From Dehalococcoidia bacterium (lineage in GTDB: Bacteria > Chloroflexota > Dehalococcoidia > DSTF01 > RBG-16-68-14), in assembly GCA_040882355.1 (NCBI GenBank), contig JBBEBM010000005.1, positions 1 to 46,271 on the forward strand: a stretch of 46,271 nt of DNA. The letters run 5' to 3'. The notes beneath the pieces are model-generated. The model saw nothing but the letters and a program-made list of their open reading frames with translations, searched no databases and had not been told where the DNA came from. The translations under genes were made by a program, and so were the position numbers. This document shows, one piece after another, positions 1-46,271 of this stretch (the first letter of the stretch is position 1; every line of letters starts with the position of its first letter).

Positions 1-63
1 CCCCCAACACCCCCCGGCAGGGTGCGCCGCCCCCTGCACCCCCGTTCTTCACCGGCCTGCTAG
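1..63. repeat. Right part of a GGGGACAC/CCCCGGCAGG-type MITE-like repeat
   Basis: CCCCCGGCAGGGTGCGCCGCCCCCTGCACCCC matches copies at about 19860, 33511 and 34845; the end TTCACCGGCCTGCTAG is the inverted counterpart of TAGCAGGATGGTGAA at 19784. Confidence 0.7.
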
Positions 64-126
64 ATCTCCGGGCTGACTTGCGCTAAAGCCTATCCCGCCA
101 CTTGTATTTTGCGCTATCTTCCCACC

Positions 127-570
127 GTGACGAACGACCGCCTCACGCTTAAGATCCGCCGCCTGCACACCGATGCCCGCTTGCCAGCGCGGGCAACCGA
201 GGGCGCATCGGGACTCGACCTCTACGCCTGCCTGCCGGATGGCGACGTGACGCTCGGGCCTGACCCTGTGCGCGTGCCTGCCGGTGTGGCGATCGAGTTC
301 CCGCCGGGCTACGACGTGCAGGTGCGCCCCCGCTCGGGCCTCTCACTGAAAGGCGTGGGCGTGGCGTTCGGCACGATCGACAGCGACTACCGTGGTGAGG
401 TGCTGGTTACGATGTGGATCTTCGGCTCGAAGACGGAGCACGTCGTTCGCCACGGCGACCGTATCGCCCAGCTCGTTGTGTCGCGCCTGGCAGAGCTGCC
501 TGTCGTAGAAGTGGACGAGCTGACCGCTAGCGGGCGTGGCGCCTCGGGTCACGGCTCGACGGGATCTTAG
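127..570 (+). CDS. dut: dUTP diphosphatase
   Basis: Motifs ASGLDL, RPRSG, GTIDSDYRGE, GDRIAQL, RGASGHGSTG; GTG at 127 lies 6 nt after TATCTT (the ORF track starts at 109). Confidence 0.95.
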   Translation: MTNDRLTLKIRRLHTDARLPARATEGASGLDLYACLPDGDVTLGPDPVRVPAGVAIEFPPGYDVQVRPRSGLSLKGVGVAFGTIDSDYRGEVLVTMWIFGSKTEHVVRHGDRIAQLVVSRLAELPVVEVDELTASGRGASGHGSTGS

Positions 571-920
571 CCGGACGGGTCGCCCTTTCCGCTATGGCGG
601 TACATCACGATGTCCACGTCGGCGAGGCAGACCAGCCCTTCGGTGACCATCTCGTCCAGCTTCGGCAAGATCTGGCGGATCCGATCTTCGCGATCCACCA
701 CCTCGACGATGATCGGCAGGTCTTCAGAGAGACGAAGGACGTGCGCCGAGTGGATCCGGCTGTCCGCCCCGAAGCCCTCCACGCCTCGCACAACTGTCGC
801 GCCCGCGAGGCCCTCCTCACGCAGCATGAGCACGATCGCCTCGGCCAGCGAGCGACCGTGCCAGCGGTCCGCCTCGCCGATGAAGATTTGCAGCAGCTTG
901 CCCGGGCCTTCGATCTTCAT
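567..920 (-). CDS. DUF190 family (PII-like) protein
   Basis: LQIFIGEADRWHG...GLAGATVVRGVEGFG...LSEDLPIIVEVVD; this family is typically found next to crcB. Confidence 0.9.
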   Translation of the reverse strand: MKIEGPGKLLQIFIGEADRWHGRSLAEAIVLMLREEGLAGATVVRGVEGFGADSRIHSAHVLRLSEDLPIIVEVVDREDRIRQILPKLDEMVTEGLVCLADVDIVMYRHSGKGDPSG

Positions 921-927
921 GAGGCGC

Positions 928-1302
928 TCACAGCGCGCGTCCCAGCGCGAGACCAGCGTACATCGCCGCCAGTCCGGCCGCCATGCTGCCGCCGATGTTC
1001 ACGAGCGCGGCGAGGTACGATCCCGTCTCCGCCAGGTCCACCGTCTCGAACATGAGGGTCGAGAACGTGGTATAGCCGCCGAGCAGGCCAATGGCGATGG
1101 CGGGCCGGGCGAGCGGCGGGGCCAGCCATCGATCTTCAGTAAGGCCGACGAACAGCCCGAGGAGCAGCGCTCCCGTCACGTTCACAACGAACGTGCCCAG
1201 TGCCGTCGGCCCGAGCCGGTCGACAACCGCTCCATCGATTGTATAGCGCAGGACGCTGCCCAGGGCGCCGCCCAGCGCGACCATCAACGCTCGTTCCAAC
1301 AT
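928..1302 (-). CDS. crcB: Fluoride channel CrcB/FluC
   Basis: GGALGSVLRY, GTFVVNVTG and GLLGGYTTFST motifs; 124 aa; GGAGGA SD. Confidence 0.95.
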   Translation of the reverse strand: MLERALMVALGGALGSVLRYTIDGAVVDRLGPTALGTFVVNVTGALLLGLFVGLTEDRWLAPPLARPAIAIGLLGGYTTFSTLMFETVDLAETGSYLAALVNIGGSMAAGLAAMYAGLALGRAL

Positions 1303-1345
1303 GCTTCCTCCTCCAAGAATGCAGCATGGCCTCTACACGCATGGT

Positions 1346-1410
1346 GTAGAGGCCATCAGCCGAAAGTCCGGCGGGTCGACCGCTCGCGCGGTCAGGCGAG
1401 CCTCATCGCC
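1346..1410 (-). ncRNA. Fluoride (crcB) riboswitch
   Basis: Minus strand reads GGCGATGAGGCTCGCC-TGACCGC...GCTGATGGCCTCTAC, matching the known consensus, directly upstream of crcB; a 13-bp hairpin at 1326-1356 overlaps its 3' end. Confidence 0.92.
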
Positions 1411-1452
1411 CAGTCCGATCAGTAACGAATCGCAGGCCGGAGGGCAAGCGGC

Positions 1453-2211
1453 TTACTCCTCCCGATTGAGGAACACGTACTCGTAGACAAGCGCAGCGAT
1501 AGCAGCGCCGATCAGCGGCCCGACCCAGTAGACCCAGTGGTCGGCCCACTCGCCTGCAACCAGTGCCGGGCCAAAAGAGCGAGCAGGGTTCATCGATGCG
1601 CCGGTCATCGGGATGGCGACAAGATGATCGGCCATGATGACGAGGCCGATGGCGACCGGCGCCAGGTAGGTGAAGCCCTTCGTATCGACTGCGACCGCGA
1701 AGACGACGAAGACGAGGAAGAACGTGAGCGCTATCTCGACCAGCAGGCCCGCGCCAGCGCCGTTCCCTACGCTATCGTCCAGCAGGCCGCCGCCGATCTC
1801 CGGATCGTAGACGCTCAGGGCGTGCGCTCCCAGGTTTACCTCTGCAGGGCCGGCGATGATCGCCTTCAGCAGGAGCACGGCCAGGATGGCGCCCACCAAC
1901 TGCGCGCCCACATAGAGCAGCGCCGTCGAAACTTTCATCTTCCCCGTCGCCGCCATGGCGAACGTTACCGCGGGGTTGATGTGCCCTCCCGATATCTTCC
2001 CGGCGACTGTCACCGCAAGCAGAATCCCGAGGCCGTGAGCGATGGCGACCGAGACGATGAACGCCGCATCGGCAGCGCCAGCGAAACTGGCGGCAATCAC
2101 CGACCCCACGCCGATGAACACGAACATGCCCGTCGCGATGAGTTCCGCCGCGACGGCCCGCCAGGTCTTCATCGTGAAGTCGCCGGGCTCGAATCCCAAT
2201 TGAATGGCCAT
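1453..2211 (-). CDS. MIP family channel (aquaporin)
   Basis: Two NPA boxes (SGGHINPAVT, GASMNPARSFGP) and WVYWVGP; hydrophobic helices. Confidence 0.95.
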   Translation of the reverse strand: MAIQLGFEPGDFTMKTWRAVAAELIATGMFVFIGVGSVIAASFAGAADAAFIVSVAIAHGLGILLAVTVAGKISGGHINPAVTFAMAATGKMKVSTALLYVGAQLVGAILAVLLLKAIIAGPAEVNLGAHALSVYDPEIGGGLLDDSVGNGAGAGLLVEIALTFFLVFVVFAVAVDTKGFTYLAPVAIGLVIMADHLVAIPMTGASMNPARSFGPALVAGEWADHWVYWVGPLIGAAIAALVYEYVFLNREE

Positions 2212-2449
2212 GACTCAGCCTCCTTGCTCTGCCAACCACGCCGAAGCCGGCGTCCCTCTCAGCAAGCCTGGACTAGTTCGGGCGTAGCGTAGCAGACATA
2301 GGGTAAAGGATCAATACCTTTCATTGGTTCTCGGAGCCCACGCTCGCCCGCACACGCGAGTCAGTTGGCCGCGAAGGTACTGGCCTCCCTCGACCGACAC
2401 TAGTTGTAGGAACACAGTAGGGAGCGCCCCGGAGCACCCGGGACATGCC

Positions 2450-3832
2450 ATGCCAGACACCGCTTCGCCGGCCCCGCAGGACGGGCAATCCAGATCGAGT
2501 CCGCTCCACCGTCTAGCCACACGCCTGGATGGCGCACTCTCCATTAGCCACAAGCTGGCGCTCATCTTCCTGACCATGGGCGCGTTGGTGAGCGTGCTGT
2601 TCACCTGGGGCGTCTATCAGAGCCGGGCAGCACAGCTCGAGGCGGACCTTGAGCAGCGTGGCCTGCTCATCGCGCGCAGCATGGAGGGGCTCCTGTCCGC
2701 CGAGACCAGCGTGGCGGAGCTGCAGGAGGAGCTCGCGGCGTTGGCCGACACGGACACGGGCGTCCTGGCTGCTGATGTCTATGCGCTGGACGGCAATGGC
2801 ACAACGATCATCGCCAGCGCCGACGCGAGCAATCTCGGTGATGAGAGATTCCCGCAGGCCGCACAGGACGCGCGAGCGAGCATCGCATCGGAAGCGGTGC
2901 TCCGGCATACGGAGCTCGCGGGCGCGGGGGCTGTCGCTGCTTACGTGCAGATACACCTCGCCATTCCGGATGACACGGCCTCGGGCGTCGACCCACCATC
3001 CACGGAGGGAGACGAAGCGACGCCGGACCTGGTCCTGGGCGTCTACCTCTCATCCGCGGAGCGCGACGAAGCGCTGCACGACCTGCTCGTGTCGCAGGTG
3101 ATCTCCGTGGGCATTGCGCTCCTGCTGATCCCGGTCGTCGTCTACCTGCCGCTCCGCGTCTTCCTCCTCCGTCGCCTTCGCAGGCTACTCGGCGCGGCGC
3201 ATCGCCTGGGCGAGGGAGACTACTCCGCCCGAGTCGAGGGGCCGCTGCCGGCCACGTCGAGCGACGAGATGATGGAGCTGAGCGCGCGCTTCAACGACAT
3301 GGCGGCGTCGATCGAGGGGCTGCATCGCGAGCTGAGCGAGATGGCGACGACGGACGCGCTCAGCGGCCTGTACAACCGCCGCTACGCGTTCGAAGCGCTG
3401 GAGCGGGAGGTCCGGCTCGCGCGTCGCGGCGGCCGGCCGCTGGCGATCGTCCTCGCCGACGTGGACAGCCTGAAGAAGCTCAACGATCGGTACGGCCACG
3501 CGATCGGCGACGAGGTGCTGAAGCGTTCCGCAGGCGCCCTTCGGAACGCTGTCCGCGTCACGGACATCGCCGCTCGAATCGGCGGCGACGAGTTCCTGGC
3601 GGTGCTTCCCGACTGCGACGCCGGCAGCCTGCGGCGTGTGCTCGCTCGCATCCAGGAGAGCATGGAGCCGCTCGGCGTGCCCGAGATGCCGGGACCCGTG
3701 CCGCTCACGATGAGTACGGGCGCTGCCGTGCTGGGAGCGGGTGACGACGCGACGACGCTCATGCAGCGCGCCGACCTGGCCCTGTACGAGGCGAAGCGGG
3801 CGGGCAAGAACCAGACCCGGGTAGCCGCGTAG
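2450..3832 (+). CDS. Membrane diguanylate cyclase (2 TM, HAMP, GGDEF)
   Basis: Two hydrophobic segments, HAMP (DEMMELSARFNDM), TDALSGLYNRR, RxxD I-site (RVTD), intact GGDEF; start codon uncertain. Confidence 0.92.
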   Translation: MPDTASPAPQDGQSRSSPLHRLATRLDGALSISHKLALIFLTMGALVSVLFTWGVYQSRAAQLEADLEQRGLLIARSMEGLLSAETSVAELQEELAALADTDTGVLAADVYALDGNGTTIIASADASNLGDERFPQAAQDARASIASEAVLRHTELAGAGAVAAYVQIHLAIPDDTASGVDPPSTEGDEATPDLVLGVYLSSAERDEALHDLLVSQVISVGIALLLIPVVVYLPLRVFLLRRLRRLLGAAHRLGEGDYSARVEGPLPATSSDEMMELSARFNDMAASIEGLHRELSEMATTDALSGLYNRRYAFEALEREVRLARRGGRPLAIVLADVDSLKKLNDRYGHAIGDEVLKRSAGALRNAVRVTDIAARIGGDEFLAVLPDCDAGSLRRVLARIQESMEPLGVPEMPGPVPLTMSTGAAVLGAGDDATTLMQRADLALYEAKRAGKNQTRVAA

Positions 3833-3843
3833 GCGGCACGAGC

Positions 3844-4731
3844 CTACTCCACACGCGGGCCGCCCTCGGCAGCCAAAACCGTATTCCAGAGGAGCATCGC
3901 CCGGGTCATCGGACCGACGCCACCGGGCACGGGCGTAATCGCCGCGGCTTTCTCGCTCACCGCTTCGAAGTCGACGTCGCCGACGAGGCGCTGGCCGCTC
4001 TTCTTCGACGCGTCGGGTATCGAGTTCGTGCCGACATCGATCACGACGACACCTTCGCGCACCATGCCGGCCGTGATCGAGCGGGCGCGGCCCATCGCGG
4101 CGACGACGATGTCGGCCTTACGCGTTATGTCGCCCATGTCAGGCGTGCCGGTGTGGCAGACGGTCACGGTCGCGTTCGCGCCGGACCGCTTCTGCATGAG
4201 CAGCAGCGCGAGCGGCTTGCCGACGAGGTTGGAGCGGCCGCAGACGACGACGCGCTTGCCCTCCGGCGAGTGGCCGCTGCGCACCAGAAGCTGCTGGACG
4301 CCGTGCGGCGTCGCCGGCAGGTAGGTGGGCACGCCGCGCAGCAGGCGGCCGAGGCTGACCGGGTGGGCGCCGTCGACGTCCTTGCGCGGGTCGATCTCGG
4401 CGAGCACGGCCTCCTCGTCGACATGGTCTGGCAGCGGGAGCTGGACGATCTGGCCGTGGCGGTTCGGATCGCCGTTGAGGCGGCGCACCGCTTCGACGAC
4501 CTCGCCCTGCGACGCCTCCGCCGGCAGGCGGACGACTTCGCCCACCATGCCGAGCGCCTCGCAGTCGCGCACCTTGCCGCGCACGTACGTCGCGGAGGCT
4601 GGCAGCTCGCCGACGAGCACGATGCCGAGCCCTGGCGTCTCGCCGCGCGCGCGCAACGCCTCGACGCGGGGGCGCAGCTCGCCCAGCACCTGCCCGGCGA
4701 TGGCCTTGCCATCGATGATCTGCGCCGTCAT
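3844..4731 (-). CDS. folD: Methylenetetrahydrofolate dehydrogenase/cyclohydrolase
   Basis: MTAQIIDGKAIA, VQLPLP, KDVDG, GRSNLVGKP, TPVPGGVGPMT; GGAGG SD before ATG 4731. Confidence 0.97.
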   Translation of the reverse strand: MTAQIIDGKAIAGQVLGELRPRVEALRARGETPGLGIVLVGELPASATYVRGKVRDCEALGMVGEVVRLPAEASQGEVVEAVRRLNGDPNRHGQIVQLPLPDHVDEEAVLAEIDPRKDVDGAHPVSLGRLLRGVPTYLPATPHGVQQLLVRSGHSPEGKRVVVCGRSNLVGKPLALLLMQKRSGANATVTVCHTGTPDMGDITRKADIVVAAMGRARSITAGMVREGVVVIDVGTNSIPDASKKSGQRLVGDVDFEAVSEKAAAITPVPGGVGPMTRAMLLWNTVLAAEGGPRVE

Positions 4732-5095
4732 GTCGCCTCCGAGGGCAGTATGGCCGATCTGCGCGACACGTGGCAGTTGGATTTGCAAAATCGCCTTTCT
4801 GGCCGACTGCGGCCCGATCCTGGCCCAGTGCGCCAAGCTGTCGGGACGCGGCCGGACAGGGCATGCGCACGTCGAGGTGTCGAGGATGAGGATACGGGTC
4901 GAGCGGGAGAGCGCGAAGGGGGTGGTGGCGCTTACTGGTTGCTGGTGAACGTCGGCCTCATCCCGCTGCGACGCTCGCTGCGGGGCTACGCGGGAGGCGT
5001 CAGGTCTCCCTTGCTTTCCAGGAGAGGGCCCGGTCGCTACCGTCGCCTCCTGGTCTGAGGTATACTGGATCTGATCTGAGCAAAGGAGGCGACAC

Positions 5096-5656
5096 ATGCT
5101 CCATTTTGAGGAACTTGACGCCACGACGCGAAAACATATGCTTCTGGAGTTCCGAGCGGAACAGCAGAGCGCAGACGTACCACCTTTCCAGCCCGCCAAT
5201 CTCACAGAGGAAGGCCGCGCGATCTACGCAGCGGTGCTTGAGCGTGCCATCATGGAGGGTAACGAGGAGAGTTTGGCACTGGACCTGGCGAATCCAGCTT
5301 ATTGGCACGCCGCCGAGGCCTTCACCACGCGATCAGGCCGACCGAGTACTCGCGCCATCCCTGCGAACGTGCGCGCAAACCGCTTCGGCCTGACGGAGTT
5401 CAATACCTGGTATGTGCGCGGTCTGTGCGCACGTCTGGCCGCCGAGGGCATCGCTGCCTGCGAGGTGTACCGTGCGGCGCCAGCCTACGAGCCGCGCGAG
5501 GAGTGTCGCGCGCTTGAGGGACACGTCCTATCGGTCGCTGATGTCTACGCCGGCCACCGGAGTAGATACTACCCCGTCGCCAGACCAGACGCGCTTTCAA
5601 TCCCGATTGGACCGAACTGCCATCACTCAGTTAGGCGCAAGCATCTGGTGAACTAA
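5096..5656 (+). CDS. Hypothetical protein (186 aa)
   Basis: AGGAGG SD and upstream TATACT; globular-looking sequence (EFNTWYVRGLC, EVYRA, IPIGPNCHHSV); function not recognised. Confidence 0.8.
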   Translation: MLHFEELDATTRKHMLLEFRAEQQSADVPPFQPANLTEEGRAIYAAVLERAIMEGNEESLALDLANPAYWHAAEAFTTRSGRPSTRAIPANVRANRFGLTEFNTWYVRGLCARLAAEGIAACEVYRAAPAYEPREECRALEGHVLSVADVYAGHRSRYYPVARPDALSIPIGPNCHHSVRRKHLVN

Positions 5657-5928
5657 CTGCAGCAAAAGGCTCGCCCTCGGACACGGGAGCAATGCACTCT
5701 GCGCTGGAAACGGGCGAGGCGCGAAGGCATGAACGACTATGGCGCTCACGGTGTAGAGCCGTGAGGCGTGCAGATCTCCGCTCAAACTACCGGACCTCCC
5801 ATCAGGGCGCGCCCAGCGTGTCGATGTAAGGCCGTAGCCACTCGTCCAATCATCGCCCGAGGGCGGTGTGGCGCACAGCGCCCTCGGGGAGGACAGCAGA
5901 AGCGCTGTTCGGCTAGACTGAACATGAA

Positions 5929-6951
5929 ATGGCAATTTCAGTCAAGAGTCACAAGATGCTGTGGGGACGCGCAGCGAGTAGATGTGCATTCGCCGACTGT
6001 CGCCGACAGCTTGTGGAGGATGCGACCGTGATGGATGGTGAGTCTCTCGTCGGAGACGCCTGTCACATGGTGGCAAGACAGTCGAGTGCGGCGCGAGGCC
6101 ACTCTCAGCTGACCTCAGATGAGCGCGACAGATACAACAATCTGATCCTGTTGTGCAAAGTGCATCACAAGCTAGTCGATGATCAGCCCGGTGAATACAG
6201 CGTGGAGCGTCTCTTCCAGATAAAGAGACAACACGAGGCCTGGGTGGCCGAATCGCTAGACGAATTCGACCCTGCTAAGCAACGGGATGATGAGATTTAC
6301 GCGGACTACATAGATCAATGGGCCGCGCGCAGTGATCTAGACCAGTGGCTAGGGTGGAGTTCATCTGTCCTCGGAGGAGGTCAACCCAAGATGTCGGCGC
6401 ATCGTGACGCCGAACTCGAAGAGCTGAGGGTTTGGCTTTTTTCGAGAGTATGGCCCGAACGTTACGCGGAGCTAGAGGCAGCGTTTGAGAACTACCGTCG
6501 CGTGCTTCAAGACCTTCACGAAACATTCCGTGAATATGCGGAACCAATGTGGAACGGGGATTTTCTTGTGACGAGAAAATTCTATCGAATTGATAGGTGG
6601 GACCCTCCCCTGTACAAGAGACTTGGACGCCAATACGACTTCCATGTCGCTTTTGTAGAGGACTTGATGCTGGAACTTACTCGCGCCGCGAACTACGTGT
6701 GCGACCGCGTGCGCCAGCTTGTCGATTCTCGCTTTCGGCTGCGCGAAGGGCTCGTCCTAGCAGGATCAGGCCCGTACCTGGATCTGACCTACCATCACCA
6801 CCGCCCCGAATATCGTGGCCACGAGCGCACGCTATCCCCGTACCCAGGACTGGAACAATTCAAGATCGACAGGAGGCAGCGCGACGAACACTTTGGTGAA
6901 GGTACTAGTGCCGACGATCCTGACTTTCACGTGGGTGGTGGCGACGATTAG
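5929..6951 (+). CDS. HNH endonuclease-domain protein with unknown C-terminal domain
   Basis: LWGRAASRCAFADC...ACHMVA...NLILLCKVHHKLVD Zn-HNH signature; visibly lower GC than the housekeeping genes. Confidence 0.85.
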   Translation: MAISVKSHKMLWGRAASRCAFADCRRQLVEDATVMDGESLVGDACHMVARQSSAARGHSQLTSDERDRYNNLILLCKVHHKLVDDQPGEYSVERLFQIKRQHEAWVAESLDEFDPAKQRDDEIYADYIDQWAARSDLDQWLGWSSSVLGGGQPKMSAHRDAELEELRVWLFSRVWPERYAELEAAFENYRRVLQDLHETFREYAEPMWNGDFLVTRKFYRIDRWDPPLYKRLGRQYDFHVAFVEDLMLELTRAANYVCDRVRQLVDSRFRLREGLVLAGSGPYLDLTYHHHRPEYRGHERTLSPYPGLEQFKIDRRQRDEHFGEGTSADDPDFHVGGGDD

Positions 6952-7032
6952 TCTCGCCCGCGGACCCTGACAATGCATGCCGGAAGGCACGCAGGACATG
7001 CCTTCACCTCTCAGGCTATACTAACACCTACC

Positions 7033-7407
7033 ATGCCCTCCCTGACCGCGCTCGTCGCTGAAGATAACCTGGAGTTTCGGGAGCGGATCGTGGCGATGCT
7101 CGGAGAGCTGGCGGTCGAGAGCATCGCGACGGTGGACGGGCGGGAGGCGATTGGCGTGGCGCGAGACGTGTCGCGCGAGTTGCACCTGCTGGTGACGGAC
7201 ATGGAGATGCCGCACAACACGGGGTGGGACGTGATCCGCGCCTTTCGCGATCATCGCGGCGAGTCGTTGCCGATCATCATGCAGACGGGCCAGACGCAGT
7301 ACTCGTATGTGGTGCACCGGGCGCGGGAGCTAGACATCGTGCTGATCGACAAGATCGAGCTGCACACGCGGCTGGTGCCGGCGGTGCGGGAGGCACTTCG
7401 CTTGTAA
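7033..7407 (+). CDS. Single-domain response regulator (receiver)
   Basis: LVAEDN, LLVTDMEMP, IIMQTG, IDK. Confidence 0.85.
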   Translation: MPSLTALVAEDNLEFRERIVAMLGELAVESIATVDGREAIGVARDVSRELHLLVTDMEMPHNTGWDVIRAFRDHRGESLPIIMQTGQTQYSYVVHRARELDIVLIDKIELHTRLVPAVREALRL

Positions 7408-7440
7408 GAGCGCGTGCGGGTGGGCGGTGTCGAGGACCTA

Positions 7441-7470
7441 GCCACAGATTCACACAGATGGAACACAGAT
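7441..7470 (+). repeat. Triple CACAGAT repeat with about 10-nt period
   Basis: GCCACAGATTCACACAGATGGAACACAGAT; same motif at 38035 and 40628-40710. Confidence 0.8.
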
Positions 7471-7509
7471 TTTGGCGATGGTGAAGGCGCAGCGTCCATC
7501 GCGAGGGGC

Positions 7510-7716
7510 AGACGCTTCGGCTGCCGCGGCGGACTCAGGGTGACGTGAGGGCGCGGGTGGCCAGCGCGAGGATCGCATTCGATGGGGCGACGCGCGTTGC
7601 GGCGACTACGTCGCCCAGGGCGACCAGACCCTTCGACTTCGCTCAGGGCAGGCTCTCGCCCCTACGTGAGCCCGGGGCGGCCGGACCCGCCTAACGCTGG
7701 CAGGTGGTCGCCCCTA
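7510..7716. repeat. Mosaic of REP-like palindromes (TGTC/CGTC-type, GTAG-type and a nested 24-nt element)
   Basis: GCTTCG...CTCAGGGTGAC at 7510-7544; TCGCCCCTAC occurs twice; CCTTCGACTTCGCTCAGGGCAGG at 7630-7652. Confidence 0.7.
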
Positions 7717-7770
7717 CGTCGACGCGCGCGGGCGGTGGGCGAAGGGCCTCATGTTACACTGCCTGCTGCT

Positions 7771-8211
7771 ATGCAGAACTACGCTGTCGGCATCGATCTG
7801 ATCGCGATCTCGCGGGTGCAGGCGGTGCTTGACAAGCACGACGAGCGCTTCCTGCGACGCGTGTACACGCCGGAGGAGGTCGCGTTCTGCCGGGGGCGGG
7901 TGCCGGAGCTGGCGGCGCGCTTCGCGGCCAAGGAGGCGGTGATGAAGGCGCTGGGCACCGGGGCGCACGGCGTCGCCTGGCGCGAGATCGAGGTGCTGCC
8001 GAACCGTCGAGGCAAGCCGCTCGTCTACCTGTACGGCCGCGCCCAAGCCCGCGCCGAACGCATCGGCCTGCGCGCGCTGGACGTGAGCCTGACACACGAG
8101 CGCGACTTCGCGATCGCGGCCGTCGTCGGCGTGCGCGACGCGCCGGTCGAGCCGCCGGAGGAGAGTCGGGCGCGACTCGTCGCGAGGCTGAAGGAGCGCG
8201 GGCTGCTGTGA
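7771..8211 (+). CDS. acpS: Holo-ACP synthase
   Basis: VGIDLI, LAARFAAKEAVMKALGTG, GKP, VSLTHE. Confidence 0.95.
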   Translation: MQNYAVGIDLIAISRVQAVLDKHDERFLRRVYTPEEVAFCRGRVPELAARFAAKEAVMKALGTGAHGVAWREIEVLPNRRGKPLVYLYGRAQARAERIGLRALDVSLTHERDFAIAAVVGVRDAPVEPPEESRARLVARLKERGLL

Positions 8212-9758
8212 AGCTGGTCACCGCCGCCGAGATGCGCGCGCTGGAGGAGGCCGCGGCCGCCGCCGGACGCCCGCCCGACGCGCTGATGGAGGAGGCGGGG
8301 CTGGGCGTCGCGCAGGAGGTGTGGATCAACCTGGGCGCGGTGCCCGAGCGGAAGGTGGTCGTGCTGGTGGGGCCGGGCAACAACGGCGGCGACGGTCTGG
8401 TCGCGGCGCGCCACCTGCACGACCTGGGCGGGCAGGTCGTCGTGCTGCTGCTGACGCCGCGCGGCGAACACGACGCGAACCTGCGCCAGGTTGTCGAACG
8501 TGATGTGTCGGTGCGGACACTGACCGACCACGACCTTGCGCCCCTCGACGAGGCACTGGCCGGCGCGGATGCGGTCGTCGACGCGGTGCTCGGCACGGGG
8601 CGCGCGCGACCGCTCGAAGGCGCGATGGCCGATGTGCTCGACCGGGTCGCGGAGGCGCGCGCGGCGACGGCCGGGCCGCGCGTGATCGCGGTCGACCTGC
8701 CGACGGGCGTCGACTGCGACACCGGCGCCGCCGACCCGCGCGCGCTGCCCGCCGACGCGACGATCGCGCTCGGCTGCTCGAAGGTCGGGCTGCACACGCT
8801 GCCGGGCGCGGAGTACGCGGGACGCGTCGACGTGATCGACATCGGGCTGCCGCGCGAAGCGGTCGAGGCGCTGCCCGTCGAGCTGCTCAACGCGCGCTGG
8901 GTGCGCGAACGGTTGCCAGCGCGGCCAGCGAACGCGAACAAGGGAACGTTCGGGCGAGTGCTGGTCGTTGCCGGGTCGAAGCTCTACGTCGGCGCGGCGC
9001 GGCTGGCGGCGTTGGGCGCGCTGCGGAGCGGCGCCGGGCTGGTCACGCTGGCCTGCCCGTCGAGCGTGCAACCGCTCGTCGCGGGCGGCATGCACGAGGT
9101 GACGTACCTGCCGCTGCCCGATCGCGATGGCTTCGTCGCGCCGGAGGCGGCGGTGGAGGTCGCCCGAGCGCTCGATTCGTACGACGTGCTGCTGATCGGG
9201 CCGGGGCTCGGCCAGGGCGCGGCGCAGGAGTCGTTCGCGCGACAACTGCTGTGCGCGCTCGCGGCGAACGGGCCGAAGGTGCTCATCGATGCGGACGGGC
9301 TGAACGCGCTGGCGACGCTGCCCCATTGGTGGGAACGCGTCGCGGCGCCGTGCGTGCTGACGCCGCACCCGGGCGAGCACTCGCGTCTCACCCGACGCGC
9401 CGTCGCCGGTGTCCAGCGCGACCGGCTCTCGTCGGCGCGGGATGCGGCGGCGACGTGGGGGCAGACGGTGGTGCTGAAGGGGGCGTACACGGTGGTCGCC
9501 GCGCCCGACGGCCGCGCGGGCGTGAACCCGTACGCGAACCCGGCGCTGGCGTCGGCGGGCACGGGCGACGTGCTCGCGGGCGCGATCGCGGGGCTGATGG
9601 CGCAAGGCCTCTCCCCGTTCGAGGCGGCGTGCTGCGGAGCGTACCTGCACGCCGCCGCCGCCGAAGGGCTGCGCGCGGTGTCGGGCGACGCCGGCCTGCT
9701 CGCGGGCGACCTGCTGCCGGAGCTGCCGCGCACCCTCCGCGAGCTGCGCGGCGTCTGA
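8208..9758 (+). CDS. nnr: Bifunctional NAD(P)H-hydrate epimerase/dehydratase (YjeF)
   Basis: GPGNNGGDG, VDAVLGTG, VDLPTG, NKGTFG, IDADGLN, LTPHPGE, AGTGDVLAG. Confidence 0.95.
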   Translation: MKLVTAAEMRALEEAAAAAGRPPDALMEEAGLGVAQEVWINLGAVPERKVVVLVGPGNNGGDGLVAARHLHDLGGQVVVLLLTPRGEHDANLRQVVERDVSVRTLTDHDLAPLDEALAGADAVVDAVLGTGRARPLEGAMADVLDRVAEARAATAGPRVIAVDLPTGVDCDTGAADPRALPADATIALGCSKVGLHTLPGAEYAGRVDVIDIGLPREAVEALPVELLNARWVRERLPARPANANKGTFGRVLVVAGSKLYVGAARLAALGALRSGAGLVTLACPSSVQPLVAGGMHEVTYLPLPDRDGFVAPEAAVEVARALDSYDVLLIGPGLGQGAAQESFARQLLCALAANGPKVLIDADGLNALATLPHWWERVAAPCVLTPHPGEHSRLTRRAVAGVQRDRLSSARDAAATWGQTVVLKGAYTVVAAPDGRAGVNPYANPALASAGTGDVLAGAIAGLMAQGLSPFEAACCGAYLHAAAAEGLRAVSGDAGLLAGDLLPELPRTLRELRGV

Positions 9759-9761
9759 GCG

Positions 9762-10562
9762 CTACGGCGGCGCCTGCTGGCCGAAGTGGGACACGACCTG
9801 GCCGATGTCGCCGATGCTGACTGTACCGTCCCAATCGATGTCTGCCGCGGGTAGCGCAGGCGGCACGGTCTGGCCGAAGCGCTGCCGGACCTCACCGACG
9901 TCGCCGATCGAGACCCAGCCGTCGCCGTTCACGTCCCAGACGAACGCGCAGTCGATGGTGAGCGCCTCGGCGGGCCCGAGATCGGGCACCGCCTGGTTGT
10001 TCTCGTTCGTTATGTGGCCGTCCGGCGACGGGCCGTTGGGTGCGGTGACGGTCTCCACGCCGATGGCCGAGCACGTGTAGTCCACCTCGACAAACTTGCC
10101 TGTGTAGGTGGAGCCAAACACGCCGATGCCGAGGCCGCAGCCAATCAAGTAGTCCATGGCGCCCTTGGACTCCGCCGCAATTTCGCAGTCCGGCCAGAAC
10201 CGCCCGGCAAAGGGACCCATCTCGGTCGTCTGTGGCCGGTTGTTGAGGGTGAGCGCTGCCGAGGTGAGCAGCCGGATTTGGACGCCGTTGTAGCCGGCGA
10301 CGGTGTCGCCGTCGTCGTCGATCAGCCCGGCCAGCTTCTTGATGTGGCCCTCTACCGTGAACATCTTGCCGAGCGCCACCCGGCACATCGAGCCCACCGG
10401 AGTGGCCGGGTCCGTGTCGCAGACCATGCCCTGGCCCTTGAGCACGATGTCGGGACTGGGGCCGGCGGCACGCGCGCCTTCCCGCTGTTCGCCCGCGACA
10501 GCGAGCGCGACGAACGCAACTACGAGTACCACGAAGATCGACCGAACGAACCGCGTTGTCAT
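9762..10562 (-). CDS. Secreted protein: 6-Cys cohesin-like domain plus C-terminal dockerin-like repeat
   Basis: N-terminal signal peptide; two Ca-loop repeats, DVNGDGWVSIGD and DIDWDGTVSIGD; paralogous to 10590 and 41547. Confidence 0.75.
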   Translation of the reverse strand: MTTRFVRSIFVVLVVAFVALAVAGEQREGARAAGPSPDIVLKGQGMVCDTDPATPVGSMCRVALGKMFTVEGHIKKLAGLIDDDGDTVAGYNGVQIRLLTSAALTLNNRPQTTEMGPFAGRFWPDCEIAAESKGAMDYLIGCGLGIGVFGSTYTGKFVEVDYTCSAIGVETVTAPNGPSPDGHITNENNQAVPDLGPAEALTIDCAFVWDVNGDGWVSIGDVGEVRQRFGQTVPPALPAADIDWDGTVSIGDIGQVVSHFGQQAPP

Positions 10563-10589
10563 TGTCCTGCCTCCATCCCCTGAGCCGCG

Positions 10590-11399
10590 CTACGGTGGCG
10601 CCTGCTCGCCGAAGTGGGCGACGACCTCGCCGATGTCGCCGACGTTGATTGTGGCGTCGCCCGTCACGTCGAACTCGATCGCGACAGGCGGCACGGTCTG
10701 GCCGAAGAAGTGCACCACGCGGCCGATGTCGCCCACGGAGACCCAGCCATCGCCCGTCACGTCCCAGATGAACGCGCAGTCGATGGTGAGGATGTCGAGC
10801 TCGTTGCCGTCAGGGACGTAATAGCTCTCCCCATCAAGGAAGCTGTCCGGCGGCGGGCCGTTCGGCAGAGTGACTGAGAATACGCCAAGTGTCGTGCAGG
10901 TATAGTCCACTTCGGCCACCTTGCCCAGGTGGATGGAGCCAAACAACCCGATACCGAGGCCGCAGCCCGCCTGGTAGTTTGTTGGGCTGACCTTGGACTC
11001 GGCACGGATCCCGCAGTCCGGCCAGTAGGGCGCGGCCGCAGGGCCCAGCTCCGTCTGCTGCGGCCGGTTGTTCAGCGACAGCGCCGGCGACGTCAGCAGG
11101 CGCAGCCCTATCCCACCATAGCCGGCAATTGTGTCGCCGTCGCTGTCGTGCAGGCCGGCGATCTTGTCGATGTATACCTCGACGGTTAACTGCCCGCCGA
11201 GGGGCAGGCGGCACGTGTCGGGCTTCCCGGTGTTGGGGTTCGTGTCGCAGTTCCGATTCTTTCCTGCGATGGACAGCTCCGGCGTGACGGTGTTCGCCTC
11301 CGCCGGTTGAGAACCCCAACTCAGGATGAGCGGTAGCGCCAACCCCACTGCGACCGCTGTCGCGAAGCCAAGCGTCAGTGTGATTCGTGCCGTACTCAT
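10590..11399 (-). CDS. Secreted protein: 6-Cys cohesin-like domain plus dockerin-like repeat
   Basis: GGAGG SD before ATG 11399; signal peptide; DVTGDGWVSVGD and DVTGDATINVGD; tandem paralog of 9762. Confidence 0.75.
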   Translation of the reverse strand: MSTARITLTLGFATAVAVGLALPLILSWGSQPAEANTVTPELSIAGKNRNCDTNPNTGKPDTCRLPLGGQLTVEVYIDKIAGLHDSDGDTIAGYGGIGLRLLTSPALSLNNRPQQTELGPAAAPYWPDCGIRAESKVSPTNYQAGCGLGIGLFGSIHLGKVAEVDYTCTTLGVFSVTLPNGPPPDSFLDGESYYVPDGNELDILTIDCAFIWDVTGDGWVSVGDIGRVVHFFGQTVPPVAIEFDVTGDATINVGDIGEVVAHFGEQAPP

Positions 11400-11489
11400 C
11401 GTGCGCCACCTCCCGCTGTCCTGCGAGCGTTCGCCAGTGACCCATGCGGCCAGCGTGCCTAGTATACACCTTGTGTCAAGCCCGCCGTC

Positions 11490-11518
11490 TTGACGCGAGC
11501 CGCTAGCCCTGGTATGCT
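11490..11518 (+). promoter_or_regulatory. Sigma70-type promoter of the btu/cob operon
   Basis: TTGACG-17 nt-TATGCT just upstream of the riboswitch. Confidence 0.7.
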
Positions 11519-11541
11519 CCGCCTTGACAACTGAAGAGCGC

Positions 11542-11658
11542 GTGCGGAGGTGCCCGGGAGCCGTCTCCCGGGAAGAGCGAAGCCGGTGCGAATCCGGCGC
11601 TGTCGCGCAACTGTGATTCCGCCCACCGCGGATAAGCCAGGTCGCCTGCCTCCGCCAC
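11542..11658 (+). ncRNA. Cobalamin riboswitch
   Basis: AAGAGCGAAGCCGGTGCGAATCCGGCGCTGTCGCGCAACTGT...AAGCCAGGTCGCCTGCC (B12 box), upstream of corrinoid uptake and salvage genes. Confidence 0.93.
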
Positions 11659-11711
11659 ATGTCACGTAGCCTTCGCGGAAGAGGCGCGGTCATTGCGAAC
11701 ACGCAGCGTCC

Positions 11712-11739
11712 AAGCCCTTGCTGAGGCAAGGGCTTTTTT
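11712..11739 (+). terminator. Intrinsic terminator (riboswitch expression platform)
   Basis: AAGCCCTTGC-TGAG-GCAAGGGCTT followed by a T tract. Confidence 0.85.
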
Positions 11740-11812
11740 GTTGCCGGAGCGCAGTTCTCGCCTGTTCCGTGGGGCGCCGAACAAACGGACGGGGGGAGAG
11801 AGGAGCACACGC

Positions 11813-12817
11813 ATGATGCGTTCCATTCGGCAGATACTGGCCGCTAGCCTGCTCGGGCTGCTCGTTCTGGGCGGCGCCTGCGACGACGATAACAGCGGCG
11901 ATACCGGCGGCGGGACCCCGGCGACGCCCGGCGCGAGTGGTGAGTTCCCCGTCACGCTGGAGCGCGCCGACGGCAAGGATCTCACGCTGGAGGCGGCGCC
12001 ACAGCGGATCGCGGCGCTTTCGCCGGGGCACGTCGAGATGCTGTTCGCGATCGGCGCCGGAGACCAGGTGATCGCTGTCGAGCAGAACGCGGACTACCCG
12101 CCCGAAGCGGCGGCGATGGAGATCAAGCTGAGCGCCTTCGAGCCGAGCGCCGAGGCGATCGCGGCGGTCGACCCGGACCTCGTCATCATCTCAAACGACC
12201 TCGACGGCATCGTCGCCGCGCTCGACAACCTGGGCATCCCGGTGCTGTTCGACGACATCGACACGCGGATCACAACGATCGAGGAGGTCTTCGAGAGCAT
12301 CGAGGAGATGGGCCGCGCGACCGGCCACGCCGACGAGGCGGAGACGCTGGTCGATGGCCTCCAGGAGCGCGTCGACGCCGTCGTCGAGGACGCCGCCGGC
12401 CTCGACGGGCCGACGATCTACCACGAGCTGGACGTGACGGGCGGCTTCTTCAGCGTCGGCCCGGAGAGCTTCGTCGGCGATCTCTACAGCAAACTCAACG
12501 CCGAGAACATCGTCGAGGCGGGCGAGGGCGCGTACCCTTCGCTCACGCAGGAAGCGATCATCGACCGCGACCCGGAGGTGATCCTGCTCGCGGACGCGGA
12601 GTTCGGGCAGACGCCGGAGGTGGTGTCGGCGCGGCCGGGATGGGAGGCGATCGCCGCGGTAACGAACGGCCGCGTCTACGCGATCGACGCGGACATCTAC
12701 AGCCGGCCGGGGCCGCGCATCGTCGATGCGCTGGAGGAGCTGGCCGGCCTGCTCTACCCCGACGAGTCCTCGTGGAGGGAAGCGCCGTGCTCGGCGTGCT
12801 TCGCCGCCCCCGCCTGA
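11813..12817 (+). CDS. btuF: Cobalamin ABC transporter substrate-binding lipoprotein
   Basis: Lipobox-like LGGAC, PQRIAALSP, RPGPRIVDALE; lies behind the B12 riboswitch. Confidence 0.85.
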   Translation: MMRSIRQILAASLLGLLVLGGACDDDNSGDTGGGTPATPGASGEFPVTLERADGKDLTLEAAPQRIAALSPGHVEMLFAIGAGDQVIAVEQNADYPPEAAAMEIKLSAFEPSAEAIAAVDPDLVIISNDLDGIVAALDNLGIPVLFDDIDTRITTIEEVFESIEEMGRATGHADEAETLVDGLQERVDAVVEDAAGLDGPTIYHELDVTGGFFSVGPESFVGDLYSKLNAENIVEAGEGAYPSLTQEAIIDRDPEVILLADAEFGQTPEVVSARPGWEAIAAVTNGRVYAIDADIYSRPGPRIVDALEELAGLLYPDESSWREAPCSACFAAPA

Positions 12818-13869
12818 GCGGCGTCGACGCGGCATCGCTGCGGCGGCCGCTGCTCGGGCCGTTCGCGTTCGGGCTCGGCGGCGTGGCGCTGATCGGCGTC
12901 TTCTCGCTGCTCTGGGGCGCCGCGGACATCCCGCCGATGACTGTGGTGCGCATCCTGCTCTACCACCTCGGCCTGCCGGTCGAGGTCGACTGGCCCAGGA
13001 GCTGGGACGCTATCGTCTGGGAAGTGCGCGTGCCGCGCATGCTGCTGGCGGGCCTCGTCGGCGCAACGCTCGCCTACTCGGGCACGACCTACCAGGGCGT
13101 GTTCCGCAACCCGCTCGCTGACCCGTACCTGATCGGCGTCGCGGCGGGCGCGGGCCTGGGGGCGGCGCTCGTGATCGTGAGCCCGCTGCCCTACACGCTC
13201 GGGCCGCTGAGCCCGGTGCCGGCGGCGGCGTTCCTCGGCGCGATGACCGCCGTGACGATCACGTACCTGCTGGCGCGCGTCGGGCCGGTCGTGCCGACGG
13301 TGACGCTGATCCTGGCGGGCACGGCTGTCTCGTCCGTTGGCACGGCCGCCGTCTCCTACCTGATGCTGATCGACGATAACCGAGCCCTCTCCCTGCTCTC
13401 CTGGCTACTCGGCGGCTTCAACACGGCATCGTGGGAGCGTGTCTGGCTGCTCGTCCCTTACGCGCTGCTCGGCGGGTTGGTGCTGCTGCCCTTCGGCCGG
13501 GCGCTCAACGTGCTCCAACTGAGCGAGGACCAGGCGCGACAGCTCGGCGTGAACGTCGAAGCGCTGAAGGTGGGCCTGCTCGTGGTCGCGTCGCTCGCGA
13601 CGGCGGCGGCCGTCGCCGTGAGCGGCATCATCGGCTTCGTCGGGCTCGTCGTGCCGCACATCGCGAGGCTGCTCTGGGGGCCGGACTACCGGCGACTGCT
13701 GCCGATGTCGGCGCTGGTCGGAGCGTCGTTCATGATCCTGGCGGACCTGGTCGCGCGATCGATCGCGCCGCCGCACGAGATCCCGGTGGGGATCGTCACC
13801 GCGTTCGCCGGCGCGCCGTTCTTCCTCTACCTACTGCGCCGGCAGCGACGGGCGAGCCTCTATGCTTAG
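12787..13869 (+). CDS. btuC: FecCD/BtuC family permease
   Basis: QGVFRNPLADPYLIGVAAGA, GIIGFVGLVVPH, EIPVGIVTA; start inferred at the GTG after GGAGGG. Confidence 0.88.
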   Translation: MLGVLRRPRLSGVDAASLRRPLLGPFAFGLGGVALIGVFSLLWGAADIPPMTVVRILLYHLGLPVEVDWPRSWDAIVWEVRVPRMLLAGLVGATLAYSGTTYQGVFRNPLADPYLIGVAAGAGLGAALVIVSPLPYTLGPLSPVPAAAFLGAMTAVTITYLLARVGPVVPTVTLILAGTAVSSVGTAAVSYLMLIDDNRALSLLSWLLGGFNTASWERVWLLVPYALLGGLVLLPFGRALNVLQLSEDQARQLGVNVEALKVGLLVVASLATAAAVAVSGIIGFVGLVVPHIARLLWGPDYRRLLPMSALVGASFMILADLVARSIAPPHEIPVGIVTAFAGAPFFLYLLRRQRRASLYA

Positions 13870-14665
13870 CGTCCGCGACGTCTGGGCCGGCTACGAAGGG
13901 CGCTCTGTCCTGCGCGGCGTCGACCTCAAGGTGGGCGCTGGCGAAGTCGTCGCCCTCGTCGGGCCGAACGGCTGCGGCAAGACGACGCTGCTGCGCGCGG
14001 TCAGCGGCGTGCTGCGCATCGAGCGGGGCGACGTGCGCCTCGCCGGCGACGAGCTGCGGTCGCTGTCGAGCCGCGAGCGGGCGCAACGCCTCGCCGTCGT
14101 GCCGCAGGGCGCGGCGCTGCCGCCCGGCTTCTCGGCGCTCGAGCAGGTGCTGCTCGGCCGCACGCCATACGTCGGGCTGATCGGGTCGGAGGGCCCGGAC
14201 GACATCGCCGCGGCGCGCAAGGCGATGCTCCTGACCGACTGCTGGCCGTTCGCAGAACGGCCGGTCGAGGAGCTGTCCGGCGGCGAGCGTCAGCGCGTCG
14301 TCCTGGCGCGGGCGCTCGCGCAAGAGCCGCGCATCCTCTTGCTGGACGAGCCGACCGCGCACCTGGACCTGGCGCATCAGGTGCGCACCTTCCAGCTCGC
14401 GGCGCAGCTCGGGCGCGACCTCGGCCTCGCCGTGCTGGCGGCGGTGCACGACCTGACGCTCGCGTCGCTCTTCGCGGACCGCATCGCGTTCCTGGAAGGC
14501 GGTCGCATCACGCTGGAGGGCACGCCGCAGGAGGCGCTGCGCCCCGAGACGATCGAGCGGGTCTACGGGCTGCCCGTCGCTGTCATGGCGCATCCGACGA
14601 CAGGCCGGCCGGTCGTCCTGCCCGACATATCCCGCAACGGCCATGCCGCCGGGACGCCGCTGTGA
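13862..14665 (+). CDS. btuD: ABC transporter ATPase
   Basis: GPNGCGKT, LSGGERQR, LLLDEPT. Confidence 0.88.
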   Translation: MLSVRDVWAGYEGRSVLRGVDLKVGAGEVVALVGPNGCGKTTLLRAVSGVLRIERGDVRLAGDELRSLSSRERAQRLAVVPQGAALPPGFSALEQVLLGRTPYVGLIGSEGPDDIAAARKAMLLTDCWPFAERPVEELSGGERQRVVLARALAQEPRILLLDEPTAHLDLAHQVRTFQLAAQLGRDLGLAVLAAVHDLTLASLFADRIAFLEGGRITLEGTPQEALRPETIERVYGLPVAVMAHPTTGRPVVLPDISRNGHAAGTPL

Positions 14666-15720
14666 GCAACGGCTCTTCGTTGATCGACGACGCGGCCACG
14701 CGCGTGCGCGCGCCGGACGCGGAGGCGATGGCGGTTGCGCGAGCGCGGCAGGCGACGCTGACGAAGCCGCCGGGAAGCCTGGGGCGGCTGGAGGACCTTG
14801 CGGTCTGGCTGGCCGGCGTCCGGGGCGATGCGCGGCCGCGTCTCGAACGCAAGACGGTCGTCGTCGCGGCAGCGGACCACGGTGTGGCGCGGCAGGGGGT
14901 GAGCGCGTACCCGCAGGGCGTGACGGCGCAGATGGTGCGCAACTTCCTACGCGGCGGCGCCGCGATCAACGCGCTCGCCCGACAGAGCGACGCCGACGTC
15001 ATCGTCGTCGACGCGGGCGTCGTCGAACCGATCGAGCCGAGCGAGGGCCTGGTCTCGCTGCGCATCGGGCCCGGCACGAAGGACATGACGCAGGGGCCCG
15101 CGATGACGCGCGAGCAGGCGATTGCCTGCCTGGAGGCGGGCGCGCGGTTGGCCGCAGACCTGAACACCGACGCTGTTGTGCTCGGCGACATGGGCATCGG
15201 CAACACGACAGCGGCCGCGGCGCTCACGGCCGCGTTCACAGACGCTTCGCCCGAGGCGGTCTGCGGGCCGGGCACGGGACTCGACGAAGACGGCATCGAG
15301 CGCAAGATACGCGCGATCACACGGGCGCTCGACGCGAACCGCCCCGACCCGTCCGATCCGGTCGGCGTGCTGGCGGCGGTCGGGGGGTTCGAGCTAGGGG
15401 TGCTGGCCGGCGTGGTGGTGGGCGCGGCGGGGCTAAGCACGCCCGTCATTCTCGACGGCTACCCGACGACGGCCGCGGCCCTGGTCGCGACGGCGCTCTG
15501 CCCGCCCGCCCGCGACTACCTGATCGCCTCGCACATGTCGGCGGAGCCGGGTCACATGGTCGCGCTGGCGCACCTCGGCCTGACACCTCTGCTCGACCTG
15601 GGGCTGCGGCTGGGCGAAGGCACCGGCGGCGTGCTCGCGCTCGGCCTGCTCGACGCCGCGGCGCGTCTCCACGACCAGATGGCCACGTTCGACGAGGCAG
15701 GAGTGAGCGGGCCGCGGTGA
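14662..15720 (+). CDS. cobT: Nicotinate-nucleotide:dimethylbenzimidazole phosphoribosyltransferase
   Basis: LTKPPGSLGRLE, AADHGV, GDMGIGNTT, LRLGEGTG. Confidence 0.96.
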   Translation: MSNGSSLIDDAATRVRAPDAEAMAVARARQATLTKPPGSLGRLEDLAVWLAGVRGDARPRLERKTVVVAAADHGVARQGVSAYPQGVTAQMVRNFLRGGAAINALARQSDADVIVVDAGVVEPIEPSEGLVSLRIGPGTKDMTQGPAMTREQAIACLEAGARLAADLNTDAVVLGDMGIGNTTAAAALTAAFTDASPEAVCGPGTGLDEDGIERKIRAITRALDANRPDPSDPVGVLAAVGGFELGVLAGVVVGAAGLSTPVILDGYPTTAAALVATALCPPARDYLIASHMSAEPGHMVALAHLGLTPLLDLGLRLGEGTGGVLALGLLDAAARLHDQMATFDEAGVSGPR

Positions 15721-16514
15721 GTCGTGCCGCCGCCCTGCTCCAGGCGCCGCTCGCCGCGCTGGAGTTCCTCACGACGCTCCGGCTGCGTCGCACACCGAGA
15801 GGGTCGCTGACGCATGTGGCGCAGGCGCAGGGGCTGTTCCCGCTGGTAGGGCTGCTGCTCGGACTGATCCTGGTCGGCCTCGACCGCGCGTTTTCGAAGG
15901 CGCTGCCCCCCGACGCGACCGACGTGCTGCTTGTCGTCACGCTGGTGCTCCTCACGGGCGCGCTCCACGTCGAAGGGCTGGCCGACGCCTGCGACGGCCT
16001 CTTCGGCGGGCGGACGCGGGAGGAGCGGCTCGCCATCATGCGCGACCCGCGCATCGGCGTCTACGGCGGGCTGGGCCTGACGGGCGTGCTCGCGCTTAAG
16101 TGGGCGGGCTTGCAGTCCTTGCCCGATGACGTTCGGGTCGAGGGGCTGCTCCTCGCGCCGGTGCTCTCGCGCTGGGCGCTCGTCACGGCGATCGCGGTCT
16201 TCCCTTACGCCCGACCCGAGGGCATGGGCCACGAGTTTCGTGCGCACTCGTGGCCGTGGAGCGTGCCAGTTGCGTGGGTGGCGGCGCTGGCCGCGAGCGG
16301 CCTGCTGCTGGGCGCAGGCGGCCTCGTGCTTGCCGCGACGATGACGATCGCCGCGCTCCTGGTCGGCTGGTATTGCGCCGCGAAGCTCGGCGGCCTGACC
16401 GGCGACACGTACGGCGCGATCACCGAGCTGGTCGAGGCGGTGGCCCTGCTGGCGCTGGGCGCCGCCGCCGCGCGAGGCTGGGTGGACGCGTCCGCCTGGG
16501 GCGGACTGGGCTAG
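15717..16514 (+). CDS. cobS: Adenosylcobinamide-GDP ribazoletransferase
   Basis: TGALHVEGLADACDG, IMRDPRIG, GGLTGDTYGA; GTG overlaps the cobT stop. Confidence 0.93.
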   Translation: MSRAAALLQAPLAALEFLTTLRLRRTPRGSLTHVAQAQGLFPLVGLLLGLILVGLDRAFSKALPPDATDVLLVVTLVLLTGALHVEGLADACDGLFGGRTREERLAIMRDPRIGVYGGLGLTGVLALKWAGLQSLPDDVRVEGLLLAPVLSRWALVTAIAVFPYARPEGMGHEFRAHSWPWSVPVAWVAALAASGLLLGAGGLVLAATMTIAALLVGWYCAAKLGGLTGDTYGAITELVEAVALLALGAAAARGWVDASAWGGLG

Positions 16515-16526
16515 GCTGGGCGCGCC

Positions 16527-17102
16527 ATGAGCGAGCTGATCCTGGTGCTGGGCGGCGCCCGCAGCGGCAAGAGCGCTTTCGCGCGCAGGCTCGCGGCGGA
16601 GGGGCCGACCCCGGTCCTCTTCGTCGCAACGATGGAGCCGGGCGACGACGAGCTGCGGCGACGGATCGAGCGTCACCGGCGAGAACGGCCGCCGGAGTGG
16701 CGCACGCTGGAAGAGCCGCTCGCCGTCGTCGACGCGCTGCGTCGTTGCGACGGAGCGCCCGACACGGTGCTGCTCGACTGCCTGACGCTGTGGGTCGCGA
16801 ACCTGCTTCAGCGCTCGCTCGGGGACGAGGTTGCGCCCGACGCGATCGAGGCGGCGGAGGCGGACGCGCTCATGCAGGTCGATGCGCTGCTCGGTTGGCG
16901 GAGCGAGTCGGGCGCGCGGCTGATCGTCGTCAGCAACGAGGTGGGGTTAGGCATCGTGCCGGAGTACCCGCTCGGCCGGGCGTTTCGCGACATCCTGGGG
17001 CTAGCGCACCAGCGTATCGCCGCGGCGGCCGACCGCGTCTACTTCGTGGTGGCGGGCCTCGCGAACGAGATCAAAGGGCCGGCGGGACGTGAAGGTGACT
17101 AG
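16527..17102 (+). CDS. cobU: Adenosylcobinamide kinase/guanylyltransferase
   Basis: GGARSGKS, IERHRRER, LLDCLTLW, VSNEVGLG. Confidence 0.95.
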   Translation: MSELILVLGGARSGKSAFARRLAAEGPTPVLFVATMEPGDDELRRRIERHRRERPPEWRTLEEPLAVVDALRRCDGAPDTVLLDCLTLWVANLLQRSLGDEVAPDAIEAAEADALMQVDALLGWRSESGARLIVVSNEVGLGIVPEYPLGRAFRDILGLAHQRIAAAADRVYFVVAGLANEIKGPAGREGD

Positions 17103-17848
17103 CCCGCCTTGCGATGGGGCTGTCGCGCCGAAAGGGAGCCGTCGACGAAGACACCGTAGCCGCGGTACGGCGCCGTCTGGATGAGCTGGCCGTCCTGACC
17201 CAACGCGCGCAGCTTGCGTCGCAGGTTGCTCACGTGCGCCCGCACGAGCTGCGCGCCGCCCAGGCCGCCATCGTACCCCCAGACCTCCTCCAACAGCTCC
17301 TCCGCCGGCGCAAGCTGGCCCGGACGTTGCATGAGATAGCGCAGCAGGCGGAACTCGGTGGGCGTCAGCTCCAGGACGCCGCCGCCGGCGAAGAGGAGCT
17401 GCTGCGTCACGCCGTCCAGCGCCACGCTACCGACGCTCAGCAGATCGTCGGGCCGGCGTCTGGAGTCGGCCGCGATCACCTTCGCCACGGCGCGCGTCAG
17501 GTCGCGCGCGGCGACGGGCTTGGTGACCACACCATCGCAGCCCTCCTGAAAGCACCCCGGCAGGGCACCCGGAACGAGCTTCGCGGACGCGGGCGCGAAC
17601 ATCACAATCGGTGGACGGGGCCGGCCCTGGCTGTCGCAGATCCAGCGCAGCAGACGTTCGACCTCGCCGGTCGGGAACAGGCTGTCGAGACAGATCGCGT
17701 CGACATGCAGGCGCGAGAGGGCGCGCTGCGCCTTGCGCAGCGTCGACGCGGTAAGCGGCGCATAGCCGGACGCCATGAGGCAGCCCTCCGCAGCGCGGAG
17801 CACAGCATCATCCGGACTGACTACCAATACCTGGGCAGCCGACTCCAT
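17099..17848 (-). CDS. OmpR-family response regulator with atypical receiver
   Basis: Winged-helix signature LTPTEFRLLRYLM...VWGY...VRAHVSNLRRKL...GYG; the receiver lacks the N-terminal acidic pair. Confidence 0.85.
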   Translation of the reverse strand: MESAAQVLVVSPDDAVLRAAEGCLMASGYAPLTASTLRKAQRALSRLHVDAICLDSLFPTGEVERLLRWICDSQGRPRPPIVMFAPASAKLVPGALPGCFQEGCDGVVTKPVAARDLTRAVAKVIAADSRRRPDDLLSVGSVALDGVTQQLLFAGGGVLELTPTEFRLLRYLMQRPGQLAPAEELLEEVWGYDGGLGGAQLVRAHVSNLRRKLRALGQDGQLIQTAPYRGYGVFVDGSLSARQPHRKAG

Positions 17849-18014
17849 CGATTCCCGTCTACAAGTCAGGCAAGTTCCACCCACCCAAGGGGAATGCCAC
17901 CTGCAAAGATTATGCCATACGCTGTCAAGTACCGTCGCGCCGCGCAGCTTGCGCGCCAATCAGGACGTACATAGAATTCAGTAGCAGCCTTTCGTCAACT
18001 GAGGCGCCCCTCGC

Positions 18015-19055
18015 ATGACTGAACCACGCATCATCGACCTGCGCAGCGACACCGTCACCCAGCCCACGCCCGACATGCGTCGCGCGATGGCCGAGGCGGT
18101 GGTGGGCGACGACGTCTTCGGCGACGACCCCACCGTGCAGCGACTCGAGGCGATGGCCGCTGAACGGATGGGGAAAGAGGCGGCCGTCTTCGTCGCGAGC
18201 GGCACGATGGGCAACATCGTCTGCCTGCTGTCGCACTGCCAGCGCGGCGACGAGGCGATCGTCGGAACGGAGGCGCACATCCTCCAGTACGAAGTCGCGA
18301 GCGCGGCAGGTGTCGGCGGCATCCAGCTCCGCTCGGTGCCGAACCTGGCGAACGGCATGCTCGACCTCGATTCCGTCGAGGCGACGATTCGCGGCAGGGA
18401 CATCCACTTCCCGCGCACGGCGCTCGTCTGCCTCGAGAACACGCAGAACCGCTGCGGAGGCGGCGTGATCACCGTTGATGAAACGAGCGCCCTCACGCGG
18501 CTCGTGCACGAGCGGGGCATCGCCGTGCACCTGGACGGGGCGCGCATCTTCAACGCCGCCATCGCCCTCGGCGTGCCGGCCACGGCGCTCACCACCGATG
18601 TCGACTCGGTCACGTTCTGCCTCTCGAAGGGGCTGTCGGCGCCTATCGGCTCGCTCGTCTGCGGGTCGGCGGAGTTCGTAGCTCGAGCGCGCAAGGCCCG
18701 CAAGCAGCTCGGCGGCGGGATGCGCCAGGTGGGCGTGATCGCGGCGGCGGGCATCGTCGCGCTGGAGTCGATGATCGAGCGCCTCGCGGAGGACCACGAG
18801 AACGCGCGCCTTCTGGCGCAGGGCCTCGCTTCGATCCCGGGCGTGCGCATCGACCCGGCGAGCGTGCAAACGAACCTGGTCTTCTTCGACGTGGACGACG
18901 CCTCCGCCTTCCGGCGCGCCCTCTACCGGGCGGGCGTCTGGGCAACGGGCATGGGCCCGACGCGCGTGCGCATGGTCACGCACTACGGCATCACGCGCGG
19001 CGACGTCGAAGAGGCCCTGGAGCGCGCGCGGGACGTAGCGGCGGCGCCGGTCTGA
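18015..19055 (+). CDS. ltaE: Low-specificity L-threonine aldolase
   Basis: IDLRSDTVT, SGTMGN, LENT, HLDGARIFNA, CLSKGL. Confidence 0.95.
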   Translation: MTEPRIIDLRSDTVTQPTPDMRRAMAEAVVGDDVFGDDPTVQRLEAMAAERMGKEAAVFVASGTMGNIVCLLSHCQRGDEAIVGTEAHILQYEVASAAGVGGIQLRSVPNLANGMLDLDSVEATIRGRDIHFPRTALVCLENTQNRCGGGVITVDETSALTRLVHERGIAVHLDGARIFNAAIALGVPATALTTDVDSVTFCLSKGLSAPIGSLVCGSAEFVARARKARKQLGGGMRQVGVIAAAGIVALESMIERLAEDHENARLLAQGLASIPGVRIDPASVQTNLVFFDVDDASAFRRALYRAGVWATGMGPTRVRMVTHYGITRGDVEEALERARDVAAAPV

Positions 19056-19057
19056 GC

Positions 19058-19786
19058 ATGCGGCTGGCCTTCGCCCTCACCGCGCTGGGCATCGCGCTGC
19101 TCCTCGCCGCGGCGTGCAGCGACGGCGAGGACGTCGTTACGCAGGACATCGTGACGGACATCCCGTGGGTGGACGGCGAGCGCACGGAGTACGCGGTATT
19201 CGACGACGAGGGTGAGGACGAGTTGGGGACAGGCGTCTACGAGGCGACACTCCAAGGTGATCGCTACCTACTCTCTCTCAACTACGAGGGCGAGCTATCG
19301 ACCGATGAAAGCGAGGTCGTCGTCGACGCGACGACGCTCAAGCCCCTCACGCTCCACCGCGAGGTGCACACCGACACGACCGACCAAGTCCTCGACGGCG
19401 ACTACGACGCTGAGGAGATGGTGGCCAACATCACGCTGAAGGAAGACGACAATGATGAAGAGAGCACGGTGCGACGCCTGAAGGAGCACTACTACGACAA
19501 CGAGTCGTCCGTCTTCCTGTGGCGGACGATCCCGTTCGCCGAGGGTTATGAGGCCAGCTATCACGCCGCGGTGCTCAACCTGGGACGCAACGCCGCGGTA
19601 ACACTGAGGGTCGTTGACAGGGAAGAGATCACTGTGCCGGCAGGCACGTTCGACACCTGGGTCGTGGAGATCGAAGCCGGCGGGGCGAAGCAGAAGGCCT
19701 GGTTCTCGGACTCGCCGGAGCACTGGCTGGTTCAGTACGACAACACGCTCAACGTCTTCCGGCTGAAATCGACGGGCGACGCGTAG
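19058..19786 (+). CDS. Lipoprotein, DUF3108-like
   Basis: Lipobox LAAAC; C-terminal EEITVPAGTFDTW motif. Confidence 0.7.
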   Translation: MRLAFALTALGIALLLAAACSDGEDVVTQDIVTDIPWVDGERTEYAVFDDEGEDELGTGVYEATLQGDRYLLSLNYEGELSTDESEVVVDATTLKPLTLHREVHTDTTDQVLDGDYDAEEMVANITLKEDDNDEESTVRRLKEHYYDNESSVFLWRTIPFAEGYEASYHAAVLNLGRNAAVTLRVVDREEITVPAGTFDTWVVEIEAGGAKQKAWFSDSPEHWLVQYDNTLNVFRLKSTGDA

Positions 19787-19929
19787 CAGGATGGTGAAAG
19801 AGCCCAAGAACCAAGGTCTTTCACTCCCACCCACCCGCCCAGCGGTGTTTGGGTGAGTCGGGGGGACACGCCCCAGGCCCCCCGGCAGGGGGCGCTGCCC
19901 CCTCCACCCCCTTAACGGCGCCCTGCCAG
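19784..19929. mobile_element. MITE-like repeat with a GGGGACAC core
   Basis: Ends TAGCAGG...CCTGCCAG; internal ACCCACCCGCCC and GGGGGACAC...CCCCGGCAGGGGGCGCTGCCCCCT are shared with 3 other copies. Confidence 0.55.
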
Positions 19930-19937
19930 AACCGCTC

Positions 19938-20597
19938 CTATTCCCACAGGCAGCCGACGCCCGCCGCCTCCGCCTCACCCTCCAGCGCGACGAGCGTGTC
20001 CCGGTACGCGCCGTCGTCGCGCCAGGCATGGCCGAGCCCCTCGGCGATAAGCAGCGCTTCGATCGAGTCGCCGCCCTCCGTGAACACGTAGCGCAGCAGG
20101 CGGTCGTAGCGGTCTCGTTCGCGAGCGTCCGGCAGGAGCAGGACACGCTCGCCGGCGAGCGCCTGGTTGCGGTCGGTCGCCTCCGAGAAACAGTCGTCGC
20201 CCCGCTCGGTCGTATCGACGCCGTAGTAACGCACGCGCTCTTCGCGGCCGTCGATGCGCACGTCGATCGTGTCGCCATCGACGATGTGCACCACGTCAGC
20301 CCGTTCGAGGAGCGCCGGATCGGGCGAGATGTCCGGCGCGGCGACGCCTGCCCTGAGCGAAGTCGAAGGGAGCAGCGTCGCCGTCGGGACCGGCGTGCCG
20401 GCGACCGGCGAGACGAGCGCGCCGGCGGTGGGCGTGGGCACGGCCGCTTCGTCGCCGGCGCCCGAGAGCCGGCTCAGCAGCCAGGCGACGCCAAGCAGCA
20501 CGAGCGCGCCCACGAGCCAGAGGTTGCTTCGGCGGCGCAGGAAGGGGGTCTTGACGATGGGCGGCAGCTTGCGGCGGGAGCGGCGGCGGCGGGCCAT
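19938..20597 (-). CDS. Membrane-anchored thermonuclease (SNase) family protein
   Basis: TM segment, VDGDTI, RVRYYGVDTTE, DRYDRLLRYV; PSTSLRAG insertion in the linker. Confidence 0.9.
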   Translation of the reverse strand: MARRRRSRRKLPPIVKTPFLRRRSNLWLVGALVLLGVAWLLSRLSGAGDEAAVPTPTAGALVSPVAGTPVPTATLLPSTSLRAGVAAPDISPDPALLERADVVHIVDGDTIDVRIDGREERVRYYGVDTTERGDDCFSEATDRNQALAGERVLLLPDARERDRYDRLLRYVFTEGGDSIEALLIAEGLGHAWRDDGAYRDTLVALEGEAEAAGVGCLWE

Positions 20598-20709
20598 GCG
20601 GATCATTGTAGGCTGGCGCGGTCGCGTGCTCCAGCAGCGCGCCTACCTTGACAGCCGGCGCTATACTGGGGCCGCGACGAGAGGGGAGCCAGTCGAACTG
20701 AGGGCAGCG

Positions 20710-20997
20710 ATGCGTTTCGCGGCAATCGCTCTCGCCTGCACGATGTTCCTCGCGGCCTCGGGCGCGGCGGGCGCCGGCTCTGCGCGCGGGGCGAGCGGCT
20801 TCGACCCCTGGCCATGCTACCCGGACGTGAACGGCGACGGCGTCGTGTCCATCACCGACATTGGCTTCGTGGTGTCCTATTTCGGGCAGACCGTCCCCCC
20901 TGCGCCACCGACAGCCGACCTGAACGGGGATGCCGTCGTAGCGATAACTGACATCGGCGTGCTCGTGCAGTCGTTTGGCCGGATCTGCGTGGACTAG
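20710..20997 (+). CDS. Small secreted protein consisting of a dockerin-like domain only
   Basis: Signal peptide, then C-YPDVNGDGVVSITDI...ADLNGDAVVAITDI...FGRIC. Confidence 0.78.
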   Translation: MRFAAIALACTMFLAASGAAGAGSARGASGFDPWPCYPDVNGDGVVSITDIGFVVSYFGQTVPPAPPTADLNGDAVVAITDIGVLVQSFGRICVD

Positions 20998-21060
20998 CCT
21001 CGCGACCGCGTCGAAAAGTGTAGTGTAATTCGACGCGGAGGGGGCTATGCTAGTCTCGTT

Positions 21061-22737
21061 ATGAGACAGCGTGGCCGGCCACCACACCCCGACGTGCTTA
21101 CGCCTCGCGAGCAAGAGGTGCTCGCCCTCATCCGCGATGAGCTCTCGAACGATGAGATCGCGGCGCGGTTGGGCATCAGCCTGGATGGGGTGAAGTACCA
21201 CGTCTCGGAGATCCTGAGCAAGCTGGGCGTGCGCAACCGGCGAGAGGCGGCGGCGTGGGAGCCGGGACGCCGCCCGTGGTGGCAGGCTGCGCTCGCGCCG
21301 GTGCTTTTCTGGCGCGCCCCGACCAAGATCGCGGCGCTGACTTCAGCCGTCCTGGCCATCGCACTCGCCGCTGGGATTGCACTCTTCATTTGGGCGCTCA
21401 GCGCCACGGATGATCGCGAACCCGTCGACGTAGCAGGCCTAACAACGGACAACTTCGCAGATGAGCTGCGGCAGGCGCTGGCCAAAGAGGGGGAGGTCTT
21501 TCATACCACCGCGGAATTCGTCACCGAGGATGTCAACGGAGAGGCCCAACTGGCCTACACCATGGAAACGTGGCTGGGGCCGAGAGACACCAGCCGCCAT
21601 GAGTTTCGCAAGGACCCGTCGTGGGACGTCGATATCGCTAACCACACGACGAACGTGATCGTGGGGGACACCGCCCACATGAACGACGACGCGGAGGTTT
21701 GGACGAGTGCGGTGGAGCACTGCGGCGGCATCGACCAAGTGTTGAACATCTTCTTGGCAACGGGCTGCGGCCAGTCCACAATTTTCAGCGACGACATGAG
21801 CATCGAAACCGGCCTCAAGTACGAAGGCGAGCCTGCGCTGGCGTTGGTCTCCAGCGGGACATCGACGAGTGAGGAGGCCGGCCAGGCCGACCAAGGCGAC
21901 GCGCGTGGCGTATTCTACTTCGACGCGAGAAGCCTCGTGCCGCTCGCCTGGGTGGTGGAGTCGCGCACGGAGGACGGCCAGCTTGAGGGAACGGTCCGGC
22001 TCATGTTCGAAAGCGAGTACGTCGACGCCGGTGATCTGCCGGCCGACTTCTTCGAGCCCGCATCGATCGGCTACATCGCCCCGACGCCAACGAACACCAA
22101 CCCCGCCCTCGTGCTGGATGAGCCCGACCTAGGCGTGGGAGTCTACTGGCTGGGCCGGGAGTTCTCGACCGGAGCGGGTCTGCCGCCTGTCCGACTCATT
22201 CAGTCGGACAGGGGCGGCGAAGGGCCAGGCTACCGCGCGTCTCTGACGTATGGACCAGACGGCTACGGCAGCGCCGCGGACGTGAGCGTCTGGCTCTGGG
22301 AGCCGGGCGCGTGGCAGGAGTACCGGGACGCCGTGATCATGCACACGCCCTTCGCCTCATCCTGCGCGCAACAGCAGGAGATCGCGTTGGAGGGCGGGCG
22401 CGGCGTCATCTACATGAGCCACGAGCCGGAACGGCCGCCTCCCCCGGCGACGCCGGAACCAGTCACACCCCAGCCGCCAGGCTCCACGGTTGCTCCCTAT
22501 GTCACCCCGACGCCCGCCCCGACTGCCGGGCCCGCTGCGCAGGACGCCACGAGCTGCCGGGAGCGTCCCTTCGATCTCTTCATGGCGGTCGCGGAGTTCG
22601 AGGAGACGACCGTAACGGTCAACGCGCCTCACTGCGTGATCTGCGTCGGCCGCGAGTCCGAGCCCGGCCCGTACGACTCCCGCGAGGGCATGGAGGCGAT
22701 CGTGCGCGGCCTGCGCGAGCGGGAGCAGGGCGAGTAG
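21061..22737 (+). CDS. Membrane-anchored LuxR-HTH protein with a large extracytoplasmic domain
   Basis: LTPREQEVLALI...SNDEIAARLGIS...VKYHVSEILSKLGV, then a TM helix and about 440 aa with Cys pairs and a Pro/Thr-rich linker. Confidence 0.85.
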   Translation: MRQRGRPPHPDVLTPREQEVLALIRDELSNDEIAARLGISLDGVKYHVSEILSKLGVRNRREAAAWEPGRRPWWQAALAPVLFWRAPTKIAALTSAVLAIALAAGIALFIWALSATDDREPVDVAGLTTDNFADELRQALAKEGEVFHTTAEFVTEDVNGEAQLAYTMETWLGPRDTSRHEFRKDPSWDVDIANHTTNVIVGDTAHMNDDAEVWTSAVEHCGGIDQVLNIFLATGCGQSTIFSDDMSIETGLKYEGEPALALVSSGTSTSEEAGQADQGDARGVFYFDARSLVPLAWVVESRTEDGQLEGTVRLMFESEYVDAGDLPADFFEPASIGYIAPTPTNTNPALVLDEPDLGVGVYWLGREFSTGAGLPPVRLIQSDRGGEGPGYRASLTYGPDGYGSAADVSVWLWEPGAWQEYRDAVIMHTPFASSCAQQQEIALEGGRGVIYMSHEPERPPPPATPEPVTPQPPGSTVAPYVTPTPAPTAGPAAQDATSCRERPFDLFMAVAEFEETTVTVNAPHCVICVGRESEPGPYDSREGMEAIVRGLREREQGE

Positions 22738-22753
22738 CCGTCACCCTCGCTAC

Positions 22754-22895
22754 TATAATCCCGACGCAAGCCCCAAGAAGGCCTCCAAGAACGATAGCGA
22801 AGCCGCGCCTCGTGCTGCTGGACGGCCACGGCATCATCCACCGCGCCTACAACGCCTTCCGCGAGCCGCTCACGGTGCGCAAGACGGGCGAGGTG
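22754..22895 (+). pseudogene. Relic duplicate of the polA promoter and 5' end
   Basis: TATAAT plus 31 codons (PRLVLLDGHG...KTGEV) identical in protein to polA 23519-23611; the start codon is lost. Confidence 0.9.
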
Positions 22896-22993
22896 TGCCG
22901 GGCGCCGCCAAATAGACGGGACCTGAGTGGCCAATTGCGTGGACCATCTGAAATCGGCACGTAAAGGGTGAGACGCGGCGGCCGGCTTTCGCT

Positions 22994-23353
22994 TCAGCCC
23001 TGACTTGTCAGGTGCGCGATAACCTTCTCGATCTCCGCAGTTGGGGAGAAGTCAATGTATTCGGAATCCTCGAGGGCCTCCGGAGCATGGCCGGGAGCCC
23101 AGTAGAACGCCTGACCAGCCTCGTAGTCGCTGCTCCCACCTTTCGTCTTCATGCGTACCTTGCCACTGATCACGTAACCCCAATGCGGGCACTGGCACAG
23201 GTCGTCAGGCAGGCCCTTCGTTGCCGGGGAAAGGTCAACCCCTTTGGACAGGCGTACCCACCCGATGGTCATGCTTCCGACTTCCTTGGTCCGGAAATCG
23301 ACGCCGCCTCCTTCTACCCGCGTGGAGAGGTCCGTTCGCTTCAGCGATTCCAT
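22994..23353 (-). CDS. Cupin-domain protein
   Basis: GLPDDLCQCPHWGYVISG...AGQAFYWAPGH; AAAGGAG SD. Confidence 0.85.
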   Translation of the reverse strand: MESLKRTDLSTRVEGGGVDFRTKEVGSMTIGWVRLSKGVDLSPATKGLPDDLCQCPHWGYVISGKVRMKTKGGSSDYEAGQAFYWAPGHAPEALEDSEYIDFSPTAEIEKVIAHLTSQG

Positions 23354-23476
23354 TGCGACTCCTTTCTTCAACGCGTGCTCGGGAGGGCACCGGCCACGCT
23401 CACCCGCCTCGGCACGGCGATTGTATCACGCCAGGCAGAAGCGCCGCCCTGCTCCCGCTCGCGCTATAATCGCAGC

Positions 23477-26400
23477 GTGAGCCCCAAGAAGCCTACGAAG
23501 AACCACGGCGACGGCGCGCCCCGGCTGGTGCTGCTGGACGGGCACGGCATCATCCACCGCGCCTACAACGCCTTCCGCGAGCCGCTGACGGTGCGCAAGA
23601 CCGGTGAGGTGGTGACGGCGGTCTTCGGCTTCGCTAACTCGCTGCTCACGGTGATCGAGCAGCTCAAGCCGACGCACGTCGCTGTAGCGCTCGACCCGCA
23701 CGGCCCGACGTTCCGTCACGTGAAGGACGAGACGTACAAGGCGCAGCGCTTCGAGTCGCTCAAGGGCCGCGTCGCGAACACGATCGCCGGGCTGTCGGCG
23801 CCCGACGAATTCAAGAGCGCCCTGGCGGAGGCGGTCGCGCCCGCCGCGTCGCCCGACCAGATGCGATCGGGCATCACGACCGCCGTCGAAGAGATGGACG
23901 TGCCGGAGCCGGTGAAGCGCGAGCTGCTGAAGTCGATGCAGCCGCTCGACCGGCTGCGCGAGATCGGCCAGCAGTCGGCACGAGTCGAAGACCTAATCAA
24001 CGTATTCAACCTGCCGATCTACCGCCTCGACGGCTACGAGGCCGACGACGTGCTCGGCACGCTGGCGAAGCAGGCGGACGACGCGGGCATCGAGACGTAC
24101 CTGGTGACGCTCGACAGCGACATCATCCAGCTCATCACGGACGGCGTGAAGGTCTTCATGATGCGCCCCTACCAGCGCGACGTCGTGATCTACGACCCGG
24201 CCAAGGCCAAGGAGCGCTACGGCATCGAGCCGCAGCAGATGCCCGACTTCAAGGGGCTCAAGGGCGACACGTCGGACAACATCCCGGGCGTGCCGGGCAT
24301 CGGCGACAAGACGGCGGTGAAGCTGATCGACCAGTTCGGCAGCGTCGAGGCGCTCTACGAACACATCGAAGACGTGACGCCGGAGAAGCTGCGCGAGAAC
24401 CTGCGCCGACACGAAACGGAGGCGCGGCACAGCAAGGAGATGGCGACGATCCGAAAGGACGCGCCGGTGACGCTAGACCTGGACGCGTGCGCGCTGGCGC
24501 ACTACGACCGCGAGGCCGTCGCCGAGCTGTTCCGCGACCTCGAGTTCAAAAGCCTGGTGCCGCGCCTGCCCGAGCCAGCGGCGCCGGAGGGCAACGGCCA
24601 TCGCGCGACGGCCACCACCGAGGCGGTGCTCGCCGACCAGGAGTATCGCACCGTCTTCACAGAGAAGGAGCTGGACGCGCTGGTGAAGCGGATCGCTTCG
24701 GCGAAGGCGTTTTCGTTCGACACGAACACAACCGACAGTCACGCCATGCGCGCGTCGCTCGTCGGCGTCTCGCTATCGTGGGCGCCGGGGCAGGCGGCGT
24801 ACGTGCCGGTCGGCCACCGGCCGGGCCTCGGCGATCCGGAGCAGCTCTCGATCGAGGCCGTCGCGAAGAAGGTGGCGCCGCTATTCGAGGACGAGCGCAT
24901 CGAGAAGTCGGGCCACAACACGAAGTTCGGCATGGAAGTGCTGCACAACCACGGCATCGAGGTTCGCGGCGTCGCGTTCGACACCATGCTCGCGGCCTAC
25001 CTGCTGGGTGAGGGCGCCGGGACCGAGTCGGCGCGGGCAGGCAGCGGGTCGCTCGGGCTGAAGTGGATCGTCTCGAAGGTGCTGAACGTGGAGATGAGCG
25101 AGATCGAGGAGCTGATCGGCAAGGGCGCGAAGCAGCTCTCGATGTCCGACGTGAGCGTCGAACAGGCGGCGCCCTACGCGTGCGCCGACGCCGACATGGC
25201 GGGCCGCCTCCGCCCGCTGCTCGAAGCCGAGCTGAAGGAGCAGGGCCTCTGGCCGCTCTTCAACGAGATCGAGATGCCGCTGGTGCCCGTGCTCGCGCGG
25301 ATGGAGGAGACCGGCGTCGCCGTCGACACGGACGCGCTGCGGGAGATGTCGCGCGGGCTGGGCGAGCAGGCCGCGCAGCTCGAGCAGCAGGCCTACGACT
25401 CGGTCGGGCACGAGTTCAACCTCGGATCGCCGCAACAGCTCTCGCAGGTGCTGTTCGAGGAGCTGGGCCTGCCGAAGACGCGCCGCATGAAGCAGGGTTA
25501 CACGACCGACGCGACCGCGCTCGAAGGGCTGCGCGGCACCCACGCGGTGATCGACATCCTGCTGGAGTGGCGTCAGATCACGAAGCTGAAGTCCACGTAT
25601 ATCGATGCGCTGCCGGCGCTCGTCCACCCGAAGACGGGCCGCATCCACACCAACTTCAACCAGATGGTCGCCGCCACGGGACGGCTTTCGTCGCAGGACC
25701 CGAACCTGCAGAACATCCCGGTGCGCACGCCGCTGGGCAACGCGATCCGGCGCTGCTTCGTCGCGCGGGACTACGGGCCCGAGCCGGTGCTGCTCGCCGC
25801 CGACTACTCGCAGATCGAGCTGCGCATCCTCGCGCACCTCTCAGGCGACGAGCGCCTGATCGAGGCGTTCCGTCAGGACGAAGACATCCACGCGACGACC
25901 GCGTCGGATGTCTTCGGTGTGCCGATCGACGAGGTCACGTCCGACATGCGGCGGCGAGCGAAGGTGTTCAACTTCGGCGTGCTCTACGGCCTGAGCGAGT
26001 TCGGCCTCTCCACCCGAGAGAGCATCTCGCGCGAGGAGGCGGCGGGCTTCATCGAGACGTACTTCGCGAAGTACCCGAAGGTGCGCGAGTGGCGCGAGGG
26101 CGTGATCAAGAGCTGTCGCGAGCTGGGGTACGCGGAGACGATGGTGGGCCGCAAGCGCTTCGTGCCGGAGATCCGCTCGTCGAACTTCCAGGTGCGCTCT
26201 GCCGGCGAGCGCATCGCCGTCAACATGCCCGCGCAGGGCACTGCGTCCGACATCATCAAGATCGCGATGAACAAGATCGACACGGAGCTGATCGAGCGCG
26301 GCCTGACGACGAAGATGATCCTTCAGGTGCACGACGAGCTGATCTTTGAGGGGCCGGCGAAGGATCGCGACGCCGTCCAGGAGATGGTGCTGCGCATCAT

Positions 26401-26506
26401 GCCGAAGTCGCTCGAGCTGGCGGTGCCGTTGAAGGTAGACGTGAAGGTGGGCACCAACTGGGGCGAGCTGGAGGTGATGCCGGCCGTCGCCAGCGCGGGC
26501 GGGTGA
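23477..26506 (+). CDS. polA: DNA polymerase I
   Basis: LLDGH, YEADD, GDTSDNIPGVPGIG, TGRLSS.DPNLQNIP, ADYSQIELR, LQVHDEL; GTG 6 nt after TATAAT. Confidence 0.97.
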   Translation: MSPKKPTKNHGDGAPRLVLLDGHGIIHRAYNAFREPLTVRKTGEVVTAVFGFANSLLTVIEQLKPTHVAVALDPHGPTFRHVKDETYKAQRFESLKGRVANTIAGLSAPDEFKSALAEAVAPAASPDQMRSGITTAVEEMDVPEPVKRELLKSMQPLDRLREIGQQSARVEDLINVFNLPIYRLDGYEADDVLGTLAKQADDAGIETYLVTLDSDIIQLITDGVKVFMMRPYQRDVVIYDPAKAKERYGIEPQQMPDFKGLKGDTSDNIPGVPGIGDKTAVKLIDQFGSVEALYEHIEDVTPEKLRENLRRHETEARHSKEMATIRKDAPVTLDLDACALAHYDREAVAELFRDLEFKSLVPRLPEPAAPEGNGHRATATTEAVLADQEYRTVFTEKELDALVKRIASAKAFSFDTNTTDSHAMRASLVGVSLSWAPGQAAYVPVGHRPGLGDPEQLSIEAVAKKVAPLFEDERIEKSGHNTKFGMEVLHNHGIEVRGVAFDTMLAAYLLGEGAGTESARAGSGSLGLKWIVSKVLNVEMSEIEELIGKGAKQLSMSDVSVEQAAPYACADADMAGRLRPLLEAELKEQGLWPLFNEIEMPLVPVLARMEETGVAVDTDALREMSRGLGEQAAQLEQQAYDSVGHEFNLGSPQQLSQVLFEELGLPKTRRMKQGYTTDATALEGLRGTHAVIDILLEWRQITKLKSTYIDALPALVHPKTGRIHTNFNQMVAATGRLSSQDPNLQNIPVRTPLGNAIRRCFVARDYGPEPVLLAADYSQIELRILAHLSGDERLIEAFRQDEDIHATTASDVFGVPIDEVTSDMRRRAKVFNFGVLYGLSEFGLSTRESISREEAAGFIETYFAKYPKVREWREGVIKSCRELGYAETMVGRKRFVPEIRSSNFQVRSAGERIAVNMPAQGTASDIIKIAMNKIDTELIERGLTTKMILQVHDELIFEGPAKDRDAVQEMVLRIMPKSLELAVPLKVDVKVGTNWGELEVMPAVASAGG

Positions 26507-26516
26507 GGGCCCTTTC

Positions 26517-26543
26517 TGTCATGCTGAGCGAAGCGAAGCATCT
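26517..26543. repeat. TGTC/CGTC-type REP-like palindrome
   Basis: TGTCATGCTGAGCGAAGCGAAGCATCT; relatives at 7510, 27516 and about 44629. Confidence 0.75.
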
Positions 26544-26585
26544 GGCCCTCCTAGAAAGCGCTACAATCCTCCGTGAGATCCGGGC

Positions 26586-26807
26586 ATGAAGATCACATAT
26601 GATCGAGAGGTCGATACGCTCCTTATCCGTTTCCGCGAGGCGACCGTCACCACGAAACACCTTGGCGAGGGCCTAGCGGCCGACTACGATGCGGATGGCC
26701 AACTCGCGGGCATCGAGATTCTTGACGCGGCAAAGCGTCTCGGCGGCAAGGACGCCTTCCGCCAGGTGATCCTGGAGGACATCGCGATCGCGCACCCGGC
26801 AGATTGA
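26586..26807 (+). CDS. DUF2283 family protein (antitoxin-like)
   Basis: MKITYDREVDTLLIRF...DYDADGQLAGIEILDA. Confidence 0.88.
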   Translation: MKITYDREVDTLLIRFREATVTTKHLGEGLAADYDADGQLAGIEILDAAKRLGGKDAFRQVILEDIAIAHPAD

Positions 26808-26853
26808 GTCGTTTGCTCGACTGGCACCTGGTTGCGCTGTGGGATGTCAATTA

Positions 26854-27285
26854 GTGCCGCACTACCGCATCACGTTCAGTCGCAGCGGACGGAGCGCGCG
26901 CGGCGCGCCGGTGCTGTGGTTCGTGCCGATGCCGAAGGACATGTTTCCGAAACGCGAGGTTGTTCTGATGGAGGCTCCCGGCGCTCGTGACGCAATCACG
27001 GCCTTCGTGAAGCGCGAGAACGTCGCTGTGGATCTCGAGCGGCCGGTGCGAGGATCGCCTCTGCTGCACGGCTGGTTCCTCTCGGGAAAGACGACGATCG
27101 CCGAATACATCGACAGCTTCGTGGGCGGTCGCAGGCGCTCGCTCTCGTTCAACGCGCCCAACGACGTTCGGTTTCGCATCCTGTCGATTGCGGAGGAGCC
27201 GGAACCCGCGAGCGGCATCGCCGGCACCGATGGCTACCAGCAACCCTTCGCTTCGCTCGAGGGCAGGCCGGCGACGAGCGACTAG
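26854..27285 (+). CDS. Hypothetical protein
   Basis: ORF fills the gap before mutM with plausible composition; its C-terminus contains a copy of the 24-nt element; start uncertain. Confidence 0.55.
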   Translation: MPHYRITFSRSGRSARGAPVLWFVPMPKDMFPKREVVLMEAPGARDAITAFVKRENVAVDLERPVRGSPLLHGWFLSGKTTIAEYIDSFVGGRRRSLSFNAPNDVRFRILSIAEEPEPASGIAGTDGYQQPFASLEGRPATSD

Positions 27286-27297
27286 CGACCAGTCACC

Positions 27298-28305
27298 ATG
27301 CCTGAGCTGCCCGAAGTAGAGACGCTGCGGCGCGACCTCCAGCGGGCGGTTGTCGGGCGGACGATCACGGAGGCGCGGGTGGCGCCGGACGCGCCGCGGC
27401 TCGTGCAGGAGATGCCGGTCGATGTGTTCACGACCGGCCTGCGCGGGCGGCGCATCGACGGGATCGCGCGGCGGGGCAAGTACCTGTTGATACGCCTCTC
27501 TGCGGAAGCTGCGACAGATCCTTCGCCCTCCACCCCGCCGCCGCCATCCCCGCCCCGCTCAGCTCAGGATGACACCAGTGGGTTGTGGTGGGTGGTGCAC
27601 CGGCGCATGTCGGGCAACCTGATCCATCGAGCCGCCGGCGCGCCGGACGAGCCGTACCTGCGGGCGCGCTTTCGACTCGACGACGGGAACGAGCTGCGCT
27701 TCATCGACCTGCGCAAGTTCGGCACCATGTGGCTCACCGACGACCCACAGGCCGTCGTCGCCGCACTCGGCCCGGAGCCGCTCGACGACGCGTTCACGGT
27801 CGAAACGCTCGCGGCGGTGCTGGCGAAGCGGTCGGCGCCGGTGAAGGCGGTGCTGCTGGACCAGACGGCGATCGCCGGCCTCGGCAACCTCTACGCAGAC
27901 GAGGCGCTCCACTACGCCAGCGTCCACCCGCTCCGGCCGGCGAACGGTCTGACGCCGGACGAGGTCGCCTGCCTGCGCGACAGCATCGTGCGGGCGCTGG
28001 AGCAGGGGCTGGCTAACCTGGGGAGCAGCATCGGCTACGCGGACGGCGAAGAGGTGAGCCTGCGCGACCACGTCAACCTCAGCGGCGAGGCCGGCGGGAA
28101 CCAGGAGTACCTCGTCGCGTACGGCCGCGAAGGGCGCCCCTGCCGGACGTGCGGCACGCCGATCGAGCGACTGAAGCTGAGCAATCGCAGCGCGCACTTC
28201 TGTCCTCGCTGCCAGCCGCGCGCGATTCTCAAGCGGAAGCGGTCGAGAGCGAAAGCGAAGAAGGCGACGAAGGCGAAGGCCACACGAACGGCGGAGACGT
28301 CGTAG
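27298..28305 (+). CDS. mutM: Formamidopyrimidine-DNA glycosylase
   Basis: MPELPEVET, RRGKYL, LLDQ..IAGLGNLYADE, zinc finger CRTC...CPRCQ. Confidence 0.96.
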   Translation: MPELPEVETLRRDLQRAVVGRTITEARVAPDAPRLVQEMPVDVFTTGLRGRRIDGIARRGKYLLIRLSAEAATDPSPSTPPPPSPPRSAQDDTSGLWWVVHRRMSGNLIHRAAGAPDEPYLRARFRLDDGNELRFIDLRKFGTMWLTDDPQAVVAALGPEPLDDAFTVETLAAVLAKRSAPVKAVLLDQTAIAGLGNLYADEALHYASVHPLRPANGLTPDEVACLRDSIVRALEQGLANLGSSIGYADGEEVSLRDHVNLSGEAGGNQEYLVAYGREGRPCRTCGTPIERLKLSNRSAHFCPRCQPRAILKRKRSRAKAKKATKAKATRTAETS

Positions 28306-28408
28306 GGGAGGCCTTCCAGGCCTCCCGCAGCGTTGTCGAACAGCGCACCGTCGCGGGAGGCCTTCCGCCGGGGGCGGACCCGCCTTCGGCGGGAAAGGCC
28401 TCCCCTAC
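28302..28408. repeat. Inverted pair of GTAG-type REPs with nested 15-nt hairpins
   Basis: GTAGGGGGAGGCCTTCCAGGCCTCCC ... GGGAGGCCT[insert]AAAGGCCTCCCCTAC. Confidence 0.75.
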
Positions 28409-28474
28409 GGACGCCTCGGACGCACCGCTGGTTGACTTTTGTTCGCCGCGGGCGCACCCTTAGGGCGAGGTCAG

Positions 28475-29320
28475 ATGGCCGAGCGCAGCCTTGAAGCGAC
28501 GTGCGGCGAGTGCGGCCGCCCCCTCTCCTTCCACCCCTGGGAGGAGCGCCCCGCGCGCTGCGATGTTTGCTTCGACACGTACCTTCGCGACATCGACCAC
28601 GACTTCCTTGAATCGTACGGGCAGCTTGGCGTGACGAGCAGGCGCACGGTCGCCGAGACGTGCCTGCGCGCGCTGGTGCTGGAGATGCCGCCCGCGCGCA
28701 AGATCCTGGCGATGGCGATCACCGAGCAGTTCTTGCTCGCCAGCAGCGACCTGATCGGCCTGTACCGCGCCCTCAAGGAGCGCGACCGCGAGCCGATCAT
28801 GCGCTCCTTCCTCTCGTTCCAGCTCGACGCCGACGCCTCCGCCGACTTCTTCAGCGAGCTGATCGATTCGTCCGAGGACGAGATGCTCGCCGCGCTCGGC
28901 CTGCCCGCGCCCGAAGAGCTGACGCGGCGCTACCCCGGCCTCGACGCGGTCGACACGCGGGAGGTGGGCCTCTCGCTGCGGGCGCTCGTGCGCGACCTGC
29001 GCCTGACCGCGGAGCGAAGCGCCTCGGCGCTGCTGCTGAGCGAGCTGGCCGACCAGGTGCGCGCGGGCCCCGCCCTGACGCAACACGCGTCGTGGCTGCC
29101 GCAGAACGGGCTGCGGGCGGACCAGGTCGCGACGCTCGTCCTGGACGAACGGCGGCGCATGCTCGTCGTGCAGGCGGTGCCCGTGGACGAAGACCGCCTC
29201 GCGGAGGTGGTGGACGCGATCGACTGCATGACGCGCGTGTCGTCGAACCTGATCTACGCCTACCTCACCCTCCAGGACGAAGAGGCGCGCCTGCGGGCGC
29301 TGAGCGAGGGACGGCGCTAG
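28475..29320 (+). CDS. Hypothetical protein with N-terminal CxxC...CxxC zinc ribbon
   Basis: CGECGRPLSFHPWEERPARCDVC; host-like codon usage. Confidence 0.75.
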   Translation: MAERSLEATCGECGRPLSFHPWEERPARCDVCFDTYLRDIDHDFLESYGQLGVTSRRTVAETCLRALVLEMPPARKILAMAITEQFLLASSDLIGLYRALKERDREPIMRSFLSFQLDADASADFFSELIDSSEDEMLAALGLPAPEELTRRYPGLDAVDTREVGLSLRALVRDLRLTAERSASALLLSELADQVRAGPALTQHASWLPQNGLRADQVATLVLDERRRMLVVQAVPVDEDRLAEVVDAIDCMTRVSSNLIYAYLTLQDEEARLRALSEGRR

Positions 29321-29357
29321 CATTAGCTACCGCCGATAGGCTAGAAATGGAGGCGGC

Positions 29358-31790
29358 ATGAAGACCACCCAAATCTACAAGCGACTAGCACAACTGGCCC
29401 GCGAGGATACGGCTATCCGCGACTTGCTGGGAGTGACTGACCATGTCTTTGAGGACTGCGTGAACATCACGAAGACGGTCACCACGCACATGCGGGAGTA
29501 CACGCTGCACGACGAGGTCCATCTCACGAACGTGGTCCAGCTCATGGACCGGCTCCTACCTGAGTCTATCCTGAAGCGCCTCCAGCCTCTTGAGCTTGCG
29601 GCGCTGATCATGAGCGCAGCGCTTCATGACATTGGCATGGCACCGCCCGAGGACGAGGTGCGGTCTCTGCTGCGCGCCGCAGAGGGCGAAGTAGAGGATG
29701 AGGCGCAGCTCCGTTACGCCTCATTCAGGCAAGCATACGGTCCCCTAATTCGAAGGCAGGAACGACTGCGTGCAGAACGCCGATACGCAGAGGCCCAGGA
29801 AGTAGAGGCATACCTTCTCGCCGAGTACCTGCGGCAAGACCATGGTGCCCGCTCACGCGAGGTGATATTCTCTCGCTTCGACAACCGCCTCAAGTACCGC
29901 GACTTCCACCTCGCAGGGCGCCTGGCCGAGGTGTGCGCCAGCCACACCGAGGACGTGGCAACGCTTGAAGAGATCCCATGCTGGGAGCTCGTCGCGCCGC
30001 CCGGCGAGTATGCCAACTGGCGCTTCGTCGCAGTCTTGCTACGCCTCGCCGACATCCTCGACTTCGATCCGAAGCGCACGCCGCGCGTGCTCTTCGAGCA
30101 CCTTGGTGTGCGAGACCCAATCAGCGTGCGAGAGTGGCGCAAGCACCGCGCTATCACTGGCTGGGACGTCGCCACAGGCAGGATCGCATTCTCGGCCCAG
30201 TGCCCAGATCCGGTCATAGAGAAGACCATTAGAGACTTCGTAGCGCTAATCGATCAAGAATTGACCGCGGCACGAGCCACGATCGCGGGAATGCACGACA
30301 AGAGGCAGCCCGGCCTTAGCGACAGGTACAGCCTGAATCTCCCTCCCAACGTCGAGACCGGCGACATCCGCGCAGCTGAGGGACGCGATGGTCCGCCATA
30401 TACATACGTCGATGTGGCGTTCGAGCTCGATCAGGACAGCGTCAAAGGCCTATTAATGGGAGTTCGCCTGTATGCGAATCGCCTGCTCTTCTTGCGTGAG
30501 CTGCTGCAGAACGCTGTTGACGCATGCCGGCACCGGGCTGCTTTGCATGCCCGGCGACCTGATCTCGGCAAGTACGAGCCGCGCGTGATCGTCCGTGCCT
30601 TGCGAGACGGCGGCCGGGAGTTCCTGGAAGTTGACGACAACGGAATGGGCATGAGCCAAGAGATAATACAGCGCTACTTTGCGAGGATAGGCACAAGCTA
30701 CTACTCATCGCCTTCCTTCCTCCAAGAGAGAGCGCGGTGGGGCCTACCATTCAAGCCAATCTCGCAGTTTGGGATCGGCGTTCTATCAGTCTTCATGGCC
30801 GGAGATTTATTGGAGGTGGAAACGCTGAGGTTCGGTGAGAACTCCCAGCCAGTAGCTACGGAGATCGCCAGCGAGGGATCCCTTTTCTGGTTCCGCAAAG
30901 GACATCGCAATGCTCCGGGGACTCGGATCTCAGTCCGTCTGGTTTCATCTTTGGAGAGACTGTTGGCAAATGCCAACTTGTTCCGCTACATGCCAATTAG
31001 CCAGCTACTGGGTCCTAGATCGAGCAACGACAGCGCCAACGCCCTAGTCAACGCTGTCTCACGCTTGGCGCCTCACGTCGAGATTCCAATTGAGGTTCAT
31101 GTGGGCGGTGAGACTTTCGTCCTGAAGATGTCGTGGCTAGCGTTTGATACAACGGCAGGGCAGACTCGGCGCATAGACCTGGATATGACTGGCCCTCACG
31201 CACTCCACGGCCTAACCGGCAGGGCCAGTGTCTTTCTCCTGACTTCGGGCGGGAAATTCGTATCAAGGATGACTCTCAGTGGCCAGACGAAGGCATCCTC
31301 CTGGGATGAGGTCCTCCATCTGCGGCATGATTTGCAAGATGGCAGCATCGTCTACAAGAATCGGCAGGACGCCGTGGGCTCCTATGTTCCCGATCTGGTT
31401 TCGACCGACGGCAGATGGAGTCAGCAGGGATTCACTGTCCCAGACAGGCTGTTCGACATTCTCTATATGAACGCCTTCGAGTTTCCGAGCTTTACACCGC
31501 TCACGCCCTTTCCATTTCCGATCCACTATGACATAGATTTATCAGATCCCTTGTGCCTTCCACTTACGGTAGATCGCAAGGAAGTTATTCGTGGCGAAGA
31601 GGCTGCAGCAATCGGCCTGAAGATATCGGGCACCTTGTCGCGCCGCTTCCTTGAGGTGCTGGGACCAGAAGCCGTGCAGCGTAATCGCGAGTTCTTTGAG
31701 CAGGCAAAGCTCGTCTTTCCAGACAGCCCATTCGCGGAAGCTCTAGATAGATTCCTCGCCACTCAAGCCAGGGAGCATCCGTTGGCATGA
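29358..31790 (+). CDS. HD-domain plus HSP90-like (GHKL) ATPase fusion protein
   Basis: YTLHDEVH, ALHDIGM, DHGARS, CASH, LRLADILD; then LRELLQNAVDA, DDNGMGM, SQFGIG, GTRI; lower GC. Confidence 0.88.
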   Translation: MKTTQIYKRLAQLAREDTAIRDLLGVTDHVFEDCVNITKTVTTHMREYTLHDEVHLTNVVQLMDRLLPESILKRLQPLELAALIMSAALHDIGMAPPEDEVRSLLRAAEGEVEDEAQLRYASFRQAYGPLIRRQERLRAERRYAEAQEVEAYLLAEYLRQDHGARSREVIFSRFDNRLKYRDFHLAGRLAEVCASHTEDVATLEEIPCWELVAPPGEYANWRFVAVLLRLADILDFDPKRTPRVLFEHLGVRDPISVREWRKHRAITGWDVATGRIAFSAQCPDPVIEKTIRDFVALIDQELTAARATIAGMHDKRQPGLSDRYSLNLPPNVETGDIRAAEGRDGPPYTYVDVAFELDQDSVKGLLMGVRLYANRLLFLRELLQNAVDACRHRAALHARRPDLGKYEPRVIVRALRDGGREFLEVDDNGMGMSQEIIQRYFARIGTSYYSSPSFLQERARWGLPFKPISQFGIGVLSVFMAGDLLEVETLRFGENSQPVATEIASEGSLFWFRKGHRNAPGTRISVRLVSSLERLLANANLFRYMPISQLLGPRSSNDSANALVNAVSRLAPHVEIPIEVHVGGETFVLKMSWLAFDTTAGQTRRIDLDMTGPHALHGLTGRASVFLLTSGGKFVSRMTLSGQTKASSWDEVLHLRHDLQDGSIVYKNRQDAVGSYVPDLVSTDGRWSQQGFTVPDRLFDILYMNAFEFPSFTPLTPFPFPIHYDIDLSDPLCLPLTVDRKEVIRGEEAAAIGLKISGTLSRRFLEVLGPEAVQRNREFFEQAKLVFPDSPFAEALDRFLATQAREHPLA

Positions 31791-32413
31791 AAAGTAAGCT
31801 GACCGTCGCGCGCGGGTACGACCGCATCGCGGAGGGGTACCTGCTCTGGCGCACGACGCTCGGGCGTGAGAAGCGCGACCTCGGCTACATCGAGCGGCTC
31901 GCCGAGGGTCTGCCGGAGGGCGCCCGCGTGCTCGACCTCGGCTGCGGGGCGGGCACGCCGTACACCGCCTACCTGAGCGAGCGCTTCGAGGCGTTCGGCA
32001 TCGACATCTCGCGGGCGCAGCTTGCGCTGGCGCAGGTGCACGCGCCGAAGGCGTCGCTGGTGCTCGGCGACATGGCGTCGCTGCCGTTCGCGACGGCGTC
32101 GTTCGACGCGATCACCGCCATCTACTCGATCATCCACGTGCCGCGCGAGGAGCACGAGGCGCTGCTCGCGGCGCTGCACACGCTGCTGCGGCCGGGCGGT
32201 CGGGCGCTCGTCGTGCTGGGCGCGAACGCGTGGGAGGGCGTCGACGAGGACTGGCTCGACCTGGGCGCGACGATGTTCTGGAGCCACTTCGACGCGGAGG
32301 CGAGCCGGTCGATGATCGAGGGCGCGGGGTTCCGCGTGCTCGAGTCGGCGATCGAGGAGGACGACGACCACGACTCGTGGCACCTCTTCGTCGTCGCGGA
32401 GAAGCCGGCATGA
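31787..32413 (+). CDS. Class I SAM-dependent methyltransferase
   Basis: VLDLGCGAG, GIDIS, LRPGG. Confidence 0.9.
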   Translation: MKSKLTVARGYDRIAEGYLLWRTTLGREKRDLGYIERLAEGLPEGARVLDLGCGAGTPYTAYLSERFEAFGIDISRAQLALAQVHAPKASLVLGDMASLPFATASFDAITAIYSIIHVPREEHEALLAALHTLLRPGGRALVVLGANAWEGVDEDWLDLGATMFWSHFDAEASRSMIEGAGFRVLESAIEEDDDHDSWHLFVVAEKPA

Positions 32414-33435
32414 AGCACGATCACCTCTCGCTGGACGCGATCACGGACGTGACCGGCGTCAAGGTCGGCCACTGGAGCGACAGGCGCGGCGCAACCGGCT
32501 GCACGGTCGTCCTCTGCCCGCCCGAGGGCGCGGTCGGCGGCGTCGACGTGCGAGGCGGCGCGCCCGGCACGCGCGAGACCGACGCGCTCCGGCCGGGCCG
32601 CCTCGTCGAGCGCGCGCACGCGATCGTGCTCGCGGGCGGGTCGGCGTTCGGCCTGGACGCCGCTGGCGGCGTGATGCGCTACCTGGAGGAGCAGGGCGTC
32701 GGCTACGCGTTCGGCGCAGGCACCCCGCGCGTCGGGGTGGCCCGCATCCCAATGGTCGCCGCCGCCTGCATCTTCGACCTCGGCATCGGGCGAGCGACGG
32801 CGCGACCGGACGCCGACTCGGGCTATCGCGCTGCGAAGTCGGCGAAGGGCGGCGCGGTCGACCAGGGCAGCGTCGGCGCGGGCACCGGTGCGACCGTCGC
32901 GCACGCCGGCGGTCGCGAGCGCCAACTGAAGGGCGGTGTCGGCACCGCGTGCGAGCGCGGCCCGGGCGGCCTGCTCGTGGGCGCGCTCGCCGCCGTCAAC
33001 GCCGCCGCCGACATCTTCGACCCCGCCACGGGCCGCGTCATCGCGGCGCCGCGCGCGGACGGCGGCGGCTTCATGGACGGCTGGGAGCTCGTGCGCACAG
33101 CGGCGACGCCGGAACCGCAGCCCGGCGAGCACACCACGCTCGCCGTCGTGGCAACGAACGCGCGGCTCACGAAGGAGCAGACGAACCGAGTCGCGGCGGT
33201 CGCTCACGACGGCTTCGCGCGGGCGGTGCGCCCCGCGCACACGATGGTCGACGGCGACACCGTCTTCGCGCTCGCGACGGGCGAGCTGCCCGTCGACGAG
33301 CCGCGCCTCATTCGCGCGGTCGAGGCGCTGGCCGCGCGCGCAGTCGAACGCGCGATCGTGCGGGGCGTGCTCTGCGCGACGGCGCTCGCGGGCGTGCCGT
33401 CGGCGCAGGAGTGGCTGGCGGAGTCGATGGGGTAG
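32410..33435 (+). CDS. P1/S58 (DmpA-like) peptidase
   Basis: ITDVTGVKVGH, DVRGGAPGTRET, GGSAFGL, GAGTGA, HTTLAVVATN, DGDTVF. Confidence 0.9.
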   Translation: MKHDHLSLDAITDVTGVKVGHWSDRRGATGCTVVLCPPEGAVGGVDVRGGAPGTRETDALRPGRLVERAHAIVLAGGSAFGLDAAGGVMRYLEEQGVGYAFGAGTPRVGVARIPMVAAACIFDLGIGRATARPDADSGYRAAKSAKGGAVDQGSVGAGTGATVAHAGGRERQLKGGVGTACERGPGGLLVGALAAVNAAADIFDPATGRVIAAPRADGGGFMDGWELVRTAATPEPQPGEHTTLAVVATNARLTKEQTNRVAAVAHDGFARAVRPAHTMVDGDTVFALATGELPVDEPRLIRAVEALAARAVERAIVRGVLCATALAGVPSAQEWLAESMG

Positions 33436-33473
33436 AAGGCGGTGGATACATCCTCAAGAAGGAGAGTTCTCTT

Positions 33474-33560
33474 ACCCGCCCATCCCGCCCAAAGACGCAA
33501 TTTACATCCTGGGGGACACCCCCAAACCCCCGGCAGGGGGCGCCGCCCCCTGCACCTCCG
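33474..33560. repeat. GGGGACAC-type repeat copy
   Basis: GGGGGACACCCCCAAACCCCCGGCAGGGGGCGCCGCCCCCTGCACC. Confidence 0.75.
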
Positions 33561-33625
33561 CCTGCGCACGCGAATCGCGTATCTGCGATTGCAGAGTGGG
33601 CCCCCAATCACCAGCAACGTCTGAT

Positions 33626-34720
33626 CTAGGGCAGGGACTCGCTGAGGCGGCTGGGTGGGCGTGGCTCGGAGCAGGCGGGCGTCGTGTTGGCGAATGCCCA
33701 GTCGAAGAGGGCGGTGGCATCGGCATAGCGGTCCCAGCTTCCCAGCAGCGAGAGGAGGACGGTGCGCCCGTCGCGCTCGGCCGCCGCGACGATCGACTGG
33801 CCCGCCGCGGCCGTATAGCCTGTCTTGACACCGATGGCGCCGGGGTACTGGTAGAGGAGCTGGTTGCCGTTCCACACGGGCGGCGCCTCCCAGCCAGGCT
33901 GATACGTCTTCGTGCTCACGATCGCCGCAAGCTCAGGCCGTGAGAGGAGTTTTCGTCCGAGCACGGCGATGTCGAAGGCCGACGTGTAGAGGCCCTGCTC
34001 ATCGAGCCCGTGCGGGTTGGTGAAGTGGGTGTTGTGCAAGCCGAGCTCGGTCACCTTCAGGTTCATCATCTGGACGAAGGCAGGCACCGTGCCGCCAACG
34101 TGCTGACCGATAGCAAGCGCCGCGTCGTTGCCGGACGGCAGGAGCAGCCCGTAGAGGAGGTCTTGCATGCTCAGGCGCTGGCCGGGCTGCAGGCCCATCA
34201 CCGACGAGCCGTTCGACGCCTTCATGAGCGCGCCGTTCACGTCGATGTCCACCAGCTCGTCGAAGAGGGCGTGATCATCGGCGACCAGGGCGGTGACGAT
34301 CTTCGTCAGGCTCGCCGGCGCGACGCGCTGATGCGGCTCTTTGGTGTAGAGGAGGGCGCTGCACGACGGCTCCATGACGACGACGCTGCGAGCGCTCACT
34401 TGCGGCGCGGGCACGGCCGTCGGCGTTGCCTGGGGAGGCGCCCCGGGTCCGCTGCAATCTGAGCCCTGGCATTCGGTCGTGGCATTGTCGCACGCGTCGC
34501 CCGGCGCGCAGCCGTCCGAGAGCACGACGGACTGCGGCGTGGCGGTCGATTCGGCGGTGGGCGGGGCGCTGACGCTGGATCCGTCCGACGTTCCCGCCGA
34601 TGAGAAGGAGCGGTAGGCCAGCGCGGCGATGACGAGGACACCTGCCAGGAGGACGACCGTCCACCACAGCCGGTCCGACCGGCGGCGGGGCGGTGGGCGC
34701 CCGTACCAGAGCGAGGGCAT
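33626..34720 (-). CDS. D-alanyl-D-alanine carboxypeptidase (peptidase S11)
   Basis: TM anchor; SxxK (ASLTK), SGN, NPHGL, KTG. Confidence 0.93.
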   Translation of the reverse strand: MPSLWYGRPPPRRRSDRLWWTVVLLAGVLVIAALAYRSFSSAGTSDGSSVSAPPTAESTATPQSVVLSDGCAPGDACDNATTECQGSDCSGPGAPPQATPTAVPAPQVSARSVVVMEPSCSALLYTKEPHQRVAPASLTKIVTALVADDHALFDELVDIDVNGALMKASNGSSVMGLQPGQRLSMQDLLYGLLLPSGNDAALAIGQHVGGTVPAFVQMMNLKVTELGLHNTHFTNPHGLDEQGLYTSAFDIAVLGRKLLSRPELAAIVSTKTYQPGWEAPPVWNGNQLLYQYPGAIGVKTGYTAAAGQSIVAAAERDGRTVLLSLLGSWDRYADATALFDWAFANTTPACSEPRPPSRLSESLP

Positions 34721-34813
34721 CGGGGCCTACTATAACAGGGTGTTCGAATATGGGCTAGGCGGGTTCGCCTACGGCGGGCGCATCTGAACGTTCGAAGAGA
34801 ACAGATGTTGTCT

Positions 34814-34918
34814 ACCCGCCCGCCCAGGAAGGAAAATGGAGTCTGGGGGACACTCCTTCGGCTCCGCTCAGGACAGGCCTCAGGCCCCCGGCAGGCGCCT
34901 CTGGCGCCCTGCACCCCC
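34814..34918. repeat. GGGGACAC-type repeat interrupted by the 24-nt element
   Basis: GGGGGACAC[TCCTTCGGCTCCGCTCAGGACAGG]CCTCAGGCCCCCGGCAGG. Confidence 0.78.
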
Positions 34919-34924
34919 GCTTCG

Positions 34925-36448
34925 CTAGCGGTAAGGACTCCAGCGGCCGCCGCGCTCCATGAACCAGCGGAACATGTCGCGGCGGCTGACCGGGCCGCGC
35001 GGCGCCCAGACCATCTCGTGCGACCGCGGGTCGAGCTCGTGGTAGGCGCTGCGCAGCCGTTCGAGCTCGTCGGTGTCCAGGGCGCAGCGCTGGGCTTCGG
35101 CGTCGACGCCGTAGAGTTTCGCTGCGTTCAGGCCGAAGACCCTCGCCTTGAGGTCGGGCGTCAGCTCCGGGTAGCCGTGCTCCTGCGCCAGCTCCGGGTC
35201 GATCTGGAACGCGCGGAACGCGACGATCTGCGGCTGCGGCCCGCCGTACCAGATGGAGTCGGTGCCCCAGACGACGCGGTCCTCGCCGACGTACTTGAGC
35301 AGCTTGCCGAGCACGTGCGCCGCCTGCGTGGGGTTGCTCATCACGCCGCGCCAGGTCGAGCCCAGCTCCGCCCAGACGTTGCTGTTCGGCTCGATGTCGT
35401 TGTCCTCCAGGCTCTTGATCAGCGCATTCACGCCAACGGCGTTCGCGGCGTCATAAGGCCCTTCGGCACCGGCGTTCATCGGGTCCCAGCCCGAGTGGTA
35501 GACGACGAACTGCATGTCGGGGTAGGCCTTCGCGACGACGCCGATGTCGCGCGGCGACGCATACGACGGGTCGAAACCGAAGAGCGGCAGGCCCTTATGC
35601 GTGCAGATCATCTTCACGCCCGTCTCGCGCGCCTTCTCGATCATCGGGATGCCGTACTGCTCGTCGTCCAGGAACCAGCCCTGGCCCGTCGTGCCGGCGT
35701 AGGGCGTGTACACCTTCCAGGCGGCGACGTCCGTCGTCTCAGCGCGCGCCTGCATCAGGTCGAGCTGGTCCTCGATGCGACCGACGTTGGGCATGACGAT
35801 GCTGTGCAGCAGCAGCCGCGACGCCCCGCCGGCCGAGAGGCGGTCGATGATCTCGTGCGTTCGACGCGACTCCTCGAACGTGAGCGGGTCGACGTTGTCG
35901 GTCGGCGCGGGCGTGTCGGAGAGCACGCCCATCGTTGTGTCGCTGTCGAGGAAGATGTCCTTAAGGTAGTAGTAGCGGCTGGCGCATTCGACGCGGTCCG
36001 ACTCGCTGCAGCCCGGATCGGGCACGTTCTGGAGGAAGGCGGCCATGCCCGGGTTCGTCTGCACCCACGGCCCCTCGGGCGTGACGTGATGCGTCTGGAT
36101 GTCGAAGATGAACTCCTCGCCGTCGAGCAGCTCGCAGACGGCTTCCGGGTCCGGCTCGGTCGGCACCGCGAACGTGCCACCGGGACGTACCTCCTTGTCG
36201 TCGTCGCCCCGGCAAGCCACAAAGTTCACCGCACCGAGCGTTACGGCGAGCCCGCCGAGGCCCGCGAGGAAGCGCCGCCTGTCCACGCGCTGCTTGCGCG
36301 CGATCTCCTCCGCCCGCTCCATGGCGAGAGCGGCGATCATGCGGTGGGCGCGCGTCGGCGCCGGCGGGACGAACTCGCCGTTACTGACGGGGCCGGGCTG
36401 GAAGGGGAGGAGGATCGGCAGCTCGGGATCGGTCTTCCTGGCTCGCAT
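34925..36448 (-). CDS. Amidohydrolase family protein with a twin-arginine-like motif
   Basis: FDIQTHHV, ICTHKG, VVYHSG, VWGTDSIW; internal RRRFL followed by a hydrophobic stretch. Confidence 0.88.
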   Translation of the reverse strand: MRARKTDPELPILLPFQPGPVSNGEFVPPAPTRAHRMIAALAMERAEEIARKQRVDRRRFLAGLGGLAVTLGAVNFVACRGDDDKEVRPGGTFAVPTEPDPEAVCELLDGEEFIFDIQTHHVTPEGPWVQTNPGMAAFLQNVPDPGCSESDRVECASRYYYLKDIFLDSDTTMGVLSDTPAPTDNVDPLTFEESRRTHEIIDRLSAGGASRLLLHSIVMPNVGRIEDQLDLMQARAETTDVAAWKVYTPYAGTTGQGWFLDDEQYGIPMIEKARETGVKMICTHKGLPLFGFDPSYASPRDIGVVAKAYPDMQFVVYHSGWDPMNAGAEGPYDAANAVGVNALIKSLEDNDIEPNSNVWAELGSTWRGVMSNPTQAAHVLGKLLKYVGEDRVVWGTDSIWYGGPQPQIVAFRAFQIDPELAQEHGYPELTPDLKARVFGLNAAKLYGVDAEAQRCALDTDELERLRSAYHELDPRSHEMVWAPRGPVSRRDMFRWFMERGGRWSPYR

Positions 36449-36536
36449 GGGCGCCTCCCGGGAAACTGAACGGCGTTCAGTGCGTTACGGATGGATCGTC
36501 GCAGATTGGGAGTGCGATGGCAAGATGACGATGCAG

Positions 36537-36560
36537 GCAGACCTGAAGGTCCGCAGCTAC
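36537..36560. repeat. GTAG-type REP
   Basis: GCAGACCTGAAGGTCCGCAGCTAC; relatives at 38194 and 45181-45233. Confidence 0.75.
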
Positions 36561-36637
36561 GGATAACTCGTCGCGTCTGTCGCCGTCGGGCTGTCGCCAG
36601 AGGCCGACTCGCTGCGGCGAGATGCCCGACCCGCAGA

Positions 36638-37822
36638 CTAAGCGAGCTCGCCCAGCATCGCCCGGTAGGAGGCGAGCCGCTCGTGCAGGAACGAGTCGCG
36701 CGCGGCGCCCGTCGCGACGGCGCAGTCGGGCTCGCGGCGGTGGAGGCAGTCGTGGAAGGCGCAGCCTGGCGCGAGCGACGCGATGTCCGGGAAGTGCGAC
36801 GCCAGCTCGCGGGCGGCGACGCCACCGATGCCGAACGCGCGAATGCCGGGCGAATCGACGACGAAGGTGTCGGGCAGCGAGAGCGGGACGAGCCGCGCCG
36901 ACGACGTCGTGTGGCGACCCTTGCCCTGCCCGGCCGTCGCCTCGGTCACTGTGCCGACGCGCAGCGCGAGGCCCGGCTCGACCGCGTTCAGCAGCGAGCT
37001 CTTGCCGACGCCCGAGTGGCCGGTGAGCAGCGAGACGCGCCCCTCGAGCCGCGCCCGCAGGTCGTCGAGGCCGGCCCCGGACAGCGCACTGACGCGGAGC
37101 GCGTCGACGCCGAGACCGGCGTAGCCTGCGAGGTACGCCTCCACTGCCGCGGAGACGCCGAGGTCAACCTTGTTGAGGCAAACGACAACGGGCAGCGCGT
37201 CGCGCGAGGCGGCGACGAGGTAGCGGTCGATCAGGCGCGGGCGGAACGGCGGAGCGGCAGGCGAGCAGACGACGATCACCTGGTCGATGTTCGCGGCGAG
37301 CACCTGTCCCTTGTGCAACGGGTCGCGTCGGCTCGTATCGGAGACGTCGCGGACGAGCGCGCTGCGCCTCGGCAGCACGTGGACGATGCGCGCTTCGCCC
37401 CGAGAGACGGGCGTCAGCTCGACGCGGTCGCCGACGGCAAGCGGGCTCCGCATGACCGGGTCGACGAGCCGGCTGCCGGGCGGCAGCAGCGCCCGCACAA
37501 CGTGGCCTTCGCAGGAGACGAGCGAGTCGCGGGAGCGCACCTCGATGACGGTACCCGTGAGGGCGGCCGAAGACGGCTCCTGTTCGACGGCGGCCGGCGC
37601 GGGCGGTGGCAGGTCCAGCGCGTTCTGGCGGCGGATCTTCTCGCGGGTGGCGTAGCCGTCGTCCTCCGCGTCCCAGCCCTTGCGCCGGGGCGGCGCTCCG
37701 CGGCGGAGGGATCGGTCCAGCACGCGCTGCCGCTGCGCCTCCCCGACCTGCTGGCGCTGTTCCTTGTGCTGGAAGTGCTTCTTGAGAGACTTGACCTGAC
37801 GGTCGGTGAGCTTATGGGACAC
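36638..37822 (-). CDS. rsgA: Ribosome small subunit-dependent GTPase A
   Basis: OB fold (VGDRV), NKVD, GHSGVGKSS, GRHTT, DSPG, zinc site CAFHDCLH.EPDC. Confidence 0.95.
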   Translation of the reverse strand: MSHKLTDRQVKSLKKHFQHKEQRQQVGEAQRQRVLDRSLRRGAPPRRKGWDAEDDGYATREKIRRQNALDLPPPAPAAVEQEPSSAALTGTVIEVRSRDSLVSCEGHVVRALLPPGSRLVDPVMRSPLAVGDRVELTPVSRGEARIVHVLPRRSALVRDVSDTSRRDPLHKGQVLAANIDQVIVVCSPAAPPFRPRLIDRYLVAASRDALPVVVCLNKVDLGVSAAVEAYLAGYAGLGVDALRVSALSGAGLDDLRARLEGRVSLLTGHSGVGKSSLLNAVEPGLALRVGTVTEATAGQGKGRHTTSSARLVPLSLPDTFVVDSPGIRAFGIGGVAARELASHFPDIASLAPGCAFHDCLHRREPDCAVATGAARDSFLHERLASYRAMLGELA

Positions 37823-37843
37823 AGTTAGCTCCTCACGCTGAAC

Positions 37844-37873
37844 AAACGAAAACGGTCGGGGCGTCCCCGACCG
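37844..37873 (-). terminator. Intrinsic terminator inside the rsgA leader
   Basis: Minus strand CGGTCGGGG-ACG-CCCCGACCG-TTTTCGTTT, about 20 nt before the rsgA start. Confidence 0.8.
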
Positions 37874-37900
37874 CTCAGCATGAGGGAACCGAGTCCCCTC

Positions 37901-37960
37901 TTAGGACACGCAGGCCCGAGGACGCGCGAATACGGACTTCGTCGCAAGCACCTGTGCCAT
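37901..37960 (-). CDS. Putative rsgA leader peptide MAQVLATKSVFARPRACVS
   Basis: AAAGGAGG SD 8 nt before the ATG; lies between the promoter and the terminator. Confidence 0.7.
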   Translation of the reverse strand: MAQVLATKSVFARPRACVS

Positions 37961-37993
37961 GTCTCGGGCCTCCTTTCGATTGCGTTTGGGGAG

Positions 37994-38022
37994 ATGATAG
38001 AGGAGCGCAAGGCGGTTGTCAA
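37994..38022 (-). promoter_or_regulatory. Sigma70-type promoter of the rsgA leader
   Basis: TTGACA-17 nt-TATCAT. Confidence 0.8.
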
Positions 38023-38034
38023 GCGAAATGGCTG

Positions 38035-38064
38035 GCCACAGATTGACACAGATTGGCACAGATG
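38035..38064 (+). repeat. Triple CACAGAT repeat
   Basis: GCCACAGATTGACACAGATTGGCACAGATG. Confidence 0.8.
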
Positions 38065-38193
38065 CCGGGATGGCATTGGTGCGGCGGAAGTCACCTCTCG
38101 GCGTCATTGTCTCCCGATGGCTCCATTGGCTCGTAGTTCACAGGGCCGACTTCCAGTCGGCGGCATAGTCAGCGAGTCAGGGGACGCCGACGG

Positions 38194-38217
38194 GCAGGCC
38201 CGAAGGCCTGCAGCTAC
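38194..38217. repeat. GTAG-type REP
   Basis: GCAGGCCCGAAGGCCTGCAGCTAC. Confidence 0.72.
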
Positions 38218-38255
38218 GGACGCCTAGCCGCACCAGATTCACACCGAAATCGACC

Positions 38256-38284
38256 TTGACAACCTGGCGGCGCCTGCATACACT
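38256..38284 (+). promoter_or_regulatory. Sigma70-type promoter of the pan operon
   Basis: TTGACA-17 nt-TACACT. Confidence 0.8.
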
Positions 38285-38286
38285 TG

Positions 38287-38369
38287 GGCTGCCATCGACC
38301 CGAAGGGGCGGTGAGCCAGCGACGAAGCGAAAGCCATCGCTGCTTGGATCCACCGGGACCGAGACGGCG
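38287..38369 (+). ncRNA. pan RNA motif-like leader (two bulged-A hairpins)
   Basis: Hairpin 38287-38317 and hairpin 38338-38369 (CGCTG-CTTGG-A-TCC / GGA-CCGAG-A-CGGCG) upstream of panDBC. Confidence 0.72.
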
Positions 38370-38388
38370 CACATCGAGAAGTGCTTGT

Positions 38389-38426
38389 GCCCTTTCGGCC
38401 GCCGGCGCCGAGAGGGCTTTCGCTTT
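38389..38426 (+). terminator. Terminator-like hairpin in the pan leader
   Basis: GCCCTTTCGGC...GCCGAGAGGGC followed by TTTCGCTTT. Confidence 0.65.
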
Positions 38427-38441
38427 GCGGAGCACGACACG

Positions 38442-38837
38442 ATGCGGACGATGCTGAAGAGCAAGATCCACCGGGCGCGCGTGACCGGCGCCAACCTCCA
38501 CTACGAGGGCAGCGTCACCATCGACCCCATACTGATGGAGGCGGCCGACATGCTGCCGTTCGAGCAGGTACACCTGCTCGACATCGACAACGGCGCCCGC
38601 CTCACCACCTACACCATCGAAGGCGAGCGCGACAGCGGCGAAGTCGTCGTCAACGGCGCGGCGGCCCACCTGATCGGCCGTGGCGACACGATCATCATTC
38701 TGAGTTATGTCCAGTTGCCCGAAGACCGGGCCCGTAGCCACGAACCCCGCCTCATCTACGTGGACGGTGCGAACCGGATCGAACGCACCGGCCACACCAT
38801 CACCCCGGGCGCCGTCGTGGGGGCAGCGTCCGCCTAG
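38442..38837 (+). CDS. panD: Aspartate 1-decarboxylase
   Basis: [34 protein letters not shown]. Confidence 0.97.
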
Positions 38838-38863
38838 GCCATTCCGAGGCAGGAGGCAGAGCC

Positions 38864-39784
38864 ATGTCGAAGCCGTCGCGAGTCACCACCAGCGAGATCA
38901 AGGCGATGAAGAAGAAAGGTCAGCCGATCGTCATGCTCACCGCCTACGACTACCCCTCGGCGCGCCTCGTCGAGCAGGCCGGCGTGCCGATGATCCTCGT
39001 CGGCGACACGCTGGGCATGGTCGTGCTCGGCTACGATACGACGGTGCCTGTGACGATGGACGACATGCTCCACCACGTGAAGGCCGTCGTGCGCGGCACC
39101 CAGCACGCGCTCGTCGTGGCCGATCTGCCGTTCATGAGCTACCAGACGAACCCGGAGGACGCCCTGCGCAACGCGGGCCGCTTCATGCAGGAAGGCGGCG
39201 CTCAGGCCGTGAAGCTCGAGGGCGGCGTTCAGATGGCCGAGACCGTGCGGCGCATCGTCGACGCCGGCATTCCGGTGATGGGGCACATCGGCCTCACGCC
39301 GCAGTCGGTGCACACGTTCGGCGGCTGGAAGGTGCAGGGCAAGACGACCGCCGCGGCGATGCGCGTGCTCAACGACGCGCTGGCGCTACAGGAGGCGGGC
39401 GCGTTCGCCGTGGTGCTGGAGCTCGTGCCGGCGCCGCTCGCCCGGCTGATCAGCAAGCGGCTGCGCATCCCGACGATCGGCATCGGCGCGGGCGCCCACT
39501 GCGACGGCCAGGTGCAGGTCTACCACGACATCCTTGGCCTCTACGAGACGTTCGTGCCGAAGCACGCCCGCCAGTACGCTCACCTGGCCGACACGATCCG
39601 CGACGCGATCGCCGGGTACGTGGCGGATGTGCGCGAGGGGCGCTTCCCGACCGAAGAGAACAGCTTCGCGATGGACGAGCGCGCGCTCGCCGAGCTCACG
39701 ACCAGCGACGATCGCGTCGAGGGCCAGACCAACGGCGGCTCGAACGGCAACGAGCGGAAGACGCACGCGCTGACGCACCGCTAG
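38864..39784 (+). CDS. panB: 3-methyl-2-oxobutanoate hydroxymethyltransferase
   Basis: [36 protein letters not shown]. Confidence 0.97.
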
Positions 39785-39788
39785 CCGG

Positions 39789-40622
39789 ATGCGGGTCGCG
39801 GCGACCGTGCGGGAGATGCGCGACCTGCGTCGCGCGATGGCGGGCGACGTTGGGTTCGTGCCCACGATGGGCTACCTGCACGAGGGCCACCTCTCGCTCG
39901 TCCGCGCCGCCCGCGATCAGAACGAGCACGTCGTCGCAAGCATCTTCGTCAACCCGACCCAGTTCGGCCCGAACGAGGACTTCGCCCGCTACCCGCGCGA
40001 CACCGAGCGCGACCTCTCGCTGCTGCGCGGCGAGCGCGTCGACGCTGTCTTCATGCCGCCGGTGGAAGAGATCTACCCCGAGGGCGCGTCGACGTTCGTC
40101 GAAGTCGACGGCCTGACGGACGTGCTGGAGGGCGCGCACCGGCCGGGCCACTTTCGCGGCGTGACGACGGTCGTCGCCAAGCTGTTCGCGATCGTCCAGC
40201 CGACACGTGCCTACTTCGGCCAGAAGGACGCCCAGCAGCTCCTCGTCGTCCGGCGCATGGCGCGCGACCTGCGGCTCGACGTCGAGGTCGTCGGTCTGCC
40301 CATCGTGCGCGAGCCGGACGGCCTGGCGATGAGCAGCCGCAACGCCTACCTCTCGCCCGCCGAGCGCGAAGCCGCGCTCGGCCTCTCGCGGGCGCTGCGC
40401 CGGGCCGGCGAGCTGTTCGGCGCGGGCGAGCGCGACGCCGAACGCCTGCGGCAGGCGATGCGTTCGCTGATTGGCGAGGAGCCGCTGGCCCAGGTAGACT
40501 ACGTCAGCGTCGCCGACGGCGAGACGCTGCGCGAGTTGGAGCGCATCGGGCGGCCCGCGCTGGCGTCGCTCGCCGTGCGCATCGGCGCGACGCGGCTGAT
40601 CGATAACGTCACACTGGAATGA
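39789..40622 (+). CDS. panC: Pantoate-beta-alanine ligase
   Basis: VPTMGYLHEGH, SIFVNPTQF, FGQKDAQQ, DGLAMSSRN, RLIDN. Confidence 0.97.
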   Translation: MRVAATVREMRDLRRAMAGDVGFVPTMGYLHEGHLSLVRAARDQNEHVVASIFVNPTQFGPNEDFARYPRDTERDLSLLRGERVDAVFMPPVEEIYPEGASTFVEVDGLTDVLEGAHRPGHFRGVTTVVAKLFAIVQPTRAYFGQKDAQQLLVVRRMARDLRLDVEVVGLPIVREPDGLAMSSRNAYLSPAEREAALGLSRALRRAGELFGAGERDAERLRQAMRSLIGEEPLAQVDYVSVADGETLRELERIGRPALASLAVRIGATRLIDNVTLE

Positions 40623-40627
40623 GTTCT

Positions 40628-40710
40628 GCCACAGATAGACACAGATTTTCACAGATGGCCGCATCACCTTGGTGAGCCAAATCTGTGTTTCATCTGTGTG
40701 TAGCTGTGGC
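40628..40710. repeat. Inverted pair of triple CACAGAT repeats
   Basis: GCCACAGATAGACACAGATTTTCACAGATG ... ATCTGTGTTTCATCTGTGTGTAGCTGTGGC. Confidence 0.82.
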
Positions 40711-40731
40711 TAATAAGTCGAAAGTGAGCCC

Positions 40732-41541
40732 ATGAGCGACGAGCGGCACATCCTGGTCACCAACGACGACGGCATCGAGTCGCCCGGCCTGTGGAAGCTG
40801 GCCGAGATCATGTCGGAGATCGGACAGGTGATGGTCGTCGCGCCCGCCGCCGAGGCGTCCGGCTCAGGCACGATGGTCACCTACCGCCGCGACCTACAGG
40901 TCCAGCAGGTGCCGGAGCGGCTCCCCGGCGTGAAGGCGTACATGGTCGACGGCACGCCCGCCGACTGCGTCCTGATCGGGCTGCGACGGCTCAAGGAAGG
41001 CTGGATCAGCGTCGTCGCGGCGGGGATCAACCCGGGCGCGAACCTGGGCGCCGACCTCTTCCTCTCGGGGACCTGCGGCGCGGCGCTAATGGCCGCCTTC
41101 CGCAAGATCACCGCCATCGCCGTCTCGCTCGACCTCGAGCCAACGGGCGACGGCGGGGGCCGCGTGCCGCGCTGGGAGACGGCGGAAGCCGTCACCCGCA
41201 TGCTCGCGCGCGGCGTCGATCAGGGCGCGATCCCCGACGGAGCGTTCCTCAGCGCGAACATCCCGGCGCTGCCGCTGGACCGGATCAAGGGGATCCAGAT
41301 CACGCGGACAGCACCCGGCGGCTACATGCACCTGGCCGAGCGCGGCGACGGCGTCACCGAGCGGCTCCAGCGCGAGATCGTGCCGGACCTGCGCCACGCC
41401 CACCCGGGCACCGACATCCGCGCCGTCGTGGACGGCTACGTGTCGATCAGCCCGCTCGACACCACCATGTCGCACCAAGCGCACACCCAAGAGCTCGAGG
41501 CGTCTGCGGAGGCGCTGTTCGCGCAGCTCTCGGGCGCCTAG
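40732..41541 (+). CDS. surE: 5'/3'-nucleotidase SurE
   Basis: ILVTNDDG, DGTPADCV, GINPGANLG, SGT. Confidence 0.93.
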   Translation: MSDERHILVTNDDGIESPGLWKLAEIMSEIGQVMVVAPAAEASGSGTMVTYRRDLQVQQVPERLPGVKAYMVDGTPADCVLIGLRRLKEGWISVVAAGINPGANLGADLFLSGTCGAALMAAFRKITAIAVSLDLEPTGDGGGRVPRWETAEAVTRMLARGVDQGAIPDGAFLSANIPALPLDRIKGIQITRTAPGGYMHLAERGDGVTERLQREIVPDLRHAHPGTDIRAVVDGYVSISPLDTTMSHQAHTQELEASAEALFAQLSGA

Positions 41542-41546
41542 CCTCG

Positions 41547-42368
41547 CTAGACCGGCGCCTGCTCCCCGAAGTGAGCCACCACCTGGCCGATGTCGCCGAT
41601 GGAGACGATGCCATCACCATCGAAGTCGGCCTCAGGCGAGGAGCCGCCGAAGCGCACGACGACGAAGCCGATGTCACTCACAGAGACAACGCCGTCACCA
41701 TCGACGTCCCAGAGGAAGGCGCCGCAGTAGACCGTGAGCACCTCCGCCACGGCGTTGTCGTTCTGGTCGATCGCGGGCGCAACCGTCTCGCCTAGCACGT
41801 GACTGTCGAGCGGAGCACCGTGCACCAGCGTCACCCGTTGCGTGGAGGAAGAGCCCGTGCAGGTGTAGTCGACCTCCATCAGCAGCCCCATGTACATCGA
41901 CTCGGTCGTACTGCCCACCGTGCACCCGCCCAGGTAGTCCGTGGACGATGCGATCGACTCGGCGCGGAACGAGCAGGCCGGCCAGAACGGCGAGGCCGCC
42001 GGGCCCCACTCGTTCATCGCCGCTCGGTCGTTACGGACGAGGCCCGCGCTGTTCAGCAGCCGGACCTGAACGCCGAAGTAGCCTGTGGCGGCATCGCCGT
42101 CAGGGTTCGGCAGGCCAGCGAGGCTGGTCAGGCGCGCCCGAACCGTGAACTGCTGGCCCTGCGTCAACGAGCACGAGCCCGCAGGCGGCGACTGCTGGGT
42201 CGTGCAGTCGGGCACGGTATCGCCATTCGCGTCGATGCTGATCGAGAGGTCCGGTGACGGGACCGCCGCCTGCGCCAAGTCGACGCCAGCGCCGGCCGAC
42301 GCGAGCAGGGCCGCAACCAAGGCGAGTATCGCGGGGCGCCAGGAGAGTCCCGTTCGTCGTGATAGCAT
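41547..42368 (-). CDS. Secreted protein: 6-Cys cohesin-like domain plus dockerin-like repeat
   Basis: GGAGGAGG SD; signal peptide; WDVDGDGVVSVSDI...ADFDGDGIVSIGDI; paralog of 9762 and 10590; promoter TTGACA-17-TAACCT at 42521-42493. Confidence 0.75.
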   Translation of the reverse strand: MLSRRTGLSWRPAILALVAALLASAGAGVDLAQAAVPSPDLSISIDANGDTVPDCTTQQSPPAGSCSLTQGQQFTVRARLTSLAGLPNPDGDAATGYFGVQVRLLNSAGLVRNDRAAMNEWGPAASPFWPACSFRAESIASSTDYLGGCTVGSTTESMYMGLLMEVDYTCTGSSSTQRVTLVHGAPLDSHVLGETVAPAIDQNDNAVAEVLTVYCGAFLWDVDGDGVVSVSDIGFVVVRFGGSSPEADFDGDGIVSIGDIGQVVAHFGEQAPV

Positions 42369-42586
42369 CGCACCTCCTCCACCACCGCGCAGGCGCGGCG
42401 TGGCCTCGTGCCTGGTCAAGGGCTCCCCTGGATACGGACTGCCTTGCCCGCGCCATCACCGGCGTGTTGCCGGGACAGCCGCCATCACGATCAGGTTATG
42501 TCGAACCCGCCGCTCTGTCAAGCGGCTTGTCGCTCAGGTGGCCGGTGGTACAATGGGGCGACGGCGTTGGGGCCGTCGCCACACTC

Positions 42587-43336
42587 ATGTCAGGTCACTC
42601 AAAGTGGAGCCAGATCAAGCGCCAGAAGGGCGTGGCCGACGCCAAGCGCGCGCAGGTGTTCACGCGCCTCGGGCGCGAACTGACCATCGCCGCGAAGCAC
42701 GGCGGCCCGGACCCTGAGGGCAACCCGCGCCTGCGCCTCGCCATCGACCACGCGCGCGAGGCGAACATGCCGAAGGAGACGATCGAGCGCGCGATCAAGC
42801 GCGGCACCGGCCACGAGGCGGGCAGCGTCGAGCTGCAGGAGATCGTCTACGAGGGGTACAGCCCGGGGGGCGCGGCGATCCTGGTCGAGGCGCTGACCGA
42901 TAACCGCAACCGCACCGCCGCCGAGGTGCGCAACACCTTCGCGAAGGCGGGCGGCAACCTGGGTGAGTCGGGCAGCGTAGCCTGGATCTTCGACATGCGC
43001 GGCCTGATCAACGTCGACGCCAACGGCGCCGATCCCGACGAGCTGGGCCTGCTCGCGATCGACAGCGGCGCGGACGACGTGAAGGTCGACGGCACCTCGG
43101 TCGAGATATACACGGCGCCCGACCAGCTCGAAGCGGTTCGTCGGGCGCTCGCGGCAGGTGGCATCGCCGTCGCCTCATCCGAGCTCGTGCAGTTGCCGAA
43201 GACGACAGTCTCGCTGGAGGCGCGCCAGGCCGAGCAAGTGTTGCGTCTGCTCGACCGGCTCGACGACCTGGACGACGTCCAGCGCGTCTCCTCCAACGCC
43301 GACTTCCCGGACGAAGTGCTGGCGGCCTACGCCTGA
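42587..43336 (+). CDS. yebC: YebC/PmpR family protein
   Basis: MSGHSKWSQIKRQK, YEGY.PGG, TDNRNRT, DLDDVQ. Confidence 0.96.
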   Translation: MSGHSKWSQIKRQKGVADAKRAQVFTRLGRELTIAAKHGGPDPEGNPRLRLAIDHAREANMPKETIERAIKRGTGHEAGSVELQEIVYEGYSPGGAAILVEALTDNRNRTAAEVRNTFAKAGGNLGESGSVAWIFDMRGLINVDANGADPDELGLLAIDSGADDVKVDGTSVEIYTAPDQLEAVRRALAAGGIAVASSELVQLPKTTVSLEARQAEQVLRLLDRLDDLDDVQRVSSNADFPDEVLAAYA

Positions 43337-43353
43337 GCTCCAGAACTAATCGT

Positions 43354-43893
43354 GTGACGATAGCAAGGAGGCGAGCGACGAGCGTAGCTGAGCGGTTCGT
43401 CGTGTTGGGCGTCGATCCGGGGCTGCGTGTGACCGGCTGGGGCCTTGTCGGCGCGGACGGCGGCGACCTGCGCGCCGTCCAGAGCGGCGTCATCGCTCCA
43501 CGCGTCAACCTGCCGACCGAGCAGCGGCTACACGAGATCTATCGCGAGCTCTGCAAGGTGATCGCGCGCTGGCGCCCGGCGGAGCTCGCCGTCGAAGACC
43601 CGTTCGTCGCGCAGAACGCCCGCTCCGCCTTCGCCATCGGCGAGGCGCGCGCGGTCGCGCTGCTCGCGGCGGCGCAGGCGGGCCTCTCGGTGCGACCCTA
43701 CGCGCCGGCCGAGGTGAAGCTCGTCGTCGCAGGCTACGGGCGCAGCGGCAAGGCGCAGGTGCAGGAGCTGGTGCGCATTCAGCTCGGGCTCGTCGAGGCG
43801 CCTGAGCCGGTGGACGCCGCCGACGCGCTCGCCGTCGCGCTGTGCCACCACCTACGGCGGCGGGCGGAGCTGCGGCTGGAGCTCGCGACGTGA
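43354..43893 (+). CDS. ruvC: Holliday junction resolvase
   Basis: LGVDPG..TGWG, AVE, VK..VAGYG..K.QV, DAADALAVA; start uncertain. Confidence 0.94.
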   Translation: MTIARRRATSVAERFVVLGVDPGLRVTGWGLVGADGGDLRAVQSGVIAPRVNLPTEQRLHEIYRELCKVIARWRPAELAVEDPFVAQNARSAFAIGEARAVALLAAAQAGLSVRPYAPAEVKLVVAGYGRSGKAQVQELVRIQLGLVEAPEPVDAADALAVALCHHLRRRAELRLELAT

Positions 43894-44531
43894 TTTCGCA
43901 CCTGACCGGCGCGCTGACGAAGCGCCACGAGAACCGCCAGTCGATCGAGCTGCGGATCAACGGCGTTGGCTACGAGGTGCTCCTACCCACGTTCGTCTGG
44001 CGCGCCCTCGAAGAGACGACGACGGGCGAGGAGGTGTCGCTCGAGATCTACTACCACGTGCCGGAGCGCCAGCCGACGCCGCTGCTCGTCGGGTTCCAGC
44101 GCGACGTCGAACGCGACTTCTTTCGCAAGCTGATCGAAGTGCCCGACCTGGGCCCGACGAAGGCGATCCGCGCGCTCGTCTTCTCAGTCTCCACCATCGC
44201 GACGTGGATCGAGGAGGGCGACGAGCGCTCGCTGCGCACGCTGCCCGGCGTCGGCGAGCGACTCGCGAAAACGATGGTCGCGCACCTGAAGGGCAAGGTC
44301 GTCCAAGAAGCGCTGCTGCTGGACGAGCGCTTCGCGTCGCCGCCCGCGAAGGAGGGCCCGCCCTCGCTCTCCGAGGTGCAGAAGCTGGCGGTCGCCGGTC
44401 TCGCGCGGCTGGGCTATCGCGAAAGCGAGGCGTCGCGCTGGGTGGAAGAGGTCACCCGCGACGGCGAGCCCGCCGAAGTAGAGGAGATCATACGCGCCGT
44501 CTTCGCTCGTCGCAACCAGGAGATCGGGTAG
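43890..44531 (+). CDS. ruvA: Holliday junction branch migration protein
   Basis: MISHLTG, NGVGYEV, two HhH motifs (VPDLGPTKA, LPGVGERLA), C-terminal LARLGY. Confidence 0.88.
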   Translation: MISHLTGALTKRHENRQSIELRINGVGYEVLLPTFVWRALEETTTGEEVSLEIYYHVPERQPTPLLVGFQRDVERDFFRKLIEVPDLGPTKAIRALVFSVSTIATWIEEGDERSLRTLPGVGERLAKTMVAHLKGKVVQEALLLDERFASPPAKEGPPSLSEVQKLAVAGLARLGYRESEASRWVEEVTRDGEPAEVEEIIRAVFARRNQEIG

Positions 44532-44538
44532 TATTAGC

Positions 44539-44565
44539 CGACCGCCGACTGAAGTCGGCGGCATG
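44539..44565. repeat. 27-bp palindromic repeat, copy 1
   Basis: CGACCGCCGACTGAAGTCGGCGGCATG, identical to 45133-45159. Confidence 0.85.
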
Positions 44566-44677
44566 CGCTTCGTAAGCCACGACCGCAGTCCGCTAGGATA
44601 ACCCGCCTTCCTGTGGGCGACATAAGCTGCTTCGCCCGCCACAGGCGGACTCAGCATGACACGAAGGAACGCCTGCT

Positions 44678-45121
44678 ATGGACGTAACATTCGCGCTGCT
44701 GGCCGACGCCGCCAACTTCTCGCGGGAAGGCAAGCTGAACGTGCTCGGCGCCTTCGACCGCATCCACGGCTCGCAGTTCCCGCTGGTGTGGCCGCGCATG
44801 GTGCTCGTGATGCGCTTCGTCGTTACGCCGGCGGAGTTCGGGTCGGAGAAGACGCTGGAGATCATCACGCTGGACCTCGACGGCAAGAAGCTGGGCACCG
44901 CCACCGGCAAGATGACAGTGCCCGCAGGCCCATCGGGCCGACAGCTCAAGATCGACCACGTCCTGCCGCTGACGATGACGTTCCCCGGCCCGGGCGAGTA
45001 CAGCATCGAGATCCTCGTGAACGGCGACCCGAAGGCCCGCGTCCCGCTCGAGGTGCTCCCGCAGCCCGAGGCGCAACAGCCCCCTCCAGAGGGGGGTGCG
45101 CCGCCGCCGGCGCAGGGGTAG
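44678..45121 (+). CDS. Hypothetical beta-rich protein (DUF6941-like)
   Basis: LLADAA...GKLNVLGAFD.I...FPGPGEYSIEILVNG; AAGGA SD. Confidence 0.78.
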   Translation: MDVTFALLADAANFSREGKLNVLGAFDRIHGSQFPLVWPRMVLVMRFVVTPAEFGSEKTLEIITLDLDGKKLGTATGKMTVPAGPSGRQLKIDHVLPLTMTFPGPGEYSIEILVNGDPKARVPLEVLPQPEAQQPPPEGGAPPPAQG

Positions 45122-45132
45122 CGGTAGGGACT

Positions 45133-45159
45133 CGACCGCCGACTGAAGTCGGCGGCATG
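45133..45159. repeat. 27-bp palindromic repeat, copy 2
   Basis: Identical direct copy of 44539-44565. Confidence 0.85.
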
Positions 45160-45180
45160 AGCCTGGGAGACAACAGCATC

Positions 45181-45233
45181 GTAGCTGCAGACCTTCAGGT
45201 CTGCTCCTGGCAGGGCTAAAGCCCTGCAGCTAC
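45181..45233. repeat. Inverted GTAG-type REP doublet (REPIN-like)
   Basis: GTAGCTGCAGACCTTCAGGTCTGC-TCCTG-GCAGGGCTAAAGCCCTGCAGCTAC. Confidence 0.82.
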
Positions 45234-45265
45234 GGGGTAGGCGGCTCATGCTAAGATGAGGTGCT

Positions 45266-45475
45266 ATGGACGCGAGCTGGCAGGACCGCATCAAGATCGA
45301 CCCGCAGGTCATGGGCGGCAAGCCCCTGATCGCCGGCACGCGCGTGCCTGTCCAGGTGATCGTCGGTTCGCTCGCCGGCGGCTCAACCGTAGCAGAGGTC
45401 TGTGAGGGCCACGCCGTGACGGACGACGATGTGCGCGCCGCGCTAGCCTACCCGCCTTCGCCACCCCACTCCTGA
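45266..45475 (+). CDS. DUF433 family protein (antitoxin-like), possibly truncated
   Basis: RIKIDPQVMGGKPLIAGTRVPV...DVRAALAY followed by an atypical PPSPPHS tail. Confidence 0.8.
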   Translation: MDASWQDRIKIDPQVMGGKPLIAGTRVPVQVIVGSLAGGSTVAEVCEGHAVTDDDVRAALAYPPSPPHS

Positions 45476-45513
45476 CAACCCGCTGTCACGGCCCGTGATA
45501 AGATGAGGGTGCC

Positions 45514-45876
45514 GTGGGTACGTTCTTCCACCCCATCACACTGATCGGGCCGTCCGGCGAGCGAGAGACGCTCGATGCGCTGGTCGACACAGGATCGACG
45601 TTCACCAGCATCCCGCGTGATGTACTGGCGAAGCTTGGCGTCGAGCCTCGCCGCGAGGTGAGGCTGCGCCTCGCCGATGGCAGGTCGCACCTTCGGCAGT
45701 TGGGTCGCGTCCTCGTGCAATTGGACGGCGTTGAGGAACTCACCTTCGTCATCTTCGGCGAACCCGACTCGCCTCCCGCGATCGGCGCTGTTACTCTCGA
45801 AGTATCACAGCTGGGCGTTGACCCGTCCGCCAAGAGGCTCGTGCCCGTCGAAGGCTGGCAAGCTGGCCATGCCTGA
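45514..45876 (+). CDS. Clan AA (retropepsin-like) aspartic protease
   Basis: [21 protein letters not shown]...VDP. Confidence 0.85.
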
Positions 45877-46271
45877 CTTCACCCTCGTCTCCGACTTCCG
45901 CGCGACCGGCGACCAGCCCGAGGCGATCGACAACCTGGTCGCGGGCCTGAGCAGCGGCGCCCGCTATCAGACGCTGCTCGGCGTCACGGGCAGCGGCAAG
46001 ACGTTCACGATGGCGAGCGTCATCGAGCGGGTGAACCGCCCGACGCTCGTGCTCGCGCCGAACCGCACCCTCGCCGCCCAGCTCTGCTCCGAGTTCAAGG
46101 AGTTCTTCCCTGAGAACGAGGTCCAGTACTTCGTCTCGTACTACGACTACTACCAGCCCGAGGCGTACATCCCCCGCACCGACACCTACATCGCCAAGGA
46201 CGCCGACATCAACGACGAGATCGACAAGCTGCGCCACGCCGCCACGCGCGCGCTGTTCGAGCGGCGCGATG
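45869..46271 (+). CDS. uvrB: Excinuclease ABC subunit B (5' part, runs off the window)
   Basis: Manual translation: [37 protein letters not shown]. Confidence 0.96.

Follow-up and report, generated by a model that had tools for sequence, protein, structure and literature searches.

The DNA analysed here contains a discrete 24-nt unit, a relative of TGTC-type REPs, that is probably non-autonomous and copied and pasted in trans, likely via a single-stranded intermediate. Comparison of filled and empty sites shows that it enters both other repeats and ordinary enzyme genes as one block, in the genes without breaking the reading frame and with a gain of eight residues that related proteins are without. 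The window, that is, the whole stretch analysed, comprises 46,271 nt of contig JBBEBM010000005.1 (GCA_040882355.1) from a Dehalococcoidia bacterium, whose genome is labelled G000. A first-pass annotation had located four cores in it, at 7630-7652 (+), 20347-20369 (-), 27245-27267 (+) and 34855-34877 (+), always preceded by a pyrimidine and followed by C. All four are present, with C, C, C and T as the preceding base and C as the following base in every case. Including the preceding base, the copies are:

7629..7652, plus strand: 24-nt unit, subtype A (C-CCTTCG-ACTTC-GCTCAGGG-CAGG), nhmmer E 4e-5
20346..20369, minus strand: 24-nt unit read as PSTSLRAG, in a thermonuclease-family gene whose nearest relative is without those 8 residues
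27244..27267, plus strand: 24-nt unit of subtype B (4-nt spacer, GCTCGAGGG); the fpg/mutM start lies 31 nt further on, at 27298
34854..34877, plus strand: 24-nt unit of subtype C, with stem TCCT/AGGA, interrupting the host hairpin TGGGGG-ACA-CCCCCA after ACAC and before CCCC

The pattern CCTTCG-N11-13-CAGG matches five times in the window against 0.43 expected, a number reached by none of 100 shuffles; the fifth match (17479-17501) is without the features of the family and was set aside as a chance occurrence. The 7630 and 20347 cores are identical at 23/23 bases, and a search with their 23-mer allowing up to 3 mismatches returned 3 matches versus 0 expected. The equal core length of the four copies holds, but the "compensating indel" ascribed to the 27245 copy recurs elsewhere and marks a subfamily (4-nt spacer and the subtype B sequence given above), from which the two commonest core sequences of the genome come, with 9 and 7 of 63 copies. 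Nor does the placement of this copy in frame in a hypothetical ORF stand. ORF 26839-27285 exists mechanically only, and because it has no Pfam match, no homologue among 40 relatives and weak codon-position GC, the copy is best read as intergenic.

The genome holds 63 strict copies, whereas a backwards control gave none. Their length is not random: 47 have a core of 23 nt and the other 16 one of 22 nt, and tandem copies repeat with a period of 24, as in an array found with TRF (period 24, 5.2 copies, 99% matches). The consensus of the unit is C-CCTTCG-RCTYC-GCTC-AGGR-CAGG, then usually CYC. Most copies are single and scattered over many contigs, with arrays in the minority; a minisatellite or simple tandem repeat was rejected, since copies are not confined to one locus or to head-to-tail arrays. 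Strand orientation, followed along three large chromosomes or contigs, shows runs and no clean two-replichore pattern.

The likeness to the local TGTC-type REPs that had been noticed in the window extends to a common loop and stem plan. Both kinds of element have a stem of 4-5 bp and a conserved 11-12 nt loop (TCG-N4-5-GCTC), and in both the stems covary (CCCT/AGGG and TCCT/AGGA in the 24-mer; ATTCT/AGAAT, ATGCT/AGCAT, ACCCT/AGGGT and ATCCT/AGGAT in the TGTC type). The 24-mer is a sister of the TGTC-tagged mini-hairpin REPs of the same genome, one of which lies in the window:

26513..26545, minus strand: sister element with TGACA/TGTC tag (stem ATGCT/AGCAT, loop TCGCTTCGCTC), just after a 1164-aa ORF ending at 26506

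Nearest-neighbour DNA folding of 27-mers gave -1.6 to -3.0 kcal/mol with z of 0.04 to 0.57, which does not exceed the stability of shuffles on either strand. The opposite strand carries GCGNAGC in 31/63 copies, a DNA mini-hairpin reported (PMC13037366) to be extraordinarily stable; subtype A has GCGAAGT in its place.

Two of the window copies lie inside longer repeats, which also occur without the unit:

7616..7665, plus strand: GTAG-type host palindrome, filled, 50 nt; its empty form (26 nt, CAGGGCGACCAGATGGTCGCCCCTAC) is found elsewhere in the genome
33469..33561 (ends approximate), plus strand: host repeat 2, empty copy, an internal empty site recognised by repeat spacing
34811..34920 (ends approximate), plus strand: host repeat 2, filled copy, upstream of the D-Ala-D-Ala carboxypeptidase gene 33626-34720 (-)

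The 24-nt gap said to separate the 34845 repeat from its uninterrupted copy at 33511 is exact (left-part spacing 1334, right-part spacing 1358). Genome-wide, host repeat 2 (~100 nt) occurs 16 times empty and 10 times filled, the filled form being the empty one plus TCCTTCGGCTTCGCTCAGGACAGG: a clean +24 without duplication and without junction similarity. The GTAG palindrome has 12 empty copies (26 nt) and is filled at 50 nt in 3 copies and at 49 nt in 4, a net gain of +24 or +23 in which 27 nt stand in place of TGG (3 nt); the CYC triplets flanking the unit there are not copies of the target. Further, the loops of TGTC-type hairpins at C15:11277 and C79:12630 hold a nested unit in reverse orientation (49 nt vs 25 nt). 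Within other hairpin repeats the unit occupies the loop or adjoins it, and overall it is found in at least five unrelated contexts. Junctions are not uniform, as seen in the exchange in the GTAG host and in gains of +21 at two gene sites. We rejected a MITE, since there are no terminal inverted repeats and host repeat 2 gains exactly 24 nt without target-site duplication.

The same difference is found in genes. At all seven in-gene sites tested the empty alleles of orthologues are 24 nt shorter, except that the difference is 21 nt for crotonase and, in comparison with some of the orthologues, for the antisense copy of the glyoxalase gene. The share of orthologues without the unit ranges from 12/12 to 72/75:

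Acyl-CoA synthetase: +24; 72/75 orthologues without the unit
PEP-utilising enzyme: +24; 17/17 informative orthologues without the unit
Glyoxalase-like protein: two copies, +24 and +21/24; 15/15 orthologues without them
Short-chain dehydrogenase: +24; 14/15 orthologues without the unit
Crotonase: +21; 12/12 orthologues without the unit
19938..20606, minus strand: thermonuclease-family ORF, SNase domain at residues 124-221, unit in the linker before the domain

The thermonuclease copy is indeed in frame and adds 8 aa, the nearest relative, P0002 (89% identical), being without exactly PSTSLRAG; GC3 of this ORF is 0.97 and 0.85 on the two sides of the unit. The crotonase insert adjoins the conserved segment GAG..AF(C/S)xG. 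In G000, L257 and G004 one loop of acyl-CoA synthetase carries the unit in sense orientation; in G007 the loop has gained +48 as two antisense units in tandem. A single clade of the three sense-filled rows was rejected by the AU test (p = 0.019), with rows grouped by the feature itself and a poorly resolved gene tree (7/22 inner branches open). At the dehydrogenase site, subtype B is present in G000 and subtype A in G004. A count of reading frames, which the first-pass annotation had called for, showed that in-gene copies use two only: sense copies read CCT TCG (5/5), a frame also found in G004, L257 and a 688-aa Aequorivita ORF, and antisense copies use one frame common to the 2 tested and to 2 untested ones near N-termini.

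Beyond this genome, the pattern is present in 13/15 genomes of the same family (0-42 copies each), and a wider scan recovered at least 124 loci in at least 20 named phyla, a near letter-for-letter 24-mer occurring in genomes with GC from 34% to 76%. Among the 130 matches listed, the free spacer is ACTTC in 33, GCTTC in 20, GCTCC in 11 and ACTCC in 9, and the preceding base is C in 109. Viral contigs contain 112 stretches with the unit. In Leeuwenhoekiella the genome's only copies, two in number, are both in one group II intron, and a Bacteroidales MAG has the unit at the same intron site and nowhere else. Against the Rfam model RF02001 (group-II-D1D4-3), the unit in the Leeuwenhoekiella intron is a 25-nt insertion between positions 51 and 52, and its being a substructure of group II introns was rejected on that account.

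The annotation had stated that the window contains no mobilising gene. This is correct, and none lies beside the copy clusters either, where the 19 flanking ORFs scanned included no recombinase. G000 has three Y1_Tnp (RAYT-like) genes, each flanked by its own, different REP. Over 41 genomes, the number of Y1 matches does not track unit copy number: G003 has 25 copies and 0 Y1 matches (90% completeness), while G034 has 1 copy and 6 Y1 matches. The filled and empty sites bear out the proposal of a small non-autonomous unit; its mobility is deduced from them.

We infer that insertion proceeds either by HUH/RAYT-like single-stranded processing or by template switching. The unit would be non-autonomous and copied and pasted in trans, most likely through a single-stranded, circularly permutable intermediate processed by a HUH/Y1 (RAYT-like) nuclease or an equivalent. 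Such a route is suggested because the unit forms period-24 arrays, because the last three bases of single copies are those with which another unit would begin, and because there are half-unit duplications (AABB) in which every block terminates in CT. Targets would be exposed single-stranded hairpin loops. Insertions in genes would survive because the unit is 8 codons long and 5/6 reading frames are open, and selection would keep those read P-S-x-S-L-R-A-G (sense) or P-A/V-L-S-x-A-E-G (antisense), where these fall in a loop or linker whose length varies among orthologues. Since passenger genomes such as Leeuwenhoekiella never multiplied the unit, it may require a host factor that is not present everywhere. 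As a tentative extension, which we hold to be possible but would not bet on, the unit may be a self-contained module, active now or until recently in at least 20 named bacterial phyla and moved by a widespread, though non-universal, candidate ssDNA machinery. Its targets would be exposed hairpin loops and a few preferred gene sites; group II introns, (pro)viral DNA and larger REPs would carry it from phylum to phylum, and enzymes would time and again gain 8-residue loops from it.

A rather unlikely alternative is templated insertion without a dedicated enzyme. A polymerase engaged in replication or repair would stall at stable hairpins, change template where a few bases are similar, taking a second copy or a tandem array, copy at least one 24-nt period and switch back, ectopic gene conversion keeping the copies alike. 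Several sites show what could be traces of such switches: the ACAGGC of the unit aligns with ACCGGC of the glyoxalase orthologues, the PEP-enzyme site has a repeated GAGCC, in the acyl-CoA synthetase gene a second GCTCAG closely follows the unit, and the crotonase target is a palindrome, CGCCGGCG. The exchange of 27 nt for 3 nt in the GTAG host, gains in multiples of one period (+24, +48, the 5.2-copy array), the half-unit duplications and the failure to find an enzyme adjoining the copies also agree with it, and different subtypes at one orthologous site would fit conversion. However, the seamless junctions of host repeat 2 have no such similarity, and template switching leaves unexplained both the near identity of the 24-mer across phyla of such different GC and its failure to multiply in passenger genomes.

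It is improbable that the 24-mer is itself immobile, being a loop module of larger composite REPs moved by RAYTs, with in-gene copies as leftovers. Each host repeat does have one subtype, the same in all its filled copies, so host-repeat copy number may come from a composite spreading as one piece; a RAYT gene of G007 has, on its 3' side only, GTAG palindromes with the 24-mer in their loops; and the Aequorivita in-gene copy arrives with an outer TGTC-type hairpin. Nevertheless, at 6/7 of the sites within G000 genes the gain is no more than 24 or 21 nt and host-repeat flanks are absent, pure 24-nt arrays occur in G000 and in other phyla, and the unrelated contexts of the unit number at least five. 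Still less probable is a functional motif (a binding site, or an RNA or DNA hairpin in 3' untranslated regions) kept by selection wherever it arises, with no insertion. Extreme conservation across phyla, stem covariation and the position of 17/49 classed intergenic copies between convergent genes, whose spacers make up ~20% of classed intergenic length, would suit it, but it is not credible that a 24-nt block arose de novo in seven genes as well as in a group II intron, the in-gene copies lie in both orientations (5 sense, 2-4 antisense) and Rfam gave no family match for the unit; a function may have been acquired after insertion. Finally, retro-insertion, in which a reverse transcriptase, for example that of a group II intron, copies motif-bearing RNA into breaks, would accommodate the motif in introns of two Bacteroidota genomes but is very improbable, as the motif is an insertion relative to the intron model and this genome (94% completeness) has 63 copies with no match to RVT_1 (reverse transcriptase) or to group II domain 5-6.

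If the self-contained-module reading is true, this would be the smallest known mobile unit that reshapes proteins. The inserts themselves show a route for the one-step gain of 8-residue enzyme loops, that beside the conserved crotonase segment included. More generally, the unit offers unusually clean material on how CGTC/TGTC-kind REP-like repeats spread without a known transposase: an exact length, empty and filled sites within one genome and between orthologues, the same codon position entered more than once across genera, nested and tandem forms resembling products of a circular or tandem template, and natural dead-end introductions, where a group II intron holds the only copies of two genomes. 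The search for its machinery is therefore testable, by phylogenetic profiling and ssDNA biochemistry. For annotation, the unit explains short GC-rich islands, odd protein insertions and spurious ORFs in many phyla, and for assembly it explains some breaks, 9/68 copies being at contig edges.

Among known systems, the first-pass annotation had been reminded of Rickettsia palindromic elements (RPE), which are about 100-150 bp long with long palindromic arms. The resemblance is apt in that the unit, at seven sites, is an in-frame insert in apparently functional genes whose orthologues are without it, and so is the qualification that it is far shorter: with 24 nt, 8 codons and a 4-5 bp stem it is several-fold smaller. 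It also differs in reaching beyond one genus and in striking the same loop repeatedly in different genera.

Di Nocera et al. 2013 (PMC3733652) place RPE-4 and RPE-6 in the CGTC superfamily. The CGTC/TGTC/CCTC-tagged REPs described there are short hairpins with an unpaired end tag from 5 phyla; they lie within genes in some species and have no dedicated transposase adjoining them, as is also true of the 24-mer. The local TGTC-tagged sisters fit this description and end in TGACA (TGTCA on the hairpin strand). For the superfamily a stem of 8-9 bp, A-T pairs first, and a 4-5 nt loop are given; the sisters in one reading have ATNCT/AGNAT (5 bp), two G.A oppositions, two G-C pairs and a 3-nt loop. 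The 24-mer has the loop and stem plan of the sisters but ends in CAGGC, so that its hairpin strand starts with GCCTG and with none of the three tags, and its stem, compared by description only, is of 4-5 bp (4 bp in CCCT/AGGG). Head-to-tail one-period arrays, nesting in other repeats and occurrence in at least 20 named phyla, against the 5 of that account, set it further apart.

As for REP/BIME with RAYT, both systems are hairpin repeats. In the GTAG REP/RAYT REPtron, however, the RAYT gene is flanked by the same repeat, while none of the three Y1 genes of G000 is flanked by the 24-mer; the unpaired GTAG tetranucleotide that marks one hairpin end in that system is absent from either strand of the unit and belongs to the host palindrome at 7616-7665. 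RAYTs are not known to insert single REPs, not even in E. coli. TnpAREP (RAYT), as presented by Ton-Hoang et al. 2012 (PMC3333891), acts on single strands, requires little beyond a CT dinucleotide, transfers strands, and was modelled with single-stranded circles and rolling-circle amplification; such a circle model could yield period arrays and CT-ending half-unit duplications. The 'peel and paste' elements IS200/IS605, as far as the same text describes them, have two subterminal hairpins, whereas the unit has one small hairpin and carries no transposase; TnpB was not found in this genome, and the unit has no clear replichore strand bias. Common to both are a seamless gain without target duplication and a link to hairpins and ssDNA.

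Inspection of the sequence located the four copies of the 24-nt unit that the first-pass annotation had reported in the window. The window also has two riboswitches, both scoring above the Rfam gathering score:

7630 (+): copy of the unit
20347 (-): copy of the unit, identical to that at 7630 in 23 of 23 bases
27245 (+): copy of the unit, in an ORF
34855 (+): copy of the unit
11531-11667 (+): cobalamin riboswitch, 56.6 bits
1340-1419 (-): fluoride riboswitch, 36.3 bits

The pattern CCTTCG-N11-13-CAGG has five matches in the window against 0.43 expected, and none of 100 shuffles gave five or more; the fifth match, at 17479, was rejected as a family copy, as it has no other family feature in common. 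The window is contig C5 of the genome GCA_040882355.1 (here G000; 3.33 Mb, 82 contigs, 67% GC), for which the names given to relatives of the window's thermonuclease, and a host repeat shared with a Dehalococcoidia MAG, suggest a place in Chloroflexota, class Dehalococcoidia. Genome-wide, 63 copies match a strict pattern (CCTTCG-N4-5-GCTC-N0-1-RGGRCAGG), against none for the reversed pattern; a profile search yields 55 matches with E up to 0.01 and 111 with E up to 10. The core of the strict copies measures 23 nt in 47 cases and 22 nt in 16, with no other lengths. It is preceded by C in 47/63 or T in 14/63 and followed by C in 60/63, the commonest 3' triplets being CTC (24) and CCC (14). Since such repeats break assemblies, as the position of 9 of 68 copies at contig edges indicates (e.g. 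C38:41, C37:79, C49:118, C29:129), the count is a minimum. Spacers between convergent genes contain more of the intergenic copies than their share of length would give (17 of the 49 classed, such spacers making up about 20% of intergenic length by rough gene calls, which are heuristic away from the tested loci). Enrichment of this kind is usual for REPs.

A compensated indel distinguishes three subtypes. The compensating indel noted earlier in the 27245 copy is thus present, as a subfamily trait rather than a one-off.

Subtypes of the unit
Subtype A: 5-nt spacer + GCTCAGGG
Subtype B: 4-nt spacer + GCTCGAGGG
Subtype C: stem TCCT...AGGA

Seven copies show a strong coding signal on either side (GC3 at least 0.82 over 40 codons) and lie in genes with clear Pfam domains; for these, orthologue alignments revealed the predicted empty alleles, with the filled genes longer by 24 or 21 nt.

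In-gene copies of the unit compared with relatives
Acyl-CoA synthetase: +24 nt, absent in 72/75 orthologues
PEP-utilising enzyme: +24, absent in 17/17 informative orthologues
Glyoxalase-like protein, sense copy: +24, absent in 15/15 orthologues
Glyoxalase-like protein, antisense copy: +21 or +24, absent in 15/15 orthologues
Short-chain dehydrogenase: +24, absent in 14/15 orthologues
Crotonase: +21, core in the 22-nt form, absent in 12/12 orthologues
Thermonuclease of the window: +8 residues; the closest relative (89% identity, large protein collection) lacks exactly PSTSLRAG

The thermonuclease linker varies too much between genera for an orthologue comparison there. In the crotonase (L009, G000:C68:22926-23780) the seven added residues stand right after a conserved GAG and before AF(C/S)xG, a segment which is presumably part of the oxyanion hole. 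Two more copies fall close to predicted N-termini, those of a CoA-transferase and a VIT-family protein. The 27245 copy, noted earlier as in frame in a hypothetical ORF, lacks support as an in-gene copy: the surrounding ORF (26839-27285 (+), 148 aa) has weak codon-position GC, no Pfam match and no homologue among 40 relatives, and is probably not a gene.

Counting the reading frames, as had been proposed, yields just two. All five sense copies in genes read CCT|TCG, giving P-S-x-x-L-R-A-G or variants, and the antisense copies (the two compared with orthologues and the two near N-termini) read P-A/V-L-S-x-A-E-G. The sense frame recurs at two sites of the comparison genome G004, in the metagenome contig L257 and in a 688-aa ORF of Aequorivita sinensis; the antisense frame recurs in the comparison genome G007. 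Most copies carry TGA in one antisense frame and the other four frames are open, so that stops do not force the restriction. We read the two-frame use as selection for small, flexible residues in segments whose aligned length varies between orthologues; alternatively, codon structure may govern which targets are preferred.

The same block is gained by other repeats. Host repeat 2 is about 100 nt long and consists of TTCCCACCCACCCGCCCAG, about 20 variable nt, a TGGGGG-ACA-CCCCCA hairpin and a GC-rich hairpin ending CTGCACCCCC; it has no match to an Rfam family and is also found in a Dehalococcoidia MAG and in G007 (L159; L254:1510-1620). Two copies lie in the window, on both sides of a D-Ala-D-Ala carboxypeptidase gene:

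33469-33561: host repeat 2, empty
34811-34920: host repeat 2, filled

The exact 24-nt difference suspected from this pair was borne out in G000, where at least 26 copies include 16 empty and 10 filled ones, and the filled form equals the empty form plus 24 nt placed between ACAC and CCCC of the TGGGGG-ACA-CCCCCA hairpin. The GTAG palindrome occurs in 12 empty copies of 26 nt, three filled copies of 50 nt and four of 49 nt, the TGG of the empty form being replaced by 27 nt. At C15:11277 and C79:12630 the loop of a TGTC-type hairpin contains the unit, reversed and directly behind GAGC (49 nt vs 25 nt), a nesting also found in Verrucomicrobiota, Pseudomonadota, Binatota and a Flavobacterium. Because within each host repeat every filled copy carries one subtype, the composite of host and unit probably spread as one piece within the host family.

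Some sites have been filled repeatedly. A single acyl-CoA synthetase loop carries the unit in sense in G000 (+24), L257 and G004 (+21), and 48 nt, two tandem antisense copies, in G007; this antisense pair must have arisen separately. By the AU test a clade of the three sense-filled rows, a group chosen by the feature itself, is rejected (p = 0.019, log-likelihood lower by 22.6), in a tree with 7 of its 22 inner branches open. The dehydrogenase site is filled by subtype B in G000 and by subtype A in G004, which may reflect either preferred targets or conversion of copies by other copies.

In a comparison set of genomes from the family and order of G000, its own genus being absent, the pattern was found in 13 of 15 same-family genomes (0-42 copies) and in 8 of 25 from other families of the order (1-10 copies), the backwards control giving 0 in both. 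A scan of one genome per species gave at least 124 loci in at least 20 named phyla; among the loci listed, Acidobacteriota account for at least 56, Chloroflexota for at least 18, Pseudomonadota for at least 11 and Bacteroidota for at least 6, with at least 16 further named phyla, candidate-phyla-radiation lineages included. These matches are not due to chance, because positions left free agree among the 130 matches listed: the 5-nt spacer is ACTTC, GCTTC, GCTCC or ACTCC in 73, and 109 have a C directly in front. Copy-rich cases are a Sedimentisphaerales MAG (44), a Latescibacterota chromosome (64), a Dehalococcoidia MAG (67) and an Acidobacteriaceae chromosome (30). Viral and proviral contigs contain 112 stretches with the unit; a plasmid collection searched with a 24-nt array returned two weak, irrelevant matches and nothing else. 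The window stretch is also present in four sediment-metagenome runs of one study, one of which may be where it comes from.

The genome of Leeuwenhoekiella aestuarii has just two copies, both inside a single group II intron. Aligned to RF02001 (77 bits), one of them shows as 25 extra nt between model positions 51 and 52:

L221 (G041:C1:3500-9500), 2529-2950 (-): group II intron D1-D4 region, RF02001 77 bits, RF01998 29 bits

No match to domain 5-6 lies near this intron, and no long ORF adjoins it. The intron site is also that of the sole copy in a Bacteroidales MAG (81 bits). The unit can thus enter genomes as a passenger without multiplying there, which argues that some factor found in part of the genomes alone is required for it to multiply.

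In Aequorivita sinensis (L453, G043:C1) the 688-aa ORF, which seems to resemble methionyl-tRNA synthetase by its C-terminal part, lies in a region of 38% GC and has in frame, at about 1490-1540, a GC-rich island some 50 nt long; the island is a TGTC-type hairpin with the unit nested in its loop.

Block gain, arrays of its own period, nesting in loops and recurrence are observed features of the unit. An array on contig C29 has period 24, 5.2 copies and 99% matches, and pairs of period 24 or 25 occur in Vicinamibacterales, Methylomirabilis and Acidobacteriaceae; single copies overrun into a second period by three bases (CAGG then CYC), and AABB half-unit duplications at several loci have each block ending in CT. 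These features would fit a unit that is copied and pasted via a single-stranded, circularly permutable intermediate, and on balance we favour an enzyme-driven insertion unit. The main rival, polymerase template switching at short similarities, draws on the several short similarities visible at insertion junctions, and we hold it to be a good deal less probable.

A search for machinery behind such an enzyme-driven unit turned up three Y1/RAYT-like genes in G000, each flanked by its own, different REP and none by the unit, so that no linkage to them is seen. One (G000:C48:6315-6479, L003) has GTAG-type REPs on its flanks and one inside its reading frame, so that only the C-terminal half matches Y1_Tnp. 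Those at G000:C50 and G000:C32 (L001, L002) have their own flanking families, one with the hairpins GAGGGTT-GAAA-ACCCTC and CTGCGGGAT-TTA-TCCCGCAG, the other with GTAGCCGAGGCT-TTCC-AGCCTCGGC. The co-occurrence with RAYT/Y1 genes proposed for checking did not emerge: in 41 genomes Y1 counts show no clear co-variation with copy number, G003 having 25 copies and no Y1 match, and G034 one copy and six. In Aequorivita a Y1 gene lies 0.8 kb from the copy, but this was discarded as a linkage, as the copy is inside the neighbouring ORF and the Y1 gene is flanked by a different repeat of its own. In G007, a RAYT 3' end is repeated about three times (L254, G007:C5:21300-23800, about 600-1080), each time with a GTAG palindrome and, in its loop, the unit; this is a REPtron-like array. 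Given this position 3' of a RAYT, composites of palindrome and unit may be moved by RAYTs. The 19 scanned ORFs adjoining copy clusters have ordinary Pfam domains or none, with no transposase or recombinase.

Other readings were rejected as well. A 3-nt target duplication (21 nt + 3) was raised by CGC flanks at the acyl-CoA synthetase, but it does not hold as a general rule: elsewhere, the GTAG host included, the flanking bases do not copy the target. Replichore strand bias failed on three large chromosomes or contigs, which show runs and no clean switch. A group II intron origin is contradicted by the unit being an insertion relative to the intron model and by G000 (94% completeness), in which neither a reverse transcriptase nor a group II intron was matched. 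TnpB has no match in G000.

The kinship with the local TGTC-type REPs noted at first was confirmed by a common loop and covarying stems. Loops picked by TTCG-N4-5-GCTC-(N)-A alone gave 431 matches, about 142 of them expected as background, and four loop-flanking positions pair above independence (242 vs 191, 233 vs 151, 197 vs 120 and 158 vs 115). Stem haplotypes with a TGACA tail are ATGC/GCAT (20), ATTC/GAAT (18), ACCC/GGGT (10) and ATCC/GGAT (5); those with a CAGGC tail are ACCC/GGGC (19), CTCC/GGAC (14), TCCC/GGGC (13) and GCCC/GGGC (12). Pairing excess and stem haplotypes at the common loop place the unit and the TGTC-type REPs, on sequence grounds, as sister subfamilies of a single mini-hairpin family. 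A thermodynamic hairpin is unsupported by the standard energy model on either strand (-1.6 to -3.0 kcal/mol, z 0.04 to 0.57). On the opposite strand 31/63 copies carry GCGNAGC, described in PMC13037366 as an extraordinarily stable DNA mini-hairpin. Neither in the window nor at 14 loci of other phyla is the unit covered by an Rfam family.

A text search of the literature gave no description of the unit, figures and supplements, where an earlier depiction is possible, being outside its reach. The unit fails the definitions of GTAG/RAYT REPs, MITEs and minisatellites. It comes nearest to the CGTC/TGTC-tagged REPs and to the Rickettsia palindromic elements; Di Nocera et al. (PMC3733652), who found no transposase for the tagged REPs, place two of the Rickettsia elements in the CGTC superfamily. 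The unit lacks the tag that defines these kinds and, compared with them by description, appears to differ in its stem as well. As for enzymes, PMC3333891 describes TnpAREP as needing little more than CT, performing strand transfer, and modelled with circles and rolling-circle copying; the arrays, the three-base overrun and the CT-ending blocks of the 24-nt unit recall this modelled action.

Follow-up and report, generated by a model that had tools for sequence, protein, structure and literature searches.

A candidate ribosome-dependent leader switch ahead of rsgA in Dehalococcoidia, with related leaders on RIO kinase and RNHCP genes

Short upstream open reading frames (uORFs) that are followed by a terminator or by a hairpin sequestering the Shine-Dalgarno sequence (SD) precede ribosome-associated factors, as in the leaders of Listeria hflXr (rli80) and lmo0919 and in the erm leaders. 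In leaders of the hflXr/erm type, the site at which the ribosome stalls is fixed by the peptide or by a drug, whereby an antiterminator is exposed, and R/K-x-R/K is the arrest motif of erm. The rsgA leader that we analyzed in a Dehalococcoidia bacterium differs from this type in that its R-x-R codons double as the antiterminator strand, and a ribosome stalled there is predicted to cause termination. With the trp, his, pheA and thr attenuators it shares a leader ORF, an intrinsic terminator and helices that follow the classical 1:2, 2:3 and 3:4 scheme. As in the trp/his type, termination is predicted both without translation and with unimpeded translation, while read-through is predicted with a ribosome upstream of segment 2. 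In contrast to the trp/his type, the rsgA leader contains no runs of regulatory codons, its early codons are not conserved, and the gene is not biosynthetic. A twist on the classical scheme is that segment 1 lies ahead of the AUG and touches the SD, so that occupancy of the initiation site would count and not stalling inside segment 1.

The closest known system is the leader of vmlR, which encodes an ABC-F resistance factor of Bacillus subtilis. An anti-antiterminator that holds the uORF, a small hairpin, a terminator and an SD-sequestering hairpin have been established there experimentally (Takada et al., 2022; PMC9226507). There, a ribosome held on the uORF prevents formation of the anti-antiterminator, the antiterminator forms, and control is exerted at the level of both transcription and translation (PMC9226507). 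The rsgA leader has an equal order of parts and a predicted two-level control. Unlike vmlR, however, it has a uORF of 19-20 codons, the gene downstream encodes a 30S assembly GTPase (or, in related leaders, a RIO kinase or RNHCP protein) and not a resistance ABC-F, there is no sequence similarity, and the phylum is a different one. No NusG TTNTTT pause motif was seen in the leader of the window. A structured 5' leader with a terminator is also found before a ribosome-related gene in the case of B. subtilis rplJL (PMC4538822). Leaders of that type are protein-binding rRNA mimics for which no uORF is needed, whereas the related leaders presented here serve three unrelated proteins. The proposed mechanism is of a known kind, namely ribosome-dependent attenuation with an anti-antiterminator, and the leader is not a member of any described family. 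In agreement with the preliminary description of this DNA, no described attenuator of rsgA was found in Rfam or in the literature searched, which did not extend to subscription-only papers.

Layout and conservation of the rsgA leader

The window, i.e., the whole stretch of 46,271 nucleotides that was analyzed, carries rsgA and its leader on the minus strand. The features are listed below in the direction of transcription.

37994-38022, minus strand: sigma-70-type promoter of the leader, TTGACA (38022-38017), 17-nt spacer and TATCAT (37999-37994); promoter scan, 11 of 12 matches
37969-37976, minus strand: SD of the uORF, AAAGGAGG, 8 nt ahead of the AUG; GGAG core invariant in alignments of 10 and 13 leaders
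37963-37971, minus strand: segment 1, forming the 5' side of helix P1 (the anti-antiterminator); fully complementary to 37920-37912 over 9 bp
37901-37960, minus strand: uORF with ATG at 37960, 19 sense codons and TAA; frame, ATG and stop kept in relatives
37912-37925, minus strand: segment 2, the switch strand, G plus CGU CCU CGG GCC U, codons 13-16 (R-P-R-A); pairs with segment 1 or with the terminator apex
37882-37900, minus strand: small hairpin P2 with a 5-bp stem, immediately 3' of the uORF stop; sequence inspection
37875-37890, minus strand: anti-SD strand, which forms the 5' side of the outer helix P3; minimum-energy folds and cognate versus non-cognate pairing
37853-37873, minus strand: intrinsic terminator hairpin (segments 3 and 4), 9-bp G+C-rich stem with loop ACG; scan, 12 pairs, 8 of them G-C
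37861-37870, minus strand: 3' strand of the antiterminator, inside the terminator hairpin; antiterminator duplexes
37841-37852, minus strand: T tract of the terminator, TTTTCGTTTGTT; sequence and terminator scan
37827-37841, minus strand: 3' strand of helix P3, including the rsgA SD GAGGAG at 37834-37829; SD paired in the minimum-energy fold
36638-37822, minus strand: rsgA, GTG start at 37822, 394 amino acids; PF03193

The promoter, SD, 19-codon uORF, 9-bp inverted repeat, small hairpin, terminator and rsgA had been named in the preliminary description, and all of them were recovered at the same positions. The leader therefore has a short ORF with a ribosome-binding site and an intrinsic terminator ahead of the structural gene, as is characteristic of attenuators. 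The RNA is predicted to start near 37987, and segment 1 overlaps the last bases of the SD and occupies the whole spacer between SD and AUG. Folding of the 168-nt leader gave -77.8 kcal/mol compared with -61.2 ± 4 kcal/mol for shuffled sequences (z = -4.1), a value equalled by 1 of 200 shuffles. The product of rsgA carries the RsgA_GTPase domain PF03193 (E = 2e-45, 155 bits against a cut-off of 30).

Between positions 36000 and 40000, two promoter-like sites were found, compared with 0.2 ± 0.5 in shuffled sequences. The second one faces panD, the upstream neighbour on the opposite strand, and no further promoter-like site that could serve rsgA independently was detected in this interval. The T tract lies just 19 nt ahead of the rsgA start, and a second promoter has no room in between. 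Since no gene on the minus strand ends upstream of the leader, the terminator does not belong to a preceding gene. In the upstream regions of relatives, TTGAC(A/G) and a TA-rich hexamer were read by eye at an equal distance to the SD.

A covariance model (R1) was built from the rsgA-type leaders and searched against the 93 genomes of the order. It gave 12 strong matches (96.8-134.3 bits) in exactly the 12 genomes that bear an RsgA domain, one per genome and directly upstream of rsgA. In the own genome, a single match of 107.8 bits was obtained, the runner-up being a partial one of 14.6 bits. A thirteenth copy of the leader lies on a metagenome contig (L081). RsgA homologues at 59-65% identity in relatives all have the leader, and the promoter, the SD, a 20-codon uORF, the small hairpin, the terminator and the rsgA SD are common to them, as is the spacing between the conserved codons and the stop. 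Conservation of the uORF and the terminator had been proposed as a check, and both are present in 13 of 13 leaders; the uORF (19 or 20 codons) retains its ATG, its reading frame and the place of its stop in each of the 13, although these leaders are mutually related and the counts are hence not independent. In an alignment of 10 leaders, the sole indel within the uORF comprises 3 nt.

The leader was present at just one of 80 metagenome rsgA loci, that of the close relative (61% identity), and was not found at the other 79 (31-43% identity). A pattern scan for the conserved features over one genome per species (185,579 species) returned 14 stretches, 11 of which belong to genomes already matched by R1 and labelled as Chloroflexota, Chloroflexi or Dehalococcoidia metagenome-assembled genomes. 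The remaining three (Brachybacterium, Gemmatimonadales and Limnocylindria) had no R1 match and were taken as chance. Searching Rfam with the leader at E-values of up to 10 identified no family, the sole hit being a terminator-like match of 19.6 bits to STnc390 (gathering score 50).

Alternative pairings and the position of the ribosome

The helices can be described by four strands: segment 1 would be the SD-AUG spacer, segment 2 codons 13-16 of the uORF, segment 3 the inner 5' arm and loop of the terminator, and segment 4 its 3' arm. Segment 2 can pair through 37920-37912 with segment 1 and through 37925-37916 with the terminator apex. The first of these pairings, helix P1, joins the SD-AUG spacer to the uORF, at codons 15-16 in the window and at codons 16-17 in relatives whose uORF has 20 codons, and was predicted by RNAalifold; the earlier observation that the end of the uORF pairs back onto its own SD and spacer was thereby borne out, with a perfect 9-bp helix between 37971-37963 and 37920-37912. 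Over 13 leaders, 98.7% of the P1 cells are paired; one pair shows a double-sided change, from G-C to A-U in two sequences, and two G-U wobbles occur. For the terminator, 100% of the cells are paired and two pairs are changed on both sides. When both helices were considered together over the 13 leaders, 99.5% of the cells were paired, three double-sided changes were counted, and none of 500 shuffles reached the covariation score; slid controls paired at 28-50%. The rsgA-type terminators have 8-10 G+C-rich pairs and a loop of 3-5 nt, and TTTT follows the stem immediately in 11 of 13.

An antiterminator had not been recognized by eye in the preliminary description, but one was found here in the pairing of segment 2 with the apex of the terminator. 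Its 5' strand consists of the ten bases G-CGU-NCN-CGG, i.e., the R-x-R codons preceded by the final base of codon 12, and its partner comprises the inner half of the 5' arm of the terminator, the loop and the first one or two bases of the 3' arm. In the window, 37925-37916 and 37870-37861 form ten contiguous pairs, two of them G-U. Across the 10 leaders analyzed, every one forms the corresponding duplex, with energies between -17.1 and -20.7 kcal/mol. Compared with dinucleotide shuffles of segment 2, the mean z was -1.83; 8 of 13 rsgA-type leaders were below -1.64, and the other five were no better than shuffles (p = 0.07-0.27). The middle R-x-R codon begins with C, U or A, opposite G, A or U beside the terminator loop. 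The register of the antiterminator shifts between sequences through bulges, and covariation by column is given for P1 and the terminator of the rsgA type. In the predicted structures, the antiterminator would exclude the terminator and would itself be excluded by an upstream helix or a ribosome, as in attenuators of this class.

The effect of a ribosome was modelled in nascent transcripts that ended four bases inside the terminator's 3' arm, with a 28-nt unpairable stretch in place of the ribosome. Over 13 leaders, 7.9 pairs between segments 2 and 3 were expected without a ribosome, where P1 competes with the antiterminator. This number rose to 12.6 and 12.1 with the P site on codon 1 and codon 4, respectively, and fell to 6.7 on codon 7, 4.6 on codon 10 and 0.8 on the last sense codon. 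With the P site on the middle R-x-R codon it was 0.0 in 13 of 13 leaders, a result that arises partly by construction, since a blocked segment 2 necessarily loses its pairs. For the leader of the window alone, the values were 3.0 without a ribosome, 13.3, 13.5, 3.0 and 2.9 on codons 1, 4, 7 and 10, 0.4 on the middle R-x-R codon and 0.0 on the last codon. At codon 7, the model generally let P1 close around the ribosome, which is physically doubtful. Folding with and without a footprint, as had been suggested earlier, thus raised the antiterminator at codons 1 and 4 in the nascent RNA and left the full-length equilibrium unchanged: no thermodynamic switch was seen in full-length folds with seven ribosome positions, the mean pair probability of the terminator being 0.79-0.99. 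Since the terminator persists at equilibrium, the decision would have to be kinetic, which is usual for attenuators.

A second layer of pairing was predicted at the rsgA SD. In minimum-energy folds of 10 leaders, the strand between uORF and terminator is drawn paired with the region of the rsgA SD, and the terminator is consequently the tip of a long helix, P3. By a strict count, in which all four SD bases had to be paired to that strand, this was the case in 6 of 10 leaders compared with 158 of 1000 shuffles; in the four leaders that failed, one SD base was bulged in the fold. Cognate P3 strands had a mean energy of -22.1 kcal/mol compared with -17.2 kcal/mol for non-cognate ones, and the cognate partner ranked first in 5 of 10 rows and among the top three in 10 of 10. 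As judged by eye, P2 has an SD-like 5' strand beginning with the uORF stop codon, the anti-SD strand, which can alternatively pair with the rsgA SD, forms its 3' side, and in relatives a hairpin of 4-6 bp and of changed sequence occupies the place of P2.

It is on balance probable that the element attenuates transcription in a ribosome-dependent manner, that a translational layer is added to this, and that it controls the cell's only rsgA. From the conserved parts and their potential to pair, we infer that the uORF is translated and that the order of events would be as follows. In the absence of a ribosome, segment 1 would pair with segment 2 as an anti-antiterminator that buries the AUG, segments 3 and 4 would form the terminator, and transcription would stop near 37841-37850. 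If a ribosome occupied the SD, the AUG or the earliest codons during transcription of the terminator, segment 1 would be covered, leaving segment 2 free to pair with segment 3, and the antiterminator would allow read-through into rsgA. In this read-through state, the SD-like strand after the uORF stop would hold the anti-SD strand in P2, and the rsgA SD would be free. A ribosome that reaches the end of the uORF would strip segment 2 and P2, upon which the terminator would form and the anti-SD strand would close P3 over the rsgA SD. Expression of rsgA would accordingly be on when ribosomes load onto the uORF yet linger at its start, and would be shut off when ribosomes are absent as well as when translation is brisk.

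Candidate causes of such lingering are slow initiation or early elongation, ribosomes that are defective or stalled by a drug, and immature 30S subunits, and general translation capacity is a further candidate input. The early uORF has no conserved codons that would point to a particular signal. No repeated class of regulatory codons was found in the uORF, and its early codons vary freely. Their GC3 is 0.50, compared with 0.92 in the genes of the window and 0.91 in codons 2-12 of those genes. These A/U-ending early codons would fit a loading zone free of structure or, alternatively, a stretch that is slow by design.

Related leaders ahead of RIO kinase and RNHCP genes

In a sister family in which RsgA exceeded the cut-off in none of five genomes, R1 gave two weak matches (26.3 and 22.6 bits), both ahead of genes for RIO1-domain kinases. 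RIO kinases were found in 38 of the 93 genomes of the order (26 of 36 in family f5 and 12 of 21 in family f2) and never alongside RsgA, while 43 of the 93 genomes have neither. Since whole families differ in having RsgA or RIO, few evolutionary events are involved, and the complementary distribution is a lead and not a statistic. At 27 of 31 RIO loci, a uORF of 17-19 codons with a strong SD was followed by a hairpin and a T-rich tail. Two of the four misses were cut by contig ends, one uORF failed the T filter, and at one locus nothing was found.

A second covariance model (R2) was built from these 27 RIO-type leaders. Full-length copies were detected before RIO in 36 of the 38 RIO-bearing genomes, the gene lying at a contig edge in the two others. 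R2 reciprocally matched three rsgA leaders (32.3, 26.7 and 26.4 bits) and also found copies before genes with an RNHCP domain in three genomes (59.2, 53.1 and 32.3 bits), where the domain was confirmed. Outside the order, six further RIO loci were identified among 151 genomes of the class. Four weak R2 matches (L194, L195, L196 and L203) lay inside ordinary coding sequence and were dropped. RNHCP co-occurs with RIO (30 of 36 genomes in f5, 4 of 21 in f2 and none in the families with RsgA), and in one genome it is encoded directly behind RIO. These tallies include an unpublished genome (G060), whose loci were excluded from alignments and models and on which no claim depends.

In the RIO-type leaders, the ATG and an in-frame stop are kept in 27 of 27, at 17-19 codons, and over all leaders the length of the ORF is 17-20 codons in 40 of 40. 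The helix between the SD and the uORF was supported against shuffles (mean z = -1.34; 11 of 27 below -1.64), while an antiterminator read by eye in these leaders was not better than shuffles (mean z = -0.44; 3 of 27 below -1.64). Nascent folds followed the same trend as those of the rsgA type, with 4.1, 8.4, 5.8, 3.7, 1.5, 0.2 and 0.4 pairs in the order of ribosome positions used above for the leader of the window. Shifts in the pairing register prevented a column-wise assessment of covariation for P1 of the RIO type, and T tracts are imperfect in several of these leaders. An Rfam search with four RIO and RNHCP leaders at E-values of up to 1 gave no match. In a literature search that did not cover subscription-only papers, no work on RNHCP as a protein and none linking RIO kinases with Chloroflexi was found.

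Competing explanations and implications

The R-P-R codons of the uORF had been read in the preliminary description as a macrolide arrest motif; accordingly, the nascent +x+ peptide would arrest the ribosome together with the drug, and the stall would induce rsgA, whose product would protect against the antibiotic. All 13 rsgA-type uORFs do contain R-x-R, and uORF-terminator leaders that answer ribosome-targeting drugs are established, as in vmlR (PMC9226507). However, the motif is fixed at the level of nucleotides: the first Arg is encoded by CGT in 13 of 13 leaders, despite this codon making up 8 of 178 Arg codons (4.5%) in seven genes of the window, and the second by CGG in 13 of 13. Variation in the middle codon goes hand in hand with that in the terminator loop, and the residue following R-x-R, A or V, tracks the compensatory change in P1, while many RIO-type relatives do not have R-x-R at all. 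The motif therefore looks like an RNA constraint and is most plausibly an imprint of RNA pairing. A ribosome on its middle codon would cover segment 2 and leave 0.0 antiterminator pairs in each of the 13 leaders, so that a stall there would favour termination and a macrolide arrest motif is unlikely. The related proposal of a protective RsgA paralog is not supported, since the genome (94% complete) holds a single rsgA in searches with both the protein and PF03193. To our knowledge, none of RsgA, RIO kinase and RNHCP is a known resistance factor. Taken together, drug-dependent arrest on R-P-R as the inducing event is extremely improbable. Alternatively, the uORF might act on translation only, by opening or closing the rsgA SD, the hairpin and T tract being a stabilizing or pausing structure. 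This would agree with the anti-SD strand and its alternative P2/P3 pairing and with the imperfect T tracts of several RIO-type leaders, but the rsgA-type hairpin is a canonical terminator in stem (8-10 G+C-rich pairs), loop (3-5 nt) and TTTT (11 of 13), and segment 2 is complementary to its apex beyond chance, which makes a purely translational switch quite unlikely.

Ribosomal-protein and assembly genes are often autoregulated through their leaders, and the leader studied here is strongly structured and conserved, while the uORF peptide is not conserved outside the pairing region. It could be a protein- or ligand-binding RNA, either bound in autoregulation by the encoded assembly factor, bound by a ribosomal protein, or acting as a riboswitch of the alarmone type, with a uORF that is incidental or loads ribosomes. 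Against this, related leaders precede RsgA, RIO kinase and RNHCP, and with three unrelated proteins downstream it is unlikely that one encoded protein binds its own leader. Moreover, SD, AUG, stop and the alternative helices account for all conserved parts and leave no conserved unpaired pocket or junction, the ORF keeps a length of 17-20 codons in each of the 40 leaders, and no Rfam family matches the leader. We consider a binding RNA of this kind unlikely. An independent small gene for a micropeptide or a small RNA of ~145 nt, with rsgA expressed by constitutive leak, would account for the unit's own promoter, strong SD and efficient-looking terminator, and the tandem double hairpins of two relatives (L007 and L009) have the look of firm termination. 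Yet the unit always adjoins rsgA, RIO or RNHCP and has varying neighbours on its opposite flank, the micropeptide is not conserved, and no other promoter was found for rsgA in the interval scanned. In addition, the strand following the uORF fits its own downstream SD region better than those of other leaders, which ties the unit functionally to the gene downstream. A separate small gene is therefore very improbable, and ribosome-dependent attenuation with a translational layer is the reading that we prefer.

The finding of one leader family before RsgA, RIO and RNHCP genes suggests a shared role of these proteins in late small-subunit maturation and a possible 30S feedback. The leaders go with RsgA in two families and with RIO kinases and RNHCP zinc-ribbon proteins in sister families, RsgA and RIO never being found in one genome. 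A 30S subunit that is bound to the very strong SD and unable to start or to clear the first codons promptly would hold segment 1 and thereby switch on a late maturation factor. Immature or RbfA-loaded subunits are of the kind that accumulates when RsgA activity is short. That the leader family senses the quality of the small subunit and that, at the same time, RIO and RNHCP are stand-ins for RsgA in late 30S maturation is, taken jointly, possible though doubtful. If true, it would constitute a direct feedback loop from the maturation state of the ribosome to the synthesis of an assembly factor, and the role of RIO and RNHCP would mirror that of Rio1/Rio2 in the maturation of the small subunit in archaea and eukaryotes.

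How bacteria control the levels of their ribosome assembly factors is little understood. What appears to be new, on sequence grounds, is a leader switch before rsgA with related leaders on RIO kinase and RNHCP genes. As the hosts are uncultured Chloroflexota of the class Dehalococcoidia, any regulatory RNA family defined there is new ground. The rsgA leader may offer a compact and mutable model of a switch that would read the occupancy of an initiation site and not a particular codon or drug, and the leaders shared by RsgA, RIO and RNHCP provide a concrete, testable hypothesis on what bacterial RIO kinases and the uncharacterised RNHCP domain do.

Upstream and downstream of the window's rsgA leader

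On the minus strand of the window at 38034-38060, directly 5' of the -35 hexamer of the rsgA leader, two tandem copies of the roughly 10-nt motif TGTG-Y-CAATC are followed by a third TGTG. The tandem motif is a possible operator; no counterpart of the repeat was seen in the rsgA upstream regions of relatives. Divergent from the rsgA leader, on the plus strand, lies a panD-panB-panC operon with a leader of its own within 38256-38837.

Features of the panD-panB-panC leader and operon start (plus strand)
38256-38284, +, promoter-like site
38290-38371, +, match to the Rfam pan motif (29.7 bits, E 0.008; under the gathering score of 36.2)
38389-38417, +, terminator-like hairpin just 5' of panD
38430, +, start of panD

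The operon leader looks like a pan-motif attenuator.

The RsgA proteins of this clade are extended at the N terminus by some 85 residues rich in K, R and Q (residues 1-88 in the window, encoded at 37560-37822 on the minus strand). Of 79 RsgA loci that are more distant, 74 align to the window RsgA only from residue 65 or later. Two relatives' rsgA leaders, L007 and L009, contain two tandem hairpins. The first hairpin of L009 has no T tract, and base pairing would be possible between its 3' arm and the 5' arm of the second hairpin, which suggests a longer relay of alternative structures.

Leaders at RIO kinase and RNHCP genes

In most RIO kinase loci of f5, a family of the order, the stretch from the terminator to the RIO gene contains another short ORF, 25-45 codons long (L037, L043, L044 and others). 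This ORF is preceded by a very strong SD and overlaps the RIO start (TTG/GTG GGN CAG AAC) in a different frame; it may serve in translational coupling or act as a second sensor. At locus L198 (G188:C12), a leader copy scoring 61.8 bits precedes only the C-terminal third of the RIO domain (profile positions 129-180), as would be expected if the RIO gene had been deleted or were decaying while its leader was retained.

The same leader family was also found upstream of genes encoding the RNHCP domain (PF12647), a domain of unknown function, in three genomes (L191 in G024, L192 in G086 and L193 in G091), and at all three loci a DUF362 gene comes after the RNHCP gene. In a further genome, G020 (L215), the RNHCP gene is located directly 3' of RIO. 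Two f5 RNHCP loci, L210 and L214, were judged by eye to have uORF-hairpin leaders of another type.

Genomes with neither RsgA nor RIO kinase

RsgA and RIO kinase are both absent from 43 of the 93 genomes of the order, including the single-contig genomes G021, G027, G028 and G036, which are rated 92-95% complete. Neither RsgA nor RIO kinase is indispensable in this lineage.
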